A stretch of DNA of 39,878 bases from Candidatus Omnitrophota bacterium (GTDB lineage Bacteria; Omnitrophota; Gorgyraeia; Tantalellales; Tantalellaceae). Made by a program: the position numbers and the translations under genes. The stretch is taken from positions 1-39,878 of the forward strand of contig DAOVKF010000001.1 of NCBI GenBank assembly GCA_030631915.1, in the 5' to 3' direction. Under the pieces are notes generated by a model that was given only the letters and a program-made list of their open reading frames with translations, made no database searches and had not been told where the DNA came from. How positions within the stretch are numbered: the stretch's first letter is position 1; each line of letters begins with the position of its first letter. This document shows, one piece after another, positions 1 to 39,878 of this stretch.

Positions 1-2
1 AC

Positions 3-548
3 CTTTCCGAGACGGCCCAAAAGTATATTGCCGGGATATTGAAACATGCGCCGGAGATAACGTTCGTGTGCAACCAGTGGGTGAACTCATACAAGCGTCT
101 GGTGCCGGGGTATGAAGCGCCTGTTTATATATGCTGGGCGCAGCGCAACAGGAGTTCCCTGGTAAGGGTGCCGATGTATAAGCCGGGCAAGGAAAAGGCT
201 ACAAGGATTGAATTCCGCTCGCCCGACCCGGCCTGCAACCCGTACCTTGCTTTCGCGTGCATGCTCGCCGCTGGTTTTAAGGGGATGGAAGAGAAAAGTT
301 CTCTTGCTGAACCGATGGAAAGGGACGTTTATCATCTTGCGCCGGAAGAATTGAGCGAACTGGGCGTGGGATGCCTTCCCGGAAGCCTGATCGAGGCGAT
401 CGAGATCGCGGAAGGGAGCCGGTTGTTAAAAGACACCCTGGGCGACCATATATTCAACAACCTTCTCAAGAGCAAGAAGATAGAGTGGGATGAGTATCGC
501 CAAAGGGTGCATGGATACGAAATAGCGACGTATTTACCCGTACTATGA
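3..548 (+). CDS. glnA: glutamine synthetase type I, C-terminal part (5' end lies outside the window)
   Basis: The frame is open from position 3 (LSETAQKYIAGILKHAPEITFV...). It carries GS-I motifs: NRSSLVRVP, KATRIEFRSPDPACNPYLAF. Stop is TGA at 546-548. Confidence 0.9.
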   Translation, partial: LSETAQKYIAGILKHAPEITFVCNQWVNSYKRLVPGYEAPVYICWAQRNRSSLVRVPMYKPGKEKATRIEFRSPDPACNPYLAFACMLAAGFKGMEEKSSLAEPMERDVYHLAPEELSELGVGCLPGSLIEAIEIAEGSRLLKDTLGDHIFNNLLKSKKIEWDEYRQRVHGYEIATYLPVL

Positions 549-1264
549 GTGCTATGAGCAGTAAGAGATCCGGAAAAGATTATCTGGAAACGTTGAACAG
601 GATAAGCAGGGCCATAACCTCTGATCTTTACCTGGAGGATATCCTGAAGCTCATCGTGAATTTGACCGCCAATGTCATGAACGCCAAGATATGTTCTCTG
701 TGGCTACTGGACACAGAGACCGGTGAACTCAGGATAAGGGCGACGCAGGCGATGAGCAGGGAATATCTGAAGGAGAGAACGTTAAAAGTGGGGGAAGGCA
801 TCGTCGGAATGGCCGCGCAGGAGAAGAAGCCGGTGGTTATTCCCGACGTCCTGAAAGACAAACGGTATAAAGAAAAGACCCTTGCGGAAAAAGAGAACCT
901 GGTCTCAATGCTCAGCGTCCCGATGATCGAGAAAGACAGGGTCATGGGAGTTATAAACACATATACGGTCAATGAGCATAAGTTCACGAAGAGCGAGATC
1001 GAACTTTTAAGCATTGTGGCGGACCAGGCCGCAGTGGCCATTAAGAACACGGAACTGCTTGTGCAGACAAAAGTGATACAGGAAGAACTCGAGACCAGGA
1101 AAAAGGTGGAAAAGGCGAAAGGCATGCTGATGAAAGAACAGGATCTGTCGGAAGAGGAAGCGTATAAACTGATAAGAAAAGCCAGCATGGACAAGCGTAT
1201 CTCAATGAAAGAGATCGCCGAGGCCATAATACTTTCTTCCGAGATCAGCGGCAAAAAAGGATAA
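545..1264 (+). CDS. GAF-domain + ANTAR-domain RNA-binding (antiterminator-type) regulator
   Basis: ATGA start/stop overlap with glnA. The N-terminal part looks like a GAF domain (ICSLWLLD...GEGIVGMAA...VPMI..DRVMGVIN). The C-terminal part looks like ANTAR (KVEKAKGMLMKEQDLSEEEAYKLIRKASMDKRISMKEIAEAII). Confidence 0.85.
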   Translation: MSAMSSKRSGKDYLETLNRISRAITSDLYLEDILKLIVNLTANVMNAKICSLWLLDTETGELRIRATQAMSREYLKERTLKVGEGIVGMAAQEKKPVVIPDVLKDKRYKEKTLAEKENLVSMLSVPMIEKDRVMGVINTYTVNEHKFTKSEIELLSIVADQAAVAIKNTELLVQTKVIQEELETRKKVEKAKGMLMKEQDLSEEEAYKLIRKASMDKRISMKEIAEAIILSSEISGKKG

Positions 1265-1371
1265 ACAGAATATACCCGGGACAGAGGCTGTTACAAAGGA
1301 CGATGACGCCCGAGCCGTAAAACGGGTTCTTATTCAGCGCCCGGTGAAGCGAGCGCGACATTAAGGCACAG

Positions 1372-1415
1372 ACGCCCTTTTTAAGCATTGAAAGCTTGAA
1401 AAGGGCGTTTTTTTT
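1372..1415 (+). terminator. strong intrinsic terminator between the GAF-ANTAR gene and the sigma gene
   Basis: A 15-bp stem (ACGCCCTTTTTAAGC / GCTTGAAAAGGGCGT) with a 7-nt loop, followed by T8. Its 5' arm is overlapped by a small hairpin AAGGC-ACAGAC-GCC(c)TT at 1363-1379. Confidence 0.8.
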
Positions 1416-1434
1416 CAAGGGGAGGGGGAGCCGC

Positions 1435-1959
1435 ATGGAATATGAAAATCTGGTAGACAGGCTGTCGCCTAAAATAAAGGCCATATCAAGAAAAGTTAAC
1501 AGGAGATATTCGTACTGCGATGAGAATGATTTTTACCAGGAAGCTATTCTGCATCTCTGGATGCAGTTCCAGCAGGGCGGACTGAGGGAAAAGACGGACA
1601 GTTACATCCTCCAGGGGTGTTATTATTTCCTGAAGAATTATATCCGGAAGTTATGCAAAAGCGTCGATAACAATTCGGTCAGCATTTACAGCGTGATCGA
1701 TGAAAACGGCCTTACTATCGAAGATACCATCGCCTCCGGCGCCTATATTGCGGAAACCGAATCCGTGGAAATTTATCTGCTCCTGGACGAGTCCGAGGAA
1801 CGGTTTACGGAAAGGGAAAAGAATATTTTTTACTATCAGCTGGAAGGCTTTACCACAAGAGAGATAGGCGAAAAGATCGGGGTCTCCCATGTCATGGTCG
1901 TAAAGACCGGGAGCAGGATCCGGCAGAAATGCACGGCGCTCAGGGAAGAGCTTATTTGA
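1435..1959 (+). CDS. sigma-70 family (ECF-like) RNA polymerase sigma factor
   Basis: ATG at 1435 is preceded by GGGGAGGGGGAG. The ORF-track start at 1396 lies inside the terminator. Region-2-like YQEAILHLW and region-4 HTH EREKNIFYYQLEGFTTREIGEKIGVSHVMV are present. Confidence 0.75.
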   Translation: MEYENLVDRLSPKIKAISRKVNRRYSYCDENDFYQEAILHLWMQFQQGGLREKTDSYILQGCYYFLKNYIRKLCKSVDNNSVSIYSVIDENGLTIEDTIASGAYIAETESVEIYLLLDESEERFTEREKNIFYYQLEGFTTREIGEKIGVSHVMVVKTGSRIRQKCTALREELI

Positions 1960-2187
1960 TCGGCGGCAGGGGGTTACCAAAAGACGAAGATCTTTACTTG
2001 TAGTATTGGAACACAGTGATGTGAAAAAAGAAAAGCGGTCCTGAAAGAAATGCCGCTGTTTTTGACGCAGGCGTCTTAAAATCCTGAGAAGGATCATAAG
2101 GCGCCTTTTTGTCTTAATGGCCAAAGGACTAGGAGAGATCCGGACGAAAGTTTTTGAAAGGATCGGTAAAAAGAAAAGGAGGGGAAA

Positions 2188-3000
2188 ATGGGCAGGACAA
2201 AAAGGACGATCGTTTCGGCGGTCTTGACGGCAGTTATGGCTGTCGTTGTTTCCGCGGGCCCCGGCGCTTCTTATGCGCTGGATCTTAACGGGGAATGGCT
2301 GCCGGAAAAGCCGGAATGGGCTCCGGATATTTCTTTCAGCACCACGTTTCTTACAAAGTATATCTGGAGAGGGCAGAATCTCGGGGATGACCCGGTGATG
2401 CAGCCTGATCTTTCCATGTCCAAATGTGGCCTTACCCTGGATATCTGGGGAAGTTATGATACGGGGACGGGAGATGAACTGACCGAACTGGACTATACGA
2501 TAGACTACACCTTTAATGTCGGTGAAATGGCGGAAAAACTGGATATGGGGAGTATGGGAGTTCTGGATCCCTTGAGCCTTTCCGCGGGTTATACATATTA
2601 TACTTTTCCGAATGTGGACTGGGACAGCGAGGGGTTTGATACGCACGAGGTCTATCTGGGGTGCGCCTATGATATCCTTCTGCAGCCGTCTTTCACCTGG
2701 TACTGGGATGTTGACACAGGCCATGGCTGTTATTATACGGCCGGCATAGGGCACACGTTCGAGTTTGACGGAGGCATTTCCGCGGGGCTTGGCATGACAG
2801 CCGCGTATAATGACGAACAGTGGACGGACAGGTCCGGGTGGAGCGACATGGTTTTTTCCGGTGACGTCACTATCCCGTTCTTCACTTATTTTACGGTCAC
2901 ACCGAGCGTCGCGTATTCGGTCGTGCTGGACAGGGACACCTATAATGACGCGCAAAGCAATGAATTTTACGGAGGAGTTTCCATAGGTTTCGCGTATTGA
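2188..3000 (+). CDS. secreted outer-membrane beta-barrel porin-like protein (resembles TorF/Gcw_chp-type putative porins)
   Basis: RBS AAAGGAGGGG. Signal peptide ...VVVSAGPGASYA. YIWRGQNLG motif, alternating aromatic/Gly-rich strands, and a C-terminal ...GVSIGFAY. The family call is from memory of motifs only. Confidence 0.6.
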   Translation: MGRTKRTIVSAVLTAVMAVVVSAGPGASYALDLNGEWLPEKPEWAPDISFSTTFLTKYIWRGQNLGDDPVMQPDLSMSKCGLTLDIWGSYDTGTGDELTELDYTIDYTFNVGEMAEKLDMGSMGVLDPLSLSAGYTYYTFPNVDWDSEGFDTHEVYLGCAYDILLQPSFTWYWDVDTGHGCYYTAGIGHTFEFDGGISAGLGMTAAYNDEQWTDRSGWSDMVFSGDVTIPFFTYFTVTPSVAYSVVLDRDTYNDAQSNEFYGGVSIGFAY

Positions 3001-3030
3001 GCGTGAATGGTCCAATGAAAGGAGGATCTA

Positions 3031-4386
3031 ATGGGGTTGTTGAAAAAGACATTAAAAATACTCCCCTTGCTGGCGGTCGGGACCTCGGCCGCGGCATGGG
3101 GGGATGAACCGACTGCCGCGAGTAACGCAGTGGCGATAGATACTGTGTGGACGCTGGTGGCGGCATTCCTTGTATTCTTTATGCAGCCCGGGTTCGCGAT
3201 GGTCGAGACCGGTTTTACAAGGGCGAAGAACGCGGCCAACATCCTGATGAAGAATCTTATGGATTTCTGTATAGGGTCGATCGCTTTCTGGCTGGTCGGG
3301 TTCGGCATAATGTTCGGAGCAAGCGCTCTGGGTCTTTTTGGAACGAACGGATTTTTCTTAAGCAGCGCGAATGCTTCTACGGGTGACGGATTGTGGCAGT
3401 TCGCTTACTGGATGTTCCAGGTGGTCTTCGCTGCCACAGCGGCGACGATCGTTTCCGGGGCAATGGCTGAAAGGACAAAGTTTCCCGCGTATCTGATCTA
3501 CTCGTTCTTTATCTGCGCTTTGATCTATCCCATAGTGGGCCACTGGATCTGGGGAGGCGGATGGCTTGCGGGTAAGGGCATGGTGGACTTTGCCGGTTCC
3601 ACGGTGGTCCACTCCGTCGGCGGATGGGCAGGCCTGGCAGGCGCGATAGTCCTCGGGCCGAGGCTGGGAAAATATAATAAGAACGGAAGCTCCAACGCTA
3701 TACCCGGGCATAATATACCTTTAGCCGCTTTAGGCGTGTTTATCCTCTGGTTTGGATGGTTTGGCTTTAACGCGGGCAGCACTACGTCCGGCACGAATCT
3801 GAGCATTGCCGTCATCGCGGTGACCACCAATCTGGCGGCGGCGGCGGCAGCCATTACTGCCATGTTCACGGCCTGGGCAAGGTTCGGGAAACCGGATACC
3901 AGCATGGCTTTGAACGGCGCTCTGGCCGGGCTTGTGGCTATAACCGCGCCCTGTGCGAGCGTTTCTCCTTTGAGCGCCGTTATCATCGGTGCCATAGCGG
4001 GGGTAATCGTCGTTCTCAGTGTCGAGCTTCTGGACAAAGTGTTTCATATTGACGATCCTGTGGGCGCGATATCGGTTCACGGGGTTTGCGGCGCGTTCGG
4101 AACGCTTTCCGTGGGCCTTTTTGCCGAAGCAGTGTATGGAGAGGCCAGCGGAATCGGGGCTGTCAACGGGCTCTTCTTTGGAGGCGGATTATCGCAGTTT
4201 TTCACACAGTTATTAGGCGTGGTGTCGGTATTCGCCTGGGTGTTCGGCACGGCCCTGCTCCTTTTTCACGTTATCAAAAAGACCGTGGGGCTCAGGGCTT
4301 CCGATGAAGAGCAGTTAAAAGGACTGGATATCGGTGAGCACGGCATGGAGGCGTATGCCGGATTCCAGATATTTACCACGCAGTAA
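3031..4386 (+). CDS. amtB: ammonium transporter (Amt family) with signal peptide
   Basis: Typical Amt motifs: [57 protein letters not shown]. Confidence 0.95.
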
Positions 4387-4457
4387 TACAGACGCGGATA
4401 TACGCGGATATACCGGTAACACCTGCGGGAATCTGCGTTTCAAAAAGGAGGGATACG

Positions 4458-4799
4458 ATGAAGCTTGTAATCGCGATGATTCAACCGCACAAGCTGCCGG
4501 ACGTGAAGAAAGCGCTTTATGACGCTGAAGTTTACAAGATGACAGTTACCAATGCCCTGGGCTGCGGACAGCAGAAAGGTTTTTCCGAAACCTATCGCGG
4601 GGTGGTCACGGAAGTGAATCTTCTAAAGAAGATAAGACTGGAGGTCGCGGTAAACGAGGATTTTGTCCAGCCGGCAATAGAGGCGATCATAAACGGCGCG
4701 AGGACAGGCAAGATTGGCGACGGAAAGATCTTTGTCCTGGACCTTCCGGAATGCGTAAGGATAAGAACCGGTGAAAAAGGATCCGCGGCGATCGGCTAA
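4458..4799 (+). CDS. glnK: P-II nitrogen regulatory protein, full-length T-loop
   Basis: 112 aa, RBS AAGGAGGGA. T-loop is [16 protein letters not shown] with a Tyr. C-terminal motif [11 protein letters not shown]...RIRTGE. Lies immediately downstream of amtB. Confidence 0.9.
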
Positions 4800-4888
4800 G
4801 AATAAGATAAAAGCCGGGGAGAGGAAAGGTGTCCTCTTGTCCAGAGAGCGGAGAGAGGACGCCTTTGTCATTCATGGGAGGAATGAAG

Positions 4889-5209
4889 ATGAAAAAGATC
4901 GAATGCATAATCCGTTCAGAGATGCTGAAAGGACTGAAAGAGGCCTTGAGACTGGCCGGTGTCGGGGGGATGACCATTACCGAAGTCAAAGGATTCGGAA
5001 GCGAGGCTACACGGCCGGATGCTTATCTGTTCCTGCCCAAGACCAAGGTTGAAATATATGCCGCTGATGAACAGGTGCAGGAGCTGGCCGCAGCGGTTAT
5101 TGATACCTGCCGCACGGGTGAATTAGGTGACGGCAAGATCATTGTTTCGCCGATGGATGAATGTATCCGGATAAGGACGGGCCAGAGAGGTGACGAGGCG
5201 ATATTTTAA
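4889..5209 (+). CDS. P-II family paralog with shortened, divergent T-loop
   Basis: MKKIECII... start is 6 nt after GGGAGGA, so the ORF-track start at 4829 is an upstream extension. [17 protein letters not shown] replaces the canonical [37 protein letters not shown] is retained. Confidence 0.8.
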   Translation: [106 protein letters not shown]

Positions 5210-5264
5210 CCCCGGGTGTTCAGATGGAGGTATTCGCCTTTCCTGAAGAGCGGGAGCGATAAAA

Positions 5265-6095
5265 ATGCGGATCAGGCATATGGTGGAAAGCGACCTGCCG
5301 GCTGTTTTGCGCATGGCGTCCGGGGAGGGATGGGTATCCGACATAACCGAGTTCCGGATCTTTATAGAGTTTAATCCATTTGGCTGTTTCATCTGTGCGA
5401 TGGACGGACGGATCCTCGGTTCCATTATGACGTTCTGCCATGCCGAAAGCGCCTGGGTAGGCAACTTTATTGTTTCTAAAGAGTATCGAGGGAGAGGCAT
5501 CGGCAGGAGACTTCTATCGCAGGCGATCGAATATCTGGACAAAAAGAAGAAACAGATCTATGTGAATGCTGCGGATGACGCAAGAAAATTGTACAAAAAA
5601 TTCGATTTCAAGGACGTTATATCGGTGGATCGATGGCAGGGTAAAGCGGTGAAACCCGCCGGGGATACGGAAAATCCCCGGGAAGCCATGTCCGACATTC
5701 TGAGCTTTATCGAGCTGGACGCGCGCATATGGGGGGATGAAAGGTTTGCCCTTATTTCGCGACTTTCATCATTGCGCCATTCTCGGTCATATTTCGGGCT
5801 TCCCGGATTTTTAATGTACGGTAATACGGGGGACAGTATCACTATCGGACCGTGGGAAGTAAAAGGCGGGGACGAAGAGATAGCGGAAAAACTGCTCATT
5901 TCCGGATTATCCGGACTAAGGCCTGGAAGTAAGATCCTTTTAGATGTTCCGGCAGTAAATGAAAAGGCGGCGAGGATCCTGGCCAGACATAAGTTCGAGA
6001 CCGTTGGGTCCACAATGTTTATGTGCCGCGGGAAATCGCCGCGGATCCATTTTAAAGAGATTTTCAGCCTTGCCACAATGGGTTCGATGGGGTAA
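5265..6095 (+). CDS. GNAT family N-acetyltransferase with C-terminal YitH-like extension
   Basis: Acetyl-CoA motif VSKEYRGRGIGRRLLSQAIEYL, and the length is typical of two-domain GNATs. Confidence 0.7.
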   Translation: MRIRHMVESDLPAVLRMASGEGWVSDITEFRIFIEFNPFGCFICAMDGRILGSIMTFCHAESAWVGNFIVSKEYRGRGIGRRLLSQAIEYLDKKKKQIYVNAADDARKLYKKFDFKDVISVDRWQGKAVKPAGDTENPREAMSDILSFIELDARIWGDERFALISRLSSLRHSRSYFGLPGFLMYGNTGDSITIGPWEVKGGDEEIAEKLLISGLSGLRPGSKILLDVPAVNEKAARILARHKFETVGSTMFMCRGKSPRIHFKEIFSLATMGSMG

Positions 6096-6134
6096 ATCAA
6101 ATAACCCGATAAAGCTACATAATTCTGTATAATG

Positions 6135-6163
6135 TTGACAAATCGGGCAGGAAGTGATAAACT
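6135..6163 (+). promoter_or_regulatory. sigma-70-type promoter candidate for the gltB leader
   Basis: TTGACA (6135-6140), 17-nt spacer, TAAACT (6158-6163). Confidence 0.5.
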
Positions 6164-6184
6164 TAATAGTGTTAGGCAATGAGG

Positions 6185-6218
6185 CCCCTGGATACTGTGC
6201 AGTTCCAGGGGTTTTTTT
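6185..6218 (+). terminator. intrinsic terminator T1 in the GNAT-gltB spacer
   Basis: CCCCTGGA...TCCAGGGG stem followed by T7. The hairpin GGC-AATGAG-GCC (6175-6186) overlaps its 5' arm. Confidence 0.75.
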
Positions 6219-6247
6219 ATGCTTCGCCTCCCAAGGGGGATGAAGCA

Positions 6248-6291
6248 GCTCCAGGGACGGCGCAGGACCGGTAAAGGCAAAGAAGCCCTTT
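6248..6291 (+). promoter_or_regulatory. candidate ANTAR-type dual hexaloop hairpin (P1 6248-6263, P2 6273-6291)
   Basis: P1 is GCTCC-AGGGAC-GGCGC with one internal mismatch. P2 is AAAGGC-AAAGAA-GCC(c)TTT. Both loops have A at position 1 and G at position 4. The P2 3' arm is part of the terminator T2 5' arm. Confidence 0.4.
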
Positions 6292-6330
6292 TGAAGCTAA
6301 GAACAAGCTTTGAAGGGCTTTTTTTGTTTT
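6283..6330 (+). terminator. intrinsic terminator T2 about 50 nt upstream of gltB
   Basis: AAGCCCTTTTGAAGCT / AGCTTTGAAGGGCTT stem with a 7-nt loop, followed by TTTTTTTGTTTTT. The sequence is related to the terminator at 1372-1415. Confidence 0.75.
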
Positions 6331-6379
6331 TCAGGCGGCGGTATCCGGGGACGGGTGAGTTCGGGATCTGATATAACAG

Positions 6380-9300
6380 GTGCGCGAAATGAAGAACAAT
6401 GGTTTACCGGAAAAACAGGGCCTTTATGATCCGCGGTTCGAACACGACAGCTGCGGCGTGGGGTTTGTCTGCGATGTAAAGGGTAAAAAATCCAATGAAA
6501 TAATAAGGAAAGCTATAGAGGTCCTTGAAAACCTGAGCCACCGCGGCGCGGTCGGCGCTGATCCAAAGACGGGCGACGGCGCCGGGATACTGTTCCAGAT
6601 ACCGCATGAGTTCTATCTCCGCGTATGCGCTGATACAGGTATTGACCTGCCCCCTTCCGGCAGATATGGCACGGGACTCGTGTTCCTGCCGGCTGATGCC
6701 GGGGAACGCCGGTTCTGTGAAGATACTTTTGGGCGCGTGATCAGAGAAGAGGGACAGTTTTTGCTCGGGTGGCGCGCAGTGCCGGTAGACGATTCGATCA
6801 TAGGTAAAGGCGCAAGAGACACGCAGCCTGTGATAAAACAGATCTTCATCGCCCGGGACAAAGGGATCGACGAGCAGCTTGTTTTCGAACGTAAACTTTA
6901 TGTTATCAGGAAGAGGGTGGAGAATACGGTCCGTTCTTCGAGGATCCGACAGAAGAGTTTTTTCTATATCACCAGTGTTTCGTCAAGGACGGTCAGTTAC
7001 AAGGGGCTGTTAATGCCGGGCCAGGTGAAGCAATATTATCCTGATCTCCGGGACAAGGGGATAAAAAGCGCGCTCGCGATGGTACATTCGCGATACAGCA
7101 CCAATACGTTCCCAACCTGGGACCTGGCCCAGCCGTTCCGATTTCTCGCGCATAACGGGGAGATCAATACTTTAAGGGGGAATATTAACTGGTTCCGCGC
7201 GCGGGAAAGGCTGCTGGAAAGCAGGCTTTTCGGCGATGACATACGGAAGATCAAACCCGTTATCGTCGAAGGTGGCAGCGATTCCGCTATAATCGACAAT
7301 GTTTTCGAGCTTCTGGTCCTCTCGGGCAGATCACTTCCGCACGCGATGATGATGCTTATACCCGGCGCCTGGGAACACGACAGACTCCTGGACGAGGAGG
7401 TCCGGGATTTTTATAAATACCATGCCTGTTTCATGGAACCCTGGGACGGCCCCGCGGCCATAGCTTTCACTGATGGAAGGAGCATAGGGGCTGTGCTGGA
7501 CAGGAACGGCCTTCGTCCTGCGCGTTACATTGTAACCAAAAAGGGCTTTGTCGTAATGGCTTCTGAGGCCGGGGTGCTGAATATCGATCCGTCCGATATC
7601 AGGCTTTCCGGAAGACTGGAGCCGGGCAAAATGTTTTTGATCGATACCGGGACCGGCCGCATTGTCGATGACACCGAGATAAAAAAAGAAGTTTCCACCC
7701 GCCGCCCTTACGGCATGTGGAACAAAGAGAACATGGTTGAACTCGATGGTCTTCCTGACGCGGGGAAAGATTCCCCGGGAATACCGGATATTTTTACTTA
7801 TTTGAAAGCGTTCGGTTATTCCCGTGAGGACCTGAAAATGATCATCGGTCCCATGGCTGAACACGGGACAGAACCGACCGGGTCAATGGGCAATGACATG
7901 CCTCATGCTTTTCTGTCCAAAAAACCCCAGTTGCTTTATAATTATTTCAAGCAGCTGTTCGCGCAGGTCACAAACCCCGCTATTGACCCCATCAGGGAAG
8001 AGATGGTCATGAGTGTTGAAAGTTATGCCGGCGCTCAGAGAAATGTCCTGGATGAAACTCCCCGGCATTCCCGTAAGTTAAAGATAAAGAACCCGATCCT
8101 TTGTGATGAACAGCTTGAAAAGATCCGCGCTATCGATGAAAACGGGTTTAACACAAAGACCATTTCCCTGCTTTTCAGTGTCTCCGACAAGGAGGAGTTC
8201 ATTAAAACACTGGATAGAGTATGTGAAGACTCTGTTTCCGCGATACAGCAGGGATATACTTTTATAATCCTGAGCGACCGCGGCGTAAATGATAAACTCG
8301 CGGCCCTGCCCGTTCTTCTGGCCACAAGCGCGGTGCACCATCATCTTGTGAGGAACGGGATGCGGACGCAGATAGGCATAATGGTTGAAAGCGCGGAACC
8401 CCGAGAAGTACACCATTTCGCTCTTTTATTCGGCTATGGCGCGGACTGCGTGAATCCGTATCTTGCTTATAAAGCGGTCGAGTATCATGTAAAAGAGGGA
8501 CAGGTGCGGCTGGATACTGAAACAGCTCTGAAAAATTACAAAAAAGCCGTGGATAAAGGGATCTTGAAGATACTTTCGAAAATGGGTATATCGACTCTGC
8601 GGAGTTACAGGGGGGCCCAGATATTCGAGGCCCTTGGGCTGAACGAAGACGTTGTTAAAAGGTATTTTACCGGAACGGTATCCAGGATCGGCGGCGCGGG
8701 CCTGGACGTGATCGCAAAAGAGACGGTTTCCAGGCACAAAGAAGCGTATCCTGAGAACAAGAACCGGGAGAAACCCGGTCTGGCCACGGGCGGTATATAC
8801 CAGTGGAAACGGGACGGTGAGTTCCATTTGTGGCGGCCCGAAAGCATTGCCGCGCTCCAGGATTCTGTCAGAAAAGGGGATTACGAACGGTATAAAGAAT
8901 TCGCGCGGCTCATCAACGATCAAACGGGAAACCCCGCGACGTTACGGAGTTTACTTAAATTCAGGAAAACAGACCCCGTGCCGCTTGAAGAGGTCGAACC
9001 GGTCGAGGAGATCGTCAAACGGTTCGCCACCGGCGCCATGAGTTTCGGGTCCATAAGTAAAAGCGCGCATGAATCAATAGCTATCGCGATGAACCGGCTC
9101 GGGGCGAGGTCCAATACAGGTGAAGGCGGCGAGGATCCGGCGCGTTTTGCCGCGCTCCCGAACCATGACTCCGCGCGGAGCGCGGTAAAACAGGTCGCTT
9201 CGGGAAGGTTCGGCGTGACCACGAACTATCTTGTCAACGCCGATGAAATTCAGATAAAGATAGCCCAGGGCGCGAAACCGGGCGAAGGCGGCCAGCTTCC

Positions 9301-10921
9301 CGGCCACAAGGTAAGCGCTATAATCGCGCGCACGCGCTATACGACCCCGGGGGTAACATTGATCTCGCCTCCGCCTCATCATGATATTTATTCGATAGAG
9401 GACCTCGCGCAGCTTATTTTTGACCTGAAAAACGTTAATCCGCGCGCCCGTATAAGCGTTAAACTGGTATCTGAGACAGGCGTGGGGACTGTCGCCGCAG
9501 GAGTCGCCAAGGGACACGCTGACATGATACTTATATCAGGGGGGGACGGAGGGACAGGAGCGTCTCCCAGAAGCTCGATCAGGCACGCGGGGCTTCCATG
9601 GGAGCTGGGCCTTTCAGAAACACATCAGACGCTTGTGTTGAACGATCTTCGGGGCAGGGTGCGCCTGCAGACTGACGGGCAGATGCGCACGGGCAGGGAC
9701 GTGGCCATAGCGGCTTTCCTCGGGGCTGAGGAGTACGGGTTCTCCACTTCTGTCCTGGTCACGCTGGGCTGTGTGATGCTCAGACACTGCCACCTTAACA
9801 ACTGTTCCCTCGGAGTGGCCACACAGGACGAGATGCTCGAGAAAAGATTCCGGGGCAGGCCCGAGTATGTGGTAAATTACATGCGTTTTGTCGCGCGGGA
9901 ATTACGCGGGATCATGGCGGAACTGGGAGTGAGGAGCGTCGATGAGATGATCGGCAGGACAGATCTGCTGGAGGTCAATACGGATCTTGTTCCGGAAAAA
10001 GCGAAAGGGGTTGATTTTGCGCGGATCCTCTATAAACCCGTAGTCCCTGAAAGCACACCCGCGCGCTGTGTCATGTCGCAGGACCACGGTATCGACGACG
10101 TGCTTGACAGAAAGATCATTGAACTTGCCGGAGCGGCGATAGAACAAGCGGAACCCGCGCGGCTCGAGCTTTCCATAAACAATACCAACAGGACCACAGG
10201 CGCGATGTTAAGCGGTGAGGTATGCCGATCGCACGGAGAAGAAGGGCTTCCTGAAGATACCATCCGTTGCAGGTTCACGGGTGTCGCCGGGCAGAGTTTC
10301 GGGGCGTTTCTGGCAAAGGGTATAACCTTTGAACTCGAGGGTATGGCCAATGATTATGTGGGTAAAGGCATGTCCGGCGGCAGGATCGTCATATACCCCG
10401 GCAAGAAAGCCGCTTATAAAGCCGAAGAAAATATTATTATAGGGAATACTGCTTTTTACGGAGCCATATCCGGTGAGGCCTATGTCAGAGGGGTGGCGGG
10501 AGAAAGGTTCTGTATAAGGAATTCCGGGCTCTACGCTGTTGTGGAAGGAGTGGGGGAGCATGGATGCGAATATATGACGGGTGGAAGAGTCGTCGTGCTG
10601 GGCAGGACGGGGAGAAATTTTGCCGCTGGCATGTCCGGCGGTATCGCGTATGTTTACGATGAGGAAGGGATATTTAAGGATAGATGCAATAAGGACATGG
10701 TGCAGATGGAAGAACTTAACGACGACGACAGGACGACGGTCTATGATCTGGTGCATAGCCACCACAAATATACCGGAAGTCCTTGTGCGGAGAAAGTATT
10801 AAGCGCTTTTAACGAAAAAGTGAAAAAATTTATCAAAGTTATGCCCATGGAATACAAGCGTGTTCTGGAAGGTAAGAAGGTAGAAGCCCGCTTAGACCTT
10901 CTGGAGGTGTCTGATGGGTGA
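6380..10921 (+). CDS. gltB: glutamate synthase large subunit
   Basis: About 1510 aa. Has a propeptide then CGVGFV (Ntn Cys), FMN-domain GGDGGTGASP, and a C-terminal GXGXG domain. Start is GTG 6380 or ATG 6389. Confidence 0.95.
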   Translation: MREMKNNGLPEKQGLYDPRFEHDSCGVGFVCDVKGKKSNEIIRKAIEVLENLSHRGAVGADPKTGDGAGILFQIPHEFYLRVCADTGIDLPPSGRYGTGLVFLPADAGERRFCEDTFGRVIREEGQFLLGWRAVPVDDSIIGKGARDTQPVIKQIFIARDKGIDEQLVFERKLYVIRKRVENTVRSSRIRQKSFFYITSVSSRTVSYKGLLMPGQVKQYYPDLRDKGIKSALAMVHSRYSTNTFPTWDLAQPFRFLAHNGEINTLRGNINWFRARERLLESRLFGDDIRKIKPVIVEGGSDSAIIDNVFELLVLSGRSLPHAMMMLIPGAWEHDRLLDEEVRDFYKYHACFMEPWDGPAAIAFTDGRSIGAVLDRNGLRPARYIVTKKGFVVMASEAGVLNIDPSDIRLSGRLEPGKMFLIDTGTGRIVDDTEIKKEVSTRRPYGMWNKENMVELDGLPDAGKDSPGIPDIFTYLKAFGYSREDLKMIIGPMAEHGTEPTGSMGNDMPHAFLSKKPQLLYNYFKQLFAQVTNPAIDPIREEMVMSVESYAGAQRNVLDETPRHSRKLKIKNPILCDEQLEKIRAIDENGFNTKTISLLFSVSDKEEFIKTLDRVCEDSVSAIQQGYTFIILSDRGVNDKLAALPVLLATSAVHHHLVRNGMRTQIGIMVESAEPREVHHFALLFGYGADCVNPYLAYKAVEYHVKEGQVRLDTETALKNYKKAVDKGILKILSKMGISTLRSYRGAQIFEALGLNEDVVKRYFTGTVSRIGGAGLDVIAKETVSRHKEAYPENKNREKPGLATGGIYQWKRDGEFHLWRPESIAALQDSVRKGDYERYKEFARLINDQTGNPATLRSLLKFRKTDPVPLEEVEPVEEIVKRFATGAMSFGSISKSAHESIAIAMNRLGARSNTGEGGEDPARFAALPNHDSARSAVKQVASGRFGVTTNYLVNADEIQIKIAQGAKPGEGGQLPGHKVSAIIARTRYTTPGVTLISPPPHHDIYSIEDLAQLIFDLKNVNPRARISVKLVSETGVGTVAAGVAKGHADMILISGGDGGTGASPRSSIRHAGLPWELGLSETHQTLVLNDLRGRVRLQTDGQMRTGRDVAIAAFLGAEEYGFSTSVLVTLGCVMLRHCHLNNCSLGVATQDEMLEKRFRGRPEYVVNYMRFVARELRGIMAELGVRSVDEMIGRTDLLEVNTDLVPEKAKGVDFARILYKPVVPESTPARCVMSQDHGIDDVLDRKIIELAGAAIEQAEPARLELSINNTNRTTGAMLSGEVCRSHGEEGLPEDTIRCRFTGVAGQSFGAFLAKGITFELEGMANDYVGKGMSGGRIVIYPGKKAAYKAEENIIIGNTAFYGAISGEAYVRGVAGERFCIRNSGLYAVVEGVGEHGCEYMTGGRVVVLGRTGRNFAAGMSGGIAYVYDEEGIFKDRCNKDMVQMEELNDDDRTTVYDLVHSHHKYTGSPCAEKVLSAFNEKVKKFIKVMPMEYKRVLEGKKVEARLDLLEVSDG

Positions 10922-12359
10922 TCCTCAGGGTTTTCAGAAAGTCGGGAGGCAAACGTCGGAAGGCAGACCGGTTCGCGAGCGCCTCAGGGATTACAGAGAG
11001 GTCCCGGTCATGCGTAAAGACGAACAGTCAAAGGAGCAGGCATCGCGCTGTATGGACTGCGGCACGCCTTTCTGCCACTGGGGATGTCCTCTCGGGAATT
11101 ATATCCCCGAATGGAACGATTTCATGTTTGACGGTCACTGGGAAAAGGCTTTTGAATTATTACAGGCAACTAACGATTTTCCGGAGTTTACGGGTAGGGT
11201 ATGTCCGGCAACCTGCGAATACGCGTGCGTGCTGGGCATAAATGACGATCCTGTGACCATACGCGAGAACGAACTCGCCGTAATAGAATACGCGTTCAGG
11301 AACGGGATGATAAAACCCCGGCCGCCCGTAACACGGACCGGGAAAAATGTCGCTGTTATAGGTTCAGGTCCGGCCGGGCTTGCCTGCGCAGCGCAGCTTA
11401 ACAGAGCGGGCCACAACGTTGTCGTATATGAAAAGGACGATAAGATCGGCGGCATTCTCCGTTACGGCATACCGGATTTCAAGCTTGAGAAAGGGGTCAT
11501 TGACAGACGTCTCTCCCTGATGAGGGAAGAAGGGATAAAGTTCGAGGCATCCGTCAACGTGGGCATGGATTACGACGCGCGGACATTACTGAAGGAATAC
11601 GACGCGGTGTGCCTCGCCGGAGGTTCCCGCGTACCGCGCGATCTCACAGTCGAAGGTCGCGGTCTGGAAGGCATATATTTCGCCATGGATTATCTGACGC
11701 AGTCGAACAGAAGAATATCCGGCGGGAGAATACCCGCAGACCGGCTTATAGACGCCGGGGGCAGGAAAGTCGTCGTGATCGGGGGAGGAGATACAGGTTC
11801 TGACTGCGTTGGGACCGCCGGCAGGCAGGGCGCTTTGAGCGTGACGCAGATCGAACTTTTGCCGAAGCCCCCGGAAAGCCGCGCCGAAGATCAACCCTGG
11901 CCGGTATACCCGGTGCTTCTGAAAACCTCGACCAGTCATGAGGAAGGAGGAGACAGGATATGGTCGGTCAGGACAAAGAGATTCGCCGGCGAAAAAGGCC
12001 GTGTTAACAAACTCGGATGTGTACGCGTGGAATTTGTCAGGACAGATGAAAAAGCTCCTCCCGTGATGAAAGATATCCCTGGCAGCGGGTTTGAGATAGA
12101 AGCGGACCTTGTTGTTCTCGCTCTGGGTTTTATCCGTCCCGAACATGGCGGCCTACTCACGGAGCTGGGCGTCGAATTGGATGAACGCGGGAATGTCAGG
12201 ACCGGCGAAGGGCTCATGACCTCTGTCAGCAAAGTCTTTTCCGCCGGAGACATGAGGCGAGGCCAGTCGCTTGTCGTATGGGCGATCTCAGAGGGCCGCA
12301 GGGCCGCGCATTCCATTGACGTTTTTCTGACGGGACAAAGCAACCTTCCTTATATGTAG
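10914..12359 (+). CDS. gltD: glutamate synthase small subunit (NAD(P)H-dependent)
   Basis: 8-nt overlap with gltB. Cys clusters CMDCGTPFCH and CPATCEYAC. Dinucleotide folds VAVIGSGPAGLA and VVVIGGGDTGSD. Confidence 0.95.
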   Translation: MGDPQGFQKVGRQTSEGRPVRERLRDYREVPVMRKDEQSKEQASRCMDCGTPFCHWGCPLGNYIPEWNDFMFDGHWEKAFELLQATNDFPEFTGRVCPATCEYACVLGINDDPVTIRENELAVIEYAFRNGMIKPRPPVTRTGKNVAVIGSGPAGLACAAQLNRAGHNVVVYEKDDKIGGILRYGIPDFKLEKGVIDRRLSLMREEGIKFEASVNVGMDYDARTLLKEYDAVCLAGGSRVPRDLTVEGRGLEGIYFAMDYLTQSNRRISGGRIPADRLIDAGGRKVVVIGGGDTGSDCVGTAGRQGALSVTQIELLPKPPESRAEDQPWPVYPVLLKTSTSHEEGGDRIWSVRTKRFAGEKGRVNKLGCVRVEFVRTDEKAPPVMKDIPGSGFEIEADLVVLALGFIRPEHGGLLTELGVELDERGNVRTGEGLMTSVSKVFSAGDMRRGQSLVVWAISEGRRAAHSIDVFLTGQSNLPYM

Positions 12360-12375
12360 TCCAATCCTTTTTTTC

Positions 12376-12404
12376 TTGACTAATCGTTCGAACTTCGAGA
12401 TAAT
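12376..12404 (+). promoter_or_regulatory. sigma-70-type promoter candidate for the nuoE-like operon leader
   Basis: TTGACT (12376-12381), 17-nt spacer, GATAAT (12399-12404). Confidence 0.55.
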
Positions 12405-12433
12405 TACCGGGCTGACACGCTGTTTGCGTCAGC

Positions 12434-12482
12434 AGGGAACAAAGACGTTCTTTCCTGCGGAGGGAGGAGTGTCTTTTTTTTT
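12434..12482 (+). terminator. leader attenuator: hexaloop hairpin (12434-12453) overlapping an intrinsic terminator (12441-12482)
   Basis: Terminator: 13-bp GACGTTCTTTCCT / AGGGAGGAGTGTC stem (with G-U pairs), GCGG loop, T9. Competing hairpin: AGGGAAC-AAAGAC-GTTCTTT, 7 bp with a hexaloop (A1, G4). Confidence 0.65.
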
Positions 12483-12548
12483 GATCAAAAACTCATGACC
12501 GTCCTTTTAGGCGGTCTCAGAGAATGAGAACCAGGAGCAAAAAAAAAG

Positions 12549-13040
12549 ATGACGACCGCAGACGCGAAAAGAGTCGATACTATACTAAAAGGCAGAGAAG
12601 GCGCTTCCGGCGAATTGATCGAGGCGCTGCAGGATATCCAGGATGCCTTTAAGTACCTTCCGGAAGAGGCGCTGAGAAGTGTGTCGGAAAAGATGGCAGT
12701 GCCCCTTATCGAAGTATTCAGAGTTGCGAATTATTATAAGGCGTTTACGCTTCAGCCGCGCGGCAGGCATCTCCTTACGGTCTGCATGGGGACCGCGTGC
12801 CATGTGAGAGGAGCGCCCAGGTTCCTGGATGAGGTCCTCGGCCAGCTTGACATCAAACCCGGAGAGACTACCGAAGACGGCGACTTTACCGTGGAAACGG
12901 TAAACTGCCTCGGCGCGTGCGCTTTAGGCCCGGTCGTGGTGCTTGACGGAAAATATCATGACCATATGACCGCCGGGAAATTACGCGCTTTGATCCAGGG
13001 GACCCTCTCTAAGAAGGCAAAAAAAACAGGTGATAGATGA
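12549..13040 (+). CDS. NuoE/HoxE-like thioredoxin-fold [2Fe-2S] ferredoxin subunit
   Basis: CMGTACHVRGA ... VNCLGACALGPVVVLDG motif set. Confidence 0.85.
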   Translation: MTTADAKRVDTILKGREGASGELIEALQDIQDAFKYLPEEALRSVSEKMAVPLIEVFRVANYYKAFTLQPRGRHLLTVCMGTACHVRGAPRFLDEVLGQLDIKPGETTEDGDFTVETVNCLGACALGPVVVLDGKYHDHMTAGKLRALIQGTLSKKAKKTGDR

Positions 13041-14890
13041 GAACCATAGCTTGCATGGAAGATCTGGAAAAACTGGCCGAGCAAAAGAGAAAAGAAAACC
13101 GTGGATACAGCAGGACAGTTACTCTCTGCGCAGGCACCGGATGTTGCGCGTCAGGATGCCTTTCAGTGATAAAAGCGTTACGTGAAGAGCTGGAGCGTTT
13201 GAAATTAAAGGAAAAGATCAAGATCAGGGCTACCGGTTGCCACGGTTTCTGCGAACAGGGGCCGCTCATGGTCATAGAACCCGGGAATATTTTTTATTGC
13301 CGGATCAAGCCCGAGGATATCCCTGAGATCGTTGCCGAGACATTGCAGAAGGACCGGCTGATAGAAAGGTTAATGTATACCGACCCTTCTTCGGGCAGAA
13401 AGATCGCCTGTGAGGCGGAGATCCCTTTTTATAAAGCGCAGGACCGGACAGTACTGGGCCAGAATAAACTGGTTGACCCGTGCGCGGTCGGGGATTATAT
13501 AGCGAATGGCGGCTATTCCGCGTTAGTCAAGGTCCTGACATCCATGAAGCCCGAAGAGGTGATAGACGAGATCAAACGGTCCGGGCTCAGGGGCAGGGGC
13601 GGCGGCGGGTTCCCTGCCGGTAGACAATGGGAGTATTGCAGACAGGCCGAGGGTGAACCCAAGTATGTTATCTGCAACGCGGACGAAGGCGACCCCGGCG
13701 CTTACATGGACAGGAGTGTTCTCGAGGGCAACCCTCATGTCGTTATCGAGGGCATGCTTATCGGAGCGTTCGCCATCGGCGCGAAGCATGGTTTTATATA
13801 CGTCAGGAATGAATATCCGCTCGCGGTGGAACATTCAAAGATCGCGGTCGAGCAGGCCGGGAAGCTGGGGCTCCTGGGAACGAATATCCTCGGGACGGAT
13901 TTTTCGTTTGACATAAAAATAGCCAGAGGCGGCGGCGCGTTCGTGTGCGGCGAGTCGACCGCGTTAATGGCCTCTCTGGAAGGCATGGTCGGTGAGCCCA
14001 GGCCAAAGGATATCCATACGACGGACAAAGGGTTTAAGGACCTGCCGACAAATCTGAATAATGTTGAGACCTGGGCCAATGTGCCTTTTATCATCAATAA
14101 GGGGTCTTCCTGGTTCGCCTCAAAAGGCACCTCCGGGAGCAAGGGAACAAAGATCTTTGCCCTGACCGGACAGATAAGAAATACCGGGTTGGTCGAGATC
14201 TCCATGGGGACCACTCTGCGGGAGATCATATATGATATAGGCGGCGGATCCGCTACGGGGAAAAAGATAAAGGCGGTCCAGACAGGCGGGCCGTCCGGGG
14301 GCTGTCTTCCCGAGGAACTCTTTGATCTGCCCGTGGATTTCGAGGCGTTGGCCGAAGCGGGTTCAATGGTGGGTTCAGGCGGGATGGTGGTAATGGACGA
14401 GGATACCTGCATGGTCGATGTCGCCAGGTATTTTCTGGAATTCCTTCTGGACGAATCATGCGGTAAATGTGTTCCGTGCAGGATCGGCCTGAGCCGCATG
14501 CTGGAAATAATAAAAGATATCACGGAAGGCAGGGGAACGGAAGAAAAACTGGAACTCCTGAAAGACACGGCTGAAACCGTATCCGTGGCTTCATTATGCG
14601 CTTTGGGCAAAACAGCCCCTAACCCGGTGCTATCCACGATCAAATATTTCCGGTCCGAATACGAAGCACATATAAAGAAAAAACAATGTCCCGCCGGGGT
14701 GTGCAGGGAATTGATACATTATTCCATTGACCGGGACAAATGCACGGGCTGCGGCGTTTGTTTAACGGCCTGTCCCCATGAGGCCATTACGGGCGAAAAA
14801 GGAAAGGTTCACAGGATCGAGGACGATAAATGCCGGAAATGCGGTATTTGCGGGGAAGCGTGTAAATTCGGCGCGATCAAGCTGTCATAG
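13037..14890 (+). CDS. NuoF/HydB-type NAD(H)- and FMN-binding flavoprotein with N-terminal [2Fe-2S] and C-terminal 2x[4Fe-4S] domains
   Basis: ATGA overlap with the previous gene. GLRGRGGGGFPAG, ICNADEGDPGAYMDR, ESCGKCVPCR, and C-terminal CTGCGVCLTACP / CRKCGICGEAC. Confidence 0.9.
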   Translation: MRTIACMEDLEKLAEQKRKENRGYSRTVTLCAGTGCCASGCLSVIKALREELERLKLKEKIKIRATGCHGFCEQGPLMVIEPGNIFYCRIKPEDIPEIVAETLQKDRLIERLMYTDPSSGRKIACEAEIPFYKAQDRTVLGQNKLVDPCAVGDYIANGGYSALVKVLTSMKPEEVIDEIKRSGLRGRGGGGFPAGRQWEYCRQAEGEPKYVICNADEGDPGAYMDRSVLEGNPHVVIEGMLIGAFAIGAKHGFIYVRNEYPLAVEHSKIAVEQAGKLGLLGTNILGTDFSFDIKIARGGGAFVCGESTALMASLEGMVGEPRPKDIHTTDKGFKDLPTNLNNVETWANVPFIINKGSSWFASKGTSGSKGTKIFALTGQIRNTGLVEISMGTTLREIIYDIGGGSATGKKIKAVQTGGPSGGCLPEELFDLPVDFEALAEAGSMVGSGGMVVMDEDTCMVDVARYFLEFLLDESCGKCVPCRIGLSRMLEIIKDITEGRGTEEKLELLKDTAETVSVASLCALGKTAPNPVLSTIKYFRSEYEAHIKKKQCPAGVCRELIHYSIDRDKCTGCGVCLTACPHEAITGEKGKVHRIEDDKCRKCGICGEACKFGAIKLS

Positions 14891-14898
14891 GAGAATAA

Positions 14899-15612
14899 AT
14901 GAGTGAATATGTAACCCTTACAATTAACGGCGCTAAAGTAAGGGCGCCTCGAGGTACATCAGTATTGGACGCCGCGCTGGATTACGGGATATGCATACCG
15001 CACCTCTGTCACATGCAGGGGGTGATCCCCACGGGTGTCTGCCGTCTGTGTATCGTGGAGGTTATTGAAAAAGGCAGGTCAAAAGTTACTACCTCCTGCA
15101 CTCTTGAAGCGGAGGAAGGGATGGTAATTTTAGCTCATACGGACAAGATCCTTAAGGCGAGGAAGAATATCGCCGAGATGCTGGTAGCCGAAGCGCCTAA
15201 TTCACGCGCCATCCAGGACATTGCTCTCAAGTGCGGCGTTAAAGACGTCCGGTATCCTTTCCGCAATAAGGATTGCGTTTTATGCGGACGATGCGTCAGA
15301 GCCTGCACCGAGATATGGCGGTCCAGGTCCCTGGGTTTTGTGGGGCGCGGAGAACAGCGGCATGTCGCCCTTCCGTTCGACGAACGTCCGGAATTCTGTA
15401 AAAGATGCAATGCCTGTATCGATCTCTGTCCCATGACCATTACTCCGTGTGACGGGCCCATGAAAAAAGGCGAGGAATATTTTTGCGGGAAATGCGAGTC
15501 TCAACTGTCAATGTCGGAAGATTTTGTGGATAGTTGCGTGTGGTGCAGACTGGGAGAAGGGTTTGACGTGACAGGCAGACACGCCGGAAGAAAACAGGAG
15601 GATAAAAGATGA
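14899..15612 (+). CDS. NuoG/HydA N-terminal-like [2Fe-2S] + [4Fe-4S] ferredoxin (no catalytic domain)
   Basis: ITLTINGAKVRAPRGTSVLDAALDYGICIPHLCH, CRLCIVEV, CVLCGRCVRAC, CKRCNACIDLCP. Confidence 0.8.
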   Translation: MSEYVTLTINGAKVRAPRGTSVLDAALDYGICIPHLCHMQGVIPTGVCRLCIVEVIEKGRSKVTTSCTLEAEEGMVILAHTDKILKARKNIAEMLVAEAPNSRAIQDIALKCGVKDVRYPFRNKDCVLCGRCVRACTEIWRSRSLGFVGRGEQRHVALPFDERPEFCKRCNACIDLCPMTITPCDGPMKKGEEYFCGKCESQLSMSEDFVDSCVWCRLGEGFDVTGRHAGRKQEDKR

Positions 15613-17195
15613 ATTTGCAGCAGCCGAATGCTAACGACGTAACACAGACAGCGAACAGGTCCCGGAGCGTTGTTCCCGGGTCGGGATTATGCACGCGGTG
15701 TATTGACGGGTGCCGCGGGAATTGCGAAGTGTTTAAAGCGACCTTCAGGGGCCGCGAAGTGATCTATCCCGGCCCGTTCGGCGAGATCTCGGCCGGCGGA
15801 GACAAAGAATACCCGGTGGATTATTCACATCTTAACATACAGGGATACGCCATGGGCGCCAAAGGGCTTCCCGAAGGCGTGGAGGCCGGCCCGGACACCG
15901 CAACCTTTCCCGCTGTGAACACCGAAACCGGATACGGATGGGATAAAAAGGTAAAGATGAGGGTCCCGGCTTTTACAGGGGCGCTCGGCTCCACGGAAAT
16001 AGCCAGAAAGAACTGGGAGCATTTCGCGATCGGAGCGGCTATTTCCGGCGTTACTCTGGTCTGCGGAGAGAATGTTTGCGGCATTGACCCGGAATTGGAA
16101 CTGGACCCAAAGGGAAAGATCAAAAAAGCCCCTGACATGGACAGAAGGATAGAAACCTATAAGAAATTTCATGAGGGCTACGGAGAGATACTGGTCCAGA
16201 TGAACGTCGAAGACACCCGTTTGGGCGTCGCGGAATATGTAAGAAAGAAACACGACCTGGAGACCATTGAGCTTAAATGGGGACAGGGGGCCAAGTGTAT
16301 CGGAGGAGAGATCAAGGTCAAGAGCCTGGAAAGGGCGCTGGAACTTAAAAAAAGGGGATATATCGTTACTCCTGATCCGACGCTCAAGGCGGTCCAGAAC
16401 GCCTATAAAGCCGGAGCTATCAGGGAATTTGAACGCCATTCCCGCCTTGGATTCGTGACGGAAGAGGCTTTCTTCCAGGAGATCAAGCGTCTCAGGGATC
16501 TGGGGTTTAAGAGGATAACCCTGAAGACCGGCGCGTATCCGATGAGGGAACTTGCCATGGCCGTTAAATATTCGTCAATGGCCGGGATAGATCTTCTCAC
16601 GATAGACGGGGCTCCGGGCGGAACCGGGATGAGTCCGTGGAGGATGATGGAAGAGTGGGGGGTCCCGACGTTCTATCTCCAGTCCATGACTTATGAGATA
16701 TGTGAAAAACTAACGAAGAAAGGGATGCGGGTCCCGGACATCGCGATCGCGGGAGGGTTCTCCACCGAAGACCACATCTTCAAGGTGCTGGCCATGGGAG
16801 CGCCTTACGTGAAGGCGGTCTGCATGGGAAGGGCATATATGATCCCGGGCATGGTCGGCAAGAATATCGGATACTGGATCGATGGCAAGGACCTGCCTTC
16901 AACGGTTTCCCGATACGGCAAGACCCCGGAAGAGATATTTGTATGCTATGACGAGCTTGTCGAGAAATACGGAAACAGGATGAAAGAGATCCCCCTCGGC
17001 GCGATAGGGATCTACAGCTTTGCGCAGAAACTGAAAGTCGGGCTTCAGCAGCTCATGGCCGGGAGCAGGAATTTCAGGCTGGATACCATATCAAGGAAAG
17101 ACCTCATGTCCTTAACGGAAGAAGCCGCGAAAGTATCAGGCATTCCTTACGTGATGGACGCTTACAGGGAAGAGGCGGAAGCGGTACTTGGATAA
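15609..17195 (+). CDS. stand-alone glutamate synthase FMN-domain (GltS synthase-domain) protein with N-terminal Cys cluster
   Basis: ATGA overlap with the ferredoxin gene. CTRCIDGCRGNCEVF cluster. LTIDGAPGGTGMSP parallels ISGGDGGTGASP of gltB in this window. No Ntn glutaminase domain and no GXGXG domain. Confidence 0.85.
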   Translation: MNLQQPNANDVTQTANRSRSVVPGSGLCTRCIDGCRGNCEVFKATFRGREVIYPGPFGEISAGGDKEYPVDYSHLNIQGYAMGAKGLPEGVEAGPDTATFPAVNTETGYGWDKKVKMRVPAFTGALGSTEIARKNWEHFAIGAAISGVTLVCGENVCGIDPELELDPKGKIKKAPDMDRRIETYKKFHEGYGEILVQMNVEDTRLGVAEYVRKKHDLETIELKWGQGAKCIGGEIKVKSLERALELKKRGYIVTPDPTLKAVQNAYKAGAIREFERHSRLGFVTEEAFFQEIKRLRDLGFKRITLKTGAYPMRELAMAVKYSSMAGIDLLTIDGAPGGTGMSPWRMMEEWGVPTFYLQSMTYEICEKLTKKGMRVPDIAIAGGFSTEDHIFKVLAMGAPYVKAVCMGRAYMIPGMVGKNIGYWIDGKDLPSTVSRYGKTPEEIFVCYDELVEKYGNRMKEIPLGAIGIYSFAQKLKVGLQQLMAGSRNFRLDTISRKDLMSLTEEAAKVSGIPYVMDAYREEAEAVLG

Positions 17196-17216
17196 ACAGG
17201 GGAACACCCTGTTTTT
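17196..17216 (+). terminator. intrinsic terminator after the GltS-FMN gene
   Basis: ACAGGG-gaaca-CCCTGT followed by T5, directly after the TAA stop at 17193-17195. Confidence 0.6.
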
Positions 17217-17230
17217 AAGGGCATTGGCCC

Positions 17231-17269
17231 GTCCAGCAGTAGCGGCATGTCTTTTCTTCAGGCAGGCCG
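17231..17269. repeat. left copy of the 39-bp direct repeat (duplicate of the purF' 3' end)
   Basis: GTCCAGCAGTAGCGGCATGTCTTTTCTTCaGGCAGGCCG matches 18664-18702 at 38/39. On the minus strand it reads GLPEEKTCRYCWTG, then QCP-stop. Confidence 0.85.
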
Positions 17270-17337
17270 GTTCGTGAAGGCTTCGCGTGAACCTTACCTT
17301 ACAATGTAAATAGAGTCCCGCGGAGTCTGAGCACAAT

Positions 17338-17393
17338 AATTACAACATATAAGTTGTAATTTATTTGACAATACGACATATATGTTGTATAAT
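17338..17393 (+). promoter_or_regulatory. cassette promoter with two operator-like palindromes
   Basis: TTGACA (17365-17370), 17-nt spacer, TATAAT (17388-17393). Inverted repeat AATTACAAC-N6-GTTGTAATT at 17338-17361 and ATACGACAT-AT-ATGTTGTAT at 17371-17390. Confidence 0.6.
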
Positions 17394-17402
17394 TGTTCTA
17401 CA

Positions 17403-18122
17403 ATGAAAAAAGAGAAAATTTCAAGGTATCAGGACACGGTGCTCAGGGTTTTGGCGAACAAGATAGATGACTTCTATCTTGCCGGCGGCACCGCACTCTC
17501 TTTGTTTTATTTTCAACACAGATTATCTGTCGATCTGGATTTTTTTACTCCACATTTCTCATATAAGAGAATAGAAGAGATCGTTAGATATCTGGAAGGC
17601 GCTTTAGTGAAAGAAATTAAACTTATTGGACAAACGCTGGAAAAGGATAAGGCGAGGGTGCGGATCTATAATATATATTTCACGAAAAGAGATACCCTGA
17701 AAGTCGATTTTATCGAGGATCTTTTCAAACTCATTAAGCGGCCGAAAATAGTAGATGGCGTAAAAATATTATCTTTAGAGGATATATATCTGAGAAAACT
17801 GTATGCTATCGCCGGCATGATCCCTTTTCAGGACATAACAGGGAAAGAACGGTTTTTAGGCGGCAGGATAGAAGCAAAAGATTTTTATGATGTTTATTTC
17901 CTTTCGAGCACATTTATGTCTCTTTCGAGATTCGCGGAAAAATATACCGATAATACCGTAAAAGAAGGATTGATCAATTGGTTCCGCACTTATGACAGGA
18001 TGACCATGATGGACGATCTTTTAAGCTTGAATATAACTGAAAAAATAGACTATAAAAGCATGGATAAACATTTTAATGAAGAAATAGACAAGATCATCCA
18101 AAGGTATATAGAAAGAATATGA
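17403..18122 (+). CDS. nucleotidyltransferase, AbiEii/AbiGii (DUF1814)-type toxin family
   Basis: GGTALSLFYFQHRLSVDLDFF motif. The ATG at 17403 is about 10 nt after the -10 box, so the mRNA is probably leaderless. The ORF-track start at 17382 lies inside the promoter. Confidence 0.8.
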   Translation: MKKEKISRYQDTVLRVLANKIDDFYLAGGTALSLFYFQHRLSVDLDFFTPHFSYKRIEEIVRYLEGALVKEIKLIGQTLEKDKARVRIYNIYFTKRDTLKVDFIEDLFKLIKRPKIVDGVKILSLEDIYLRKLYAIAGMIPFQDITGKERFLGGRIEAKDFYDVYFLSSTFMSLSRFAEKYTDNTVKEGLINWFRTYDRMTMMDDLLSLNITEKIDYKSMDKHFNEEIDKIIQRYIERI

Positions 18123-18637
18123 AAAAAGACTGGTTATGGGACAGAAAAATAAGTCTTAGCGGGGCAAAAAAGATCCTCAGGGACTTTCAGGATAAAAAGT
18201 TCATTTTACTTGCCTCATTACTTTTGACACGAAAAAATGACCCCGAAGAGGTTTTCAGGGAATATATTGATCCGATCATGTTCTGCAAGAGCTGGCCTAA
18301 AATTAAGAAGAACATGCGTAAAAACAAATGGAGCGATAAACGGATCATTTTCTGGCAGGCCGTGTATGAGAAGCTCATGGAAAAATACCGCGGGGAAGGG
18401 ATCAGATTTAGGGAGAAGAAAGAGATAGCAATAGAGGAGATAAGCAGAAAGACAGGTGATCAAATACGAAGGATCAGAAGAGAGCAGGGGTTGTCCCAGA
18501 AGGAATTAGCGAAAAAAATGGGGGTTTCTCAACAGCAGATTTCCCGCATTGAAAAAGGCAAAGAGAATGTATCCCTGACAACGCTCACCGGTATTATGAA
18601 AGCCTTGAATAAAACAGTGAATATTACTTTTGGGTAG
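18119..18637 (+). CDS. XRE-family HTH protein (putative cognate antitoxin/regulator) with uncharacterised N-terminal domain
   Basis: ATGA overlap with the NTase gene. C-terminal HTH: IRRIRREQGLSQKELAKKMGVSQQQISRIEKGKENVSLTTL. Confidence 0.8.
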   Translation: MKKDWLWDRKISLSGAKKILRDFQDKKFILLASLLLTRKNDPEEVFREYIDPIMFCKSWPKIKKNMRKNKWSDKRIIFWQAVYEKLMEKYRGEGIRFREKKEIAIEEISRKTGDQIRRIRREQGLSQKELAKKMGVSQQQISRIEKGKENVSLTTLTGIMKALNKTVNITFG

Positions 18638-18647
18638 AAGCCGGGCA

Positions 18648-20045
18648 CTACGGGCTTTTGCCTGTCCAGCAGTAGCGGCATGTCTTTTCTTCGGGCAGGC
18701 CGATGGCTTCGACCATATCGTCAATGGTCTGATACCGCAAGGTGGTTACGTCAAGGTCCCGGGCGATCCATTCCACCATTTTACGGTATTTGCCGGAATC
18801 ATGGTCACAGTATTCCGACACGTCCTCTATGTCGTGCCCTTCCAGGCTTCGGATGGCTTTCCGGGCGGCCAGTTCATGGATGCTCCGCGTGGACAGACAG
18901 AATTTGCAGGGGAACATGAGCGGCGGGCACGCGGGCCTGACGTGAACCTCTTTGGCCCCGCATTCCCACAGTTTGGTCACCGTGAAATTCTTTAACTGCG
19001 TCCCTCTTACTATGGAATCCTCGCATACGACGATCCTGTTGCCCTCAATTATGTCCTTTATGGGGATGAGTTTCATGGTCGCGATCAGGTCGCGCGTTCC
19101 CTGCGACGGCGGCGTATAGCTCCGGCCGTATCCGGGCGTGTATTTTACCAGCGGCCTCCTCAAGGGTTTTCCGGACTCCATGGCATATCCCAGCGCGTGC
19201 GCGACCCCGGAATCGGGTATCCCGGCAACCAGGTCCACCTCGATGTCTTTATCTTTCCGCGCCAGGGACCTGCCGCATTTCTCGCGCACGGTCTCCACGT
19301 TGATGCCTTCATAACTCGAGGCGGGGAACCCGGTATATATCCAGAGAAAAGCGCAGATCTGGTTGTTTTTACCTCCCGGTCTTTTCTGCGCCATGCCCCG
19401 CTCGTTGAGCATGACTATTTCTCCGGGTTCCAGGTACTTTACCGTCTCGAACCCGTTATTCGGAAAAGCGCTGGTCTCGGAAGTGACTGCCCAGGCGTCT
19501 TCCCGTTTGCCTACGATAAGAGGCGTATATCCCAGGCGGTCCCTGGCGGCGTACACCCCGTCTTTATTCAGCAGCAGAAGGGAGCAGGAACCGTCGATCG
19601 CCTGGAACATTTTTTCTATGCCGTCTATGAGGCTGGTCCCCTGATTGATAAGTTTTGCCATCAGTTCCGTCACATTGACCGTCGCTGCGCTCATCTCGCT
19701 GAAAGAGATCCCCTTATCAAGAAGCGCTTCAGCCAGTTTTTCGGAGTTTTCTATGAGCCCGCTGGTGACGATACAGAACGGGCCGAACCTTGAATTAAGG
19801 AAGATCGGCTGTTCGTTACTGTCGCTGATAACCCCGATACCCTTGTTACCCGTCATCCGTCTGCAATCTTCATGGAATTTGGACTTGAACTGACTCTGGC
19901 TGATCTCATGGATCTGGCGCTGAAACACCTCTCCAAGGACCGCTATGCCCCCGTATTCCGTCCCCAGATGGGAGTGGTAATCCGTGCCGTATAACAGAAT
20001 GTCCGTACAATTTTCCCTGGAAACCACACCAAATATCCCGCTCAT
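18648..20045 (-). CDS. amidophosphoribosyltransferase (PurF) paralog with degenerate glutaminase site (Ser replaces the N-terminal Cys)
   Basis: RBS AAGAGGAGA, then a 6-nt spacer, then ATG AGC GGG (MSGIFG). The PRTase motifs are retained ([27 protein letters not shown]), as are the Fe-S Cys positions. The glutaminase motifs are lost. Confidence 0.85.
   Translation of the reverse strand: MSGIFGVVSRENCTDILLYGTDYHSHLGTEYGGIAVLGEVFQRQIHEISQSQFKSKFHEDCRRMTGNKGIGVISDSNEQPIFLNSRFGPFCIVTSGLIENSEKLAEALLDKGISFSEMSAATVNVTELMAKLINQGTSLIDGIEKMFQAIDGSCSLLLLNKDGVYAARDRLGYTPLIVGKREDAWAVTSETSAFPNNGFETVKYLEPGEIVMLNERGMAQKRPGGKNNQICAFLWIYTGFPASSYEGINVETVREKCGRSLARKDKDIEVDLVAGIPDSGVAHALGYAMESGKPLRRPLVKYTPGYGRSYTPPSQGTRDLIATMKLIPIKDIIEGNRIVVCEDSIVRGTQLKNFTVTKLWECGAKEVHVRPACPPLMFPCKFCLSTRSIHELAARKAIRSLEGHDIEDVSEYCDHDSGKYRKMVEWIARDLDVTTLRYQTIDDMVEAIGLPEEKTCRYCWTGKSP
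18664..18702. repeat. right copy of the 39-bp direct repeat (inside the purF' 3' end)
   Basis: 38/39 identical to 17231-17269. Encodes GLPEEKTCRYCWTG of the intact gene. Confidence 0.85.
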
Positions 20046-20057
20046 CTTTCATCTCCT

Positions 20058-20104
20058 CTTGAGTGTCATCCCTGCTTGAGAGTCATCCCCGCGAAAGCGG
20101 GGAT
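20058..20104 (-). repeat. tandem 17-nt repeat plus GAAA-loop hairpin spanning the carB1 stop and the carB1-purF' spacer
   Basis: CTTGAGTGTCATCCCTG (20058-20074) and CTTGAGAGTCATCCCCG (20075-20091). Hairpin ATCCCCGC-GAAA-GCGGGGAT at 20085-20104. Confidence 0.6.
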
Positions 20105-23100
20105 CTATCCGACTGATGATATTCCTGAAGCGCCTTTGGCAGTAATTTACGTGTTTTGACGGCTTCAATGCCCGTAATACTCGCTTCAGCGGCTGCGATC
20201 GACGTGACATACGGGGTTTTTCGCTGTATCGCCATCATGCGGATATAACTGTCGTCGTATTTGCTGTCACGCCCTATAGGTGTATTGATAATGAGCTGCA
20301 GGCCGTCATTTTTGATCGCGTCAGAGATATTGGGCCTTCCTTCATGCAGCTTGTTGATCCGGACGTTATTTATTTTGTTCTTGTTCAAGAACTCACTTGT
20401 CCCTTTTGTGGCGTAGATAGTGAACCCGAGCGCCACGATCTTTTGCGCGATGGGTAGCAGCGCCGGTTTGTCCTTATCGGTGACCGTCAGCAGCACATTC
20501 CCTTCGACCGGGAGTTTTGATCCAGCCGCTTCCTGGGCCTTGTAAAAAGCGAGCTCGAACGAATCCGCGATACCCATCACTTCACCGGTGGCTTTCATTT
20601 CCGGGCCGAGGAGCGGGTCGACCTCCGGGAACATATTGAACGGAAAAACGGCTTCTTTCACCCCTACGTAGGGCAAATGACGGGTCTTTAATTCAGGAAA
20701 ATCGCTTAACTTTTTTCCCAGCATGACCTGTGTCGCGACCCTGGCTATGGGCATGCCTGTCATTTTAGACACAACAGGGACGGTGCGGGACGCGCGCGGG
20801 TTCGCTTCAAGGATATAAACCATATCGTCACAGATAGCGTACTGTATATTCATGAGCCCGACGACTTTGAGTTCCTTCGCGATGATCGCGGTATATTTTT
20901 CAATTTGCTCAAGATGTTCTTTCTTTATGGTCCGGGTCGGGATGGAGCACGCGGAGTCGCCCGAATGAACTCCTGCCAGCTCGATATGTTCCATGACAGA
21001 AGCGATAAACGTTGCTTCGCCGTCGGATAACGCGTCAACCTCCGCTTCAACCGCTTTTTCAAGGAACCTGTCGATGAGCATGGGGTGTTCAGGGCTGACC
21101 CGGATAGCCTCGACCGCGTATTTTCTGAGCGATCCTTCGTCGTAAATGATCTGCATGCCCCGGCCGCCAAGAACGTAGGAGGGCCGCACCATGAGCGGGT
21201 AGCCGATCTTTTCCGCGATACTCAGGGCTTCCTCAAGTGACCGCGCTGTATCGCTCTCCGGCTGCGGGATCCCGAGCGCGATCATTTTCTCGCGGAACCG
21301 CTCTCGGTCCTCGGCGAAATGGATGCTTTCCGGCGATGTCCCCAGGATCCTGACACCGTTATCTTTCAGCTCCCGGGCTATGTTAAGGGGCGTCTGGCCC
21401 CCGAACTGGACTATAACACCTTCGGGTTTTTCTTTTTCATAAATGGACAGGACGTCCTCAACGGTCAACGGTTCAAAATAGAGTTTATCGGATGTGTCAT
21501 AATCGGTCGATACTGTTTCAGGGTTGCAGTTGACCATGATCGATCCATACCCTTCGTCGCGCAGGGCGAACGCGGCGTGAACGCAGGCATAGTCGAACTC
21601 TATCCCCTGCCCGATCCTGTTCGGCCCGCCGCCGAGGATCATGACTTTTCTGCTTGCGGAAACCGGGCTCTTGTCTTCAATGCTTTTATACGTTGAATAA
21701 TAATACGCGGCATTCTCCACACCGCTTACAGGAACAGCCTCGTAACGGGCCGTTTTCCCGATGGAGATCCTTTTATCCCGCACTTCTTTTTCGGCGACAT
21801 TAAAGAGCCCTGAGAGATATCTGTCGGAAAATCCCCACTCCTTCGCTTTCGCGAGTTCGGCATGGGGAAGGTCCTTCCACGCGCGGGAGAGCAGTTCTTC
21901 CTCAAGATCAACGAGCTCTTTTATCTCATTGATGAACCAGCGTCCGATATAGGTCAGGCTGTGAAGTTCGTCCACGCCCATGCCTTTACGCAACGCTTCA
22001 TACATCAGAAAGACGCGTTCACTCGAGGGAAAAGCAAGTTTTTGTTTCAGTTCGTTCAGTGAAAGTTCCTTGAAGTTCTTAGCGCCGCCCAGGCCGTAAC
22101 GGTTGATCTCCAGGGAGCGGATGGACTTCTGGAAAGACTCCTTGAAGGTTTTTCCGATACTCATGACTTCGCCGACGGCTTTCATTTGCGTGCCCAGGAT
22201 ATCAGTGGATTGGGAGAATTTTTCAAACGCCCATCGCGCGAATTTAACGACGACATAGTCACCGCACGGCGAGTATTTTTCAAGTGTCCCGTCCCTCCAG
22301 TAGGGGATCTCGTCCATGGTTAACCCGGCCGCGAGTTTTGTCGAGATGCGCGCGATAGGAAAACCGGTCGCCTTTGAAGCAAGCGCGGAAGAACGGGAAG
22401 TTCTCGGATTGATCTCAATGACCACCACTCTGCCGTCTTCCGGATTATGGGCGAATTGGATATTGGTCCCGCCGACGACCCCGATCGCGTCAACGATCTT
22501 ATAAGAGATATCCTGCAGCCGTTCCTGCAGCTCCGGAGGGACGGTCAGCATAGGGGCGGTGCAGAAACTGTCTCCGGTATGCACGCCCATGGCGTCGACA
22601 TTTTCAATAAAGCACACCGTGATCTTCTGGTTTTTCTCGTCTCTTACGACTTCAAGTTCCAGTTCTTCCCATCCCAGGACAGACTCTTCGACCAGGACCT
22701 GATGGACAAGGCTTGCGGCCAGGCCCCGGGTGACGATCGTTCTCAGCTCTTCCACATTGTAAGCCATGCCGCTGCCGGTCCCGCCCATAGTGTACGCGGG
22801 CCTGAGCACAACGGGATAACCGAGCTTTTCGGCTATTTTTTCAGCTTCCTCGACAGAATGACAGGGTTCGGATGCGGGAAGACCGAGGCCCAGGCCTATC
22901 ATGGTCTTTTTGAATTCGGTCCGGTCTTCGCCCCGCTCAATGGCTTCCGGCTTGACGCCGATCATCTCTACCCCGTATTTTTTTAAAAACCCGGACTTAT
23001 AAAGGCTGGAGGAAAGGTTAAGCCCTGTCTGTCCCCCTAAATTAGGGAGCAGTCCGTCAGGCCGTTCTTTTTCAATGATCGCCTCAAGGCTCTTGACAGT

Positions 23101-23307
23101 AAGCGGTTCTATGTAAGTTTTATCAGCCATGCCGGGATCCGTCATTATCGTGGCCGGGTTTGAGTTGACCAGCACAACTTCATAACCTTCTTCTTTTAAC
23201 GCCTTGCACGCCTGGGTGCCGGAATAGTCGAATTCACAGGCCTGTCCGATAATAATGGGGCCGGAACCGATTATAAGAATTTTGCTCAAGTCGCTGCGTT
23301 TTGGCAT
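20083..23307 (-). CDS. carB: carbamoyl-phosphate synthase large subunit, paralog 1 (no adjacent small subunit on its strand)
   Basis: 1074 aa, full two-ATP-grasp architecture. [42 protein letters not shown]. Confidence 0.95.
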   Translation of the reverse strand: MPKRSDLSKILIIGSGPIIIGQACEFDYSGTQACKALKEEGYEVVLVNSNPATIMTDPGMADKTYIEPLTVKSLEAIIEKERPDGLLPNLGGQTGLNLSSSLYKSGFLKKYGVEMIGVKPEAIERGEDRTEFKKTMIGLGLGLPASEPCHSVEEAEKIAEKLGYPVVLRPAYTMGGTGSGMAYNVEELRTIVTRGLAASLVHQVLVEESVLGWEELELEVVRDEKNQKITVCFIENVDAMGVHTGDSFCTAPMLTVPPELQERLQDISYKIVDAIGVVGGTNIQFAHNPEDGRVVVIEINPRTSRSSALASKATGFPIARISTKLAAGLTMDEIPYWRDGTLEKYSPCGDYVVVKFARWAFEKFSQSTDILGTQMKAVGEVMSIGKTFKESFQKSIRSLEINRYGLGGAKNFKELSLNELKQKLAFPSSERVFLMYEALRKGMGVDELHSLTYIGRWFINEIKELVDLEEELLSRAWKDLPHAELAKAKEWGFSDRYLSGLFNVAEKEVRDKRISIGKTARYEAVPVSGVENAAYYYSTYKSIEDKSPVSASRKVMILGGGPNRIGQGIEFDYACVHAAFALRDEGYGSIMVNCNPETVSTDYDTSDKLYFEPLTVEDVLSIYEKEKPEGVIVQFGGQTPLNIARELKDNGVRILGTSPESIHFAEDRERFREKMIALGIPQPESDTARSLEEALSIAEKIGYPLMVRPSYVLGGRGMQIIYDEGSLRKYAVEAIRVSPEHPMLIDRFLEKAVEAEVDALSDGEATFIASVMEHIELAGVHSGDSACSIPTRTIKKEHLEQIEKYTAIIAKELKVVGLMNIQYAICDDMVYILEANPRASRTVPVVSKMTGMPIARVATQVMLGKKLSDFPELKTRHLPYVGVKEAVFPFNMFPEVDPLLGPEMKATGEVMGIADSFELAFYKAQEAAGSKLPVEGNVLLTVTDKDKPALLPIAQKIVALGFTIYATKGTSEFLNKNKINNVRINKLHEGRPNISDAIKNDGLQLIINTPIGRDSKYDDSYIRMMAIQRKTPYVTSIAAAEASITGIEAVKTRKLLPKALQEYHQSDRSPLSRG

Positions 23308-23337
23308 CTCCTCTCCTCTTCGTTCCTTTCAGCGCGA

Positions 23338-23410
23338 CTGCCCGGGTATCCTCGAGCTGAGGGAACGGTCGTTTGCCATGCTCCTACCAGGGCCTCTTTG
23401 CCCGGAGCAG
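23338..23410 (-). repeat. conserved structured noncoding element, copy A (in the carB1 5' leader)
   Basis: The minus strand reads CTGCTCCGGGCAAAGAGGCCCTGGTAGGAGCATGGCAAACGACCGT...GGATACCCGGGCAG. It is closed by a CTGC(t)CCGGG / CCCGGGCAG stem and is homologous to 39669-39730. Confidence 0.6.
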
Positions 23411-23419
23411 GCACCTTTC

Positions 23420-23447
23420 ATAATATCAATTTTAGAATACTTTTCAA
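23420..23447 (-). promoter_or_regulatory. promoter candidate for carB1-purF' (minus strand)
   Basis: Minus strand: TTGAAA, 16-nt spacer, TATTAT. Confidence 0.45.
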
Positions 23448-23471
23448 CTGTTTTCTGTGATGGTAAGGGTG

Positions 23472-23500
23472 TTTACAACCCGGGGCACTTCCTGTATAAT
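23472..23500 (+). promoter_or_regulatory. promoter candidate for the carA operon
   Basis: TTTACA (23472-23477), 17-nt spacer, TATAAT (23495-23500). Confidence 0.55.
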
Positions 23501-23554
23501 ACATAGAATATTAATAGTGCGGTTAAAAAATTTCTGTATAGCGGGTTTTCTGAG

Positions 23555-24637
23555 ATGAAAGCGGTTTTAGTGTTAGAAGACGGGGCAGTATTTAACGGCC
23601 ATGCGTTCGGAGCAATAAAAAAAGATACGTATGGCGAGATCGTCTTTAACACCAGCATGTCGGGTTACCAGGAGATCATCACGGATCCTTCCTACAAGGG
23701 GCAGATAGTCGCCATGACCTATCCTCTTATAGGGAATTACGGTATCAACGACGAGGACGTGGAGTCCGCAGGGCCGCGGGTCGAAGGGTTGATAATAAGA
23801 GAACTGTGCGCGGTCCCGAGCAATTTCCGGTCAAAGATGTCCCTTGACGAATATCTGAAAAAGCATGACGTTATGGGCATTACTGACGTTGACACAAGGG
23901 CTGTCACGCGCCATATCAGGACACAGGGCGCCATGAAAGGGGTTATTTCAACGGCAACGGAAAACGCGGCCGAGCTGGCCGACAGGGTAAAAGCTTCACC
24001 CGGGCTCATAGGCATGGACCTTGTAAAAGAAGTGACCTGTGATAAGGCGGTTAAATGGAACGAAGACGGGGCCATGAGGGTCGCTGTCCTGGATTGCGGC
24101 GTGAAGTACAGCATATTGAGAAATCTGGAGAAAAGGGGCTGCGCGGTGACGCGTTTCCCCGCAGGAACGGATGCCGCGACGATCTTGAGGACGAAACCTC
24201 ACGGGGTCCTTTTGTCAAACGGTCCGGGCGATCCGGAAGGCGCTCCGTATGTTTTTAAGACTGCCAGGGAGCTTCTCGGAAAGGTTCCGATCTTCGGTAT
24301 TTGCCTTGGCCACCAGATGCTCGGGCTGGCTCTCGGGGGAAAGACCTATAAACTCAAGTTCGGACATCATGGCGGCAACCATCCTGTCAAGGACCTTTGC
24401 TCGGAAAAAGTCAGTATTACGGCGCAGAACCACGGGTTTTGCGTGGACTTTGATTCAGTAAGATCAAAAGGGGCCAGAATAACCCATATAAATCTTAACG
24501 ATAACACGGTCGAAGGCATGGAAAGTGACGAGCTCAGGTTTTTCAGTATCCAGTTCCATCCTGAGGCAGGACCGGGTCCCAACGACGCGGTGTATATGTT
24601 CGATAAGTTTATCGATAACATGCGGAAGGGCGTTTAG
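23555..24637 (+). CDS. carA: carbamoyl-phosphate synthase small (glutaminase) subunit
   Basis: MKAVLVLEDG..., triad GATase motif PIFGICLGHQML, and HGGNHPV. Confidence 0.95.
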   Translation: MKAVLVLEDGAVFNGHAFGAIKKDTYGEIVFNTSMSGYQEIITDPSYKGQIVAMTYPLIGNYGINDEDVESAGPRVEGLIIRELCAVPSNFRSKMSLDEYLKKHDVMGITDVDTRAVTRHIRTQGAMKGVISTATENAAELADRVKASPGLIGMDLVKEVTCDKAVKWNEDGAMRVAVLDCGVKYSILRNLEKRGCAVTRFPAGTDAATILRTKPHGVLLSNGPGDPEGAPYVFKTARELLGKVPIFGICLGHQMLGLALGGKTYKLKFGHHGGNHPVKDLCSEKVSITAQNHGFCVDFDSVRSKGARITHINLNDNTVEGMESDELRFFSIQFHPEAGPGPNDAVYMFDKFIDNMRKGV

Positions 24638-24679
24638 GGGGGGCAAGGGGCAAAAGCGGGATGCGGGAGTTAAGAAAAT

Positions 24680-27600
24680 ATGCCGAAGAGGGATGATATA
24701 AAAAGTATTCTCATAATAGGGTCCGGGCCGATCGTTATCAGCCAGGCTTGTGAGTTCGACTATTCCGGCACGCAGGCGTGCAAGGCCTTGAGAGCGGAAG
24801 GTTATAAAGTCATTCTTGTCAATTCAAACCCGGCCACGATAATGACGGATCCGGAAATGGCAGACAGGACGTACGTGGAACCGATAACCCCGGAAGTTGT
24901 GGCAGGGATAATCGAAAAGGAAAGGCCGGACGCGCTCCTCCCCACGCTCGGCGGTCAGACAGGGCTCAATACAGCCATGAAACTGCATGAGATGGGGGTC
25001 CTCGACAAATTCGATGTCAGGATGATAGGCGCGGACTATGAGACGATCAAGAAAGCGGAGGACAGGGAAGATTTCAAGGCGGCAATGCAGAGGATCGGTC
25101 TGGACCTGCCTGAAAGCGGGCTGGCCCGCAACATGGAAGAGGCCGTTGAAGCCGCAGACAGGATCGGCTTGCCCCTTATCATCAGGCCGAGTTTCACTCT
25201 CGGAGGCACAGGCGGCGGTGTAGCCCGTGACATGAAGAAGTTCAGGGAAGTCGCGTCACTGGGTCTCCGTAACAGCATGACAAGCGAGATCCTTATCGAA
25301 GAATCGATCACAGGGTGGAAGGAATATGAACTCGAGGTCATGCGCGATAAAAAAGACAATGTGGTTATTGTCTGTTCCATAGAAAACCTCGACCCCATGG
25401 GCATACATACAGGGGACAGCATCACCGTTGCTCCGCAGCAGACCCTTTCGGATAAAGAATATCAGAGGATGAGGGACGCGGCGATCGCCATAATCCGGGA
25501 GATCGGGGTCGAGACCGGAGGTTCGAACATCCAGTTTGCCGTGAACCCTGCCAACGGCAGGATGGTCGTTATAGAGATGAACCCCAGGGTTTCCCGCAGT
25601 TCCGCCCTGGCGAGTAAGGCTACCGGGTTCCCCATTGCCAAGTTCGCGGCCAAACTGGCAGTGGGATACACTCTGGACGAGATCCCCAACGATATAACCA
25701 GAGAGACACCGGCTTCGTTCGAACCGGCCATCGACTATTGTGTCGTGAAGATCCCCAGGTTTACTTTTGAGAAGTTTCCCAAAGCCGATCCGACCCTGGG
25801 TATTTCCATGAAATCCGTGGGCGAGACAATGGCGATAGGCCGGACGTTCAAAGAAGCCTTTCAAAAAGGGCTCAGGGGACTGGAGACAGGCAGGACAGGG
25901 CTGAATTATCCAAAGGATCCGGGGTCCGTAAGCGAGGAACGGCTGAACGGTTTTCTGAACCAGCCCGGGCCGGACAGGATATTCTATTTGAAGGAATCTT
26001 TCAGGCGGGGATATGATGTCCCGCGCCTTTTTGAATTGACGGGGATAGACCCGTGGTTCCTGCGTAATATCAGGGAGATCATCGATCATGAGAACGGACT
26101 CAAGGAAAAACTCAAGGGCATCGACCTGACCGCGTCCGTAAATGACAGGGATATCTGTGAAAACGTGAAAAAAGCAAAGAAGTTCGGGTTCAGTGATCCA
26201 CAGCTGGCGGACATGGCCGGTTGTGATGAGATCGCTTTCCGGGCGTTCCGAAAAAAAGCGGGGATCATAGCCGCCTATAAACTCGTTGATACCTGTGCCG
26301 CTGAATTCGAGGCGTACACGCCGTATTATTACTCGACATATGAGGATGAGTGCGAGGCCGGAAGGTCGGATAAAAAGAAAATAATGATCCTGGGCGGCGG
26401 CCCGAACAGGATAGGCCAGGGCATAGAGTTTGATTACTGCTGCTGCCATGCTTCGTTCGCTCTTAAAGAAGCGGGATTTGAGACTATCATGGTGAATTCC
26501 AACCCGGAAACGGTCAGTACGGATTATGATACCTCTGACAAGCTTTATTTCGAGCCATTGACGTTTGAGGACGTGATGAACATCGTGGATAAAGAGAAAC
26601 CCGATGGTGTCATTGTCCAGTTCGGGGGCCAGACGCCCCTCAACCTGGCGGACAGGCTCTGGAAAGAGGGGGTGCCTGTTATAGGCACGTCCGTGGAATC
26701 AATAGCGCTGGCCGAGGACCGTGAACAGTTCAAGCGCCTTCTTCATTCTCTGGGACTTAGACAACCGCCGAACGATACGGCCAACTCCGCCGGAGAGGCC
26801 ATGCGCAAGGCGGAGAAGATAGGATACCCCGTGGTGGTGAGGCCGTCTTATGTGCTCGGCGGCCGGGCCATGAGGATCGTCTATGACAGGGAGACTCTCG
26901 AAGAATATATAAAAGAAGCGGTCGATGTCTCCTCCGGCCATCCGGTGCTTCTGGATAAATTCCTTCAGAACGCGATCGAGGTGGACGTGGACGCGCTGGC
27001 CGACGGTGATGATGTGGTCATAGGCGGGATAATGGAACATATCGAGGAAGCCGGCATTCATTCAGGCGACTCCGCGTGTACGCTTCCGCCGCATACTTTA
27101 TCCGGGGACATCATGGACAAGATAAAAAGGCAGACGAAAAAGCTTGCCATGGCGCTGGATATTAAAGGTCTTATGAACGTCCAGTATGCTGTCAGGGACA
27201 GCGAGATATTTATATTGGAGGTCAACCCGCGGGCTTCCAGGACCGTTCCCTTTGTATCCAAAGCCACGGGCGTACCCATGGCTAAAGCCGCTGCAATGAT
27301 CATGGCGGGGAAGAAGATCAGGGACATGGGCGTGAAGGACCCCATGGAAACATTGAATTATATAAGCGTCAAGGAATCCGTCCTTCCTTTTTCAAGATTT
27401 TCCGGGGTAGATATTATCCTCGGCCCGGAAATGATGTCCACCGGCGAGGTCATGGGGATATCCGGGGATTTCGGCAGTGCTTTTGCCAGGGCCCAGTCCG
27501 GCGCCGGACAGGCGTTACCCCTGGAAGGCAGGGTTTTTGTTTCCGTGCAGGACAAGGATAAGCGCAATATCGTGTTCCCGGCGAAAAAACTGTATGACCT

Positions 27601-27934
27601 CGGGTTCGAGCTTATCGCTACCGAAGGCACCGCGAAAACACTGCAGAACAACAACATACAGGTCGATGTAGTGAAGAAAATGCATGAGGGAAGCCCGAAC
27701 GTCCTGGACATGGTCAAAAGCGGCGGGGTAGCGCTTATCATAAATACCCCTTCCGGTAAAAAGCCGCATAAAGACGGCGCTGTTATAAGGAGCGCGGCGA
27801 TCATGCGGGGGATCCCGTGTATAACCACTCTTGCCGGCGCTCAGGCGTCAGTGAACGGCATAGAGTCGATGATGAAGATGGGTATAGCCGTCAAATCTCT
27901 TCAGGAATATTATGACACCCGGACCAAGGGATAA
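24680..27934 (+). CDS. carB: carbamoyl-phosphate synthase large subunit, paralog 2 (co-oriented with carA)
   Basis: 1084 aa. Collinear with paralog 1 but clearly diverged throughout. Confidence 0.95.
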
Positions 27935-29315
27935 AAAAGAAAAGTGCGGTGTCTTCGGCATTTACGGCCATGAACTTGCCGTTGATCTGACGTATCTGGG
28001 GCTGTATTCCCTGCAGCATAGAGGCGAAGAATCATGCGGTATCGCTGTTTTTAACGGAAAGAAGCTGTGCCAGCTGGTCGATATGGGGCTTGTTTCGGAT
28101 GTTCTTAGAAAAAACAGATTAAAAGGGCTGAAAGGCCGGACCGCGATAGGGCATGTCCGGTATTCCACAACCGGTTCCAGCATATTGAGGAACGCGCAGC
28201 CTTTTGTCATAAGTCATAACAGGATATCCTTTTCCATAGCCCATAACGGCAACCTGACGAACGCCGTAAAGCTCAGGAGAGAGCTTGAACAGGACGGCGC
28301 CATTTTCCAGACGACAATGGACTCCGAGATGGTCATGCATCTCTTGGTCCGGTCAAAGAAAGAACTTTTCGAGGAAAGGCTCATAGACGCGTTGAGACAA
28401 TGCGAAGGCGCTTTCACCATGCTTTGCCTGACCGGGGACAGTCTCATAGGGGTCAGGGACCCCCATGGTTTCCGCCCTTTATGCCTGGGGAAAAAGGACG
28501 GAGCTTATGTTCTCGCGAGCGAGACCTGTTCCCTTGACCTTATCGACGCCGAATTTATCCGGGAGATAGAACCCGGAGAGGTTATCATTATTTCCGAACA
28601 GGGGATCGAATCGAAAAAGCCTTTTGACCGAAGGACCGTGTCGCCGTGTATTTTCGAATTTATCTATTTCGCGCGTCCTGACAGCCGCATCTTCGGGGAC
28701 AGTGTCTACCGGGTGCGTAAAAACCTGGGCAGGAAACTCGCCCGGGAGCATCCCGCTGAGGCGGACATGGTCATGTCGATACCGGATTCAGGAAATTACG
28801 CTGCCCTGGGATATTCGGAAGAAAGCGGTATACCGTTCGAATTCGGGATGGTAAGGAACCATTATGTGGGCAGGACGTTTATCCAGCCGTCGCAGGAGAT
28901 GCGGAAACACGGGGTGAAGATCAAGCTCAACCCGATCAAAGATGTCCTGAAAGGGAAACGGGTCATAGTCGTGGAAGACTCGATCGTCAGGGGCACGACT
29001 ACGGGCGGCAGAATAAAAGCTCTCAGGGAGGCGGGCGTCAAAGAGATCCACATGCGGATAAGCTGCCCCCCGATCAGGTTCCCGTGTTTTTACGGGATAG
29101 ATTTTCCGAGCAGGAAGGAGCTGATAGCCAACCAGCTTCCATCCATAGAAGAAATAGCGAAGTTCATCGGCGTGGACAGCTTGAAATATCTCAGTCTCGA
29201 GGGGATGCTGGAAACCGTGAGGAACAAAGAGAACGGGTTTTGCGCCGCCTGTTTCAGCGGGGACTATCCTACGAAAGTAGGCAGGAAAGCGGTCAAGACG
29301 CCTTTTGAGCGTTGA
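27912..29315 (+). CDS. purF: amidophosphoribosyltransferase (canonical, with propeptide and Fe-S Cys ligands)
   Basis: [19 protein letters not shown] (11-residue propeptide before the Cys). [39 protein letters not shown]. Overlaps the carB end by 23 nt. Confidence 0.93.
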
Positions 29316-29329
29316 TAAACGGATAATTG

Positions 29330-29386
29330 TCCGTCATCGTGAGGAGGGCCGACCCGATCCGTCATTGCGAGGGAGACAAAGCGATC
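29330..29386 (+). repeat. two tandem about 28-nt units of a TCCGTCAT...GAT(C) short repeat in the purF-pyrG spacer
   Basis: TCCGTCATCGTGAGGAGGGCCGACCCGA followed by TCCGTCATTGCGAGGGAGACAAAGCGATC. Confidence 0.45.
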
Positions 29387-29412
29387 TTTATAAGAACGAT
29401 AAAAGGAGCAGT

Positions 29413-31026
29413 ATGGCCAAATATATTTTTATAACCGGTGGGGTCGTTTCCAGTCTCGGCAAGGGCATAGCTTCAGCCTCTATCGGGAAAGTTCTGGAAT
29501 GGAACGGTTATAAAGTCGCTCTTGTGAAATGTGATCCTTATATCAACGTCGACCCCGGGACAATGAATCCTTACCAGCACGGAGAGGTCTATGTCACGGA
29601 TGACGGAGCCGAGACCGACTTGGACCTCGGCCATTATTACCGGTATACCGCCTCACCGCTTTCCCGGATAAGCAACGTAACCACGGGAAAGGTGTACCAG
29701 AAGGTGATAACAAAAGAACGCCGCGGGGATTTTCTCGGAGGCACCGTCCAGATAATACCGCATATAACGAACGAGATCAAGAATGAGATCCGTCAGGTCG
29801 AGAAAAAGCACAACGTGGATATAGTGCTTGTCGAGATCGGCGGGACAGTAGGCGATATTGAAAGTCTTCCCTTTCTGGAATCCATCCGTCAGATGAAAAA
29901 TGAGGAAGGCCCGGCCAACGCGATCAACATCCACCTTACGCTTGTCCCGTTCATCAAAGCCGCCGGCGAGATCAAGACCAAACCCACCCAGCATTCAGTG
30001 GGCAAGCTCAGGGAAATAGGTATCCAGCCCGAGATCCTCATGGTGCGCACGGAAAAGCCTCTTACCGCCGCCGCCAAGGCCAAGATCGCTCTTTTCTGTA
30101 ATGTCCGGGAGGATTGCGTTATAGAAGCCAGGGATGTCAATGATGTCTATGAAATACCGGTTATGTTCAAGAACAACGGCATGGACAAAAGTATCCTTGA
30201 GAAATTGAATTTGAAACAAAAAAAAGGCAGCGGGGCGAAAAGATGGAAAAAGCTCGTGGAAATAAGGAAATCCACGAAGAAAACGGTCAGGATAGGGGTT
30301 GTGGGGAAATATATAACCCTGCAGGACGCTTACAAATCTATTGACGAAGCCCTGAAGCACGGGGCCATAGCCAACAGGGTGAAACTGGATCTCGTGAAGA
30401 TAGAATCCGGCGTTATTGAGAACAAGACGCCGGGAGATATTAGAGACGTTTTCAAGGGCATAGCAGGCGTGCTGGTCCCCGGAGGTTTCGGCGTGAGGGG
30501 AATAGAGGGAAAACTCGCGGCCGCGCGGTACGCCAGGGAGAACGCTCTTCCGTATTTCGGGATATGCCTTGGCATGCAGATAGCCGTGATCGAGTTTGCG
30601 CGTAACGTGTGCGGCATGAAAAGCGCGAATTCAACGGAGTTTAACGCCAGGACAAAGCACCCGGTGATCTCGCTCCTGTCCGAGCAAAAGAAGGTGAAAT
30701 GCATGGGCGGCACAATGCGGCTCGGGGCGTACAGATGCAAACTGAGCCCCGGCACTCTTGCGAGAAAGATCTATGGCACGGACCAGGTGATGGAGAGGCA
30801 CCGGCATCGTTACGAGTTCAACAACACGTTCAGGGACAGGTTCCGGAAGCACGGCATGGTGTTCAGCGGGACACATCCAAAGGGCAACCTGGTCGAGATA
30901 GTGGAATTAAAGGACCATCCCTGGTTCCTGGCGGTCCAGTTCCATCCGGAATTCCGGTCCAAACCCGACAGGGTCCATCCCCTGTTCAGGGGGTTTGTGA
31001 AAGCCGCGATCGCGAAGGAGACTTAA
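29413..31026 (+). CDS. pyrG: CTP synthase
   Basis: MAKYIFITGGVVSSLGKG start after AAGGAG. The ORF-track start at 29305 reads through the repeat and is rejected. GATase motif FGICLGMQ. Confidence 0.95.
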   Translation: MAKYIFITGGVVSSLGKGIASASIGKVLEWNGYKVALVKCDPYINVDPGTMNPYQHGEVYVTDDGAETDLDLGHYYRYTASPLSRISNVTTGKVYQKVITKERRGDFLGGTVQIIPHITNEIKNEIRQVEKKHNVDIVLVEIGGTVGDIESLPFLESIRQMKNEEGPANAINIHLTLVPFIKAAGEIKTKPTQHSVGKLREIGIQPEILMVRTEKPLTAAAKAKIALFCNVREDCVIEARDVNDVYEIPVMFKNNGMDKSILEKLNLKQKKGSGAKRWKKLVEIRKSTKKTVRIGVVGKYITLQDAYKSIDEALKHGAIANRVKLDLVKIESGVIENKTPGDIRDVFKGIAGVLVPGGFGVRGIEGKLAAARYARENALPYFGICLGMQIAVIEFARNVCGMKSANSTEFNARTKHPVISLLSEQKKVKCMGGTMRLGAYRCKLSPGTLARKIYGTDQVMERHRHRYEFNNTFRDRFRKHGMVFSGTHPKGNLVEIVELKDHPWFLAVQFHPEFRSKPDRVHPLFRGFVKAAIAKET

Positions 31027-32579
31027 TGGCAGAACAGGACGGACGAAAAGGCATACTGGTCGTTGATTTCGGGTCACAGTATGTCCAGCTTATCGCGAGA
31101 CGCGTGAGGGAGAACCGCGTGCGTTCCGTCGTGGAGTCGCCCGCGGTATCCGTTGAAAGGATAAAAGAGATCAATCCCCGCGGCATCATATTCTCCGGCG
31201 GGCCGTCAAGCGTCTATGATAAGGGCGCTCCGGGGCTTGACCGCCGCATACTTGACCTCGGCATCCCGGTCCTCGGCATATGTTACGGGATGCAGGTCAT
31301 CGGGAAACTGGCCGGAGGCAGGATCAGAAAAAGCGGCCGGAGAGAATACGGCCGCGCAATAGTGCGCTTCCGCGGAAAGGATCCGCTGTTTACGGGGATA
31401 GCCCCTGAAAGCGTGACCTGGATGAGCCATCGTGACAAGGTAGAGACGCTCCCGAAAGGGTTCCGTTCCATTGCGCGCAGCGAGAACACTCCGTGCGCGG
31501 CGTTCTATAACCCGGAAAAGAACGTCTACGGTGTCCAGTTCCATCCCGAGGTCGCGCATACGGCAGACGGCGGGAAAATGGTCAGGAACTTTCTTTTTAA
31601 CATATGCGGGTGCAAAAGGACCTGGACCATGAGATCCTTTATAAAAAAGAAGGTCACGGACATACGGGAGCAGGCAGGCGGCCGGGACGTTGTGCTGGGG
31701 CTGTCCGGAGGGGTCGATTCCACTGTATGCGCCGTTCTCCTGCACAGGGCCCTGGGGAAAAGGCTTCATTGTGTGTTTGTGAATAACGGGCTTCTGCGCA
31801 GGAACGAGGCTGAAAGGGTGGAGCGGCTGTTCAGGAAGAATATCAGGCTGGATCTCAGGGTCGTGGACGCTGAAAAAAGGTTCCTGAAAGCCCTTAAAGG
31901 AGTGGAAGACCCTGAGAAAAAGAGGAAAATAATCGGCAGGACGTTTATCCGCGTTTTTGAGGAGAGCGCCGGAAAGATAAAGAACGCGGTATTTCTGGCG
32001 CAGGGGACCCTCTATCCGGATGTGATCGAGTCCCGGTCCTTTTTCGGCGGGCCGAGCAAGACCATAAAATCACATCACAATGTGGGGGGCCTTCCCCGCA
32101 AGATGGGGCTTAAGCTGATGGAGCCCCTCAGGGACCTGTTCAAGGACGAGGTCAGAGAAGTGGGCAGGGAGCTGGGCCTGGCAAGAGAGGTCACTGACCG
32201 GCAGCCGTTCCCCGGCCCGGGCCTCGCGGTAAGGATAATGGGAGAGGTTACCGGGGAAAGGCTGGATACGCTCAGGGCCGCGGACTGGATTATCATTGAT
32301 GTGGCTAAAAAGAGGAATATTTATTACAGGACCTGGCAGATCTTCGGTGTTTTTCTTCCGGTGAAAAGCGTGGGCGTGATGGGTGACAGCCGGACATATG
32401 AGGATACGATCGCGATACGCGCGGTGACCAGTGTCGACGGTATGACCGCTGATTGGGCCAGGGTCCCCTACGATGTGCTTGAGGAGATGTCAGGCAGGAT
32501 AATCAATGAGGTAGAGGGGGTCAACAGGGTGGTTTTTGACATAAGTTCCAAACCGCCGAGCACTATAGAGTGGGAGTGA
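31026..32579 (+). CDS. guaA: GMP synthase (glutamine-hydrolysing)
   Basis: TAATG stop/start overlap with pyrG, with AAGGAG 8 nt upstream. ILVVDFGSQY, GICYGMQ, and the P-loop LGLSGGVDS. Confidence 0.95.
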   Translation: MAEQDGRKGILVVDFGSQYVQLIARRVRENRVRSVVESPAVSVERIKEINPRGIIFSGGPSSVYDKGAPGLDRRILDLGIPVLGICYGMQVIGKLAGGRIRKSGRREYGRAIVRFRGKDPLFTGIAPESVTWMSHRDKVETLPKGFRSIARSENTPCAAFYNPEKNVYGVQFHPEVAHTADGGKMVRNFLFNICGCKRTWTMRSFIKKKVTDIREQAGGRDVVLGLSGGVDSTVCAVLLHRALGKRLHCVFVNNGLLRRNEAERVERLFRKNIRLDLRVVDAEKRFLKALKGVEDPEKKRKIIGRTFIRVFEESAGKIKNAVFLAQGTLYPDVIESRSFFGGPSKTIKSHHNVGGLPRKMGLKLMEPLRDLFKDEVREVGRELGLAREVTDRQPFPGPGLAVRIMGEVTGERLDTLRAADWIIIDVAKKRNIYYRTWQIFGVFLPVKSVGVMGDSRTYEDTIAIRAVTSVDGMTADWARVPYDVLEEMSGRIINEVEGVNRVVFDISSKPPSTIEWE

Positions 32580-32614
32580 CATCTGACTTTTGAAACTTAT
32601 CGGTTTCTACGATC

Positions 32615-35497
32615 ATGAAATACGCGAGAATAGAAGTAAGAGACAGAAAGGGCATCTTTGACGCGGTGGCCGGGGGCCTGAAAAAAGATATCAGGGATCT
32701 CGGCGTAAAGGGCGTTAAGGATATCGAGTATATCCGGGTATACTCGGTCCGCGGGGACTTTTCCGGCAGGGATCTGCGCCGTATCGCCGAGGATATTCTT
32801 ACCGACAGGGTATCTCAGGAGTGCGGGTATCCCGGCGGGTTCGGGACGAGAAGTTCTAAGAACGCTCATGTGGTGGAGGTCGCGTATAACGCCGGTGTTA
32901 TGGACCCTGTCGAAGAGAGTGTGATAAAAGCCGTAAAGGACTCGGGGCTGACCGGGGTAAATTCTGTCACGACGTCAAAGAGATACGTTATCAAGGGCGC
33001 TCTCTCCGCGGGGCAGATCGATAAGATAACCGACAGGCTTCTTTATAACAGGGTCATACAGCATATCGTTACCCGCAGAGAGGACGAGAAGGCGGCCGCG
33101 CCTTACAGGTTCCGGCGCAGGGAGATCGACCTTATAAGCGCTGATGACAGGATCCTTCAGGGCATCAGCGCCCAAAGGCAGCTTTATCTTAGCCTGGCGG
33201 AGATGAAGGCCGTTCAGAAGCACTTCAAAAAGCTCGGCAGGAATCCCACGGACTGCGAGATCGAGACGCTCGCGCAGACATGGAGCGAACATTGCAAGCA
33301 TAAGACCATGATGGGGGCCGTCCGGTACAACGGCAGGAAGATAGGGAATCTCCTTAAAGAGACGGTGATGAAGGCGACCCGCGAGCTGGACAGGCCCTGG
33401 TGTGTTTCCGTGTTCAAGGATAACGCCGGTATTATCAGGTTCGATCCGGGGCACGATATCTGTTTCAAGGTAGAGACGCATAACCATCCTTCCGCGCTTG
33501 AACCGTATGGAGGCGCGGAAACAGGCATAGGCGGGGTGATACGCGATACCATGGGGACCGGACGAGGCGCCAGGCCCATTATCAACACGGATGTTTTCTG
33601 TTTCGGCGTTCCGGACATGCCGCTGTCGTCCGTCCCGAAAGGCGCGCTGCATCCCAAAAGGGTCCTTAAGGGCGTGGTAAGCGGTGTGCGTGATTACGGC
33701 AACAAGATGGGCATCCCCACGGTGAACGGAGCGGTTTGTTTTGACGGAAGATATACCGGTAACCCGCTGGTCTTCTGCGGTAACGTCGGGATCTTGCCCC
33801 GCAGGTTCTCCACGAAAAAAGTTTCACCGGGCGATCTTATCGTGGCCGTCGGCGGAAGGACCGGCCGGGACGGCATTCACGGCGCGACATTCTCCTCCGC
33901 CGAACTTACCGTTGAGTCTGAGGCTGTTTCCGGGACGGCCGTTCAGATAGGGAACCCCATCACTGAAAAAAAGGTGGTGGACACGCTGCTGAAGGCGCGC
34001 GATCTCGGGCTTTACGCGGCTATTACCGACTGCGGCGCCGGAGGCTTTTCGAGCGCGGTAGGTGAGATGGGCAAGGATACAGGGGCCGAAGTGCATCTCG
34101 AAAAGGCGCCTCTCAAGTACAGGGGCCTGGAACCATGGGAAATATGGGTATCCGAAGCCCAGGAAAGGATGGTGCTCGCCGTAAAGAGGAAGGACCTGAA
34201 GCGGCTGATGAACGTTTTCCGGAGTGAGAACGTGGAGGCTACCGTTATCGGGAAGTTCACGAATACCGGAAAACTGCGCATCTATTTCAGGCGGCACTTA
34301 ATAGCCGATCTGGACATGTCTTTCATGCATGAAGGCCTTCCGCGTGTTACCCGTAAAGCCGTATGGAAACGCGGGAAAGAGGATAAAAGCATCCTTCCTC
34401 CGAAAAGGGCGGACCTGACACCGGATCTTTTGAACTTACTTTCAAGCTGGAACGTGTGCAGCAAGGAATGGATCATAAGGCAGTATGACCACGAAGTGCA
34501 GGGTGGAAGCGTGCTCAAGCCGCTCGTAGGGGTCAATAACGACGGCCCGTCCGACGCGTCGGTGACCAGGCCCCTGTTTGACAGCAATAAGGGGATCGCG
34601 CTGGCCAACGGGATCAATCCCTGTTACGGGGATATAGACCCTTACTGGATGGCAGCCGGCGCTATTGATGAAGCCCTGCGCCAGATCGTCGCGGTCGGGG
34701 GTACAGTGGAAAACATCGCGCTTCTTGACAATTTCTGCTGGGGCAATACGGAAAATCCCGACCAACTGGGGGGTCTTGTCCGCGCTTCACTGGCGTGTTA
34801 CGACATGGCAAAAGTATACAGGACACCGTTCATATCCGGTAAGGACAGTCTTAATAACGAGTTTAATACGGGGACAAAGACCGTATCCATACCGCCGACA
34901 TTATTGATATCAGCCATTGGTGTCATAGATGACGTTCGCAGGACGATCTCCCCTGATGTCAAGGGACCCGGCAGCCTGATCTATGTCGTCGGCAGGACCT
35001 TCCAGGAGATGGGAGGGTCGCAGTATTTCCGGGTAAAAAGGAAAAAGGGCGGTATGGTCCCGCGCGTCAGGCCGCATGGTTCACTGAGACTTATGAAAAA
35101 AGTAGCATCCGCCATAAAGGCGGGACTCGTTGCCTCGGCGCATGATTGTTCCGAGGGGGGTATTGCTGTCTGTTTAGCGGAGATGCTTTTTGCCGGCGGC
35201 TACGGCGCGGAGGTCTCACTTGAAAGGGTCCCTCGCGAGAGGTCCATAGACAGGGACGATGTGCTTCTTTTTTCAGAGTCAAACTCAAGGTTTGTGATAG
35301 AAGTCCCCGCGGAAAAGCAAAAAGCGTTTGAGGGTGCCATGAAAGGGGTCCCGTCAGGCCGGATCGGCCGTGTTTCAGAGGGCCGGGGACTGGTTATCAG
35401 GGGGCTCGGAGGCGGGAACGTTGTTAAAACGGATTGCGGCACGCTCAGGAACAGGTGGAAAAAACCGTTTGAGAGATTGATGCATGAACAAAGTTAA
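32615..35497 (+). CDS. purL: FGAM synthase II fused to two N-terminal PurS-like modules (PurS-PurS-PurL)
   Basis: Two PurS-like segments of about 85 aa (ARIEVRDRKGIFDAVAG...; VEVAYNAGVMDPVEESV...). These are followed by PurL motifs TLAQTWSEHCKHK and VETHNHPSALEPYGGA. Confidence 0.88.
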   Translation: MKYARIEVRDRKGIFDAVAGGLKKDIRDLGVKGVKDIEYIRVYSVRGDFSGRDLRRIAEDILTDRVSQECGYPGGFGTRSSKNAHVVEVAYNAGVMDPVEESVIKAVKDSGLTGVNSVTTSKRYVIKGALSAGQIDKITDRLLYNRVIQHIVTRREDEKAAAPYRFRRREIDLISADDRILQGISAQRQLYLSLAEMKAVQKHFKKLGRNPTDCEIETLAQTWSEHCKHKTMMGAVRYNGRKIGNLLKETVMKATRELDRPWCVSVFKDNAGIIRFDPGHDICFKVETHNHPSALEPYGGAETGIGGVIRDTMGTGRGARPIINTDVFCFGVPDMPLSSVPKGALHPKRVLKGVVSGVRDYGNKMGIPTVNGAVCFDGRYTGNPLVFCGNVGILPRRFSTKKVSPGDLIVAVGGRTGRDGIHGATFSSAELTVESEAVSGTAVQIGNPITEKKVVDTLLKARDLGLYAAITDCGAGGFSSAVGEMGKDTGAEVHLEKAPLKYRGLEPWEIWVSEAQERMVLAVKRKDLKRLMNVFRSENVEATVIGKFTNTGKLRIYFRRHLIADLDMSFMHEGLPRVTRKAVWKRGKEDKSILPPKRADLTPDLLNLLSSWNVCSKEWIIRQYDHEVQGGSVLKPLVGVNNDGPSDASVTRPLFDSNKGIALANGINPCYGDIDPYWMAAGAIDEALRQIVAVGGTVENIALLDNFCWGNTENPDQLGGLVRASLACYDMAKVYRTPFISGKDSLNNEFNTGTKTVSIPPTLLISAIGVIDDVRRTISPDVKGPGSLIYVVGRTFQEMGGSQYFRVKRKKGGMVPRVRPHGSLRLMKKVASAIKAGLVASAHDCSEGGIAVCLAEMLFAGGYGAEVSLERVPRERSIDRDDVLLFSESNSRFVIEVPAEKQKAFEGAMKGVPSGRIGRVSEGRGLVIRGLGGGNVVKTDCGTLRNRWKKPFERLMHEQS

Positions 35498-36278
35498 GAC
35501 GATCATACTGCGCACTGCCGGCACGAATTGCGACAGGGAAACCGCTTACGCGTTCCGCGCCGCGGGAGCTGAAGCGGACCTCGTGCATATAAACACTTTG
35601 CTGAAACAAAAGGCCGCTCTTGCGGAGTATCACATACTGGCCATACCCGGCGGGTTCACATACGGCGATGATGTGGCCAGCGGCAAGGTCTTCGCGAACG
35701 AGCTGAAGGCCGGCTTAAAGGAACAACTGTCCGGGTTCCTCGCCGAAGGCAGGCTTATCATCGGGATCTGTAACGGGTTTCAGGTGCTTGTAAAGATGGG
35801 GCTTTTGCCGGGTGCCAAGAAAAGGCAGGGCTGTAAAATAGAGGCCACGCTCAGCCTCAACGATTCGGGCAGGTTCGAGGACAGATGGGTATATCTTAAA
35901 AGGCCGGGCCGCGATATTTGCGTTTGGACCAGGGGCCTTCCGGAGGCCATATATGTTCCGGTGGCCCATGCCGAAGGTAAGTTCATACCAAAAGACGCCG
36001 GTGTGCTTGAAGCCCTGCGGAAGAACGGCCAGATAGTGTTCCGCTACGCGCGTAAGGAAGGAGGATCGCCCGGTTATCCCGGGAATCCCAACGGTTCAGT
36101 GGACGATATAGCCGGTGTTTGCGATCCCACCGGAAGGATACTCGGGTTGATGCCGCATCCCGAACGGCATGTGACGTATGTGCAGCATCCCAACTGGCGG
36201 CGTTTCGGCCGGAAGACGGAAGAAATGGGCATAGGCCTGAGGATCTTCGAGAACGGCGTGAAATTCGCGCGTGGTTAG
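35484..36278 (+). CDS. purQ: FGAM synthase I (glutaminase subunit)
   Basis: 14-nt overlap with purL. GICNGFQVL catalytic Cys and MPHPER. Confidence 0.9.
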   Translation: MNKVKTIILRTAGTNCDRETAYAFRAAGAEADLVHINTLLKQKAALAEYHILAIPGGFTYGDDVASGKVFANELKAGLKEQLSGFLAEGRLIIGICNGFQVLVKMGLLPGAKKRQGCKIEATLSLNDSGRFEDRWVYLKRPGRDICVWTRGLPEAIYVPVAHAEGKFIPKDAGVLEALRKNGQIVFRYARKEGGSPGYPGNPNGSVDDIAGVCDPTGRILGLMPHPERHVTYVQHPNWRRFGRKTEEMGIGLRIFENGVKFARG

Positions 36279-36308
36279 GATCAGTGATCCGCCCCCTCAA
36301 AAAAACAA

Positions 36309-36337
36309 GTTGAAAAGTGCGGGGCTATTTTGTAAAA
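36309..36337 (+). promoter_or_regulatory. promoter candidate for tRNA-Glu and downstream genes
   Basis: TTGAAA (36309-36314), 17-nt spacer, TAAAAT (36332-36337). Confidence 0.55.
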
Positions 36338-36374
36338 TATAGCTCCGGAAAATATGTAAATTACTGACTTGCGC

Positions 36375-36452
36375 GACCCCATCGTCTAGTCAGGTCTAGG
36401 ACATCAGATTTTCATTCTGACGACCGGGGTTCGAATCCCCGTGGGGTCGCCA
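36375..36452 (+). tRNA. tRNA-Glu (anticodon UUC), CCA encoded
   Basis: Cloverleaf folded by hand. Acceptor GACCCCA/TGGGGTC, anticodon stem TCAGA/TCTGA with loop TTTTCAT, T-arm CGGGG-TTCGAAT-CCCCG. Closely resembles E. coli tRNA-Glu. Confidence 0.9.
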
Positions 36453-36472
36453 TAATTAGCCGGATTGGAACC

Positions 36473-37003
36473 ATGGATATAGAACAACTCTGGGAAAAGG
36501 CAAAAGAGAAGACAGAAGTCGTCAGGGGAAGGGTAAAAGGCCTTTCCACTTTCAGCCAGACAGATGTCCCGTATGTCTTCCTGGCCGAATCCGCCGTGAA
36601 CGAGGGCAATACAGTGGTCCGGAGGGGCAAGGTCCTTGTCGAAAGACCCATGGTCATTCTTCCGCAGGACATGCCGCAGTTCGAGGGCTTTGATTTTGAG
36701 GAAGACCTGGACATCAGCCAGGAACTTATCCAGACATTTTTCCTGATGAGAGGCATACGCTTCCCGTCGCTCAAATACAATAATATTGTGCAGGAGATCG
36801 ACGTGGACGAAAGAGCGCTTTCAAAATGTGTCGAAAAACACAAAAAACACCTTGAGAGAGCAGAAGATGTCAGCACGGCTCTTGTGCTGGGCCCGGAGGA
36901 TTGCTGGCAGTTCTCCCTGCTTTTCTATATGGCGTCCCTTGTGGGACGGTGCGCCCGAACGGATATCATGAACCTGTTGAACAGGATGAATAAGGACGAA
37001 TAG
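36473..37003 (+). CDS. hypothetical protein, no family recognised
   Basis: 176-aa ORF with a protein-like composition. Starts 20 nt after the tRNA 3' end and ends 19 nt before glmS. No motif I can name. Confidence 0.55.
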   Translation: MDIEQLWEKAKEKTEVVRGRVKGLSTFSQTDVPYVFLAESAVNEGNTVVRRGKVLVERPMVILPQDMPQFEGFDFEEDLDISQELIQTFFLMRGIRFPSLKYNNIVQEIDVDERALSKCVEKHKKHLERAEDVSTALVLGPEDCWQFSLLFYMASLVGRCARTDIMNLLNRMNKDE

Positions 37004-37022
37004 GCCGCGGGAGGGGAAAAAC

Positions 37023-38879
37023 ATGTGCGGGATCATAGGCTATACGGGCCGGAGAAATGCCGAGCAGGTCCTTGTCAAGGGGTTGTCCCGCCTGGAATAC
37101 CGGGGATACGATTCAGCCGGGATAGCTGTCATAAACAAGGGAGATATCCAGATAAGGAAAAAACAGGGCAAACTTTCCGTTTTAATGGATGAGCTGAGCC
37201 ATAACCCGGCGAAAGGGACGACAGGCATAGGCCACACGCGCTGGGCTACCCACGGGGTGCCGAATGACGTGAACGCGCACCCGCATGTCGACTCCGGCAG
37301 GAATATCGCGATAGTCCACAACGGGATCATCGAGAACTATAAGGAGATCAGGAAAAGGCTCCAGGCGAAAGGGTATGAGTTTGTTTCGGGAACAGACAGT
37401 GAGAACATCGCGCATCTTGTTTCAGATTGTTACGCGGGCGATCTTTACAAAGCGGTAAAAAAAGCCGTAAGCATGCTGAAGGGCTCTTTTGCGATAGTCG
37501 TTATTCACCGGGAAGAACCGGGAAGGATAGTGGGAGCGAGGAAGGACAGCCCCCTGGTCGCAGGGCTCGGAGACGGTGAATATTTTCTCGCCAGCGATAT
37601 CCCCGCGGTCCTGGAATATACCAGGGACGTCATTTATGTTGAGAACGGGGAGATCGTGGACATAAAGGACGGGGGCATCACGATATACGGATCCGGAGGA
37701 AAAATAGAGCGAAGGGACCCGACGGCCATCAAATGGGATATATCCCAGGCCGAAAAAAAAGGTTATAAGCATTTTATGCTGAAAGAGATATTTGAGCAGC
37801 CCGGTATAATACGCAATATGCTTGCCGAAAGGGTAAGAAAAGGAAAAATAAAGTTTGAAGAACTGGCGATACCGGAAAAGGATCTGAAAAGAATAAAGAG
37901 GATCTCTGTGGTAGCCTGCGGCACAGCCTATCATGCCGGATTGATCGGAAAGTATCTTATTGAAAAGATCGCGAGGGTCCCTGTCTGGGTGGATCAGGCA
38001 AGTGAGTTTCGTTACCGGGATCCGCTGGTGGACAAGGATACGCTGGTAATAGTCATATCCCAGTCAGGGGAGACAGCGGATACCCTGGCGGCATTGAGGG
38101 AGGCAAAGAGAAAGGGGGCCGCGGTCCTGGCCGTGTGCAACGTTCTTGGCAGTTCCATCGCCAGGGAAGCCGACGGCGTGATCTATACTCACGCGGGACC
38201 GGAAATAGCGGTTGCGTCGACAAAGGCCTATACGGCGCAGATCGCGATACTGCATCTCTTTACGTATTTTTTTGCCGGGATAAAAGGGACAGTAGGCAAA
38301 GAGGAAAAGGGTTTTTTAAGGGAATTCAGGAAATTGCCCGGAAATCTGGACAAACTGCTGGGGCCGTATCACTCCGCGAAGAACAGGCTTGCCGGGTATG
38401 CCGCGGAATTCCACGAATATTATCTTGCAAGAAACAATAAGAGCTGTTTTCTTTATCTTGCCAGGAACATTAACTATCCCAATGCCCTGGAAGGGGCGTT
38501 GAAACTGAAAGAGATATCATATATCAGCGCTGAGGGGTACCCGGCCGGGGAGATGAAGCACGGCCCCATTGCATTAATAGACGAAAACCCCTGGGTGGTC
38601 TGCGTTGCGACCAACGCGCAGACGCATGAGAAGATGCTATCCAACATCCAGGAGATCAAGGCAAGGGGCGGTATAGTGATCGCAATAGTCTCTGAAGGAG
38701 ACGACCTGCTCCGGGATGAAAGCATTAACTACGCCATCGAGATACCCCGTGTTCCCGAAATATTCTCTCCCGAACTGGTCGCTGTTCCGTTACAGCTTCT
38801 GGCGTACTATGTGGCCGGTGAGTTCGGGTACGACATAGACAAGCCGCGCAACCTGGCCAAGTCGGTGACCGTCGAGTAA
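37023..38879 (+). CDS. glmS: glutamine--fructose-6-phosphate aminotransferase
   Basis: MCGIIGY N-terminus, two SIS domains, and a C-terminal ...LAKSVTVE. Confidence 0.95.
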   Translation: MCGIIGYTGRRNAEQVLVKGLSRLEYRGYDSAGIAVINKGDIQIRKKQGKLSVLMDELSHNPAKGTTGIGHTRWATHGVPNDVNAHPHVDSGRNIAIVHNGIIENYKEIRKRLQAKGYEFVSGTDSENIAHLVSDCYAGDLYKAVKKAVSMLKGSFAIVVIHREEPGRIVGARKDSPLVAGLGDGEYFLASDIPAVLEYTRDVIYVENGEIVDIKDGGITIYGSGGKIERRDPTAIKWDISQAEKKGYKHFMLKEIFEQPGIIRNMLAERVRKGKIKFEELAIPEKDLKRIKRISVVACGTAYHAGLIGKYLIEKIARVPVWVDQASEFRYRDPLVDKDTLVIVISQSGETADTLAALREAKRKGAAVLAVCNVLGSSIAREADGVIYTHAGPEIAVASTKAYTAQIAILHLFTYFFAGIKGTVGKEEKGFLREFRKLPGNLDKLLGPYHSAKNRLAGYAAEFHEYYLARNNKSCFLYLARNINYPNALEGALKLKEISYISAEGYPAGEMKHGPIALIDENPWVVCVATNAQTHEKMLSNIQEIKARGGIVIAIVSEGDDLLRDESINYAIEIPRVPEIFSPELVAVPLQLLAYYVAGEFGYDIDKPRNLAKSVTVE

Positions 38880-38946
38880 AAAGAGTCAAAGAGTCAGGGC
38901 ATCAGAGTAAGGTGCCTCGTTGGCTCGGGCCAGTAAGACGAAGAAA

Positions 38947-39609
38947 ATGACAGGTACGCTTTTTGTTATCAGCACGCCGATAGGAAATCTTGAAGATATC
39001 AGCCTGAGAGCCATACGGGTGCTGAAAGAAGCGGATATGATCGCCGCTGAGGACACCAGACGGACAAAGGGGCTGCTCGGCGTATACGGGATCAAAACCC
39101 CTGTTACCAGCTTCCATTCCCATAACAGCAGGAAGAAGACTCCGGGGATCGTCAGGCTCTTGCGCGCCGGAAAAGACATAGCCCTTGTTTCGGATTCCGG
39201 AACGCCGGGAATATCTGATCCGGGCCATGTTCTTGTAAAAGAGTGTATCAGGGAAAAGGTGCCTTTAACGGCTGTCCCCGGCCCCGCGGCGCTTATCGTC
39301 GCGCTGGTCTTATCCGGAAGGCCCACGGGTAAATTCGTTTTTGAAGGGTTTCTGTCGAACAAAGGCGCCCGCAGGCGGAAACAGCTGGAAAAACTTGCGG
39401 AGGAGCAGAGGACGGTTATCATTTATGAATCCCCCCACAGGATAGAGGCGTTTTTAAGAGATTTTACGGTTGTCGCGGGAGAGAGGGAGATCGTGCTGGC
39501 AAGGGAGCTGACCAAGAAATTCGAGGAAACAAGGCGGGGAACCGCAGAAGAACATCTTAAACATTTCGCGAAGAACAAACCCAGGGGCGAGTTTATCGTA
39601 GTGTTTTAA
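38947..39609 (+). CDS. rsmI: 16S rRNA (cytidine1402-2'-O)-methyltransferase
   Basis: GTLFVISTPIGNLEDISLRAIRVLKEADMIAAEDTR, a tetrapyrrole-methylase-fold motif. An alternative TTG start lies at 38920. Confidence 0.88.
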   Translation: MTGTLFVISTPIGNLEDISLRAIRVLKEADMIAAEDTRRTKGLLGVYGIKTPVTSFHSHNSRKKTPGIVRLLRAGKDIALVSDSGTPGISDPGHVLVKECIREKVPLTAVPGPAALIVALVLSGRPTGKFVFEGFLSNKGARRRKQLEKLAEEQRTVIIYESPHRIEAFLRDFTVVAGEREIVLARELTKKFEETRRGTAEEHLKHFAKNKPRGEFIVVF

Positions 39610-39636
39610 GGTAACTACTCAGGTAACCGGTGATGA

Positions 39637-39730
39637 GATCGTTTGCCATGTTCCGTACAGGGAGGATCCACACCGGGCGGAGGGGCCCTGGTAGGAATAT
39701 GGCAAACGATCGTCGGGGATACCCGATCAG
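39637..39730 (+). repeat. conserved structured noncoding element, copy B, with an inverted partial copy forming a long hairpin
   Basis: GATCGTTTGCCAT (39637-39649) pairs with ATGGCAAACGATC (39699-39711), and further pairs extend the stem. Positions 39669-39730 align with the carB1 leader element (CCGGGC..GCCCTGGTAGGA..ATGGCAAACGA.CGT..GGATACCCG..CAG). Confidence 0.6.
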
Positions 39731-39795
39731 TCACTTTTTGAGTTTGATGAAGAGGATATGACGATAGTGTAACATATTGTGGGCACTTTCGAGGT

Positions 39796-39833
39796 GTCAT
39801 CCTGAGCGAGGGCGAAGCCCGAGTCGAAGGATC
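39796..39833 (+). repeat. GTCATCC...GGATC short palindromic-type element
   Basis: GTCATCCTGAGCGAGGGCGAAGCCCGAGTCGAAGGATC. ATCCT/AGGAT forms the outer stem and GGGC-gaa-GCCC the inner stem. Same GTCAT..GATC flavour as 20083-20106 and 29330-29386. Confidence 0.4.
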
Positions 39834-39878
39834 TGGAATAAGTTCTTTGACAGCATGAAAAACATGGCATACCCTAAT

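Follow-up and report, generated by a model that had tools for sequence, protein, structure and literature searches.

A putative glutamine-centred supercluster of nitrogen-assimilation and amidotransferase genes in an uncultivated Omnitrophota bacterium

The nitrogen clusters of enteric and Gram-positive bacteria (glnA-ntrBC, amtB-glnK, gltBD) are controlled by NtrC/sigma-54, GlnR or TnrA, and nucleotide operons, such as purEKBCSQLFMNHD and pyr in B. subtilis and carAB in E. coli, group all steps of one pathway. Antitermination by ANTAR domains is exemplified by EutV, NasR, AmiR and Geobacter GnfR, and further regulons of this type have been predicted, e.g., in Desulfotomaculum acetoxidans. That ANTAR regulons can comprise nitrogen genes is established, and the GAF-ANTAR proteins were uncharacterised in 2012 (PMC3369931).

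The window analysed here (39,878 nucleotides) is nearly the entire 39,960-bp metagenome contig of an uncultivated Omnitrophota bacterium from a cold seep. Genes were identified by NCBIfam and Pfam profile matches, and the catalytic motifs of the amidotransferases were inspected. The initial annotation described a clustering of glutamine-producing, glutamine-sensing and glutamine-consuming genes that include eight amidotransferase systems. The clustering holds, but the description requires correction: glnA is partial, the purF paralog (PurF') is not a relic, the number of amidotransferase systems is seven, and several elements were omitted, namely, a second carB, a GAF-ANTAR regulator, four attenuators, an ECF sigma factor, an operon of NuoE/NuoF/HoxU-like and FMN-binding glutamate synthase family genes, and an AbiEii/HTH module. 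The left half of the window contains the following features:

1..548, + strand: glnA, type I glutamine synthetase, 3' part (TIGR00653 GlnA, profile positions 297-461 of 462; gene 3-692 of the source contig, L081)
545..1264, + strand: GAF-ANTAR regulator gene (Pfam GAF_2, 85 bits; ANTAR, 73 bits)
1365..1416, + strand: attenuator T1, hairpin GGC-ACAGAC-GCC overlapping a 16-bp terminator with a T-run
1435..1959, + strand: ECF-type sigma factor, sigE (TIGR02937; start from the contig gene call)
2188..3000, + strand: secreted 270-aa protein, directly 5' of amtB
3031..4386, + strand: amtB, ammonium transporter (TIGR00836, 472.7 bits)
4458..4799, + strand: P-II protein 1, GlnK-like (NF008111, 112.6 bits; Pfam P-II in the contig annotation)
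4889..5209, + strand: P-II protein 2, divergent, 106 aa (NF008111, 82 bits; Pfam P-II)
5265..6095, + strand: GNAT acetyltransferase (Pfam Acetyltransf_7/10/1/18)
6135..6330, + strand: gltB leader, promoter-like site (6135-6163) and two tandem attenuators, each overlapping a terminator (hexaloop hairpins GGC-AATGAG-GCC, 6175-6186, and GGC-AAAGAA-GCC, 6276-6287)
6380..10921, + strand: gltB, glutamate synthase large subunit, class II amidotransferase (NF008730, 1790.9 bits)
10914..12359, + strand: gltD, glutamate synthase small subunit (TIGR01317, 632.6 bits)
12376..12485, + strand: gluS2-operon leader, promoter-like TTGACT-17-GATAAT followed by attenuator T3, GAAC-AAAGAC-GTTC, overlapping a 16-bp terminator
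12549..17195, + strand: four coupled genes, NuoE-like, NuoF-like, HoxU/NuoG-N-like and FMN-binding glutamate synthase family protein (gluS2)
17382..18637, + strand: AbiEii nucleotidyltransferase toxin and HTH partner (Pfam AbiEii, HTH_3)

The TIGR00653 match bears out the earlier glnA assignment, but only for the last ~180 codons, the gene being truncated by the contig end; amtB and the two P-II genes reported earlier are confirmed by NCBIfam and Pfam. Inspection of the junction shows that the ATG of the GAF-ANTAR gene overlaps the glnA stop codon (ATGA), and in related loci the neighbour of this gene is always glutamine synthetase (type I or III), amtB, gltB, gdhA, nadE, gluS2 or purF. The sigE-OMP-amtB order recurs in three loci (L015, L017, L099). 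The 270-aa secreted protein has no Pfam or NCBIfam matches; its position is conserved, with homologues preceding amtB in L017 and L087. In GltB, the catalytic cysteine follows DS, at residue 25. GluS2 is without an amidotransferase domain. The NuoE/NuoF/HoxU-like genes and gluS2 form a module that is present also in L164, and gluS2 follows the GAF-ANTAR gene in L090, L111 and L166. The AbiEii/HTH pair, with a strong promoter-like site at 17365-17393, is a toxin-antitoxin-type insert outside the nitrogen theme.

The four ANTAR-type attenuators, each a hexaloop hairpin overlapping a terminator, all lie in + strand leaders and precede sigE-amtB (one), gltBD (two, in tandem) and the NuoEF/FMN-glutamate-synthase operon (one). 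As in the known ANTAR nitrogen regulons, the regulator has an ANTAR output domain, a short leader hairpin with A in position 1 and G in position 4 of its hexaloop overlaps an intrinsic terminator, and the targets are P-II, the ammonium transporter and glutamate/glutamine enzymes. Those regulons sense through a receiver or NIT domain, whereas the sensor here is a GAF domain. They also differ in that the regulator gene is here coupled in translation to glutamine synthetase and in that the regulon of the relatives extends to carAB, purF strings, nadE and DUF1846. The published ANTAR motif further comprises an upstream hexaloop, P1, which is not apparent at the four elements of the window. Canonical dual hexaloops are found in L087, L095 and L112. 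In an Rfam search, the tRNA was the sole RNA family matched, and the attenuators had no match. The tandem pair ahead of gltB is kept in L087, L088 and L153, with different stems. A scan for such attenuators yielded 41 intergenic matches in ~1.0 Mb of Omnitrophota-type loci; loci of other phyla, totalling 0.94 Mb, yielded 9. Thirty-six attenuators have a gene no more than 400 nt away, and 35 of these precede members of the nitrogen/amidotransferase set (40% in the background; binomial p 3e-13). Genes of unknown function and the ECF sigma factor are counted in this set solely for their conserved position, and the background share of nitrogen genes is inflated by the collection of related loci on a purF, GAF-ANTAR or gluS2 anchor.

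These features support a reading of the left half as a regulon for nitrogen assimilation in which control acts after transcription initiation. Its sigma-70-like promoters, presumably constitutive, precede intrinsic terminators, and the 5' arm of each terminator can alternatively fold into a small A..G.. hexaloop hairpin, the element that ANTAR antiterminators recognise. The most likely partner of these hairpins is the GAF-ANTAR protein, co-translated with glutamine synthetase, which would bind them when its GAF domain senses nitrogen status (2-oxoglutarate or glutamine as the ligand is a guess), and binding would let RNA polymerase read through into sigE-OMP-amtB-glnK1-glnK2, gltBD and the NuoEF/HoxU/FMN-glutamate-synthase operon. 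The cluster resembles those of enteric and Gram-positive bacteria in the amtB-glnK pairing and in the predicted co-regulation of glutamine synthetase, glutamate synthase and ammonium uptake by nitrogen status; it differs in that control appears to be attenuation-based, with neither a sigma-54-type promoter nor NtrBC genes in the cluster, and in that it extends to amidotransferases. The latter are concentrated in the right half:

18648..20045, - strand: PurF', PurF paralog lacking the Cys1 nucleophile (MSGIFG; TIGR01134, 205 bits, below the cutoff of 350)
20083..23307, - strand: carB2, second full-length carbamoyl-phosphate synthase large subunit (NF003671, 1517.6 bits)
23420..23447, - strand: promoter-like site facing carB2 (TTGAAA-16-TATTAT)
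23472..23500, + strand: promoter-like site ahead of carA, sigma-70-like (TTTACA-17-TATAAT)
23555..36278, + strand: carA-carB-purF-pyrG-guaA-purSL-purQ, seven co-directional genes with gaps of -23 to +97 nt, as follows
23555-24637, + strand: carA (NCBIfam/Pfam, catalytic motif)
24680-27934, + strand: carB (NCBIfam/Pfam)
27912-29315, + strand: purF (NCBIfam/Pfam, catalytic motif)
29413-31026, + strand: pyrG (NCBIfam/Pfam, catalytic motif)
31026-32579, + strand: guaA (NCBIfam/Pfam, catalytic motif)
32615-35497, + strand: purS-purL fusion (NCBIfam/Pfam)
35484-36278, + strand: purQ (NCBIfam/Pfam, catalytic motif)
36375..36452, + strand: tRNA-Glu(UUC), with its own promoter-like site (36310-36338)
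36473..37003, + strand: 176-aa protein, 19 nt upstream of glmS, without family matches in NCBIfam and Pfam
37023..38879, + strand: glmS, glutamine-fructose-6-phosphate amidotransferase (NF001484, 807.8 bits; MCGI N-terminus)

PurF' (31% identity to PurF; nearest solved structure, B. subtilis PurF, 1ao0) keeps the PRPP loop and four Fe-S cysteines. Its previous designation as a purF relic is ruled out by its full length and by the 77-96% identity within the family over many contigs. Given that this family is conserved with the catalytic N-terminal cysteine replaced in all nine aligned members (by serine in eight and asparagine in one), PurF' is probably not a glutaminase, which leaves seven bona fide amidotransferase systems, with intact catalytic cysteines in GltB, CarA, PurF, PyrG, GuaA, PurQ and GlmS. 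Chance is no serious explanation for such a density: assuming roughly 12-16 amidotransferase genes in a genome of a few thousand genes, ~0.15 would be expected among 28 genes, compared with the 7 present. The window lacks hisH, glutamine-dependent nadE, asnB, trpG/pabA and gatA, which encode amidotransferases common among bacteria.

The adjacent carB2 is 52% identical to carB and has no small subunit of its own; its orthologues (78-82%) are found in L005, L010, L017, L091 and L102, and PurF' is located elsewhere in two relatives. The promoter-like site at 23420..23447 can be aligned with the carA promoter of relatives, suggesting a local inversion. Such an inversion of carB2-purF' seems to have parted carA from its ancestral promoter region, so that carA-purQ would now start at a different sigma-70-like promoter without an attenuator.

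Judging from the gene arrangement, carA-purQ is probably a single 12.7-kb operon that consists solely of enzymes spending glutamine amide nitrogen. No intergenic terminators were found from carA to purQ, and the junction sequences agree with those quoted in the initial annotation: TAATG at pyrG/guaA and overlaps of 23 nt at carB/purF and 14 nt at purL/purQ. The stop/start codon overlaps at several junctions could also speak indirectly for co-location in the service of complex assembly, with glutamine or ammonia passed from glutamine synthetase to the amidotransferases, and the very high conservation of PurF' and GluS2 may reflect protein contacts. Glutamine is, however, an abundant, freely diffusing metabolite, and we regard this explanation as very unlikely.

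The string shares co-directionality, translational coupling and the presence of purF, purL/Q/S and carAB with the B. subtilis pur/pyr operons and E. coli carAB. It could accordingly be taken for a nucleotide operon that keeps purines and pyrimidines in balance and happens to adjoin an ordinary glnA-amtB-gltBD cluster, with glutamine use being incidental. Indeed, five of the seven consumers act in nucleotide synthesis, carA-carB-purF is commonly linked in Thermodesulfobacteriota in the absence of the remaining genes, and the carA promoter of the window has no nitrogen-type element. Nevertheless, unlike nucleotide pathway operons, the string encodes all glutamine-dependent reactions of the purine and pyrimidine routes, plus GMP and CTP synthases, and contains no other pur or pyr gene; families of the latter kind are also absent from the 25 commonest Pfam families among 86 unassigned flanking ORFs of 16 related loci. 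The classical pathway-ordered pur operon is seen instead in a control locus (L047). Moreover, the strings of relatives are joined by further glutamine users (hisHF, glutamine-dependent nadE, glmS), by suppliers of glutamate or 2-oxoglutarate (gdhA, icd, Re-citrate synthase, aconitase) and by DUF1846, and nitrogen-type attenuators often head them. An attenuator lies directly 5' of carA in L003, L044 and L102, and others head nfnAB-carAB-purF (L009), gltBD-carAB (L153) and carB2-DUF1846-PurF' (L164). The nucleotide-operon explanation thus appears improbable.

The common regulation by nitrogen status proposed in the initial annotation is, on sequence grounds, partly borne out. Support is good for the left half and the relatives, coming from the GAF-ANTAR gene and from the attenuators before amtB, gltBD and the gluS2 operon and, in relatives, before carA and carB2 strings. 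It is not supported for the carA-purQ string of the window because the 55-nt carA leader is without an attenuator.

The proposed grouping by shared substrate is upheld by the content of carA-purQ and by the recurrence of its membership. In related Omnitrophota contigs, the same genes are found in shuffled orders with gaps of a few bases, as in the tight amidotransferase strings of L010, L015, L017, L026, L049 and L091, often behind the same type of attenuators; the carA-purQ order persists with icd inserted in L001 and L002. By contrast, purF-anchored loci of other phyla contain just carAB-purF or the classical purB-purC-purS-purQ-purL-purF operon, and the median number of amidotransferase systems within about 20 kb of purF is 3.5 in Omnitrophota vs 2 in other phyla (p 1e-6). 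Given the recurrence of the set in relatives and the linkage of just carAB to purF elsewhere, the grouping by glutamine use appears real and lineage-wide, as far as anchor-chosen loci represent it. Inherited or drifted synteny in small genomes, devoid of regulatory meaning, would fit the long co-directional gene runs that are general among Omnitrophota contigs, and the toxin-antitoxin insert and the inversion within the window imply ongoing rearrangement. Yet repeated shuffling that keeps membership and few-base spacing is unexpected under passive inheritance, and the set retains its attenuators and its regulator gene, so that we consider this explanation unlikely. An assembler chimera of several organisms is barely credible: the contig is a metagenome scaffold with a depth of just about 7-12x, but the depth is even, independent Logan contigs span the gluS2-AbiEii-HTH-purF' and carB2-carA junctions, and the same neighbourhoods occur in many independent contigs from other samples.

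Taken together, these observations are best compatible with the window being a lineage-typical 'glutamine node' supercluster, in which an attenuation-controlled nitrogen regulon adjoins an operon of amide-nitrogen consumers; we consider this reading probable, with appreciable room for doubt. Like the B. subtilis aromatic (aro-trp-his) supraoperon, it concatenates several metabolic units co-directionally, with internal promoters and terminators, but the organising principle would be a shared nitrogen donor rather than one end-product family. Across Omnitrophota, producers, sensors and consumers seem to stay together as their order changes, and this retention of membership, along with the frequent location of consumer strings behind attenuators, suggests that selection favours co-expression of glutamine supply and demand. 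In this lineage, genes would be sorted by their common nitrogen donor instead of by pathway, with glutamine made, sensed and spent side by side.

The genes of the window, in order, are the following:

1-548, plus strand: 3' end of glnA
545-1264, plus strand: GAF-ANTAR regulator gene, its ATG overlapping the glnA stop
1435-1959, plus strand: ECF sigma factor (sigE)
2188-3000, plus strand: secreted 270-aa protein
3031-4386, plus strand: amtB
4458-4799 and 4889-5209, plus strand: two P-II genes
5265-6095, plus strand: GNAT
6380-10921 and 10914-12359, plus strand: gltB and gltD
12549-17195, plus strand: NuoE-like, NuoF-like and HoxU-like genes and gluS2, an FMN-binding glutamate synthase family gene without an amidotransferase domain
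17382-18637, plus strand: AbiEii plus HTH
18648-20045 and 20083-23307, minus strand: a PurF paralogue (PurF') and a second carB (carB2)
23555-36278, plus strand: carA, carB, purF, pyrG, guaA, a purS-purL fusion and purQ
36375-36452, plus strand: tRNA-Glu
36473-37003, plus strand: a 176-aa protein of unknown function
37023-38879, plus strand: glmS
after glmS, plus strand: start of rsmI

The window covers nearly all of a 39,960-bp ENA metagenome scaffold, and we treat the contig as genuine. A cold-seep DNA run carries 98% of its sampled words (four other DNA runs carry less than 10% each), and a search for RNA runs containing it found none. Independent Logan contigs bridge the gluS2-AbiEii-HTH-purF' and carB2-carA junctions with even coverage (about 7-12x). 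For purF (80% identity) and other genes, the nearest genomic relatives are MAGs that carry the label Candidatus Omnitrophota. The AbiEii nucleotidyltransferase and HTH genes, preceded by a perfect TTGACA-17-TATAAT site, are a toxin-antitoxin or abortive-infection-type insert amid the nitrogen cluster. The secreted 270-aa protein (C-terminus ...GFAY) matches no family and is kept between the ECF sigma gene and amtB, also in L017 and L087 (L-numbers denote related or control loci gathered via purF, GAF-ANTAR or gluS2 anchors); it may be an outer-membrane channel for ammonium uptake.

The initial annotation counted eight glutamine amidotransferase systems here, and catalytic Cys motifs are found in seven. 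The class I (triad) nucleophile elbow G-x-C-x-G-x-Q is intact in carA (GICLGHQ), pyrG (GICLGMQ), guaA (GICYGMQ) and purQ (GICNGFQ), all four with NCBIfam scores at the equivalog level. The class II (Ntn) Cys nucleophile is kept in gltB (...DSCGVG), glmS (MCGI) and purF (...KCGVFG, behind an 11-residue propeptide). The eighth candidate, PurF', had been taken for a relic; in fact, the gene is intact and belongs to a family whose members, in many contigs from Omnitrophota, Planctomycetota and others, share 77-96% identity. Its N-terminus, MSGIFG, lacks the class II nucleophile, and in an alignment of nine family members Cys1 gives way to Ser eight times and to Asn once. Four Fe-S cysteines and the PRPP loop are retained, and the score against the purF equivalog profile (205) falls below the cutoff of 350. 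Given that the nucleophile is replaced in all aligned members, PurF' is probably a conserved paralogue that does not hydrolyze glutamine, so that seven systems remain; its role may be that of a regulatory PurF or of one that uses ammonia. The three junctions quoted in the same annotation (pyrG/guaA, carB/purF and purL/purQ) match exactly, and the glnA that it listed is present, but only as a fragment (1-548).

The carB2 gene is an orphan, 52% identical to carB and without a small subunit of its own. One could think of PurF' as its glutaminase partner, and a PurF'/carB2/DUF1846 pair or trio does recur in L112, L164 and L102; as a general rule, this partnership is rejected because the Cys nucleophile is absent from PurF', and in two relatives PurF' adjoins glycogen and NAD-salvage genes instead. 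In L091, L164, L165, L005, L010, L017 and L102, carB2 adjoins DUF1846 and/or PurF', with the order carB2-DUF1846-PurF' in L164 and carB2-DUF1846-QRPTase-like in L165; a QRPTase_N protein is also encoded near PurF' in L083 and L085. This association of carB2, DUF1846, PurF' and QRPTase may represent an unrecognized PRPP/ammonia pathway. DUF1846, which is absent from the window, lies 3-9 nt 3' of purF in L005, L010, L015, L017 and L091.

All steps of purine and pyrimidine synthesis that depend on glutamine are represented in the carA-purQ string, which includes no further pur or pyr gene. The two closest Omnitrophota loci (L001 and L002) preserve the order of the window, apart from an isocitrate dehydrogenase gene that separates pyrG from guaA. 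More distant Omnitrophota have the same members with gaps of a few bases but in different orders, the shuffled loci being L005, L008, L010, L015, L017, L026, L049, L091, L102, L153 and L164-L166. Five of these read as follows:

L015: GAF-ANTAR, gdhA, guaA, purQ, purL, hisH, hisF, purF, DUF1846, sigE, unknown gene, amtB
L017: gdhA, oxidoreductase, carB2, guaA, purS, purQ, purL, purF, DUF1846, sigE, OMP, amtB, P-II, glnA, nadE, gltB
L010: carB, carB2, guaA, purS, purQ, purL, purF, DUF1846, pyrG
L026: gltB, gltD, PPDK-like gene, pyrG, carA, carB, purF
L049: GAF-ANTAR, gdhA, carA, carB, glmS, purF, pyrG

The purF-anchored loci of other phyla, mostly Thermodesulfobacteriota, contain only carA-carB-purF, and L047 shows the classical purB-purC-purS-purQ-purL-purF order. 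Among Omnitrophota loci of at least 15 kb, the median number of amidotransferase systems near purF is 3.5, compared with 2 elsewhere (Mann-Whitney p 1e-6). Among 86 unassigned ORFs from 16 Omnitrophota loci, the 25 commonest Pfam families include no purine or pyrimidine family (single occurrences are possible). Membership is linked in independent relatives even where order is not, and the comparison of loci supports the proposal that these genes are grouped by their shared nitrogen donor. The clustering is real, beyond chance and typical of the lineage. No description of amidotransferase clustering was found in the literature searched.

Several details of gene arrangement accompany these comparisons. 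The carA-carB-purF core (L011-L080) is widespread in Thermodesulfobacteriota and occurs in a few other phyla, so the smallest core of the cluster predates Omnitrophota. In a Calescamantes-labelled locus (L037, 6704-9996), hisH and hisF flank guaA and purF comes next, an order that tracks amidotransferases, not pathways. The window (32615-35497) and its closest relatives encode PurS as an N-terminal fusion to PurL; in L010, L015 and L017, purS, purQ and purL are separate and differently ordered, with an identity of only about 33%. In L026 (8344-9987) and L049 (3635-5290), carB is half as long as usual (about 550 codons), and carA is present in both strings.

The product of the 545-1264 gene combines a GAF_2 domain (85 bits, residues 30-166) with a C-terminal ANTAR domain (Pfam, 73 bits against a cutoff of 27.3, residues 179-229), the architecture of an ANTAR-domain regulator with a sensory domain. 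Across 77 metagenome loci anchored on GAF-ANTAR genes, the gene lies directly 3' of glutamine synthetase of type I or type III and, instead or in addition, directly 5' of amtB, gltB, gdhA, glutamine-dependent nadE, gluS2, DUF1846 or purF; three more contexts reached via gluS2 are consistent with this pattern. ANTAR proteins recognize a short hexaloop hairpin with A1 and G4, the 3' side of which overlaps the 5' arm of an intrinsic terminator, and the predicted regulons are mostly nitrogen genes; as of that 2012 study, the GAF-ANTAR combination was uncharacterized (PMC3369931).

Plus-strand leaders in the window contain four strong intrinsic terminators, and at each of them the 5' arm can instead form an A1/G4 hexaloop hairpin, the two structures being mutually exclusive:

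1365, plus strand: GGC-ACAGAC-GCC, before sigE, OMP, amtB and P-II
6175, plus strand: GGC-AATGAG-GCC, before gltBD
6276, plus strand: GGC-AAAGAA-GCC, before gltBD
12434, plus strand: GAAC-AAAGAC-GTTC, before the NuoEF/HoxU/gluS2 operon

These predicted attenuators share the recognition feature of ANTAR antiterminators, but the upstream hexaloop (P1) of the published dual motif, which is clear in L087, L095 and L112, is not evident at any of the four. An Rfam search of the window (E <= 1) detects only tRNA, and no glutamine riboswitch, glmS ribozyme or listed ANTAR family. The tandem pair 5' of gltB is kept in L087, L088 and L153 with differing stem sequences. In these three loci and in L017, an ORF of about 82 codons with a Fis-like HTH (…GNQS.AA..LGINRNTL…) lies between the attenuators and gltB, immediately 5' of the latter; it is absent from the gltB leader of the window.

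A relaxed scan, which required a hexaloop hairpin followed by a second hairpin (-9 kcal/mol or stronger) with a T-run at its end, yields 41 intergenic matches in about 1.0 Mb of Omnitrophota-type loci versus 9 in 0.94 Mb of loci from other phyla. Where a gene follows within 400 nt, it belongs to the nitrogen-assimilation/amidotransferase set in 35 of 36 cases (binomial p 3e-13 against a background of 40%, which is this high because the loci were anchored on such genes). The targets include glnN, glnA, amtB, gltB, gdhA, nfnAB-gdhA, gluS2, DUF1846 and a GDH/Re-citrate synthase/aconitase/IDH/carA string. Attenuators also precede carA-carB(-purF) in L044, L102 and L003, nfnAB-carAB-purF in L009, gltBD-carAB in L153 and carB2-DUF1846-PurF' in L164. 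In L095 and L112, DUF1846 has an ANTAR-type attenuator of its own. Genes for PyrK/NfnA-like (~283 aa) and GltD-like (470 aa) proteins stand behind such attenuators in L101, L005, L008 and L009, 5' of gdhA, carA, carB2 or purF; the pair is probably the NfnAB transhydrogenase. In the window, the NuoE/NuoF/HoxU-like genes are translationally coupled to gluS2 behind an attenuator (12549-17195); the gluS2 protein is 82-91% conserved in Omnitrophota, shows no sequence-level match to solved structures, and may be an enzyme that forms glutamate in an NADH-linked, ammonia-dependent reaction.

The common control by nitrogen status that the initial annotation envisaged is, at the sequence level, well supported for the left half of the window (glnA end to the gluS2 operon) and for the relatives; the carA-purQ string falls outside that support, and no attenuator is found in its carA leader, 55 nt lying 3' of a TTTACA-17-TATAAT site. 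The seven genes of the string are separated by gaps of -23 to +97 nt without intergenic terminators, which indirectly supports a putative single operon. Operon limits and the response to nitrogen are inferences. Control by sigma-54 and NtrC is rejected: the sigma-54 consensus has 7 matches in the window against 13.8 expected, with no enrichment and no credible site. In L001, L003 and L009, a putative promoter (AGTTGAAATAC...TATAAT / AGTTGAAA...TATTAT) drives carA, and this motif aligns to the minus strand of the window at 23420-23447, facing carB2. The location of the relatives' carA promoter on the opposite strand suggests that the carB2-PurF' segment was inverted in the window and that carA gained another promoter. 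The minus-strand carB2 leader has a hairpin, GGGC-AAAGAG-GCCC, without a terminator; it was not called as an attenuator, and a lone hexaloop hairpin, occurring about once per 200 nt, is too frequent to count by itself. Short repeats (GTCATCCC.GC / CCGTCATYGYGAGG) occur in the PurF'/carB2 (20046-20082) and purF/pyrG (29330-29375) spacers, and in L005 the 790-nt spacer 5' of carB2 is filled with similar GTCATCCCGAGCGAGCG repeats.

A possible, still rather doubtful, extension of these observations is a single attenuation-based "glutamine regulon" in Omnitrophota. Under this scheme, the GAF-ANTAR sensor would be made together with glutamine synthetase and would gate nitrogen supply, that is, ammonium uptake and GS/GOGAT/GDH, as well as most glutamine-amide consumers (CPSase, PurF, PurLQ, GuaA, PyrG, GlmS, HisHF and NadE), with the carB2-DUF1846-PurF' trio, in which PurF' has no Cys nucleophile, as an ammonia-using side branch. 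If so, the capacity to make nucleotides, amino sugars, histidine and NAD would be determined directly by nitrogen status.

The building blocks of the window, ANTAR nitrogen regulons and coupled biosynthetic operons, are of known kinds; in the literature searched, neither the organizing principle nor an apparent regulon of this breadth was found. Since the organism is uncultivated, the present value of these observations lies chiefly in annotation and hypothesis generation. The nitrogen context narrows the search for the functions of DUF1846, the Cys-less PurF' family, orphan CarB and the NuoEF-coupled FMN-glutamate-synthase protein, and GAF-ANTAR proteins acquire a concrete candidate regulon with defined predicted RNA sites and an unusually broad gene set. 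Operons are usually read as one pathway forming one unit. Here, a phylum-level lineage sorts genes by their common nitrogen donor, which suggests that supply of and demand for the glutamine amide are matched in gene expression.

Follow-up and report, generated by a model that had tools for sequence, protein, structure and literature searches.

The gltBD genes of the window (the whole stretch of DNA that was analysed, 39,878 nt from the uncultured MAG of a Candidatus Omnitrophota bacterium) are preceded by a leader in which a promoter runs into two tandem intrinsic terminators, T1 and T2. The gltB start is most likely ATG 6389, the gene caller's choice, which lies 58 nt 3′ of T2. Metagenome and GTDB scans returned no GltB relatives above 79% amino-acid identity. 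The leader and its genes comprise the following features:

6135..6163, + strand: sigma-70-type promoter, TTGACA-17-TGaTAAACT, 10/12 matches plus TG
6175..6186, + strand: hexaloop hairpin P2′, GGC-AAUGAG-GCC (A1, G4), candidate antiterminator of T1
6184..6218, + strand: intrinsic terminator T1, stem 6184-6212, U-run 6212-6218
6221..6246, + strand: spacer hairpin GCUUCGCCUCC-CAA-GGGGGAUGAAGC, stable in folds, between T1 and T2
6248..6263, + strand: doubtful candidate P1, GCUCC-AGGGAC-GGCGC, with an A1/G4 loop and an internal U-C mismatch
6273..6291, + strand: hexaloop hairpin P2, AAAGGC-AAAGAA-GCC(c)UUU, core GGC-AAAGAA-GCC at 6276-6287, candidate antiterminator of T2
6285..6331, + strand: intrinsic terminator T2, stem 6285-6318, then U7-G-U5
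6389-10921, + strand: gltB (Pfam GATase_2, Glu_syn_central, Glu_synthase, GXGXG)
10914-12359, + strand: gltD (Pfam Fer4_20, Pyr_redox_2)

The promoter consists of a −35 box (TTGACA, 6135-6140), a 17-nt spacer with TG at 6155-6156, and a −10 box (TAAACT, 6158-6163), and only one site in the first 20 kb of the window matches better. The first-pass annotation had described it as consensus-like, and it is present at the coordinates given there. Judging from its position, transcription would start near 6170. TTGACA and the −10 box stand in register across six loci with homologous T1-type units, and promoter matches of 9-12/12 accompany 14 of the 22 GGC-type units listed. Between 6331 and 6389, the promoter scan found no promoter-like site.

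T1 and its overlapping hairpin, annotated beforehand at 6185-6218 and 6175-6186, were both found there. The stem arms of T1, CCCCTGGA..TCCAGGGG, are extended by a G6184-U6212 pair; the stem has an energy of −15.9 to −20.8 kcal/mol (z = −3.0), is followed by seven T at 6212-6218, and was missed by a simple consensus scan because it has a bulge. The P2′ loop, AAUGAG (6178-6183), has A at position 1 and G at position 4, and the 3′ arm of the hairpin, GCC (6184-6186), doubles as the 5′ side of the three basal pairs of T1, making the two structures mutually exclusive. Among the six homologous units, TTGACA and GGC-AA[U/A/C]GA[N]-GCC are invariant and the terminator stems covary; the consensus fold from RNAalifold, run on an alignment of hairpin-bounded sequences, contains 13 pairs, of which 6 show compensatory double changes. 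The distance from the −10 box (ending at 6163) to P2′ (starting at 6175) falls within the 6-12 nt seen in all six loci of the class. The T1 unit lacks the two-hairpin (P1+P2) arrangement, no upstream hairpin being conserved in the six loci, and it cannot be dual because only ~4-5 nt of transcript, counted from the putative start, precede P2′. On the evidence of sequence, T1 is a member of a conserved class of putative single-hexaloop attenuators.

T2 repeats this arrangement closer to gltB. Its stem (6285-6318), which confirms the hairpin placed earlier at 6283-6330, has an energy of −14.5 kcal/mol, or −24.6 kcal/mol (z = −3.5) with the A- and U-tracts on either side counted in, and is followed by T7 (6319-6325), G, and T5 (6327-6331). 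The P2 loop, AAAGAA (6279-6284), is again of the A1/G4 type, and the 3′ arm GCC (6285-6287) supplies the basal pairs of T2, so hairpin and terminator exclude each other. Homologues of P2 read GGC-AUAGAC-GCC (L001), GGC-AAAGAA-GCC (L002, L030), and GGC-ACAGAC-GCC (window 1365). The T2 terminator family, GCCCUUUU.AAGC-loop-GCUU.AAAGGGC, is represented at window 1373-1407 and in L001, L002, L030, L004, L084, L088, L041, and L118.

The region upstream of P2 had been described as the classic ANTAR dual-hexaloop layout, and this part of the annotation is not supported. Candidate P1, separated from P2 by a 9-nt linker, is mismatched, is absent from both the minimum-free-energy and the centroid folds, and lies inside a window-specific insertion with no counterpart in the cassette of the closest relative, L001. 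An equally loose hairpin arises by chance at 3.9% of positions, by a definition of looseness that was set after candidate P1 had been seen. The exact GNAT protein encoded upstream turned up on no contigs other than copies of this one, all from a single sample and differing by no more than 1 mismatch, while GNAT homologues of 55-65% identity lie in other contexts (nif, ABC-transporter, and glnA clusters). The search yielded no true GNAT-gltB leader orthologues, so the paralogous L001 cassette is the sole comparison for the conservation of P1. The spacer hairpin at 6221-6246 is likewise window-specific and missing from the L001 cassette; it was considered as a repeat element and rejected, being single-copy in the window.

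The presumed trans-acting antiterminator of the gltB leader is encoded in the same nitrogen cluster, 5 kb upstream:

545..1264, + strand: GAF-ANTAR one-component regulator (Pfam GAF_2 7e-24, ANTAR 1.6e-20)

The start of this gene overlaps the glnA stop codon (ATGA). The ANTAR domain aligns to EutV 6wsh (3e-12), Rv1626, and NasR, and it conserves the counterparts of EutV R142, K149, and Y164, the residues that contact G4 of the hexaloop (PMC8934654). For the GAF domain, the nearest match is 3e0y, a protein with a GAF domain and no assigned function, followed by the GAF domains of PtsP/EI-Ntr. The RNA targets of GAF-ANTAR proteins are uncharacterised (PMC3369931; review PMC12591593).

Three further units of related design lie in the window:

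1365..1415, + strand: sister unit, GGC-ACAGAC-GCC (1365-1376) on a terminator (1373-1407) plus U-run, between the ANTAR gene and a small sigma-like gene
2064..2111, + strand: weaker sister unit, GAC-GCAGGC-GUC (G1, G4) on a terminator (2070-2105), upstream of a secreted-protein/amtB operon
12376..12481, + strand: sister unit of promoter, hairpin, P2, and terminator, before NuoE/NuoF-like genes

The unit at 12376..12481 has a promoter TTGACT-17-GATAAT (12376-12404), a hairpin (12411-12433), a P2 of AGGGAAC-AAAGAC-GUUCUUU (12434-12453), and a terminator (12444-12473) plus U-run. The status of 2064..2111 as a hexaloop unit is uncertain: RNAfold favours a GACG-CAGG-CGUC tetraloop. Similar units occur at L002 2964 and in L024, L045, and L058. 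The motif GGCANNGNNGCCC has 4 copies in the window, compared with 0.47 expected, and 4 copies were reached in 0/100 shuffles. An A1/G4 hexaloop sits on the 5′ base of 4 of the 5 strong + strand intergenic terminators of the nitrogen-gene cluster (P ~5e-6, using an empirical chance of 3.2% per terminator). The 3-bp hairpins alone have no intrinsic stability (−3.7 kcal/mol, z = −0.2), as would be expected of a structure dependent on a bound protein; it is therefore the comparative pattern, and not folding energy, that lends them significance.

The first-pass annotation had made its reading depend on conservation of the hairpins in homologous leaders, and hairpins P2′ and P2 are indeed kept there; covariation lies in the terminator stems, since the P2 stems are invariant and hence have no covariation of their own. 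The L001 cassette, which follows an ANTAR gene, retains promoter, P2′, T1, P2, and T2, placed before amtB, and shares 80% column identity with the window cassette. In L005, a T1-type unit lies directly before gltB, 19 nt away. In L009, L027, and L082, the unit lies ~370-460 nt before gltB, ahead of a small HTH-like reading frame, and units in L082 and L083 precede glnA-ANTAR operons. Canonical dual hexaloops also occur in the same lineage, with P1 RAC-AnnGAn-GUY, a linker of 5-6 nt, and P2 GGC..GCC; they begin 6-7 nt after the −10 box, and 93% of their cells pair in register, compared with 17-51% when the partners are slid.

Related gltB neighbourhoods (1378 terminators in 1.85 Mb) provide a broader comparison. 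Among hexaloop hairpins that overlap terminators, G4 occurs in 44.5% versus a 26% background and A1+G4 in 18.6% versus 6.5%, in scans that selected hairpins on pairing. Two tests are free of that choice: (i) in the 4x4 table of position 1 by position 4, A/G reaches 108, whereas the remaining 15 combinations average 23, and (ii) A..G.. 6-mers just upstream of terminators have at least 3 flanking pairs in 16.3% of cases versus 6.0%. Terminators with a unit number 104/574 in the Omnitrophota-like group and 4/161, about chance, in the group of Nitrospira and others. ANTAR homologues were found only in the Omnitrophota-like group, within the fetched flanks of 13/161 sequences. This comparative evidence supports the ANTAR reading of the leader hairpins.

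Several other candidates were tried and rejected. A-rich loops might merely reflect the A-tract of bidirectional terminators, but the enrichment is in G4 (the A/A combination reaches 19, against the 108 of A/G) and flank complementarity is specific to A..G.. 6-mers. A terminator apical loop serving as the second ANTAR loop was also considered; several T2-family loops read AnnGnnn, but unit-bearing terminators as a whole show no A1/G4 enrichment there, and the apical loop of the window T2, AAGAACA, does not fit A1/G4. Leader-peptide attenuation via the ORF at ATG 6219 (51 codons) was set aside, as this ORF has no ribosome-binding site and its L001 counterpart has 8 codons. At gathering thresholds, only a tRNA passes Rfam in the whole window, and for 5900-6500 at E up to 10, a search whose scope included the glutamine riboswitch and the PyrR site, the best matches score 14-17 bits against thresholds of 39-54; PyrR, NsiR1, and the other matches are sub-threshold noise.

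Taken together, the gltBD leader is read here as a two-step transcription attenuator under the GAF-ANTAR protein (probability roughly 0.7), with gltBD (6389..12359) probably being the genes regulated. The ANTAR attenuator proposed in the first-pass annotation survives in most of its parts, namely a promoter leading into two tandem terminators that each carry an A1/G4 hexaloop on the base and a GAF-ANTAR gene in the cluster, with like units present in relatives; the dual layout before T2 is not supported.

In the proposed mechanism, the promoter at 6135-6163 would direct RNA polymerase to start near 6170. The default would be for the transcript to fold into T1 as it is made, for polymerases that escape to meet T2, and for transcription to end before gltB. 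When the regulator is active, an ANTAR dimer would bind the A1/G4 loop of the emerging GGC-AAUGAG-GCC and later, likewise, that of GGC-AAAGAA-GCC. Binding would lock the GCC arm in the hairpin and leave each terminator without the three basal pairs beside the U-tract; the stem, now shorter, would end at too great a distance from the RNA 3′ end for polymerase to be released, resulting in read-through into gltBD. The active state would correspond to nitrogen limitation, sensed by a GAF domain that resembles, among others, that of PtsP (EI-Ntr). Two terminators in series would multiply the tightness of the off state and also block read-through from amtB-glnK-GNAT. The same protein would presumably gate the units before the sigma-like gene and the NuoEF-like genes, and a weaker unit stands before the amtB operon; together with the units before glnA in relatives, these targets would form a nitrogen-assimilation regulon. 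The start site, protein binding, signal direction, and ligand are features that we infer, and the physiological context suggests glutamine or 2-oxoglutarate as the signal.

One alternative is that T1 and T2 simply end the amtB-glnK-GNAT operon as ordinary tandem terminators free of regulation, that the hexaloops are incidental, and that gltBD is transcribed from another start or by leaky read-through. The GNAT stop codon does lie 90 nt 5′ of T1 without a further strong terminator between them, the small hairpins are thermodynamically insignificant, and the L001 cassette likewise follows a gene. A strong conserved promoter nevertheless separates the upstream gene from T1 in six loci, and no promoter-like site lies at 6331-6389 from which gltBD might start. 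This alternative would also leave unexplained the enrichment of A1/G4, the confinement of that enrichment to one lineage, and the flanking complementarity, and it appears unlikely. Its narrower form, that T1 merely terminates amtB-glnK-GNAT, had been raised in the first-pass annotation and is disfavoured as a sole role: the promoter-hairpin-T1 block is kept in five other loci, and L005 has a separate strong inverted repeat, a terminator-like hairpin, 5′ of the promoter. Stopping upstream read-through is compatible with attenuation, and T1 and T2 would serve both ends.

The units may instead be real attenuators read by some other RNA-binding protein, or the GGC-N6-GCC inverted repeat may be the site of a DNA-binding repressor. 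In T1-type units, this short repeat falls at about +5 to +17, ANTAR genes appear in only 13/161 flanks, and, as above, GAF-ANTAR targets are uncharacterised (PMC3369931; PMC12591593). The conserved A1 and G4 are asymmetric, however, and match the ANTAR code rather than a palindromic operator; the same hairpin also occurs far from promoters, always on a terminator base (T2, window 1365, L001 5257), and the cluster-encoded ANTAR domain keeps the G4-contact residues. Another reader is on these grounds improbable. Still less credible is a small-RNA gene of ~45-50 nt, made up of the promoter and T1 and acting in trans, for example as an ANTAR decoy like EutX/Rli55, in place of a gltB leader. The promoter would produce a short RNA from ~6170 to 6218 in the off state anyway, EutX is a precedent (PMC8934654), and there is a weak similarity to NsiR1 (E = 4.6; 14.3 bits, where the gathering score is 39), but this Rfam match is noise. 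Folding indicates that the terminator out-competes the hexaloop hairpin in the terminated RNA; the L005 unit lies 19 nt before gltB and is hence a leader there, and the units of L009, L027, and L082 stand ahead of the HTH-like reading frame upstream of gltB.

Antitermination of nitrogen genes by ANTAR proteins is established, and a gltB leader of such a type is expected biology. The present analysis adds Candidatus Omnitrophota, an uncultured phylum with next to nothing known about how its genes are regulated, to the range of the ANTAR system. It also outlines a probable regulon, made up of gltBD, amtB-glnK, the sigma-like gene, the NuoEF-like genes, and, in relatives, glnA, and it provides specific RNAs as candidate targets for GAF-ANTAR proteins, whose widespread architecture is uncharacterised. 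A more tentative proposal, held at slightly less than even odds, is that these bacteria use a pared-down cassette composed of a promoter and, near the 5′ end, a single 3-bp A1/G4 hexaloop on a terminator base with no first hairpin. The cassette, often in tandem, would have moved between targets (amtB in one genome, gltB in another) and would be read by a glnA-linked GAF-ANTAR sensor that gates a glutamine/ammonium regulon. Were this proposal true, one hexaloop would suffice for co-transcriptional antitermination, contrary to the two-hairpin requirement of EutV. The promoter/single hexaloop/terminator class offers a natural test of one-hexaloop sufficiency, a question raised, not settled, by the EutV structure. 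With ~60 nt and a consensus sigma-70 promoter, the cassette could also serve as a compact synthetic regulatory part.

Among known systems, the ANTAR protein NitR controls the glnA/nitrogen-assimilation cluster of Clostridium saccharobutylicum/acetobutylicum. Its gene lies directly 3′ of glnA, and antitermination is the presumed means by which it governs the GS-GOGAT genes; the N-terminus of NitR is of the receiver type, and an antisense RNA takes part in the Clostridium system. The window ANTAR gene likewise directly follows glnA, a likeness drawn from description, not from sequence, whereas the window protein has a GAF domain in place of the receiver-type N-terminus. The NitR system is mentioned in PMC4676874.

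A1/G4 hexaloops whose P2 overlaps a terminator have been described, with matches upstream of the genes for P-II, AmtB, glutamine synthetase, and glutamate synthase (PMC3369931, PMC3369936). The dual-hexaloop RNAs of Ramesh et al. 2012 (PMC3369931) include EutV/eut of Enterococcus faecalis, NasR/nasF, and AmiR/amiE, as well as predicted members in, for example, Desulfotomaculum acetoxidans and Pelobacter carbinolicus; the phyla reported do not include Candidatus Omnitrophota. The window units share with them (i) mini-hairpins with 6-nt A1/G4 loops, (ii) a 3′ arm overlapping the terminator 5′ arm, (iii) a position in leaders of nitrogen-assimilation genes, (iv) several units per regulon and transcription unit, and (v) an ANTAR gene nearby, and relatives of the window have canonical P1-linker(5-6 nt)-P2 units. 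In contrast, the window T1 has a single hairpin at the very 5′ end of the putative transcript, T2 has at best a doubtful first hairpin, the stems measure just 3 bp with nearly invariant GGC/GCC, and the regulator is a one-component GAF-ANTAR protein rather than a response regulator, a NIT-ANTAR protein, or one controlled by AmiC.

EutV needed the first hairpin in vivo (PMC3369931). A lone hexaloop makes up the minimal ANTAR site (PMC8934654). A further close parallel to the window hairpins is this single site proposed by Walshe et al. 2022 (PMC8934654; 6WW6, the EutX extra loop), where one A/G4 hexaloop is regarded as the smallest unit that an ANTAR dimer binds; P2′ and P2 both qualify, and the window protein retains the residues holding G4. 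Walshe et al. expected single loops to work where polymerase imposes no time limit, as in sequestration by an sRNA (PMC8934654). Unlike those loops, the single loop of the window sits on a terminator and would have to act co-transcriptionally.

Antitermination of the ANTAR type (ANTAR, an RNA-binding antiterminator domain) probably operates at both intrinsic terminators, T1 and T2, that stand in tandem between a promoter and gltB. This proposal of the first-pass annotation is well supported by comparative evidence, namely conserved cassettes and the enrichment of A1/G4 units, i.e., hairpins with a 6-nt loop carrying A at position 1 and G at position 4 and with a 3′ arm overlapping a terminator base; its probability is put at roughly 0.7. 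The leader belongs to a nitrogen-assimilation cluster that occupies the left third of the 39.9-kb contig, a Candidatus Omnitrophica MAG sequence with identical copies in GCA_023135115.1 and scaffold_584 of sample SAMN18200499. Every gene of the cluster lies on the + strand:

39-548, +, 3′ end of glnA
545-1264, +, GAF-ANTAR protein, its start overlapping the glnA stop
1396-1959, +, small sigma-70-region-4-like protein
2188-3000, +, predicted secreted protein without Pfam match (segment resembling a signal at the N-terminus, judged by eye)
3031-4386, +, amtB
4458-5209, +, two P-II genes
5265-6095, +, GNAT acetyltransferase
6389 (ATG) to 10921, +, gltB
10914-12359, +, gltD
after gltD, +, NuoE/NuoF-like genes and a Glu_synthase-domain gene

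Further along, positions 18648-35497 hold a run of glutamine-amidotransferase genes (asnB-like, carB, carA, a second carB, purF-like, pyrG, guaA, and purL) within a few kb of glnA, amtB, glnK, and gltBD, and the contig resembles a “glutamine economy” supercluster. Between this run and the nitrogen cluster lies an insertion resembling a type IV toxin-antitoxin pair (17382-18637): a nucleotidyltransferase toxin gene of the AbiEii family, then an HTH_3 gene. A perfect promoter, TTGACA-17-TATAAT (17365-17393), stands ahead of it.

Each feature that the first-pass annotation had listed for the gltB leader is present where it had been placed. The promoter, TTGACA(6135)-17-TGaTAAACT(6163), scores 10/12 and has an extended −10 box; only one site in the first 20 kb matches better. 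The hairpin of T1 has 12 pairs (6184-6212) and runs into seven U (−16 to −21 kcal/mol, z = −3.0); that of T2 has 13 pairs (6285-6318) and runs into U7-G-U5, with an energy of −24.6 kcal/mol (z = −3.5) when extended by the A- and U-tracts. On each base sits a hexaloop hairpin, P2′ (GGC-AAUGAG-GCC, 6175-6186) on T1 and P2 (GGC-AAAGAA-GCC, 6276-6287) on T2, and in both cases the 3′ arm GCC supplies three basal pairs of the terminator. The isolated 3-bp hexaloop hairpins have no significant stability (−3.7 kcal/mol, z = −0.2), so their meaning must come from comparison.

In all, 160 gltB neighbourhoods (L numbers below) were fetched, mostly from Omnitrophota-like MAGs with GltB identities of 65-79%, the rest from Nitrospira and others; a scan of these and the window for a hairpin plus U-run (1.85 Mb in total) returned 1378 terminators. 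Among 6-nt-loop hairpins of at least 3 bp with the 3′ arm on a terminator base, G occupies loop position 4 in 44.5% and A occupies position 1 in 35%, each against a background of 26%; no other hexaloop position stands out. When positions 1 and 4 are tabulated for 735 distinct strong terminators, A/G occurs on 108; the remaining fifteen combinations average 23, and the runner-up, G/G, reaches 62. A simple A-tract origin of the loops would favour A/A, which scores only 19. With no pre-selection for pairing, A..G.. 6-mers located 2-10 nt before strong terminators have at least three complementary flanking bases in 16.3% of cases, versus 6.0% genome-wide and likewise 6.0% for other 6-mers at the same place.

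The A1/G4 terminator signal is specific to one lineage: units occur on 104/574 terminators of the Omnitrophota-like group versus 4/161 in the remaining loci, which is chance level, and homologues of the window's ANTAR protein are found only in the former. Tandem units are common, with seven terminator pairs 40-160 nt apart bearing A1/G4 hairpins on both members and a further 25 on one. In the window, GGCANNGNNGCCC is found 4 times where 0.47 would be expected, and A1/G4 units sit on four of the nitrogen cluster's five strong intergenic terminators on the + strand (P ~5e-6). The hairpin/terminator positions are:

1365/1373, +, A1/G4
2064/2070, +, loop G1/G4
6175/6185, +, A1/G4 (P2′/T1)
6276/6285, +, A1/G4 (P2/T2)
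12434/12444, +, A1/G4

The closest relative, L001 (GltB 77% and ANTAR 75% identical), has no leader in front of gltB and carries the promoter-P2′-T1-P2-T2 cassette between its ANTAR gene and amtB, at 80% column identity to that of the window. T1-type units are common to six loci (window, L001, L005, L009, L027, and L082), with an invariant TTGACA, a −10 box, and an invariant GGC-AA[U/A/C]GA[N]-GCC. The covariation that the first pass suggested checking is seen in the terminators: stem sequences diverge and pairing is kept, six of the 13 RNAalifold pairs showing compensatory double changes. T1 had alternatively been read as simply the end of the preceding operon. The L005 unit, 19 nt ahead of the start of gltB, follows a separate strong palindromic, terminator-like hairpin, which argues that the T1-type unit is a leader element and not merely such an end. 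The glnA-ANTAR operon of L082 and L083 likewise has a unit in front of it, implying autoregulation.

Units with a GGC/GCC stem fall into two groups according to how far the hairpin lies from the −10 box, 21-25 nt or 6-12 nt. The first (L002, L003, L004, L020, L026, L030, L041, L084, L106, and L118) has the canonical ANTAR P1-linker-P2 layout: the gap is filled by a first hairpin, P1 (RAC-A[A/G][U/C]GA[U/A]-GUY), that starts 6-7 nt after the −10 box and is followed by a 5-6 nt linker. Its basal pair alternates A-U/G-C, and 93% of cells pair in register versus 17-51% with partners slid. Dual units are a minority; an upstream A1/G4 hexaloop hairpin within 2-14 nt accompanies 20/103 units (19%, background 4.9%). 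The 6-12 nt group, the T1 class to which the window belongs, has no conserved first hairpin and no room for one, and T1 thus appears from its sequence to be a single-hexaloop variant. The classic dual hexaloop claimed before T2 is not supported. Its candidate P1 (6248-6263) does have an A1/G4 loop and a 9-nt linker, but it contains an internal U-C mismatch, forms in neither the minimum-free-energy nor the centroid fold predicted for the nascent RNA, and falls within a ~23-nt window-specific insertion missing from L001; hairpins as loose occur at 3.9% of random positions, under a definition tailored after seeing the candidate. It may be functional but probably is not. The same insertion, relative to the L001 cassette, holds a stable hairpin between T1 and T2 (6221-6246, 12 pairs, CAA loop) that occurs only once in the window.

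Homologues of the sigma-like protein (~187 aa, sole match a weak one to Sigma70_r4_2) occur in 16/161 sequences searched (L004, L007, L013, L017, L019, L030, L037, and L048 among them). The protein is kept ahead of amtB in Omnitrophota nitrogen clusters, with a porin-like gene intervening in some loci; one or two hexaloop-terminator units nearly always precede its gene, the U-run abutting the start, and it may form a second regulatory tier. In relatives, sigma-54-like boxes of the form GGCAC-N5-GTGC or else GCAC-N5-TTGTGC stand 20-30 nt ahead of AAC-type hexaloop-terminator units (L004 ~5240, L013 ~5050, L018 ~4985, L044 ~4920, L087 ~4820, and L115 ~760). Most of these sites are 0.9-1.2 kb ahead of the marker, a match to the 3′ part of glnA, and so before glnA; the L115 unit lies 271 nt before gltB. 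This suggests enhancer-binding-protein control of initiation stacked on ANTAR-type attenuation. A conserved palindrome, TGCCTAA-N3-TTAGGCA with variants, probably a protein-binding site, lies upstream of a small Fis-type HTH gene preceding gltB (L013, L015, L021, L030, L033, L040, L045, L047, L048, and L051); the window has the GNAT gene in its place and lacks the palindrome.

Within the window, at 12376-17195, promoter, hairpin, A1/G4 hexaloop, and terminator all stand ahead of the NuoE- and NuoF-like genes, followed by genes for a 2Fe-2S/4Fe-4S protein and the 528-aa Glu_synthase-domain protein; these genes may be an alternative or electron-input module serving glutamate synthase and controlled in the same way. 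In L038, too, gltD is followed by the same nuoE/F genes. On the − strand, the leader of a carB paralogue (20083-23307) contains a fourth hairpin of the form GGC-AnnGnn-GCCC, namely GGGC-AAAGAG-GCCC (23390-23402, site 23378-23446). It is embedded in a longer stem, 17 nt downstream of a promoter-like TTGAAA-16-TATTAT, and has no U-run terminator behind it; it could be an ANTAR site acting otherwise, e.g., on translation or RNA stability, or chance.

The protein at 545-1264 combines a GAF domain with a C-terminal ANTAR domain that aligns to EutV (6wsh/6ww6), Rv1626, and NasR. In the complex of EutV with RNA, the flipped-out G4 is held by an arginine, a lysine, and a tyrosine (PMC8934654), and all three are retained here if chain and paper numbering are taken to differ by 2 residues. 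For the GAF domain, the best match is 3e0y, a GAF-domain protein of unknown function, ahead of PtsP/EI-Ntr GAF domains; Nlh1 is also similar. EI-Ntr responds through its GAF domain to glutamine and 2-oxoglutarate, an analogy that suggests a nitrogen-status signal as ligand.

By default, RNA polymerase would stop at T1 and escapers at T2. An active GAF-ANTAR dimer would capture each hexaloop on emergence and hold GCC in the mini-hairpin, depriving the terminator of three pairs next to the U-tract; in intrinsic termination, these pairs are needed to reach into the RNA-DNA hybrid. Transcription would then proceed into gltBD. Two checkpoints in series would tighten the off state, and the two terminators would place read-through from the upstream amtB operon under the same control. 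The system would be active under nitrogen limitation, judging by its GS-GOGAT and AmtB gene content.

In its anatomy, the leader corresponds to the ANTAR target RNAs defined with EutV, NasR, and AmiR, and equally to computational matches that precede amtB and the genes for P-II, glutamine synthetase, and glutamate synthase in Firmicutes, Proteobacteria, Actinobacteria, and Bacteroidetes (PMC3369931, PMC3369936). No Rfam family covers the present RNAs, and the phylum is new for such a system. Unlike known targets, T1 is a single-hairpin unit, and the hexaloop stems are very short and invariant. The regulator also differs from characterised antiterminators: the GAF-ANTAR architecture was described as uncharacterised in 2012 (PMC3369931), and a 2025 review, in which every ANTAR protein is listed with dual hairpins, does not include it with the characterised antiterminators (PMC12591593). 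Walshe et al. redefined the minimal binding site as one hexaloop and expected single loops to act where polymerase sets no time limit (PMC8934654). The mechanism proposed here is a known one, in variant form and in a phylum new for it, and its single loop on a terminator would offer a test case for the one-hexaloop view of the minimal site.

Follow-up and report, generated by a model that had tools for sequence, protein, structure and literature searches.

The question raised by this locus is whether the short region at 12376-12482, which lies between gltD and a nuoE-nuoF-ferredoxin-GltS(FMN) operon in a metagenome-assembled genome of Candidatus Omnitrophota (1.55 Mb, 217 contigs, 89% complete), is a regulatory leader of the operon downstream or simply the end of the operon upstream. 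Our analysis of the window, by which we mean the whole stretch of 39,878 nucleotides, suggests that the region is very probably an ANTAR-type transcription-attenuation leader of the downstream operon, opened by a GAF-ANTAR protein. According to Pfam, the first genes of the window are glnA (3' half) and the GAF-ANTAR gene; an attenuator (1368), a sigma-like ORF and another ORF come next, and then amtB, two P-II genes, a GNAT gene, a promoter with attenuators (6178 and 6279), gltB, gltD and the leader. The four genes that follow on the forward strand (12549-17195) encode a nuoE-like protein (12549-13040), a nuoF-like protein (13037-14890), a 2Fe-2S/4Fe-4S ferredoxin-like protein (14899-15612), and a GltS FMN-domain protein of 528 aa (15609-17195); they abut or overlap, without an internal leader. 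The GAF-ANTAR gene (545-1264, forward strand; Pfam GAF 7e-24, ANTAR 1.6e-20) is the one ANTAR gene detected in this genome, in which, at 89% completeness, further copies are possible.

The leader opens with a sigma-70-type promoter on the forward strand, formed by TTGACT (12376-12381), a 17-nt spacer, and GATAAT (12399-12404). It matches the promoter consensus at 10 of 12 positions and is among the top four promoter-like sites of the first 19 kb. From its position, transcription is predicted to start at about 12411, where a hairpin in the P1 position begins (12411-12433, forward strand, -9.2 kcal/mol). RNAfold gives this hairpin the pentaloop UGUUU, and an alternative drawing is CAC[GCUGUUU]GCG (loop in brackets) with an A-C mismatch. 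It is followed on the same strand by the predicted P2 antiterminator hairpin (12434-12453, -4.4 kcal/mol), whose core, GAAC[AAAGAC]GUUC at 12437-12450, exposes the hexaloop AAAGAC (12441-12446), whose first base is A and whose fourth is G (hereafter A1/G4). The original prediction had described the promoter and the first hairpin just as they are found here, and it had the place and the loop of the second hairpin right; the seven pairs that it gave to P2, two of them G-U, hold as drawn, and RNAfold forms six. In relatives, the inner GAAC/GUUC is the sole conserved part of this stem.

P2 runs directly into a predicted intrinsic terminator (12441-12482, forward strand, -17.9 kcal/mol), in which 12441-12456 pairs with 12461-12476 around a GCGG tetraloop and a T9 run follows at 12474-12482, so that the region has the stable stem-loop and subsequent U tract by which intrinsic terminators are recognized. 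This structure had been anticipated at the same place and with the same T9, but with a stem of 13 bp, where counting the G-U pairs and the AAA/UUU base gives 16 bp. The 5' arm of the terminator consists of the P2 loop and the P2 3' arm, and since 12441-12453 belongs to both folds, P2 and the terminator are mutually exclusive, as had been proposed. The terminator is favored over P2 by about 13 kcal/mol, and for this reason termination would be the default, whereas read-through would need a factor that holds P2. The fold of the entire leader is more stable than that of shuffled sequences (z -2.7). An extra hairpin on the forward strand (12492-12528, -13.6 kcal/mol) separates the terminator from the nuoE ribosome-binding site (AGGAG, 12533-12537); the leader alignment shows no counterpart of it in related nuoE leaders.

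Similar elements are found elsewhere in the same genome. Attention had been drawn to the loops ACAGAC (1368), AATGAG (6178), and AAAGAA (6279), and each of them indeed lies inside GGC[...]GCC fused to a terminator. The first belongs to an attenuator at 1360-1415 (forward strand), GGC[ACAGAC]GCC plus terminator, which precedes the sigma-like, amtB, and P-II genes and scores 18.4 bits with R1, a covariance model described below. The other two, GGC[AATGAG]GCC and GGC[AAAGAA]GCC, stand in tandem behind a promoter in the gltB leader (6135-6327, forward strand), the second scoring 18.7 bits with R1. The AxxGAx pattern suggested as common to these loops is shared as far as A1 and G4 are concerned; for the class of operon studied here, we refine it to AAAGRC with an AC/GU closing stem. 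Moreover, a glnA leader on another contig (C211:10870-11739) has a TTGACA-17-TAGAAT promoter, a P1 hairpin GCAC[AUGGUA]GUGC, and a tandem pair of attenuators, of which GGAU[AAAGAC]GUCC plus terminator is the second. Since glnA is split, with its 5' half at the end of this contig and its 3' half at the opening of the window, the two are probably neighbors separated by a gap of tens of codons. A search for the motif next to terminators across the genome, as the original prediction had advised, gave six matches in its strict version, in which a C[A..G..]G hexaloop had to adjoin a strong terminator with at least T6; four of these, each on the coding strand, lie within this stretch of 11 kb. Looser regex and stem scans for A..G.. 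hexaloops near T-runs returned 84-144 matches in the genome, mostly noise; a control of the strict scan with shifted A/G loops is not independent, as true sites fit several patterns, and was dropped as a statistic.

Some further structures were noted in passing. Between the two P-II genes, at 4810-4880, there is a 13-bp perfect stem that reads GAGAGGA[AAGGUG]UCCUCUU on the forward strand, where the U tract is poor, and GAC[AAAGGC]GUC on the reverse strand; R1 matches both strands (14.5 and 18.7 bits), and the stem may serve to attenuate transcription between the cistrons or may mark a site of processing. At 2059-2109, GAC[GCAGGC]GUC, whose loop begins with G and not with A, runs into a terminator-like stem and T5 upstream of a 270-aa ORF at 2188 (R1 14.7 bits). 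The orthologous ORF of two related loci (L029 and L057) has an R1 match in the same upstream position, and the unit is probably a diverged attenuator within the amtB operon. A repeat about 65 nt long (...CCAUGUUCCGUACAGGGAGGAUCCACACCGGGCAAAGGGGCCCUGGUAGGAA...), with a GGGC[AAAGGG]GCCC hexaloop inside it, is found dispersed, in the carB 5' leader (window about 23338-23410, reverse strand) and on contigs C36, C39, C84, C87, and C134, sometimes in tandem; in the relative G018 (locus L105) it lies directly 3' of an ANTAR-type attenuator.

The placement of the module in related genomes tells to which operon it belongs. We assembled the loci of GltS-FMN orthologues from 80 GTDB species genomes (74-90% identity, mostly Omnitrophota) and 9 relatives, with neighbor genes mapped by tblastn. 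The operon has three forms, namely nuoE-nuoF-fer-gltSfmn, GAF-ANTAR followed by gltSfmn (the commonest), and stand-alone gltSfmn, and all three have a TTGACA-type promoter and the module G(G/A)AC[AAAGRC]GUYC upstream of the first gene, where loop and 3' arm of the module double as the 5' arm of a terminator whose last bases are GAACGYCUUUUUU. This arrangement upstream of the gene that comes first in the GltS-FMN-carrying operon occurs in about 45 related loci, four of which (L022, L023, L025, and L072) have nuoE in this place, whereas the gene concerned is that of the GAF-ANTAR protein in about 19 and a lone GltS-FMN gene in about 23. In G026 (L011/L029) the module is not upstream of nuoE but separates the ferredoxin gene from the GltS-FMN gene. 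The expectation of an attenuator ahead of the NuoEF-GltS-FMN operon is thereby supported by dozens of Omnitrophota genomes. The genes on the upstream side vary: L025 has the gltD-leader-nuoE order of the window, L022 has an unrelated gene in this position, and L023 has the ANTAR gene. Because the module is present where the upstream genes differ, it belongs to the downstream operon and not to gltD. When five nuoE-type leaders are aligned, the -35, -10, P2, and terminator blocks are conserved at fixed spacing, and those of L022, L023, and L025 carry CTTGAC(A) and a (T/G)ATAAT-like -10 at equal distance from the hairpins. Tandem arrays of two or three attenuators behind a single P1 were also seen, L040, L055, and L068 being among the loci concerned. 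The GAF-ANTAR gene stands directly upstream of the GltS-FMN gene, with one or more attenuators ahead of it, in about 35 of the 80 loci (L021-L100), which points to an autoregulated two-gene operon in those loci.

Model R1 was built from 21 cleanly aligned units, all of them foreign, with this genome excluded. Its top match in the window is 12433-12479 (32 bits, E 2.5e-5), and the same site is its top match in the whole genome (E 9.6e-4), followed by the two tandem glnA-leader units on C211 and then by the gltB and amtB-side leaders (18-19 bits). The matched unit lies on the coding strand, 67 nt upstream of nuoE; it follows a promoter and precedes the first gene, which is the placement typical of the R1 family and the layout of L022, L023, and L025. 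Within the 743 kb of related loci there are 83 R1 matches at E <= 0.05, nearly all on the gene strand, and 68 of these lie at most 450 nt upstream of a nitrogen-cluster gene. The gene directly 3' of the motif is most commonly the ANTAR gene (26 of 83), and the other targets are gltSfmn (24), sigma-like genes (7), nuoE (3), amtB (3), orf270 (2), and glnA, P-II, and gltB (one each). The original prediction had assigned the operon to the regulon of gltB and amtB; that R1 also matches the glnA, gltB, and amtB-side leaders of a genome in which one ANTAR protein is encoded supports, at the level of sequence, a single putative regulon comprising the nuoE-GltS(FMN) operon, glnA, the amtB/P-II genes, and gltBD. 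The best R1 score overall, 46 bits, was obtained in L105 (G018:C2:100500-108500), where the match precedes a pair of PyrK-like and GltD-like (NfnAB/SudAB-type) genes.

In the 21 foreign units, the terminator helix is 93% paired and has 27 double-change cells, a covariation equalled by 0 of 500 shuffles, and slid registers are at most 71% paired. Over the 83 units it is 94.5% paired with 110 double-change cells, in an alignment that is fitted to R1. The P2 helix is 83.5% paired yet near-invariant, and this near-invariance is the reason why it shows little covariation.

How far can these observations be accommodated without an ANTAR-controlled leader? The original prediction had allowed that the terminator merely ends gltBD, in which case the promoter and the hexaloop would be coincidental and nuoE would be expressed from elsewhere or by leak-through. 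The terminator does lie only 82-123 nt past the gltD stop (12359), no convincing terminator was found between that stop and the leader terminator, and the sole other candidate after gltD, at 12329-12373, is a weak R1 match (16.6 bits) with a 4-bp stem; in addition, promoter-like hexamers are common here (22 observed vs 16.8 expected). One part of this proposal thus stands, in that the terminator probably stops gltBD transcripts too, with gltBD read-through under the same control. As an account of its sole role, however, it is very unlikely, given that the module precedes the operon in loci without upstream gltD (L022, L023, and many stand-alone gltSfmn genes), that the -35 and -10 are conserved at equal spacing, and that the site tops the genome for a model trained on leaders and not on operon ends. 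The attenuator could also be genuine and answer to another operator, such as some other protein that binds RNA, a small RNA, or a metabolite with a direct effect on the leader. Such an operator would explain why G018 (46 bits), G026, and G015 carry a strong motif with no ANTAR gene detected, and the leader of the window departs from the canonical dual-hairpin arrangement. These three genomes are, however, incomplete MAGs (75-94% completeness), in which the missing gene could reflect an assembly gap or another regulator. Further, an A1/G4 hexaloop with a C-G closing pair and a fused terminator is what defines an ANTAR target, and the gene most frequent downstream of the motif is the ANTAR gene itself, which is often immediately upstream of GltS-FMN. 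An RNA-bound metabolite has to contend with the small size of the leader's conserved structure, too small for a ligand pocket, and with the lack of any Rfam riboswitch match in the region: over the window tRNA alone passes the Rfam gathering threshold, and a permissive search of 12300-12600 gave best sub-threshold scores of 16-18 bits vs cut-offs of 40-105. We regard an operator other than the ANTAR protein as quite unlikely.

It is conceivable, too, that the hexaloop hairpin acts after transcription, on mRNA stability, processing, or translation. ANTAR RNAs that overlap ribosome-binding sites occur in actinobacteria (PMC8164766), and the hairpin at 12492-12528 lies just ahead of such a site; but that hairpin is not conserved, the hexaloop is about 90 nt from AGGAG at 12533-12537, and it overlaps a strong U-tract terminator with a covarying helix, all of which makes a post-transcriptional role exceedingly improbable, the least probable of these alternatives. 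As a separate matter, a leader-peptide (trp-type) attenuator was ruled out, as there is no AUG in 12405-12482; the sole GUG (12469) is within the terminator 3' arm, abuts a G-rich run, and opens a frame of 4 codons.

The ANTAR-type leader, then, is the reading that we prefer, and it has to come to terms with P1. In several registers tried, no A1/G4 hairpin with a loop of 6-7 nt was found from the promoter to P2, and the leader 12376-12482 is without the upstream P1 hexaloop that the dual-hairpin definition of Ramesh 2012 includes. In the EutV system, deletion or mutation of P1 strongly lowers induction (PMC3369931). Structural work, on the other hand, has identified the single hexaloop as the minimal ANTAR binding unit, and a minimal single-hexaloop target was proposed there, not demonstrated for co-transcriptional control (PMC8934654). 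Where P1 is present in this lineage, it mostly has the heptaloop CAC[AAnGUUn]GUG, of which the hairpin at 12411-12433 keeps G4-U5-U6 but not A1-A2. By strict criteria, a P1-like hairpin occurs within 55 nt upstream in 37 of 83 related units vs 9 of 83 in a downstream control, and 46 of the 83 are without P1 by the same criteria. The units at 1368, 6178, and 6279 are likewise without a P1 hexaloop, and in L018 and L012 the predicted start is too close for any P1. Metagenome contigs were scanned with the exact pattern GGRACAAAGACGTTCYTTCC for close leaders that would permit a covariation test of the 12411-12433 hairpin; the scan returned chance matches within coding regions alone and no near-identical leaders. 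We treat the leader element as a putatively functional ANTAR target despite this one departure from the dual-hairpin arrangement.

The presumed regulator is the GAF-ANTAR protein. Among 41 relatives, the motif (R1, E <= 0.01) is present in 27 of the 33 genomes that have an ANTAR gene and in 3 of the 8 in which none was detected (Fisher p = 0.022). The ANTAR domain of the protein aligns to EutV (6WSH/6WW6) at E 1e-12 and conserves the EEEAY tyrosine, the residue (Tyr164) against which G4 is stacked when EutV is bound to RNA (PMC8934654). For its GAF domain, the closest similarity is to the corresponding domains of PtsP (EI-Ntr) and to a Geobacter GAF protein. The GAF domain of PtsP responds to glutamine and 2-oxoglutarate, and by this analogy a nitrogen-status metabolite would be a reasonable candidate for the ligand of the GAF-ANTAR protein. 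A literature search for GAF-ANTAR proteins in Omnitrophota returned nothing specific. One relative, G016 (3.1 Mb, 660 contigs, 8% contamination), has eleven identically scoring ANTAR ORFs of 253 aa on eleven contigs and no R1 motif match; these copies could have arisen from faulty assembly, or the gene may be carried by a repeated element.

Taken together, we propose that RNA polymerase would initiate at the sigma-70-type promoter immediately past gltD and that, by default, the nascent RNA would adopt the terminator at 12441-12482, halting the polymerase ahead of nuoE. When activated, probably through a metabolite that reports nitrogen status to its GAF domain, the GAF-ANTAR protein would bind the A1/G4 hexaloop of the weak GAAC[AAAGAC]GUUC hairpin, and the bound P2 would sequester the terminator 5' arm, so that no terminator would form and read-through would follow.

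It is established that ANTAR proteins control nitrogen genes by antitermination, the principle having been known since 2010-2012. Documented cases include GnfR (PMC2995071) as well as EutV, NasR, and AmiR, to which predicted regulons that include glutamate synthase have been added, and ANTAR targets are A1/G4 hexaloops that overlap terminators, mostly before nitrogen genes, among them glutamate synthase (PMC3369931). A close parallel in leader architecture is found in the eut leaders of Enterococcus faecalis (PMC3369931; 6WW6, PMC8934654), which share with the present leader the A1/G4 hexaloop hairpin, the use of its 3' half as the 5' arm of an intrinsic terminator, and an ANTAR protein encoded nearby. 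EutV/EutW, however, acts through a phosphorylated response regulator on ethanolamine genes, and its leaders have a P1 hexaloop, whereas here a one-component GAF-ANTAR protein would act on nitrogen-assimilation genes, the canonical P1 is absent, and P1 in the lineage is mostly a heptaloop. In Geobacter sulfurreducens, the ANTAR protein of the GnfK/GnfR system relieves terminators in the glnK, amtB, and nif leaders, much as we propose here, and the GnfR site is given as GGC-AANGGC-GCC (PMC2995071). This proposed site, CAGGCAANGGCGCC, or GGC[AANGGC]GCC, has the form seen in the gltB and amtB leaders of the window, while the hairpin of the nuoE operon has an AC/GU stem in place of the GnfR-type GC/GC. 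GnfR is, moreover, a response regulator in a two-component cascade with RpoN promoters, in contrast to the sigma-70-like promoters and the GAF sensor of the present system. The predicted ANTAR nitrogen regulons of Desulfotomaculum and Pelobacter (Ramesh et al. 2012) resemble the present one in having many attenuators per genome, with glutamate synthase included; their glutamate synthase, P-II, and amtB leaders belong to other phyla, and Omnitrophota contributes the NuoEF-ferredoxin-GltS(FMN) module. In NasR/nasF and NasT/nirBD (PMC7496416, PMC10783516), a one-component or partner-controlled ANTAR protein acts on a leader hexaloop to prevent termination, as in our proposal. Their sensors differ, being NIT, or REC with NasS, with nitrate or nitrite as the signal, where the present protein has a GAF domain, and the relation between NasR and the GAF-ANTAR protein is confined to the ANTAR domain (E 2e-7). 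What is new is that the NuoEF-ferredoxin-GltS(FMN) operon is tied to the regulon and that GltS-FMN is the most frequent partner of the GAF-ANTAR gene.

The analysis places an uncharacterized four-gene redox operon in the putative nitrogen-status regulon of an uncultured phylum. It adds evidence that about 18 kb of adjoining nitrogen genes (glnA, amtB/P-II, gltBD, and the nuoE operon) form an island under the control of a single GAF-ANTAR protein, with at least seven attenuators. Membership in this regulon would support a role of the operon in ammonium or glutamate assimilation and suggests a condition under which it may be expressed. We advance, tentatively and as somewhat less than an even chance, the combined view that a lone A1/G4 hexaloop-terminator suffices in vivo and that GltS-FMN is a core nitrogen-status-controlled assimilation enzyme of Omnitrophota. 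If the lone hexaloop suffices, about half of the 83 units, and this leader with them, would be natural minimal single-hexaloop targets; the P1-less leaders could in any case serve for testing how far antitermination needs the dual-hairpin rule. If GltS-FMN is a core assimilation enzyme, its regulation would provide the first functional handle on an uncharacterized enzyme family.

What the first reader, a model, noticed from the sequence alone, without database searches (positions are those of the whole stretch)
12549..23307. Contiguous block of three glutaminase-less paralogs next to the canonical glutamine-dependent enzymes
Between gltBD and carA-carB-purF lie, back to back:
- a GltS FMN/synthase-domain protein with no Ntn glutaminase domain, fed by a NuoEF-type module;
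- a PurF paralog whose glutaminase catalytic motifs are destroyed while its PRTase half is intact;
- a full-length CarB with no CarA of its own.

GltS synthase domains, PurF PRTase domains and CarB can each use free NH3 in vitro (established enzymology). The block is interrupted only by an inserted TA-like cassette, and it sits in an amtB/glnK/glnA neighbourhood.

Inference: this may be a coordinated ammonia-dependent bypass set for glutamate, phosphoribosylamine and carbamoyl-phosphate synthesis, used when ammonium is plentiful or glutamine is limiting. I do not know of such a co-localised set having been described.
Basis: partly seen in the sequence, partly recalled or inferred. Interest (0 to 1): 0.8.

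Follow-up and report, generated by a model that had tools for sequence, protein, structure and literature searches.

The report
Glutaminase-less paralogs in a nitrogen gene cluster
An uncultured Omnitrophota bacterium carries glutaminase-less versions of three nitrogen-incorporating enzymes beside the normal glutamine-using genes; they belong to widespread, highly conserved, uncharacterised families that are only loosely linked to one another, so a dedicated ammonia-using bypass is plausible but unproven.

Summary
Window 12549-23307 encodes:
- a NuoE/NuoF/short-NuoG module followed by a 528-aa FMN protein (GltS-FMN') distantly related to the glutamate synthase FMN domain;
- an AbiEii/HTH cassette;
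- a PurF paralog (PurF') with Ser in place of Cys1 and a remodelled glutamine site;
- a full-length CarB paralog (CarB', 52% identical to the neighbouring carB).

Each is a large, strongly conserved family (72-91% identity across phyla; GltS-FMN' also occurs in Archaea), not a decayed copy.

Main refinements:
- The "NuoEF" module is a BfuABC-type core, the kind found in electron-bifurcating enzymes.
- GltS-FMN' keeps the 2-oxoglutarate-site Lys/Gln/Arg, but swaps the canonical 3Fe-4S cysteines for an N-terminal Cys4 motif.
- CarB'→PurF' mirrors the adjacent carB→purF.

Synteny is facultative. All three co-localise in three genomes from two phyla, and CarB' is the hub. PurF' usually sits beside canonical purF-purM or carAB. 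GltS-FMN' usually sits beside nrpR, glnA or gdh. A sister strain (98.8% nucleotide identity) lacks CarB' upstream of PurF'.

The ammonia-bypass reading is partly supported. Ammonia dependence remains an inference.

The parts
12376..12485 (+). Promoter-like site (TTGACT-17-GATAAT), then a small hairpin and a 16-bp hairpin with a U-run, upstream of the nuoE-like gene. It is either a regulated leader or the gltBD terminator.
12549..13040 (+). NuoE/HoxE-like [2Fe-2S] subunit (BfuC-like)
   Evidence: Pfam 2Fe-2S_thioredx, 152 bits; NCBIfam HoxE/NuoE hits fall below their cut-offs
13037..14890 (+). NuoF-like NADH/FMN subunit with an N-terminal 2Fe-2S domain and a C-terminal 2x[4Fe-4S] domain (BfuB/HydB architecture)
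   Evidence: The best solved relatives, matched over the full length, are B subunits of electron-bifurcating enzymes (680-780 bits), against 363-383 bits for non-bifurcating homologues.
14899..15612 (+). Short NuoG-N-terminal/HoxU-like Fe-S subunit (short BfuA)
   Evidence: Pfam Fer2_4 and Fer4_Nqo3; best solved match is 9mqx_A, a 247-aa 'chain G-like' protein
15609..17195 (+). GltS-FMN': a 528-aa Fe-S flavoprotein distantly related to the GltB FMN/synthase domain. It has an N-terminal C28-x2-C31-x3-C35-x3-C39 motif, and K223/Q226/K229/R249 align with the canonical 2-oxoglutarate-site residues.
17216..17269 (.). First copy of the 54-nt direct repeat: a relic of the PurF' 3' end, marking the left edge of the inserted cassette
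17382..18122 (+). AbiEii-family nucleotidyltransferase (toxin-like)
   Evidence: Pfam AbiEii, 69.6 bits; low G+C
18119..18637 (+). Xre/HTH_3 DNA-binding protein (antitoxin-like)
18648..20045 (-). PurF': a PurF paralog with Ser in place of Cys1 and a remodelled glutamine site. The PRPP motif and the [4Fe-4S] cysteines are kept. Its last 54 nt (18649-18702) are the second repeat copy.
20083..23307 (-). CarB': a full-length carbamoyl-phosphate synthase large subunit from a distinct clade, with no carA upstream. It ends 37 nt before PurF', consistent with an operon.
23308..23554 (.). Divergent intergenic region between CarB' and carA, with a promoter-like site on each strand
23555..29315 (+). Canonical carA-carB-purF operon (carB and purF overlap by 23 nt): the glutamine-dependent counterpart that CarB'→PurF' mirrors
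6380..12359 (+). Canonical gltB-gltD (NADPH glutamate synthase), immediately upstream of the block

Best explanation
The block is two conserved modules that lie together inside a nitrogen/glutamine gene supercluster.

Module 1 (12549-17195) is a BfuABC-type NADH/ferredoxin oxidoreductase core: a NuoE-like subunit, a NuoF-like subunit with extra Fe-S domains, and a short NuoG-like subunit. It is translationally coupled to GltS-FMN'. GltS-FMN' is an Fe-S flavoprotein that keeps the 2-oxoglutarate-site residues of glutamate synthase but has no glutaminase. It most likely reduces 2-iminoglutarate formed from 2-oxoglutarate and free ammonia to glutamate. Electrons would come from NADH, possibly coupled to ferredoxin.

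Module 2 (CarB'→PurF', minus strand) is an ancient diverged counterpart of the adjacent carB→purF pair, without a glutaminase. CarB' most likely makes carbamoyl phosphate. PurF' most likely makes phosphoribosylamine. Both would use ammonia that does not come from their own glutaminase.

Shown: the gene content, the domain and motif states, the family conservation and the neighbourhood statistics.

Inferred: the substrates, the use of ammonia, and any co-regulation. The two modules are linked only facultatively, with CarB' as the usual connector. They form a loose functional guild, not a fixed operon.
For: Bfu core:
- NuoF-like matches the B subunits of structurally solved bifurcating enzymes over its full length (7t2r, 7q4v, 8a6t, 9mqx, 9n5u, 7p5h; 680-780 bits). 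Non-bifurcating FdsB and Nqo1 score 363-383 bits.
- The short NuoG-like subunit best matches 9mqx_A.
- The same three genes flank GltS-FMN' in 10 of 80 loci, in both Bacteria and Archaea.

GltS-FMN':
- hhalign against canonical FMN domains gives 97.6% probability, with the GQGAK motif and Arg aligned.
- The N-terminal Cys4 motif is invariant.
- Identity is 72-91% across phyla and domains.
- Its neighbours are nitrogen genes: nrpR 25/80, glnA 10, gdh 10, GAF-ANTAR 9, glnK 9.

PurF':
- Ser follows the initiator Met in 83 of 83 full-length relatives.
- The glutamine-binding residues are replaced, while EDSIVRGT and the four cluster cysteines are invariant.
- It sits in pur and car operons.

CarB':
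- It forms a distinct clade: 79% identical to the L008 copy, but 51-52% to canonical CarB.
- No carA lies directly upstream in any of 11 contexts.

Co-localisation:
- All three genes occur together in the window, L023 and L029.
- Pairs occur in L008, L026, L172, L095, L133, L170 and L173.
Against: - No assay, expression data or whole-genome presence/absence could be obtained.
- PurF' is far more often beside canonical purF-purM (26-30 of 80) or carA-carB (6-8 of 80) than beside CarB' (3 of 80). It is never beside GltS-FMN' in that sample.
- GltS-FMN' has canonical carAB nearby as often as CarB' (3 against 3).
- carA lies 247 bp from CarB' in the window, and directly downstream of it in L133. 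CarB' may therefore still pair with CarA.
- By eye, CarB' keeps residues that I recall lining the E. coli ammonia tunnel. The residue identities are from memory.
- The near-invariant Ser and the strongly conserved N-domain of PurF' suggest a retained function there, not a dead domain.
- The sister strain lacks the CarB'-PurF' junction.
- The AlphaFold model of GltS-FMN' was too poor to inspect the active site.
Confidence: 0.45

Rival explanations
1. This is general nitrogen-gene clustering, not an ammonia set. In this lineage almost all nitrogen-assimilation and amidotransferase genes are gathered in one place, and the three paralogs are there for shared nitrogen regulation. CarB' is a second large subunit that pairs with the single CarA (for example an arginine- versus pyrimidine-specific isozyme). 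PurF' is a regulatory or hetero-oligomeric partner of PurF. GltS-FMN' is an extra glutamate-forming or related redox enzyme.
For: - The window holds glnA, amtB, glnK, gltBD, carAB, purF, pyrG, guaA, purSL, purQ and glmS.
- The same supercluster recurs in L013, L014, L018 and L024 with GltS-FMN' but without CarB' or PurF'.
- PurF' follows purF-purM in 26-30 of 80 loci and canonical carAB in 6-8.
- carA is adjacent to CarB' in the window and in L133.
Against: - CarB' stands alone, with no carA in view, in L008, L023, L026, L095, L170, L171, L172 and L173.
- In L172 and L026 it occupies the cluster position that carA-carB holds in L013, L016 and L024.
- The PRTase catalytic motifs of PurF' are invariant. 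A purely regulatory protein would not need them.
Confidence: 0.3
2. The paralogs have different chemistry. PurF' uses its N-terminal Ser (exposed once Met is removed) as an Ntn nucleophile on an amide donor other than glutamine, or transfers PRPP to another acceptor. GltS-FMN' reduces a different 2-oxo or imino acid. In that case they are not simple ammonia-dependent isozymes of the canonical reactions.
For: - Ser at position 2 in 83 of 83 full-length relatives.
- Gly102-equivalent is invariant, and the Asn101-equivalent is Asn in 35 of 83.
- The N-domain is as conserved as the PRTase domain.
- The GltS family includes N-methylglutamate synthase subunits (PMC6237917, listed).
- In GltS-FMN', the position that I recall as Q978 of Synechocystis glutamate synthase is Glu.
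Against: - Position 2 is Gly in L029 and Asn in P0081. The nucleophile is therefore not universal.
- The pur/car operon context of PurF' and the glnA/gdh/nrpR context of GltS-FMN' fit the canonical products.
Confidence: 0.15
3. The juxtaposition in this genome is a chance or recent rearrangement with no functional meaning for the trio.
For: - The sister-strain contig L174 is 98.8% identical across GltS-FMN'-TA-PurF'. It diverges 11 nt upstream of the PurF' start, where it carries a peptidase S9 gene instead of CarB'.
- Gene order differs between the window and L029.
- Five PurF' homologues examined first had neither partner nearby.
Against: - CarB'-PurF' adjacency recurs in divergent lineages: L029, L095, L170, and L173 in Elusimicrobia.
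- GltS-FMN'-CarB' adjacency recurs in L023, L026 and L172.
- By a rough estimate of about 0.5% expected per gene pair within the flanks held, 3 of 80 is several-fold above chance.
Confidence: 0.1

Closest known systems
Glutamine PRPP amidotransferase PurF (B. subtilis type, [4Fe-4S]; PDB 1GPH/1AO0)
   Same: - Same two-domain layout: Ntn-type domain plus PRTase domain.
- Profile match of 218 bits to 1gph.
- Cluster cysteines and the PRPP loop are conserved.
- Sits in pur and car operons.
- From memory: the PRTase domain of PurF can use NH3 in vitro.
   Different: - Cys1 is replaced by Ser.
- The Arg26, Arg73/Tyr74 and Asp127 equivalents are replaced.
- Scores 205 against a cut-off of 350 for TIGR01134.
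- Only 31% identical to the purF of the same genome, yet 75-88% identical within its own family across phyla.
Carbamoyl-phosphate synthase large subunit CarB, and ammonia-dependent CPS I of animals
   Same: - CarB' has all the CarB domains and passes both NCBIfam CarB models.
- From memory: E. coli CarB alone makes carbamoyl phosphate from NH3.
- From memory: CPS I is the classic paralog whose glutaminase-like domain has Ser for the catalytic Cys and which uses free ammonia.
   Different: - CarB' has no fused or upstream glutaminase at all (0 of 11 contexts).
- It forms its own clade, about 52% identical to canonical CarB.
- Whether it still docks CarA is unknown.
Glutamate synthase FMN/synthase domain (GltB; archaeal split GltS; Pfam PF01645)
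   Same: - TIM-barrel FMN domain.
- The GQGAK...R motif aligns, as does the DG(A/G)xGGTG(A/M)SP motif.
- Nitrogen-gene neighbourhood.
   Different: - No glutaminase, central or GXGXG domain.
- The canonical 3Fe-4S cysteines are absent, and an N-terminal Cys4 motif is present instead.
- A profile of the family finds no solved GltS.
- It co-exists with canonical or archaeal-type FMN subunits.
BfuABC family of electron-bifurcating enzymes (HydABC, NfnABC, Wor-Bfu; Schut et al. 2022, PMC9304861)
   Same: - B subunit with an N-terminal 2Fe-2S domain, FMN/NADH site and C-terminal 2x[4Fe-4S].
- NuoE-like C subunit.
- Short A subunit, as in the 9mqx complex.
   Different: - The partner is a GltS-like flavoprotein. 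[quoted passage not shown]
- By my estimate, its presumed substrate couple is more positive than NAD+/NADH. That would require NADH to be the bifurcating donor.
AbiE-type toxin-antitoxin cassette
   Same: AbiEii nucleotidyltransferase domain with an overlapping small DNA-binding gene.
   Different: The partner is an Xre/HTH_3 protein encoded downstream, not an AbiEi upstream. No function was tested.

Membership tests
PurF (amidophosphoribosyltransferase, TIGR01134) | Reaches the curated equivalog score | tested here: not met
   205 bits against a cut-off of 350. The canonical purF of the window scores 528.
PurF (amidophosphoribosyltransferase, TIGR01134) | N-terminal catalytic Cys plus the glutamine-binding Arg/Asn-Gly/Asp residues | tested here: not met
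   The protein starts MSGIFG. R26 is L/M, R73/Y74 are I/S, and D127 is T/V/A. N101 is S or N, and G102 is kept.
PurF (amidophosphoribosyltransferase, TIGR01134) | PRPP-binding motif and [4Fe-4S] ligands of the B. subtilis type | tested here: met
   E342-T349 (EDSIVRGT) is conserved in 82-83 of 83 sequences at every position. C231, C380, C456 and C459 are invariant in 83 of 83.
PurF (amidophosphoribosyltransferase, TIGR01134) | Catalyses PRA formation | not testable with these tools
   Needs an enzyme assay.
CarB (carbamoyl-phosphate synthase large subunit) | Full domain set and curated model score | tested here: met
   NF003671: 1518 bits against 599. TIGR01369: 1370 against 1027. Two ATP-grasp halves, an oligomerisation domain and an MGS domain are present.
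CarB (carbamoyl-phosphate synthase large subunit) | Encoded with its own carA (typical carA-carB operon) | tested here: not met
   No carA lies directly upstream in 11 of 11 CarB' contexts. carA is divergent 247 bp away in the window, and downstream in L133.
CarB (carbamoyl-phosphate synthase large subunit) | Physical and functional coupling to CarA | not testable with these tools
   Interface residues were not mapped. Needs a pull-down or kinetics.
Glutamate synthase FMN/synthase domain (PF01645) | Pfam gathering score and homology across the barrel | tested here: met
   55.1 bits against 20.4, but only profile positions 187-309. hhalign gives 97.6% probability over 311 columns.
Glutamate synthase FMN/synthase domain (PF01645) | 2-oxoglutarate-site Lys/Gln/Arg. 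The roles of Q969, K972 and R992 in Synechocystis numbering are recalled from memory. | tested here: met
   Q226, K229 and R249 align with the canonical Q, K and R. K223 is at least 90% conserved in A4. Q226, K229 and R249 are conserved in most of the 15 A4 sequences but are not in its 90% list.
Glutamate synthase FMN/synthase domain (PF01645) | [3Fe-4S] cysteines within the FMN domain | tested here: not met
   The canonical C352/C358/C363 of A5 have no counterpart. An N-terminal Cys4 motif is present instead.
Glutamate synthase FMN/synthase domain (PF01645) | Associated Ntn glutaminase, central and GXGXG domains | tested here: not met
   None is present in the protein or in the adjacent genes of the module.
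BfuABC electron-bifurcating family | BfuB architecture (N-terminal 2Fe-2S, FMN/NADH site, C-terminal 2x[4Fe-4S]) and a NuoE-like BfuC | tested here: met
   Pfam domains. Full-length best matches are to solved BfuB/HydB/NfnB subunits.
BfuABC electron-bifurcating family | BfuA with the A1/A2 clusters | tested here: inconclusive
   A 2Fe-2S domain and a 4Fe-4S Nqo3-like domain are present, and the best match is 9mqx_A. Individual cluster ligands were not checked.
BfuABC electron-bifurcating family | Bifurcating or confurcating activity with ferredoxin | not testable with these tools
   Needs biochemistry.
AbiE toxin-antitoxin | AbiEii toxin paired with an AbiEi antitoxin | tested here: inconclusive
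   AbiEii is present (69.6 bits). The partner is an HTH_3/Xre protein, not AbiEi.

The most novel reading that the evidence does not exclude
Energy-limited anaerobes (Omnitrophota, Elusimicrobia, some Thermodesulfobacteriota) run a glutamine-independent route of nitrogen incorporation. It would start with a previously unrecognised Bfu-type enzyme, possibly electron-bifurcating, that makes glutamate from 2-oxoglutarate and free ammonia. A glutaminase-free CarB'/PurF' pair would then start pyrimidine/arginine and purine synthesis directly from ammonia. This would save the ATP that glutamine synthetase spends.
Probability: 0.2. Interest if true: 0.85.

Novelty: new variant of a known kind. Interest (0 to 1): 0.6.

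Why it matters
If the three families do use ammonia directly, many uncultured anaerobes would be able to bypass glutamine as the universal nitrogen donor for glutamate, purines and carbamoyl phosphate. That would change how nitrogen budgets and ATP costs are modelled for them.

Three large protein families would also need re-annotation. They are currently labelled "amidophosphoribosyltransferase", "carbamoyl-phosphate synthase large subunit" and "FMN-binding glutamate synthase family protein".

Independently of the trio idea, two points are concrete and testable:
- A BfuABC core is coupled to a GltS-like flavoprotein in both Bacteria and Archaea. This would add a nitrogen-assimilating member to the electron-bifurcating Bfu family.
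- PurF' is a very strongly conserved PurF paralog with Ser for Cys1, and I found no description of it in the searchable literature.

Tried and rejected
- Structure of GltS-FMN': the AlphaFold2 model built on the shallow 12-sequence alignment was poor (mean pLDDT 52.9). No fold search was run. More diverse homologues came from a tool whose output cannot be used for prediction.
- Profile search of GltS-FMN' against solved structures returned only designed TIM barrels and no GltS. The link to GltS therefore rests on Pfam and hhalign.
- Literature searches found no description of these families. The queries covered a PurF paralog lacking Cys, "FMN-binding glutamate synthase family", NuoEF with glutamate synthase, NrpR with glutamate synthase, and Bfu with glutamate synthase.
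- A thiC-purF operon in clostridia (PMC6505512) suggested a thiamine link for PurF'. No recurring neighbour cluster that I annotated in the 80 PurF' loci was ThiC, but I did not search for ThiC directly. Idea dropped.
- PurF' as the glutaminase subunit for GltS-FMN': rejected. The glutamine site is remodelled, and no PurF'-anchored locus has GltS-FMN' (0 of 80).
- GltS-FMN' as merely the FMN subunit of an archaeal split GltS: rejected. Loci L032, L067, L079, L084 and L086 carry a separate canonical-type FMN subunit as well.
- Rfam found no known regulatory RNA in the window, only a tRNA. ANTAR-type leader hairpins were looked at only by eye.
- Genome-wide co-occurrence, and the presence or absence of carA in genomes that carry CarB', could not be tested.
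- Note on my own records: an early notebook entry said L029 has the same layout as the window. It has the same gene set but a different order.

Full report
**What is in the window**

The window comes from a Candidatus Omnitrophota metagenome-assembled contig. The PurF' protein is 100% identical to a database entry on a 39,960-bp contig, and its nearest named relatives are Omnitrophota.

Nearly the whole window is a nitrogen/glutamine supercluster on the plus strand. It holds:
- the 3' part of glnA, a GAF-ANTAR regulator, amtB, glnK and a GNAT gene;
- gltB and gltD;
- then the block in question;
- then carA, carB, purF, pyrG, guaA, purS-purL, purQ, a tRNA and glmS.

**Check of the observation**

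The block reads as follows.

| Coordinates | Strand | Gene |
|---|---|---|
| 12549-13040 | + | NuoE-like |
| 13037-14890 | + | NuoF-like |
| 14899-15612 | + | HoxU/NuoG-N-terminal-like |
| 15609-17195 | + | 528-aa protein with a partial Pfam Glu_synthase hit (GltS-FMN') |
| 17382-18122 | + | AbiEii |
| 18119-18637 | + | HTH_3 protein |
| 18648-20045 | − | PurF paralog (PurF') |
| 20083-23307 | − | CarB paralog (CarB') |

PurF' starts MSGIFG. The canonical PurF of the window has its catalytic Cys at residue 12, after a propeptide. The Arg of HRG and the HNGN motif are also replaced in PurF', while the PRPP motif and the cluster cysteines remain.

CarB' is full length and 52% identical to the canonical CarB.

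**Refinement 1: the "NuoEF" module is a Bfu-type core**

The NuoF-like protein carries an N-terminal thioredoxin-like 2Fe-2S domain and a C-terminal 2x[4Fe-4S] domain. Its best solved relatives, matched over the full length, are the B subunits of electron-bifurcating enzymes:
- NiFe-HydABCSL (7t2r);
- HydB (7q4v, 8a6t, 7p5h);
- NfnB (9n5u);
- 9mqx_B.

These score 680-780 bits. Non-bifurcating formate dehydrogenase beta subunit and Nqo1 score 363-383 bits.

The 237-aa third subunit best matches 9mqx_A, a 247-aa "chain G-like" protein. [quoted passage not shown] Its main text does not mention glutamate synthase (PMC9304861).

**Refinement 2: GltS-FMN' is a separate family, not an excised GltB domain**

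- BLASTP against the window's own GltB gives only E = 0.004 over 26 residues.
- No NCBIfam model matches.
- A family profile finds no solved GltS.

Even so, a profile-profile comparison with canonical and archaeal-type FMN domains gives 97.6% probability over 311 columns. K223, Q226, K229 and R249 align with the Lys, Gln, Lys and Arg of the canonical K-x2-QGAK...R motif. From memory of the GltS structures, these include the 2-oxoglutarate-binding Lys972 and Arg992 and the catalytic Gln969 (Synechocystis numbering).

The three cysteines that bind the canonical 3Fe-4S cluster have no counterpart. Instead there is an N-terminal C-x2-C-x3-C-x3-C motif: three of its cysteines are invariant and the fourth is at least 90% conserved, down to 30% overall identity.

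The family is remarkably conserved:
- 82-91% identity among the best 120 database hits;
- 72-87% across Omnitrophota, Planctomycetes, Desulfobacterota, Dehalococcoidia, Nitrospirota, Methanoperedens, Methanothrix, Methanolobus, Bathyarchaeia and Altiarchaeales;
- only 199 clusters at 50% identity below E = 1e-30, out of 1.84 billion representatives.

**Refinement 3: CarB' and PurF' are also large conserved families**

PurF' relatives are 77-88% identical across Omnitrophota, Planctomycetota, Firmicutes and NPL-UPA2. Across 83 full-length relatives:
- Ser follows Met in all 83;
- EDSIVRGT and four Cys are invariant or nearly so;
- the glutamine-binding positions are replaced.

Position 2 is Gly in L029 and Asn in P0081.

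CarB' relatives are at least 79% identical in the top 120. They are mostly Omnitrophota, with some Elusimicrobia and Dehalococcoidia. The lone CarB of L008 is 79% identical to CarB' but 51% to the canonical CarB. CarB' is therefore an orthologous clade of its own.

**Refinement 4: the TA cassette is an insertion, and one junction is labile**

A 54-nt direct repeat (49 of 54 identical) sits at 17216-17269 and 18649-18702. The second copy is the 3' end of PurF'. GltS-FMN' and PurF' were therefore convergent neighbours before the cassette arrived.

A sister-strain contig (L174) is 98.8% identical to window 16081-20056. It also carries the cassette. It diverges 11 nt upstream of the PurF' start codon, where it has a peptidase S9 gene instead of CarB'.

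**Synteny survey**

I anchored on each family in turn.

Anchored on GltS-FMN' (80 genome loci):

| Neighbour within the flanks held | Loci |
|---|---|
| nrpR (NrpR regulatory domains plus HTH) | 25 |
| hisF | 15 |
| Bfu genes | 10 |
| glnA | 10 |
| gdh | 10 |
| GAF-ANTAR | 9 |
| glnK | 9 |
| hisH | 9 |
| canonical CarB | 3-4 |
| CarB' | 3 |
| PurF' | 2 |

Anchored on PurF' (80 metagenome loci):

| Neighbour | Loci |
|---|---|
| canonical purF-purM directly upstream (apparently one lineage, followed by a conserved membrane protein) | 26-30 |
| canonical carA-carB upstream | 6-8 |
| DUF1846 | 5 |
| CarB' | 3 |
| GltS-FMN' | 0 |

Five PurF' homologues examined first had neither partner nearby.

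Anchored on CarB', with three contexts chosen only for contig length:
- L171 has neither partner.
- L172, a 1.55-Mb Omnitrophota record, reads gdh, GAF-ANTAR, GltS-FMN', CarB', guaA, purL, hisF, canonical purF.
- L173 (Elusimicrobia) reads CarB', a 246-aa gene, then PurF' (76% identical).

All three families occur together in the window, in L023 (GltS-FMN', CarB', DUF1846, PurF') and in L029. L029 is Thermodesulfobacteriota. There, PurF' and CarB' lie divergent from NuoE-NuoF-HoxU, followed by nrpR and GltS-FMN'. It is the same gene set in a different order.

None of the 11 CarB' contexts has carA directly upstream. L133 reads PurF', GAF-ANTAR, nadE, CarB', carA, carB.

**Reading of the evidence**

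CarB'→PurF' is spaced by 37 nt and mirrors the adjacent carB→purF, which overlap by 23 nt. Hybrid operons of carA-carB-PurF' also exist (L118, L119, L160). PurF' therefore behaves like a PurF-type enzyme tied to the start of nucleotide synthesis.

GltS-FMN' behaves like a nitrogen-regulated assimilation enzyme. CarB' is the connector between the two.

The association exceeds what unrelated genes would show. My rough estimate is about 0.5% expected per gene pair within about 12 kb of flank, against 3 of 80 observed. It is no stronger, though, than the association of the same genes with canonical glutamine-dependent enzymes.

The evidence therefore supports a loose guild inside a general nitrogen supercluster, not a dedicated co-inherited module.

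**Mechanism, with shown and inferred steps**

Shown: domain content, motif states, conservation and neighbourhoods.

Inferred:
- GltS-FMN' binds 2-oxoglutarate, lets free ammonia form 2-iminoglutarate, and reduces it at FMN.
- Its electrons arrive through the N-terminal cluster, from ferredoxin when the protein stands alone, or from the Bfu core when that is present.
- The Bfu core has a ferredoxin-type C-terminal domain. By my estimate the 2-oxoglutarate/NH4+/glutamate couple is more positive than NAD+/NADH. NADH oxidation could therefore be split between glutamate formation and ferredoxin reduction. This is speculation.
- CarB' would run the normal two-ATP chemistry on ammonia that does not come from a dedicated CarA.
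- PurF' would add ammonia to PRPP.

The general GltS mechanism is taken from PMC8097209. The in-vitro ammonia activities of CarB and PurF, and the Cys-to-Ser change in animal CPS I, are from my own knowledge.

**Caveats**

- carA lies next to CarB' in the window and in L133.
- The N-domain of PurF' is too well conserved to be inert, and Ser1 could be a nucleophile.
- No whole-genome presence/absence, expression data or assays were available.
- The structure prediction failed.
- MAG contigs can be chimeric.

**Verdict**

I file the block as a new variant of known kinds: ammonia-using or glutaminase-less paralogs of amidotransferases, plus a new partner for a Bfu core. It has moderate-to-high interest because all three families are abundant, extremely conserved and, as far as the searchable literature shows, uncharacterised.

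Noticed in passing
window 1-39878: Almost the whole window is a one-strand supercluster of glutamine-linked genes: glnA, GAF-ANTAR, amtB, glnK, gltBD, carAB, purF, pyrG, guaA, purSL, purQ and glmS. Similar clusters recur in L013, L014, L018 and L024.
   Followed up: partly
window 17216-17269 and 18649-18702: A 54-nt direct repeat (49 of 54 identical, 1433 bp apart) flanks the AbiEii/HTH cassette. One copy is the 3' end of PurF', so the cassette inserted into the end of that gene and brought or kept a replacement end.
   Followed up: yes
L174:1-343 versus window 20046-20390: A sister-strain contig is 98.8% identical in nucleotide sequence over GltS-FMN'-TA-PurF'. It switches to unrelated sequence (a peptidase S9 gene) 11 nt upstream of the PurF' start, where the window has CarB'. 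This is either a recent rearrangement or an assembly chimera.
   Followed up: partly
L008:18543-20060, L023:14942-16477, L095:6678-8195, L016, L024, L097, L129, L131, L139: A DUF1846 protein of about 505 aa (function unknown) recurs directly beside CarB', PurF' or pyrG-carA-carB. It is absent from the window.
   Followed up: partly
L029:8705-9709 and 24 other GltS-FMN' loci: The nitrogen repressor NrpR (Pfam NRD1_2 plus HTH_12), known from methanogens, is encoded next to GltS-FMN' in 25 of 80 loci, including bacterial ones.
   Followed up: partly
window 12408-12485, about 6275-6330, about 2065-2115: Hairpins followed by U-runs lie upstream of the nuoE-like gene, gltB and ORF 2188-3000. The first follows a promoter-like site. 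They could be targets of the GAF-ANTAR antiterminator at 545-1264, or simply terminators of the preceding genes.
   Followed up: no
L008:13503-14483; also L074 and L128: A 326-aa GMP synthase ATP-pyrophosphatase part with no GATase domain lies between GltS-FMN' and CarB' in L008. It is another possible glutaminase-less enzyme, or a split GuaA.
   Followed up: no
L025, L044, L073, L080: A second GltS-FMN' paralog, 50-57% identical, lies in tandem with the conserved one.
   Followed up: no
L157:4908-5924 and 30 other PurF' loci: In the purF-purM-PurF' lineage, PurF' is followed by a conserved multi-pass membrane protein of about 338 aa. Two members of the cluster had no Pfam match.
   Followed up: no
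window 36375-36449: A tRNA gene sits between purQ and glmS inside the supercluster (Rfam, 62 bits).
   Followed up: no

Follow-up and report, generated by a model that had tools for sequence, protein, structure and literature searches.

The locus at 12549-17195 of the window (the whole 39,878-nt stretch of "Candidatus Omnitrophota" DNA analyzed here) raises the question of which reaction a HydABC-type electron-input core could serve when the next gene encodes a stand-alone relative of the FMN domain of glutamate synthase (GltS). The answer to which we give about an even chance is that the products of all four genes form a single enzyme, a member of the type-2 BfuABC (HydABC-like) group that uses the GltS-like Fe-S flavoprotein as its third-substrate module and makes glutamate from 2-oxoglutarate and NH3. 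Its setting, an island of nitrogen-assimilation genes, makes it probable that the operon encodes an undescribed, glutamine-independent route of glutamate synthesis from ammonium. A sequence-only reading had already pointed to an NADH-linked reductive aminase; its underlying observation is confirmed and its interpretation is partly supported.

The gene structure is as that reading described it: the open reading frames and direct inspection of the sequence show four genes; at 13037 and again at 15609, a start codon overlaps the preceding stop codon within ATGA, and a GGAGG Shine-Dalgarno sequence precedes 15609. BfuB and BfuA are separated by an 8-nt gap, with AGGAG before 14899. The putative promoter lies just 3' of the gltD stop codon, and the probable terminator hairpin, which scored under the cut-off of the terminator scan (a stem followed by 4 T only), starts directly 3' of the stop codon of the fourth gene (Table 1). 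Chance juxtaposition is not the cause of this arrangement, because numerous independent contigs, belonging to several phyla, carry the same four-gene unit.

Table 1. Genes and signals of the operon and its surroundings in the window
Feature	Position	Strand	Description	Basis
GAF-ANTAR regulator	545..1264	+	239 aa	Pfam GAF_2 + ANTAR
Canonical gltB	6380-10921		immediately upstream of operon	Pfam/NCBIfam
Canonical gltD	10914-12359		immediately upstream of operon	Pfam/NCBIfam
Putative sigma-70-like promoter	12376..12404	+	TTGACT-17-GATAAT, 10/12 matches	consensus scan
Leader attenuator	12437..12485	+	16-bp terminator hairpin (12441-12476), then U9 run	RNA fold, terminator scan
BfuC ORF	12549-13040	+	163 aa	
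BfuB ORF	13037-14890	+	617 aa	
BfuA ORF	14899-15612	+	237 aa	
GltS-like Fe-S flavoprotein ORF	15609-17195	+	528 aa	
Probable operon terminator	17196..17216	+	hairpin ACAGGG-GAACA-CCCTGT, then TTTT	sequence reading

Pfam and PDB matches bear out the assignment of the first three genes to a HydABC-type core with additional cluster domains at both ends of BfuB. BfuC is a NuoE/HoxE-like [2Fe-2S] subunit (2Fe-2S_thioredx, PF01257, E 9e-45) with cluster cysteines at positions 79, 84, 120, and 124; its scores against the NCBIfam HoxE/NuoE models are under their cut-offs. BfuB is a HydB-type NuoF, in which an N-terminal 2Fe-2S_thioredx stretch (residues 27-101) is followed by Complex1_51K, SLBB, and NADH_4Fe-4S domains and by two C-terminal Fer4 domains (563-615), corresponding to an N-terminal [2Fe-2S] domain, the FMN/NADH site, the B1 [4Fe-4S] cluster, and a 2x[4Fe-4S] module. 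Its best PDB sequence matches are the BfuB/HydB subunits of bifurcating enzymes: 7t2r_B (2e-233), 7q4v_B, 8a6t_B, 9mqx_B, and 9n5u_B. All Bfu-specific cluster sites are present, including the B2 His signature (C458/T496/H545/C551/C556), whose spacing is identical to that of C438/C476(T)/H525/C531/C536 in the Acetomicrobium mobile protein and which is missing from non-bifurcating homologues (PMC9304861).

BfuA combines Fer2_4 and Fer4_Nqo3 domains (NuoG N terminus/HoxU-like) and carries cysteine ligands for clusters A1 ([2Fe-2S]; C37, 48, 51, and 67), A2, and A4 ([4Fe-4S]; C126/129/132/136 and C167/170/173/177); the His-ligated A3 cluster, the A5 cluster, and a catalytic domain are all missing. 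These sites are followed by a C-terminal four-Cys module (C196, 199, 213, and 216, plus C184) and a short conserved tail; the cluster and module cysteines are invariant across 11 orthologues. The best PDB match is 9mqx_A (WorA, 247 aa; E 1e-31), whose zinc finger and adaptor helix, located where BfuA has its Cys4/tail, recruit the catalytic module (PMC12318220). "Type 2" Bfu enzymes, whose BfuA is without a catalytic domain, by definition require an extra catalytic subunit (PMC9304861). Thus, the placement of the 528-aa gene where a hydrogenase or formate dehydrogenase gene would usually sit, as first read, was imprecise: the 237-aa BfuA is the short type-2 form which, like WorA, docks a separate catalytic subunit. 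By its domains and motifs, the BfuCBA trio is a complete HydABC/Bfu-type core.

The closest known counterpart is WorABCSL of A. mobile (type-2 Bfu; PDB 9MQX; PMC12318220), which has the same BfuC/BfuB/short-BfuA core, with only the A1, A2, and A4 clusters in BfuA followed by the four-Cys module and tail, and a separate catalytic protein plugged in via an Fe-S cluster; its subunits are the top PDB match of BfuA and among the top matches of BfuB. However, the catalytic module of WorABCSL consists of a tungstopterin aldehyde oxidoreductase and a polyferredoxin, whereas here it would be a single FMN/Fe-S subunit, and the third substrate would probably have a potential above that of NAD.

The only family match of the 528-aa protein is Glu_synthase (PF01645; Pfam, residues 284-412, E 9e-15), with one third of the model covered; no NCBIfam model was matched, and PDB sequence searches, including a profile search, gave no match. 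The protein has an FMN TIM barrel at about residues 105-480 and, as first read, an N-terminal Cys cluster of its own, C28-x2-C31-x3-C35-x3-C39 (CxxCxxxCxxxC), which is invariant in the family. Further family-conserved motifs are KWGQGAKxIGGE (223-234), FERHSR (274-279), and DGxxGGTGMSP (333-343). The GltS-type GGTG(A/M)SP and QGAK motifs are invariant, and the reported pair, GAPGGTGMSP (334-343) versus GGDGGTGASP in the GltB of the window, is indeed present; FERHSR is also invariant but absent from GltS. Foldseek comparison of an AF2 model (pLDDT 82.8, pTM 0.87) retrieved Fd-GltS 1ofd_A (E 7.7e-10), 1llw, 1ofe, and 1ea0 first, followed within two orders of magnitude by lactate monooxygenase, IDI-2, and IMPDH. 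The proposed homology to the GltS FMN domain thus stands as the sole family match, but it is remote: identity to 1OFD is 16-18%, and generic FMN TIM barrels come close behind in score. An hhalign comparison with GltS gave 76% probability for the C-terminal half only. In the N-terminal half, motif alignment equates E137, Q226, and K229 with GltS Glu903, Gln969, and Lys972, which we take to be synthase-site residues; this alignment is weakly significant (z 1.7-2.7; 12-32 of 500 shuffles equal or better) and offers no assignable equivalent of the 2-oxoglutarate-binding Arg of GltS.

Compared with NADPH-GltBD and Fd-glutamate synthase (1EA0, 1OFD), the protein shares the PF01645 FMN barrel with its GGTGxSP and QGAK motifs, an Fe-S cluster feeding FMN with electrons from a pyridine-nucleotide module or ferredoxin, and a nitrogen-assimilation context. 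Unlike these enzymes, it has no glutaminase, central, or GXGXG domain, and in place of the CX5CX4C 3Fe-4S motif it has the new N-terminal cluster site. It is distinct, as had been recognized, from the canonical GltBD encoded immediately upstream, and the three-subunit Bfu core, not GltD, would be its donor. We looked for a family of known, non-GltS function with which the protein would cluster and found none. We regard the protein, on its motifs, as an uncharacterized, very highly conserved Fe-S flavoprotein related to the reducing (FMN) domain of glutamate synthase.

The remote similarity also bears on the substrate. The same architecture (BfuABC plus the 528-aa subunit, as a complex or an obligatory pair) could reduce or oxidize, at the FMN of that subunit, a nitrogen-metabolism intermediate in place of 2-oxoglutarate plus NH3, for example, a different 2-oxo or imino acid or, like N-methylglutamate synthase, an N-alkyl glutamate, an alternative that we consider rather unlikely. 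PF01645 is not confined to GOGAT and also holds N-methylglutamate synthase; the partial coverage of this model, the low identity to GltS with other FMN barrels nearly equal in score, the unmappable Arg, and the family's own FERHSR motif would all suit a different substrate. Moreover, because GDH, GS, and GltBD are already encoded nearby in the hosts, a fourth glutamate route looks redundant. However, the QGAK and GGTGxSP motifs and, apparently, the GltS synthase-site Glu are kept, and the genomic context is specifically that of ammonium, glutamate, and glutamine. Across about 170 loci, the surroundings of the GltS-like gene are overwhelmingly those of nitrogen assimilation, which fits a glutamate-forming reductase: neighbors include glnA (GS), gdh, gltBD, amtB, PII, a GAF-ANTAR regulator, and NrpR; L173 and L175 also have an NtrC-type activator upstream. 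The Archaeoglobus profundus locus runs from isocitrate dehydrogenase through an F420_oxidored-family gene and the GltS-like gene to GS. No conserved neighbor points to another pathway.

The 528-aa protein is not peculiar to this operon: its family is large and extremely conserved, widespread at 75-91% identity across bacterial phyla and archaea, most members of which are stand-alone. A Bfu trio adjoins the GltS-like gene in 13 of 81 genome loci and is present in only 10 of the 57 loci whose upstream sequence extends to 3.5 kb or more. Most GltS-like genes are thus without Bfu, and therefore the flavoprotein does not need it; no sequence feature was found that distinguishes Bfu-linked from lone copies. 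These figures would suit two co-regulated neighbors rather than one enzyme, with the flavoprotein fed everywhere by free ferredoxin or flavodoxin and the trio serving as a redox-balancing enzyme with its partner elsewhere. Many trios with a 57-69% identical BfuA are likewise "orphans" with unrelated genes behind them, the lone copy in L001 has a flavodoxin gene nearby, and adjacency alone is weak evidence in so dense a nitrogen island. Nevertheless, we judge separate enzymes improbable. By itself, a core with a type-2 BfuA lacks a third-substrate site, no other candidate partner is seen in any Bfu locus, and the end of the BfuA gene overlaps the start of the GltS-like gene in an ATGA. In the reciprocal count, limited to eligible metagenome loci with a BfuA at least 70% identical (n=30), the GltS-like gene lies directly downstream of the trio in 26, and the remaining trios show no alternative redox partner. 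The linkage is kept through gene-order permutation (GltS-like-BfuCBA in L069, L115, and L116; divergent in L075), in three protein subfamilies, and in at least six phyla, including an archaeon (L060, with an extra ferredoxin and a paralogue). A 46%-identical subfamily has the same operon in 4 of 5 sampled loci (Aminicenantes, Bacteroidota, and others). The Bfu link is thus facultative but recurrent.

Since the family is large, conserved, and mostly stand-alone, the trio is one choice among several interchangeable modules for electron input. In two loci of the 46%-identical subfamily, NuoF is fused to a GltD-like domain, a further likeness to GltBD, and such fusions are the input module in Bacteroidota. 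FrhB lies immediately upstream of the GltS-like gene in ANME-1, the archaeal family members in L167 and L168 follow directly on an FrhB-like gene, and P0270 is fused to FrhB. These cases resemble the putative F420H2-dependent FGltS(I), a bioinformatic prediction never purified (PMC3448663, PMC9012536), which likewise pairs a stand-alone glutamate synthase subunit with a dedicated input protein; there, however, the input is FrhB (F420H2), whereas here it would be BfuABC (NADH/ferredoxin), and the published FGltS(I)-beta ORFs are possible kin only. Another domain borrowed from glutamate synthase accompanies the Bfu core in the Bfu-type transhydrogenases NfnABC/StnABC (9N5U; PMC11829005, PMC10482914), one of which provides a strong match to BfuB (9n5u_B). 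In these, a GltD (beta-subunit) homologue (NADPH/FAD) fused to BfuA acts on NADP+, whereas the operon in the window uses an alpha-subunit FMN-domain homologue as a separate subunit.

It is very improbable, in our view, that the operon forms part of a conventional glutamine-dependent GOGAT in pieces, with the 528-aa protein as the synthase subunit and NH3 supplied by a separate class-II glutaminase. Archaeal glutamate synthases are indeed split into separate domain proteins, and glutamine amidotransferase genes abound in the window and related loci, with purF-like genes adjoining the operon in L006 and the window. Glutamine dependence was also assumed for the FrhB-linked FGltS (PMC3448663). However, a protein with GATase_2, Glu_syn_central, or GXGXG domains is not a conserved neighbor in the census of 81 genome loci, and none of these domains was seen in 12 further contexts from two other subfamilies. 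The purF-like neighbors carry full PurF features and occur in 4 loci only, and the operon is a closed four-gene unit.

The leader suggests how the operon may be regulated. The attenuator (-32.1 kcal/mol, z = -3.25), preceded by a smaller hairpin at ~12411-12433, includes in its 5' arm the conserved motif GAACAAAGACGTTC (12437-12450); it matches no known Rfam family. In related loci, this motif and a terminator are found ahead of lone GltS-like genes, ahead of BfuC where Bfu is linked, and ahead of other nitrogen genes. The GAF-ANTAR orthologue is the commonest neighbor of the GltS-like gene (33 of 81 loci, same strand, median 88 nt upstream), which makes this protein a candidate trans-acting antiterminator. 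The operon, with its own promoter and leader terminator, would then belong to a nitrogen-limitation regulon, and the terminator would probably be opened by the GAF-ANTAR protein.

From the cofactor sites and genomic context, we infer the physical complex, its substrate (2-oxoglutarate plus NH3), and the mode and stoichiometry of NADH/ferredoxin coupling. NADH would bind at the FMN of BfuB and ferredoxin at its C-terminal 2x[4Fe-4S] domain. Electrons would pass through A1-A2-A4 of BfuA to a predicted [4Fe-4S] cluster at the N-terminal CxxCxxxCxxxC of the 528-aa subunit, docked via the Cys4/tail of BfuA as WorS is on WorA, and on to its FMN, which would reduce 2-iminoglutarate (the product of 2-oxoglutarate and free NH3) to L-glutamate with no involvement of a glutaminase. 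The 2-oxoglutarate/glutamate potential (about -0.14 V) is more positive than that of NAD, a feature not shared by the third substrate of any characterized Bfu enzyme, which leaves the coupling logic putative. Two modes would be thermodynamically possible: bifurcation, in which 2 NADH would yield reduced ferredoxin and reduced iminoglutarate, and confurcation, in which NADH and reduced ferredoxin would jointly drive the amination. We favor confurcation, because mid-potential electrons run through the A-branch of known Bfu enzymes and because Schut et al. proposed that NADH and ferredoxin jointly donate electrons in Por-Bfu, F420-Bfu, and an H2O2-detoxifying Bfu type. If true, confurcation would provide the organism with a very low NH4+ threshold without ATP.

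The four genes of the operon, all on the forward strand, lie where the sequence-only reading had placed them (see the table below), and the two ATGA start/stop overlaps that it had described, at 13037 and 15609, are indeed found in the sequence. At the remaining junction, the genes for BfuB and BfuA are separated by an 8-nt gap that contains AGGAG. The operon has its own putative promoter, a leader terminator, and a hairpin with a T-run that directly follows the last stop codon.

Coordinates of the operon, of neighboring features in the window, and of leader motif sites in related loci
Feature	Coordinates	Strand	Size or form
BfuC (NuoE-like)	12549-13040	+	163 aa
BfuB (HydB-type NuoF)	13037-14890	+	617 aa
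BfuA (short, NuoG-N-like)	14899-15612	+	237 aa
GltS-like Fe-S flavoprotein	15609-17195	+	528 aa
Sigma-70-like promoter of the operon	12376-12404
Leader element	12437-12485
Leader terminator	12441-12485		16-bp hairpin, then U9 run
Hairpin and T-run directly 3' of the last operon stop codon	17196-17216
"Glutamine island"	39-39609
Promoter-like sequence, gltBD leader	6135-6163		TTGACA-17-TAAACT
Terminator-like hairpins with T-runs, gltBD leader	~6180-6215 and 6287-6317
gltB start	6380
Promoter of the AbiEii/HTH_3 pair	17365-17393		TTGACA-17-TATAAT
AbiEii-family nucleotidyltransferase toxin	17382-18122
HTH_3 protein	18119-18637
pyrG, longest ORF	29305-31026		TTG start
guaA, longest ORF	30699-32579
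GRACAAAGRCGUYC sites, related loci	L001:8161/9812/9917/15197, L007:6900, L009:5683/10582, L089:3461, L092:3598
GRACAAAGRCGUYC sites, related loci	L042:9865, L043:9896, L059:9860, L064:9861, L078:9833

The proposal that the first three genes encode a HydABC-type core agrees with every sequence-testable defining feature of the BfuABC (Bfu) family (Schut et al. 2022, PMC9304861), and HMM and PDB sequence searches with the individual subunits matched them to NuoE-, NuoF- and type-2 BfuA-type families or structures. BfuC is a NuoE/HoxE-type protein (PF01257, E = 9e-45) with the [2Fe-2S] site C1 at Cys 79, 84, 120 and 124. BfuB combines an FMN/NADH domain (Complex1_51K, E = 6e-40) with the B1 [4Fe-4S] site (NADH_4Fe-4S, E = 6e-33; Cys 475, 478, 481 and 521), a thioredoxin-like N-terminal [2Fe-2S] domain carrying B5 (2Fe-2S_thioredx, residues 27-101; Cys 31, 36/37, 68 and 72), and two C-terminal Fer4 domains (residues 563-615; Cys within 569-609) for the [4Fe-4S] clusters B3 and B4. 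Non-bifurcating homologues are devoid of clusters B2 to B5, and the B2 signature (Cys, Cys/Thr, His, Cys, Cys) includes a His residue that is retained in BfuB proteins and missing from those homologues; in the A. mobile protein the B2 residues are C438, C476, H525, C531 and C536, the second being Thr in two-thirds of BfuBs (PMC9304861). The window protein displays this signature as C458, T496, H545, C551 and C556, assigned by spacing, which (87, 49, 6, 5) is exactly that of the A. mobile residues. PDB sequence searches with BfuB yielded NiFe-HydABCSL (7t2r_B, E = 2e-233) as the best match, with HydB (7q4v, 8a6t, 7p5h), WorB (9mqx_B) and NfnB (9n5u_B) also among the top matches, whereas complex I NuoF and the Fdh beta subunit scored far lower (E = 1e-113 or weaker). 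By its sequence, the core is a member of the BfuABC family, whose defining activity, which it is predicted to share, is a reversible bifurcation or confurcation that ties NAD(H) and ferredoxin to a third substrate.

BfuA contains the [2Fe-2S] site A1 and two ferredoxin-like [4Fe-4S] sites, A2 and A4; inspection of its sequence revealed no HxxxCxxC motif of the His-ligated A3 cluster, no A5 and no catalytic domain. This makes it, by its predicted cluster content, a type-2 BfuA. Proteins of this type receive electrons via A4 from an additional catalytic subunit (PMC9304861). The best PDB match of BfuA is WorA (9mqx_A, 247 aa; E = 1e-31), a type-2 BfuA from a tungsten aldehyde oxidoreductase-Bfu complex, in which the catalytic module is recruited by an adaptor helix that, together with a zinc finger of four Cys, makes up the C terminus of WorA. 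An invariant Cys pattern is shared by the window BfuA and ten orthologues; at the corresponding place they carry a C-x2-C...C-x2-C module, and their short tail is conserved as well. In the Bfu loci examined, the only candidate for the catalytic subunit is the product of the fourth gene.

That product, the 528-aa protein, is a stand-alone relative of the FMN domain of glutamate synthase, as had been proposed. Its sole Pfam match is to PF01645 (GltS FMN domain) at residues 284-412, with a score of 55 bits (cutoff, 20.4) that nevertheless covers just 123 of the 369 profile positions; in one relative, P0121, the match extends over profile positions 60-309. It matches no NCBIfam model, and searches of the PDB with the single sequence and with the family profile gave no relevant sequence match. 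An AlphaFold2 model was built from an alignment spanning two subfamilies (pLDDT 82.8, pTM 0.87) and replaced a poor first model from a shallow alignment (82-91% identity), which had a pLDDT of 66 and an unmodeled N terminus. In the later model, a less ordered, Cys-rich N-terminal region precedes an FMN-type TIM barrel at approximately residues 105-480. Foldseek ranks ferredoxin-dependent GltS first (1ofd_A, E = 7.7e-10), followed by 1llw and 1ofe and, slightly lower, 7mfm and 1ea0. Since lactate monooxygenase, IDI-2, IMPDH and glycolate oxidase come closely behind, the modeled fold places this protein nearest to GltS, though only as a remote relative.

The two proteins have in common the GGTG(A/M)SP loop and may also share, in the first half of the barrel, the collinear motifs TGA...E137...GE and I-x-x-K-x-x-QGAK229, which a local aligner recovers independently with weak significance. 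The 2-oxoglutarate/2-iminoglutarate site of GltS presumably comprises Glu903, Gln969, Lys972 and Arg992; a local alignment equates the first three with E137, Q226 and K229, with weak scores (z of 1.7 to 2.7), and no counterpart of Arg992 could be assigned by alignment, this half being left uncovered by hhalign, which aligned only the C-terminal half of the family with the FMN domains of GltB. Forced global and low-mact alignments of the same sequences gave meaningless output and were discarded. Within the family, KWGQGAKxIGGE, FERHSR and DGxxGGTGMSP are invariant even between subfamilies that are just ~46% identical.

In contrast to this shared barrel, the other hallmarks of GOGAT (GltB/GlsF) are missing, in agreement with the earlier view that the 528-aa protein is distinct from the canonical GltB encoded upstream. 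The class-II Ntn glutaminase domain GATase_2, which the window GltB shows at E = 4.5e-181, is found neither in the 528-aa protein nor elsewhere in the operon. The central domain and the C-terminal GXGXG beta-helix are likewise absent, and proteins with these domains are not conserved neighbors in the loci examined. The [3Fe-4S] motif C-x5-C-x4-C, present in the window GltB as CVMLRHCHLNNC at residue 1131, is also missing; the single Cys in this region, C405, is not conserved across the wider family. The only Cys residues conserved family-wide are C28, C31, C35 and C39, the N-terminal cluster motif recognized earlier, which we take to bind a cluster that feeds the FMN and replaces the [3Fe-4S] site. 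With three of the tested defining features of GOGAT missing, the 528-aa protein does not qualify as a strict glutamate synthase; it is a divergent member of PF01645.

Other identities were considered and rejected. The carAB, pyrG and PyrK-like neighbors suggested a new dihydroorotate dehydrogenase; the signature motifs, however, are of the GltS type, the associated regulators are those of nitrogen metabolism, and the PyrK-like and GltD-like genes resemble an NfnAB pair adjoining gdh. An alpha-hydroxy-acid oxidase (PF01070) is disfavored by the lack of the catalytic His-x-x-Arg that follows strand beta-6 in those enzymes, the corresponding loop reading DGAPGGTGMSP, a sequence of the GltS type, and by the lack of an FMN_dh match in the window protein; weak, C-terminal FMN_dh matches are seen in two relatives (P0270 and P0140).

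The family, annotated only as "FMN-binding glutamate synthase family protein," is very large: each of three family searches returned at least about 7,800 to 8,000 clusters at 90% identity. Members 75-91% identical to the window protein occur in both bacteria and archaea, including Omnitrophota, Thermodesulfobacteriota, Syntrophorhabdaceae, Dehalococcoidia, Armatimonadota, a Slackia MAG, Methanothrix/Methanosarcinales and Altiarchaeales (MAG labels as deposited). There are two further subfamilies, ~46-47% identical, one from Archaeoglobus, Methanocaldococcus, ANME-1, Hadarchaeales and Methanomethylicia and the other from Planctomycetota, Aminicenantes, Acidobacteriota, Bacteroidota, KSB1 and DPANN archaea. 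At the same loci, the GltS-like protein is better conserved than GltB (60-72%), GltD and the Bfu subunits, which implies a very strong constraint on its sequence. Its 75-83% identity between bacteria and archaea (Methanosarcinales, Methanothrix and Altiarchaeales MAGs; L005-L084; L020, L060, L079) probably reflects interdomain gene transfer, with the proviso that the archaeal copies come from MAGs and may represent contamination.

Neighborhoods were tabulated by our own ORF calling and clustering. The Bfu trio (BfuCBA) adjoins the GltS-like gene in 13 of 81 nonredundant genome loci, mostly from Omnitrophota with the gene order of the window, and most copies of the GltS-like gene stand alone, with Bfu in just 10 of the 57 loci that have at least 3.5 kb of upstream sequence. 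The arrangement varies: an NrpR gene lies between the trio and the GltS-like gene in L068, the order is permuted to GltS-like-BfuCBA in L069, L115 and L116, and the two are divergent in L075. In an Altiarchaeales locus (L060:4428-11590), BfuC, BfuB and BfuA are followed by a 134-aa 2x[4Fe-4S] ferredoxin and two GltS-like paralogues, the first divergent (526 aa) and the second (529 aa) 79% identical to the window protein; we read this locus as a tandem duplication with an additional, putative electron-transfer subunit. A reverse survey of metagenome loci found the GltS-like gene directly downstream in 26 of 30 eligible loci with a BfuA at least 70% identical and in 9 of 34 with a BfuA 60-69% identical. 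Where the trio lacks it, the next genes are unrelated (histidine kinases, HD-GYP, radical SAM), and none of these trios has another redox module downstream.

The association extends to the Planctomycetota/Aminicenantes/Bacteroidota subfamily, in which NuoE-like, NuoF-like and short BfuA genes lie upstream in 4 of 5 sampled contexts; in an Aminicenantes locus the products (163/617/228/526 aa) are near-identical in size to those of the window operon. Two Bacteroidota-type loci (L173:1151-7590 and L175:1157-7590) encode a NuoF homologue of 1049-1060 aa in which a GltD-like domain (Fer4_20 plus Pyr_redox_2) replaces the C-terminal ferredoxin domain; downstream of it come genes for a short BfuA and the GltS-like protein. 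By its predicted domains, this is an undescribed architecture that joins NuoF, GltS-beta-like and GltS-alpha-like parts. In other relatives the partner is FrhB, the F420H2-oxidizing input subunit: it is present in L167 and L168, with an FrhB-like gene in ANME-1 that stops 1 nt ahead of the GltS-like gene, and P0270 is a fusion of a GltS-like member with a ferredoxin-FrhB unit. A prediction dating from 2012 regards FrhB-"glutamate synthase" pairs of this kind as F420H2-dependent glutamate synthases, FGltS(I); they have never been characterized (PMC3448663, PMC9012536). The FrhB-linked relatives resemble this predicted enzyme, whereas the window operon has BfuABC instead of FrhB, and no FrhB/Fsr-N-like gene is present anywhere in the window. 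What emerges is a GltS-like catalytic subunit that would draw its electrons through interchangeable input modules, BfuABC among them. About nine loci have a PyrK-like (FAD/[2Fe-2S]) gene and a GltD-like one (30% identical) ahead of gdh and the GltS-like gene; in L014, L016, L048, L052, L053 and L058 they lie at a distance of 3-5 kb from the GltS-like gene, on its upstream side. The pair resembles NfnAB/SudAB, often stands behind the leader motif GRACAAAGRCGUYC and may supply NADPH to GDH or serve as another electron-input module.

We propose a glutamate-forming role for the GltS-like protein mainly because of its nitrogen-assimilation neighbors. A 239-aa GAF-ANTAR regulator is encoded directly upstream in 33 of the 81 loci (median gap, 88 nt), and the neighbors include GltD or a GltD-like protein (20 loci), AmtB (16), PII (15), GltB (14), GS (13), CarB (13), GDH (12), PyrG (11), CarA (10) and NrpR (7), as well as glutamine amidotransferases. 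In Archaeoglobus profundus, genes for isocitrate dehydrogenase and then an F420_oxidored-family protein come before the GltS-like gene and that for glutamine synthetase comes after it, and in L173 and L175 an NtrC-type sigma-54 activator gene precedes the operon. The window itself is a "glutamine island" with a partial glnA, GAF-ANTAR, amtB, two PII genes, GNAT, gltBD, the Bfu operon, two purF-like genes, carA, two carB genes in opposite orientation, pyrG, guaA, purSL, purQ and glmS. It clusters nearly all glutamine-dependent amidotransferases of central metabolism with ammonium-assimilation genes.

Two other partnerships within this island were rejected. The canonical gltB and gltD lie directly upstream of the Bfu operon. 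The Bfu core was considered as a partner of this GltB (1513 aa, with all four GltS domains); the presence of GltD and the promoter and terminator that separate the operons speak against it. The purF-like genes might provide a glutaminase in trans; they resemble bona fide PurF and are found in just 4 loci. The longest ORFs of pyrG and guaA overlap by 328 nt, and the true start of guaA is probably further downstream, since its Pfam GATase domain begins only at residue 120. Directly after the Bfu operon, an AbiEii-family toxin gene and an HTH_3 gene follow a perfect consensus promoter in a region of lower G+C (0.47); this pair, missing from related loci, looks like a mobile toxin-antitoxin insertion into the nitrogen island.

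The leader terminator of the operon starts with GAACAAAGACGTTC. The consensus GRACAAAGRCGUYC supplies the 5' arm of an intrinsic terminator, and the complementary arm and a U-run come after it. In Omnitrophota-type loci this element is found 100-140 nt upstream of lone GltS-like genes, upstream of BfuC where Bfu is linked, and also upstream of GAF-ANTAR genes, PyrK-like/GltD-like/gdh operons, gdh and carA/B. Among 40 intergenic matches with a gene less than 450 nt downstream, this gene encodes a GltS-like protein in 14 cases, GAF-ANTAR in 6, a PyrK-like protein in 6 and BfuC in 4. As the leader usually precedes the whole unit where Bfu is present, the four genes are predicted to be expressed as one under its control. 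An Rfam scan of the window detected one tRNA and no riboswitch or known leader, and no Rfam family reached its gathering score for the leader element. The GAF-ANTAR protein is the obvious candidate for its effector; the element is probably the target of this antiterminator and hence a nitrogen-regulon attenuator. The gltBD leader has a promoter-like sequence and two terminator-like hairpins, which suggests that it too is under attenuation control, without the GRACAAAGRCGUYC motif.

In the mechanism that we envisage, the N-terminal cluster of the 528-aa subunit would dock at A4 of BfuA through the BfuA Cys4 module and tail, electrons would pass between the BfuBC core and the FMN of the 528-aa subunit, and this FMN would reduce 2-iminoglutarate formed from 2-oxoglutarate and free NH3. 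The E0' of the 2-oxoglutarate,NH4+/glutamate couple is about -0.14 V, so that two modes of coupling appear feasible. NADH and reduced ferredoxin might act as co-donors, a strongly exergonic reaction that would permit assimilation at very low NH4+ without ATP. Alternatively, NADH might be bifurcated to ferredoxin and iminoglutarate, with a mean acceptor potential of about -320 mV, which would be roughly balanced. We rank the co-donor mode first because co-donation has been proposed for Por-Bfu, F420-Bfu and an H2O2-detoxifying Bfu type (Schut et al., PMC9304861). It is conceivable, albeit improbable in our judgment, that the whole family acts as an "iminoglutarate reductase," a third means by which strict anaerobes assimilate ammonium, requiring neither ATP nor glutamine and having ferredoxin, FrhB/F420H2 and BfuABC as plug-in modules, and that its Bfu-linked form is truly bifurcating. 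The ~35 kJ/mol from NADH-dependent reductive amination would then drive ferredoxin reduction (2 NADH + Fd(ox) + 2-oxoglutarate + NH4+ -> 2 NAD+ + Fd(red) + glutamate), and this would be the first Bfu enzyme with NADH as the bifurcated donor and biosynthesis as the exergonic branch.

Schut et al. (PMC9304861) distinguished 57 BfuB clades and left 18 of them uncharacterized; glutamate and GltB are absent from the main text of that work, and one of its supplementary files contains no mention of glutamate, GltB, PF01645 or Omnitrophica. In the searchable literature we found no description of a combination of Bfu/HydABC with glutamate synthase, including under the annotation name of the family, and none of a Bfu/GltS-like system in the literature on nitrogen limitation in Dehalococcoides. 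Given the Bfu features of the core, the missing hallmarks of strict GltS and the lack of a published match, the operon is predicted to encode a type-2 Bfu enzyme whose catalytic module is new or, equally, a new electron-donor version of a predicted and uncharacterized stand-alone glutamate-synthase-like enzyme.

Such an enzyme would represent an additional functional class of Bfu enzymes and would directly connect nitrogen assimilation with electron bifurcation or confurcation. Its catalytic subunit belongs to a very abundant, unusually conserved, nitrogen-regulated and uncharacterized family with hosts among Omnitrophota, Dehalococcoidia, Thermodesulfobacteriota, Aminicenantes, Bacteroidota, ANME-1, Archaeoglobus, Methanocaldococcus and others. 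The system is compact, with four genes, and the lone or FrhB-linked form of this subunit is present in cultured archaea, which makes the hypothesis directly testable. Should it produce glutamate from free ammonium at the expense of low-potential electrons, anaerobes living under energy limitation would gain a high-driving-force alternative to the ATP-consuming GS/GOGAT pathway, and metabolic reconstructions of the host lineages would need revision.

Follow-up and report, generated by a model that had tools for sequence, protein, structure and literature searches.

Here, we describe a 1.3-kb module of two genes under a promoter of their own that lies at the very 3' end of a purF-like purine-synthesis gene in a 39.9-kb stretch of DNA from an Omnitrophota bacterium (the window, whose positions serve as coordinates throughout). 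The cassette is a genuine strain-variable insertion. We suggest, with a probability of about 0.6, that it is a horizontally acquired module of the toxin–antitoxin or defence type that was placed by homology-anchored or Campbell-like recombination; the scar at its borders looks like the product of homology-anchored recombination rather than an integrase attachment site. In this way, small selfish modules that have no mobility gene may be able to colonise genomes. It is also rare to see, as here, an occupied form, an empty form and the decaying scar of one and the same putative toxin–antitoxin insertion in natural populations. For genome scanning the locus carries a caution, i.e., a gene 3' end restored by direct repeats is not by itself evidence of an integrase att site.

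Table 1. Features of the cassette and its borders (window positions)
Feature	Positions	Strand	Basis or remark
GltS-FMN-like gene (Glu_synthase domain)	15609–17195	+	Pfam PF01645; upstream neighbour, originally convergent with purF
8-bp hairpin and T-run, predicted bidirectional terminator of the ancestral convergent gltS/purF pair	17194–17216	.	DNA fold of 17190–17275, z = −4.5
Left repeat copy, displaced original purF 3' end; 17 codons GLPEEKTCRYCWTGQCP + TAA, detached from any gene	17215–17269	−	Repeat and coding comparison
Relic continuation of the left copy; purF-body fragments (~18870–18893, ~18941–18952) joined at microhomologies GGCC and CACG	17270–17299	−	Chain alignment
Left end of the cassette proper; motif ATGTAA-N4-AGTCCCGC (17304–17321) and small hairpin	17300–17340	+	Motif search, DNA homology
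Regulatory region; predicted operator palindromes and consensus promoter	17341–17393	+	Repeat and promoter scan, conserved in relatives
AbiEii/DUF1814-family nucleotidyltransferase (NTase), 239 aa, putative toxin/effector	17403–18122	+	Pfam, PADLOC, motifs I–IV
Partner, 172 aa, putative antitoxin and autorepressor; novel 5-helix N-domain (1–98), C-terminal XRE HTH (~107–165)	18119–18637	+	
Right repeat copy, purF 3' end now used (…CRYCWTGKSP + TAG)	18648–18702	−	Begins 10 nt after the partner stop codon
purF-like amidophosphoribosyltransferase, 465 aa, target gene	18648–20045	−	TIGR01134, annotated homologues

The cassette and its predicted products

A first-pass annotation of this DNA had described the cassette as AT-rich with a consensus promoter of its own and its products as an AbiEii-type NTase and an XRE-HTH protein, and both descriptions are borne out. 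GC content is 0.38 in the cassette versus 0.53, ranging from 0.32 to 0.45 inside and from 0.51 to 0.63 in the flanks. The sigma-70 promoter (TTGACA-17-TATAAT, 17365–17393) matches the consensus at 12 of 12 positions, and its −10 box ends 9 nt upstream of the NTase ATG, so that the mRNA would be nearly leaderless. Two palindromes of 18 nt each, TACAACATATAAGTTGTA (17341–17358) and TACGACATATATGTTGTA (17372–17389), bracket the −35 and −10 boxes. This two-palindrome architecture is kept in relatives, and a near-consensus promoter is present in 46 of 52 loci. DNA homology with other cassettes begins at ~17332; further left lies the ATGTAA-N4-AGTCCCGC motif, whose one other occurrence within 1.28 Mb of loci is at the corresponding position of locus L025. 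The surroundings are an otherwise housekeeping cluster of glutamine-using enzymes. The purF-like ORF scores 205 bits against TIGR01134, under the equivalog cut-off, and its homologues annotated as amidophosphoribosyltransferase number in the thousands.

The NTase matches Pfam AbiEii (PF08843) over residues 18–227 with 69.8 bits (cut-off 22.5) and is also matched by 17 AbiEii models of PADLOC (best, 8e-11); the NCBIfam library holds no model for it. AbiEii proteins carry motifs I/II, hG[G/S]-x(about 15)-DhD with an Arg inside motif II, motif III, KLxA…, and motif IV, +DxxD (PMC3985639). In the NTase, motifs I/II read A27-G28-G29, 14 rather than 15 residues, and D44-L-D46 with R40 within, motif III reads K132-L-Y-A135 and motif IV K159-D160-F-Y-D163, and all of them are invariant across 26 homologues. 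Equally invariant is the loop R40-x-S42-x-D44-x-D46, in which Ser42 is the equivalent of S78 in MenT3 (PMC11375011).

The start of the partner gene overlaps the NTase stop by 4 bp (ATGA). The partner matches Pfam HTH_3 with 64 bits, and in Pfam, NCBIfam and PADLOC only XRE-type HTH families match it (~107–167), with no match to an AbiEi family. Within the HTH, the closest relatives are HipB, HigA and C-proteins, and the score against MqsA_antitoxin (22.8 bits, cut-off 30) stems from the HTH region only. The partner has a single invariant Cys, C56, and its N-domain gave no fold match in the PDB and no known antitoxin fold. Thus, of the earlier claim that the cassette reverses the AbiEi–AbiEii order, the order itself stands, with the NTase first and the HTH protein second, while the idea of a reversed AbiEi was rejected because the partner is an unrelated protein. 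Long proteins also occur in which the unit of N-domain and HTH is joined to an Mrr_cat nuclease, a TPR or a PIN effector domain, as expected of the regulator head of a conflict system.

The NTase–partner pair and its gene order are conserved in ~50 mostly Omnitrophota loci, the NTase preceding the HTH gene in all of those with both genes on the contig. In each of two collections, the family as a whole counts at least 560 loci, and it is abundant in this uncultivated phylum; no carrier was found among viral contigs. A published description of a compact DUF1814/AbiEii-type module with a non-AbiEi antitoxin candidate and the opposite gene order was not found.

Family membership and operon logic lead us to suggest that the cassette is an autonomous two-gene operon of the toxin–antitoxin or abortive-infection kind. 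The first gene would encode an AbiEii/DUF1814 (MenT-like) NTase with an active site that is, by its motifs, intact, and the second would be translationally coupled to it. The C-terminal XRE HTH of the partner probably binds the two TACAAC-N6-GTTGTA palindromes, in that way causing the operon to repress itself, and its N-terminal helical domain may neutralise the NTase by binding. Alternatively, the partner may provoke phosphorylation of Ser42, as in MenA/MenT and TakA/TglT, a route made plausible by the invariance of the S78-equivalent Ser. That the pair is instead an ordinary regulated NTase, e.g., one that modifies small molecules or RNA, accompanied by a transcription factor of its own and having no toxin–antitoxin or defence role is rather improbable. 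Such a pair would fit the missing NCBIfam model and the unfamiliar fold of the partner N-domain. However, all four motifs linked to AbiEii toxicity and the phospho-acceptor Ser are invariant (PMC3985639, PMC11375011), the operon is coupled by 4 bp, the promoter is of the autoregulatory type, the distribution is patchy, strain-variable and of low GC, and the partner module is elsewhere fused to nuclease and PIN effectors. As a toxin–antitoxin pair, the cassette would widen the known ways of controlling NTase toxins, and it is a small pair that can be tested for toxicity, the Ser42 phospho-switch and operator binding.

Occupied, empty and duplicated purF ends

Several earlier claims about the borders of the cassette hold on closer analysis. 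A pair of 39-bp repeats identical at 38 positions had been reported; a repeat search returned a single direct-repeat family in which the repeat is in fact longer (17216–17269 versus 18649–18702, 54 nt, 49/54 identical, 91%, spacing 1433). The 39-nt core (17231–17269 and 18664–18702) has its sole difference at 17260/18693, and a 29-mer from it occurs exactly twice in the window with none expected (100 shuffles). A single 3570-nt unitig of the source run (Logan assembly) covers both repeats (16350–19919, 0 mismatches), which rules out an artefact of assembly. Translated from the minus strand, both copies give GLPEEKTCRYCWTG, followed by QCP-TAA in the left copy and, as had been claimed for the real purF end, by KSP-TAG in the right copy. 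Each copy thus comprises the last 17 codons and the stop, and the direct repeats rebuild the 3' end of the target as attL/attR pairs do. The proposal that the ancestral gene end lies at the gltS hairpin also gains support: the hairpin starts directly behind the end of the GltS-FMN-like gene (17195), is adjoined by the left copy, and recurs with substitutions beside the single repeat copy of an empty-site contig. The left copy keeps the family-typical Cys-Pro and is the closer of the two to the empty-site allele (2/54 differences versus 4/54 for the right copy). Judging from these sequences, the left copy is the displaced original purF end.

An empty site with a single repeat copy had been predicted and was found in a marine-sediment metagenome (X2), in which a 151-nt contig equals window 17195–17269 joined to 18703–18778. 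Cassette depth is 0 in X2 and in a further run, X3, while the gltS and purF contigs of both runs are 95 to 99% identical to the window. A hydrothermal-vent run (X4) appears to hold both forms, as its gltS-side contig branches into purF (empty) and a diverged cassette leader (occupied). This empty-site evidence consists of short Logan contigs at low depth (2–6×), not raw reads. The empty allele of X2 reads ECP, the consensus of 59/117 relatives, and is not a recombinant of the QCP and KSP copies of the window. Compared with the window, X4 has the A/G variant at 17260/18693 the other way round in the two copies, indicating exchange between the repeats. Among relatives beyond ~97% identity, none carries the cassette at purF. 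Of the five closest relatives examined, four differ in the gene that follows purF, and in the fifth this gene is off the contig, which makes one-sided homology plausible.

The duplication extends beyond the repeat. In X4, a less-decayed version of the relic behind the left copy matches purF 18871–18888 at 17/18 positions, 14 of them consecutive, with a chain score of 38.4 that none of 2000 shuffles reaches; for the window version, p is about 0.005–0.009. The continuation of the left copy as pieces of the purF body shows that the duplication once spanned ~300 nt of purF and has since decayed. Two other loci of the family bear similar scars. L088 has a 55-nt flanking repeat (87%), and its promoter-side (left) copy aligns colinearly to at least 330 nt of the downstream (right) flank, interrupted by two deletions, one of which is polymorphic in run X11. 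L025 has a 41-nt flanking repeat (88%). At all three loci, the distance from the end of the left repeat to the ATG is 128 to 136 nt and that from the stop to the start of the right repeat 1 to 12 nt; the repeats are three different sequences with no common core. Flanking repeats scoring at least 40 bits were present at 5/40 loci versus 0/40 in each of two controls, and about 34/39 family loci have no detectable flanking repeat. It may be that such repeats are confined to young insertions or stem from only one of several routes.

Route of insertion

The module is foreign DNA, judging from its GC content, and is inserted exactly at the purF stop codon, between purF and the terminator that it once had in common with the convergent gltS-like gene; close relatives have this site uninterrupted. 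The insertion duplicated ~300 nt of the purF 3' end, such that the purF-side copy keeps the gene intact and the gltS-side copy is the stranded original, of which ~215 nt have since been lost through microhomology deletions. From the scar alone, we infer the following route. Homology to purF would have anchored the recombination at one end, and the joint at the other end would have been illegitimate (homology-facilitated illegitimate recombination). Alternatively, a circle carrying a purF fragment may have entered by a Campbell-type single crossover. Neither version would involve cutting and joining by a site-specific integrase. Recombination at the 29–39-nt identical core could now delete the cassette or lead to exchange between the two copies. 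A search for a donor genome, in which the cassette would adjoin purF in a different context, found none.

The first-pass annotation had read the repeats as the signature of site-specific, att-type integration while noting that no integrase is present. The latter is correct for the whole 39.9-kb window, which encodes neither an integrase nor a transposase, and no recombinase was found in the genes directly beside the L025 and L088 cassettes; the former we consider weakly supported and unlikely. The repeats would then be the attL and attR of an integrative element with the purF 3' end as its target, either the decayed remnant of a larger island that kept its att sites and lost its integrase or a mini-element mobilised in trans by an integrase from elsewhere. 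Repeats of 41 to 55 nt with few mismatches are typical of integrase att identity blocks in gene 3' ends, and imperfect repeats of this length occur at all three loci. Regeneration of the gene 3' end, the presence/absence polymorphism and the established concept of such remnants as cis-mobilisable elements (CIMEs; PMC5704250) agree with this reading. Moreover, in groundwater runs a 34-nt L025 repeat abuts related cassettes with differing outer flanks, and the repeats could thus be travelling with the cassette, as att-like sites would. However, the homology at the junctions extends past an att-type identity block, with non-contiguous purF-body segments and ~300 nt duplicated here and at least 330 nt in L088; the repeats of different loci share no core; the cassette lacks conserved ends and terminal inverted repeats; and no larger relative of the element was found among ~570 family loci or viral contigs. 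The right repeat also follows so closely on the partner stop at the three loci that it leaves no room for arm sites, and implausibly precise deletions would be needed. Two other element types were rejected: a transposon or insertion sequence, given that there is no transposase, that the only inverted repeats are the operators and that the duplications are long and variable; and an integron gene cassette, given that the repeat is purF coding sequence, that the cassette has its own promoter and that the window holds no intI or array.

It is very unlikely that the polarity is reversed, with the occupied form ancestral, the empty sites produced by recombination between the repeats, and the repeats uninformative about insertion. 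The identical core is long enough for RecA-dependent deletion, and the swapped variant in X4 points to such exchange; yet the ECP allele of X2 matches the relatives' consensus and is no recombinant of the two window copies, the GC content of the cassette is 15 points below that of the host, and more distant relatives have no cassette at purF. More remote still is a cassette that moves itself, in which the NTase and/or the partner, the palindromes and the ATGTAA…AGTCCCGC end drive insertion with long, variable target duplications. The like repeat geometry at three unrelated sites, the discrete right boundary at the stop codon, the hundreds of copies across Omnitrophota, always as a compact unit with its own promoter, and the GC content below that of the flanks in most loci are what such a cassette would leave. 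Against this, neither protein has a nuclease, recombinase or Rep-like domain, no near-identical copies were found at different sites, most loci lack repeats, and the left boundary differs between loci. We also entertain, as a long shot, that the NTase–HTH pair is an integrase-free mobile unit that carries a piece of its 3' flank as a circle or linear molecule and re-enters by host recombination, its N-domain and HTH forming a portable regulator or sensor that also drives Mrr-nuclease, TPR and PIN effectors. If so, a scar with the functional copy downstream and a decaying copy upstream would be explained, and the pair would represent a new Omnitrophota-centred conflict-system family with its own mode of dispersal.

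Relation to known systems

The closest functional parallel is AbiE, a type IV toxin–antitoxin and abortive-infection system (Dy et al. 2014, PMC3985639). The cassette shares with it the DUF1814/AbiEii Pol-beta-type NTase with motifs I–IV, a bicistronic overlapping operon, promoter inverted repeats suited to autorepression (predicted here) and a location on mobile or variable DNA. It differs in that AbiEi (COG5340) consists of a wHTH N-domain and a C-terminal domain and is encoded upstream, whereas the unrelated partner has its XRE HTH at the C-terminus and is encoded downstream, and in that the NTase is short and scores weakly against the PADLOC AbiEii models. MenAT and TglT–TakA of Mycobacterium tuberculosis (PMC7450476, PMC7205606, PMC11375011) belong to the same DUF1814 NTase superfamily, and the R-x-S-x-D-x-D loop of MenT3/TglT with its phospho-acceptor is found here as R40, S42, D44 and D46. 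By contrast, their antitoxins MenA1 and MenA3/TakA are unrelated to the partner and lie upstream, and it is for their toxins that modification of the tRNA acceptor stem is described. The reverse-order type II systems (MqsRA, HigBA, HipBA-like operators) also have the toxin gene first and palindromic operators that overlap the promoter, and MqsA likewise combines an N-terminal neutralising domain, putative here, with a C-terminal XRE HTH. However, the toxins of those systems are RNases (RelE/MqsR-fold) or kinases rather than Pol-beta-type NTases, the zinc-binding CxxC pairs of the MqsA N-domain have no counterpart beyond the one invariant Cys, and the partner falls below all family cut-offs.

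As for the insertion, CIMEs, i.e., integrase-less ICE/IME remnants with attL/attR in a gene 3' end (PMC5704250), likewise have direct repeats that rebuild a protein-coding 3' end, lack their own recombinase and vary between strains. Unlike in CIMEs, ~300 nt rather than a short att core were duplicated here, no parental ICE/IME or cognate integrase is known for the cassette, and other members of the cassette family have scars of a similar kind at unrelated sites, with repeats of unrelated sequence. We found no publication in which homology-facilitated illegitimate recombination or Campbell-type insertion-duplication leaves its scar repeatedly in one family of natural cassettes. These types of recombination (e.g., PMC3240628; merodiploid formation, PMC3784515) resemble the purF insertion in having one homologous flank with the other joint illegitimate, possible partial duplication of the anchoring gene, microhomologies at the joints and no dedicated recombinase; they are known from laboratory transformation and conjugation experiments.

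A polymorphic cassette at the purF stop codon

A repeat search identifies a direct repeat of 54 nt around the cassette (Table), slightly larger than the 39-nt repeat described in the first-pass annotation, which is present with its one mismatch at 17260/18693. A 29-mer of the repeat core occurs exactly twice in the window, where none is expected, and GLPEEKTCRYCWTG is encoded on the minus strand by the left, gltS-side copy and the right copy alike. The other features that the annotation had read here hold: GLPEEKTCRYCWTG is followed by QCP-TAA in the left copy and by KSP-TAG in the right copy, which is the terminus of the purF-like gene; a hairpin lies at the left copy, directly 3' of the GltS-FMN-like gene; and the interval between the repeats is AT-rich, with a GC content of 0.32-0.45 versus 0.51-0.63 outside. 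The cassette is foreign in composition and sits exactly at the purF stop codon. In an independent assembly of the source metagenome (Logan, run X1), both repeats are bridged by one 3570-nt unitig with zero mismatches. The window is a cold-seep metagenome scaffold, and the nearest named relatives of its PurF are from Omnitrophota, including Ca. Makaraimicrobium.

Coordinates of the cassette locus, and repeat geometry at three loci
Feature	Position	Attributes
Hairpin	17194-17216	8 bp + T-run; fold z = -4.5
Left repeat copy	17216-17269	49/54 identical to right copy; spacing 1433 nt
purF relic	17270-17299	
True cassette start	near 17300	
ATGTAA-N4-AGTCCCGC	17304-17321	
Promoter	17365-17393	TTGACA-17-TATAAT
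NTase ORF	17403-18122	239 aa
NTase motifs I/II		A27-G28-G29, 14 residues, D44-L-D46; R40 within
NTase motif III		K132-L-Y-A135
NTase motif IV		K159-D160-x-x-D163
Partner ORF	18119-18637	172 aa; 4-nt overlap with NTase stop (ATGA)
purF-like gene	18648-20045, minus strand	465 aa
Right repeat copy	18649-18702	
Repeat geometry, window		54 nt, 91%; left end 134 nt before ATG; right start 12 nt after stop
Repeat geometry, locus L025		41 nt, 88%; left end 136 nt before ATG; right start 1 nt after stop
Repeat geometry, locus L088		55 nt, 87%; left end 128 nt before ATG; right start 9 nt after stop

If the cassette was inserted, as the first-pass annotation proposed, an empty site should carry a single repeat copy. 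None of the five closest PurF relatives (83-88% identical) offers an assembled empty site, as purF lies in a different genomic context in each; therefore, we used Logan contigs. Such sites are seen in two runs, in each case in short contigs of low depth. In X2, from marine sediment, a 151-nt contig of depth 6.1 is colinear with 17195-17269 joined to 18703-18778; contig positions 1-75 align to the left junction and 25-151 to the right one, and the 24 letters preceding 18652 are the gltS hairpin. Its single copy ends in …CWTGECP-TAA, and ECP is the most frequent PurF ending (59/117 relatives). X2 has no coverage of 17337-18505, nor has the marine sediment run X3, which appears to be the same data, while the gltS and purF contigs there are 95-99% identical to the window. 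In the hydrothermal vent run X4, a gltS-hairpin contig that ends at 17259 forks into a contig leading straight into purF (the empty form; depth 3.5) and one entering a cassette left edge ~88% identical to that of the window (the occupied form; depth 2.4); pieces of the cassette ORFs, at 96-98% identity, also occur in this run. Thus, the predicted empty site exists, and presence of the cassette is polymorphic.

A second assembly (L002, GCA_023135115.1) was rejected as an independent genome because it is from the same strain: its contig JAGLTU010000080 equals the window over 16081-19904 save 2 nt. Beyond 19904, 42 of the first 140 nt of purF (window 19905-20045) are mismatched and a Peptidase_S9 gene stands in place of carB; the contig either is chimeric or has a recombination breakpoint where purF starts.

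The PurF tail itself is unusual. With 3 residues after CWTG, it is the shortest among 117 relatives (P0001-P0120; median 21), and the Cys found at the tail position in 86/117 relatives is absent from the KSP copy in use (18648-18660). The KSP ending is found only in the two records of this strain and, at the DNA level, in X4. Nearly all genes in 39-38879 encode glutamine/ammonium enzymes or regulators, in the order glnA, GAF-ANTAR, amtB, GNAT, gltB, gltD, NuoE/F-like, Fer2, GltS-FMN-like, purF-like, carB, carA, 2nd carB, 2nd class-II GATase, pyrG, guaA, purS-purL, purQ, tRNA-Glu and glmS, with the cassette mid-cluster. This gene set is an unusually complete "glutamine amidotransferase supercluster".

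Anatomy of the scar and a probable route of insertion

Compared with the X2 empty allele, the left copy has 2 differences over 54 positions and the right copy has 4; over the last three codons and the stop, the differences are 1 and 4, respectively. Therefore, the gltS-side copy is the stranded original, in agreement with its earlier reading as the ancestral gene end. Sequence of the purF body continues 24-30 nt beyond 17269. Read on the minus strand, this relic runs from purF ~18952-18942 to 18889-18869 and then to 18702-18648, with the microhomologies GT(T/C)CACG and (C/T)(T/C)GGCC at the joints between pieces. A less-decayed version in X4, AGTTCATGGATGCTTCGC…, matches purF 18871-18888 at 17/18 positions, 14 of them consecutive; its chain score of 38.4 was reached in 0/2000 shuffles, and its ungapped score is 32 versus a genome-wide background maximum of 22. 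For the version in the window, p is ~0.005-0.009. Hence, ~300 nt of purF were duplicated, and ~215 nt have since been lost from the useless copy by erosion at microhomologies. The cassette ends 10 nt before the purF stop codon, and DNA homology to other cassettes spans ~17332 to ~18578. An end motif general to all cassettes was considered and rejected: only the promoter and operators are general, and ATGTAA…AGTCCCGC is common to the window and L025 only, at the same relative position.

We compared the upstream and downstream flanks of 40 loci carrying cassette relatives at a threshold of 40 bits, and also ran a gapped version. Direct repeats of at least 40 bits were found at 5 of the 40 loci and in none of the inverted-strand or other-locus controls; a flanking repeat was not detected at ~34/39 loci. 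The window, L025 and L088 share one geometry with unrelated repeat sequences, and at L021 and L034 the flanking sequences are REP-like dispersed repeats. The short repeats around the L008, L012, L031 and L032 cassettes were judged dispersed or promoter-derived and were rejected as target duplications. At L088, colinearity of the left copy (2158-2270) with downstream intergenic sequence (3583-3915) is interrupted by losses of ~180 nt and ~35 nt from that copy; in run X11, the left copy retains 21 of the missing letters. In the window and in L088 alike, the functional copy is the one downstream of the partner, and erosion affects the one on the promoter side. No empty L088 site was found in the four salt-lake runs examined, all of which are occupied; for L025, only the ambiguous joints 5864->7357 and 5864->5927 were found. 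The 34-nt L025 repeat ACCAGAATTGAACACATCGGGGTGGAGACGCCAC (5831-5864/7246-7279) has several contexts in the groundwater runs X32, X33 and X35: in two, related cassettes without the 60-nt leader follow it directly (joints 5864->5927 and 5871->5932), and in a further one, from a more abundant strain, it continues into 7357. The L025 junctions and repeat have no Rfam match.

The first-pass annotation interpreted the repeats as the product of site-specific, att-type integration, while noting that no integrase is present; indeed, no recombinase is encoded in the 39.9-kb window or by the immediate gene neighbors of the cassettes at L025 and L088, and the cassette has no terminal inverted repeats. Mismatched repeats of 41-55 nt are typical of att identity blocks, and in groundwater the L025 repeat borders related cassettes whose outer flanks differ, which could fit an integrase/CIME origin. 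However, such an origin leaves unexplained both the non-contiguous purF fragments and the L088 duplication of at least 330 nt; moreover, the repeats share no core between loci, and there is no room for arm sites. We find the att-type interpretation weakly supported and regard an integrase/CIME origin as unlikely.

Based on the three scars, we infer instead that insertion occurred by recombination anchored in purF homology, with an illegitimate joint at the left end of the cassette. This could have been homology-facilitated illegitimate recombination, which is known from transformation and conjugation (PMC3240628), or, equally, a Campbell-type crossover in which the incoming circle carried a piece of purF. 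Of the five closest relatives examined, four have another gene downstream of purF, and in the fifth this position is off the contig; incoming DNA would thus often be homologous on the purF side only, making the homology-anchored route plausible. The KSP tail also occurs next to the hairpin in X4, where an A/G variant is swapped; together with the 9% divergence of the copies, these observations are consistent with exchange among alleles and from one copy to the other. No genome was found that could have served as the donor. We consider the scar informative but not a radical departure.

Promoter, encoded proteins and family

The cassette carries its own promoter, as first proposed, and the match to consensus is perfect. 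Upstream of the -35 box is a TACAAC-N6-GTTGTA palindrome, and another is found between this box and the -10 box; this layout is conserved, and 46/52 family loci have a near-consensus promoter. The distance from the -10 box to the NTase ATG is 9 nt in the window (17388-17405) and 12 nt in L008, L025 and L088, and a Shine-Dalgarno sequence is absent before the NTase start in the window and at the equivalent position in relatives. This spacing implies that the cassette mRNA would be leaderless or nearly so. A structured-RNA search gave no Rfam match in the cassette. In X6, a second cold-seep sample, a 56-nt Logan contig of depth 199 covers 17354-17392 with 5 mismatches while the remainder of the cassette is barely present; the operator/promoter sequence is thus very abundant in that community, presumably contributed by many related cassettes.

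The NTase matches Pfam AbiEii/DUF1814 at 69.8 bits (cut-off 22.5) and 17 PADLOC AbiEii models, and its four AbiEii motifs (Table) are invariant across 26 homologues; by profile and motifs, it belongs to DUF1814/AbiEii. Mutating any of motifs I-IV abolishes AbiEii toxicity (PMC3985639). S42, inside the R-x-S-x-D-x-D loop, is the equivalent of the phospho-acceptor S78 of MenT3/TglT (PMC11375011, PMC7205606). In the partner, residues ~107-165 form the XRE HTH recognized earlier, with C.BclI, HipB and HigA as the nearest solved structures, and residues 1-98 are confidently predicted to form a 5-helix domain (pLDDT 85.7, pTM 0.74). This N-domain has no family match in Pfam, NCBIfam and PADLOC profile searches and none in a PDB fold search on its own (best E-value 8); the whole-partner fold search returned the HTH alone. 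NCBI labels the proteins, separately, "AbiEii/AbiGii toxin family protein" and "helix-turn-helix transcriptional regulator".

Homologous clusters number at least 590 for the NTase and at least 250 for the partner, and those with a named source are all from Omnitrophota; relatives are encoded at >560 loci in each of two collections, species-representative genomes and JGI metagenomes. In all ~50 closer loci with both genes on the contig, the NTase gene comes first and a full-length partner second, and the 4-bp overlap recurs in many of them. Phage carriage was rejected, as 2.9 million viral contigs contain no NTase relative. The window's own cassette was found in no other context, and near-identical words occur only in X1, X4/X5 and X6. 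Across ~35 loci (L008-L036, L088-L112), cassettes are co-oriented with the upstream neighbor in 32/35 and with the downstream neighbor in 28/32; the window cassette, convergent with purF, is an exception. L012 (~7250-7330) and L031 (~7210-7290) share near-identical, promoter-like post-cassette sequence, GATTGAAAA.AAAGCAAAAAAACGTATAATAAAATTATATA, and L097 has an additional operator-like palindrome, TACAACAAATATGTCGTA (5406-5423), 182 nt downstream of the cassette; these elements may be neighboring or tandem modules. Two genes upstream of the L025 cassette, a protein with a Bro-N domain is encoded (4190-5032). This domain is typical of phage or mobile DNA and hints that this cassette lies inside an accessory region.

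The N-domain family is small, comprising 114 of the 50%-identity clusters in a set of 1.84 billion proteins. The N-domain + HTH head also starts proteins of 450-1300 aa; of ten long head-bearing proteins checked against Pfam, five (P0385, P0390, P0394, P0396 and P0399; 600-1200 aa) combine an Mrr_cat nuclease domain with TPR repeats, a PIN (TPR-GreAB-C) domain or both. To judge from these architectures, the head seems to serve various effectors as a portable regulator, and such fusions are typical of modular conflict systems.

Proposed function and comparison with known systems

We suggest that transcription from the consensus promoter yields a near-leaderless bicistronic mRNA encoding a putative MenT/AbiEii-like enzyme and its partner. 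Characterized relatives of the enzyme bind GTP or add nucleotides to tRNA acceptor ends, arresting growth (PMC3985639, PMC7450476, PMC10435456). A dimer of the partner HTH would bind both palindromes and repress the operon, and the N-domain may neutralize the NTase, whether through direct binding or by provoking phosphorylation of Ser42. Loss of partner supply, for example through phage-induced shut-off or DNA loss, would then free the NTase, resulting in abortive infection or addiction.

We found no description in the literature of an AbiEii paired with a downstream XRE protein. The first-pass annotation had compared the cassette to AbiE in reversed order. The reverse gene order stands, but the partner is not a displaced AbiEi because its N-domain matches neither a known family nor a PDB fold. 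With neither an AbiEi partner nor the AbiE gene order, the cassette is not a member of AbiE; nor does it belong to MqsRA/HigBA, in which the toxin is of a different class. Rather, it would work like a hybrid, with an AbiEii/MenT-type toxin controlled by a downstream XRE antitoxin in the style of MqsA/HigA.
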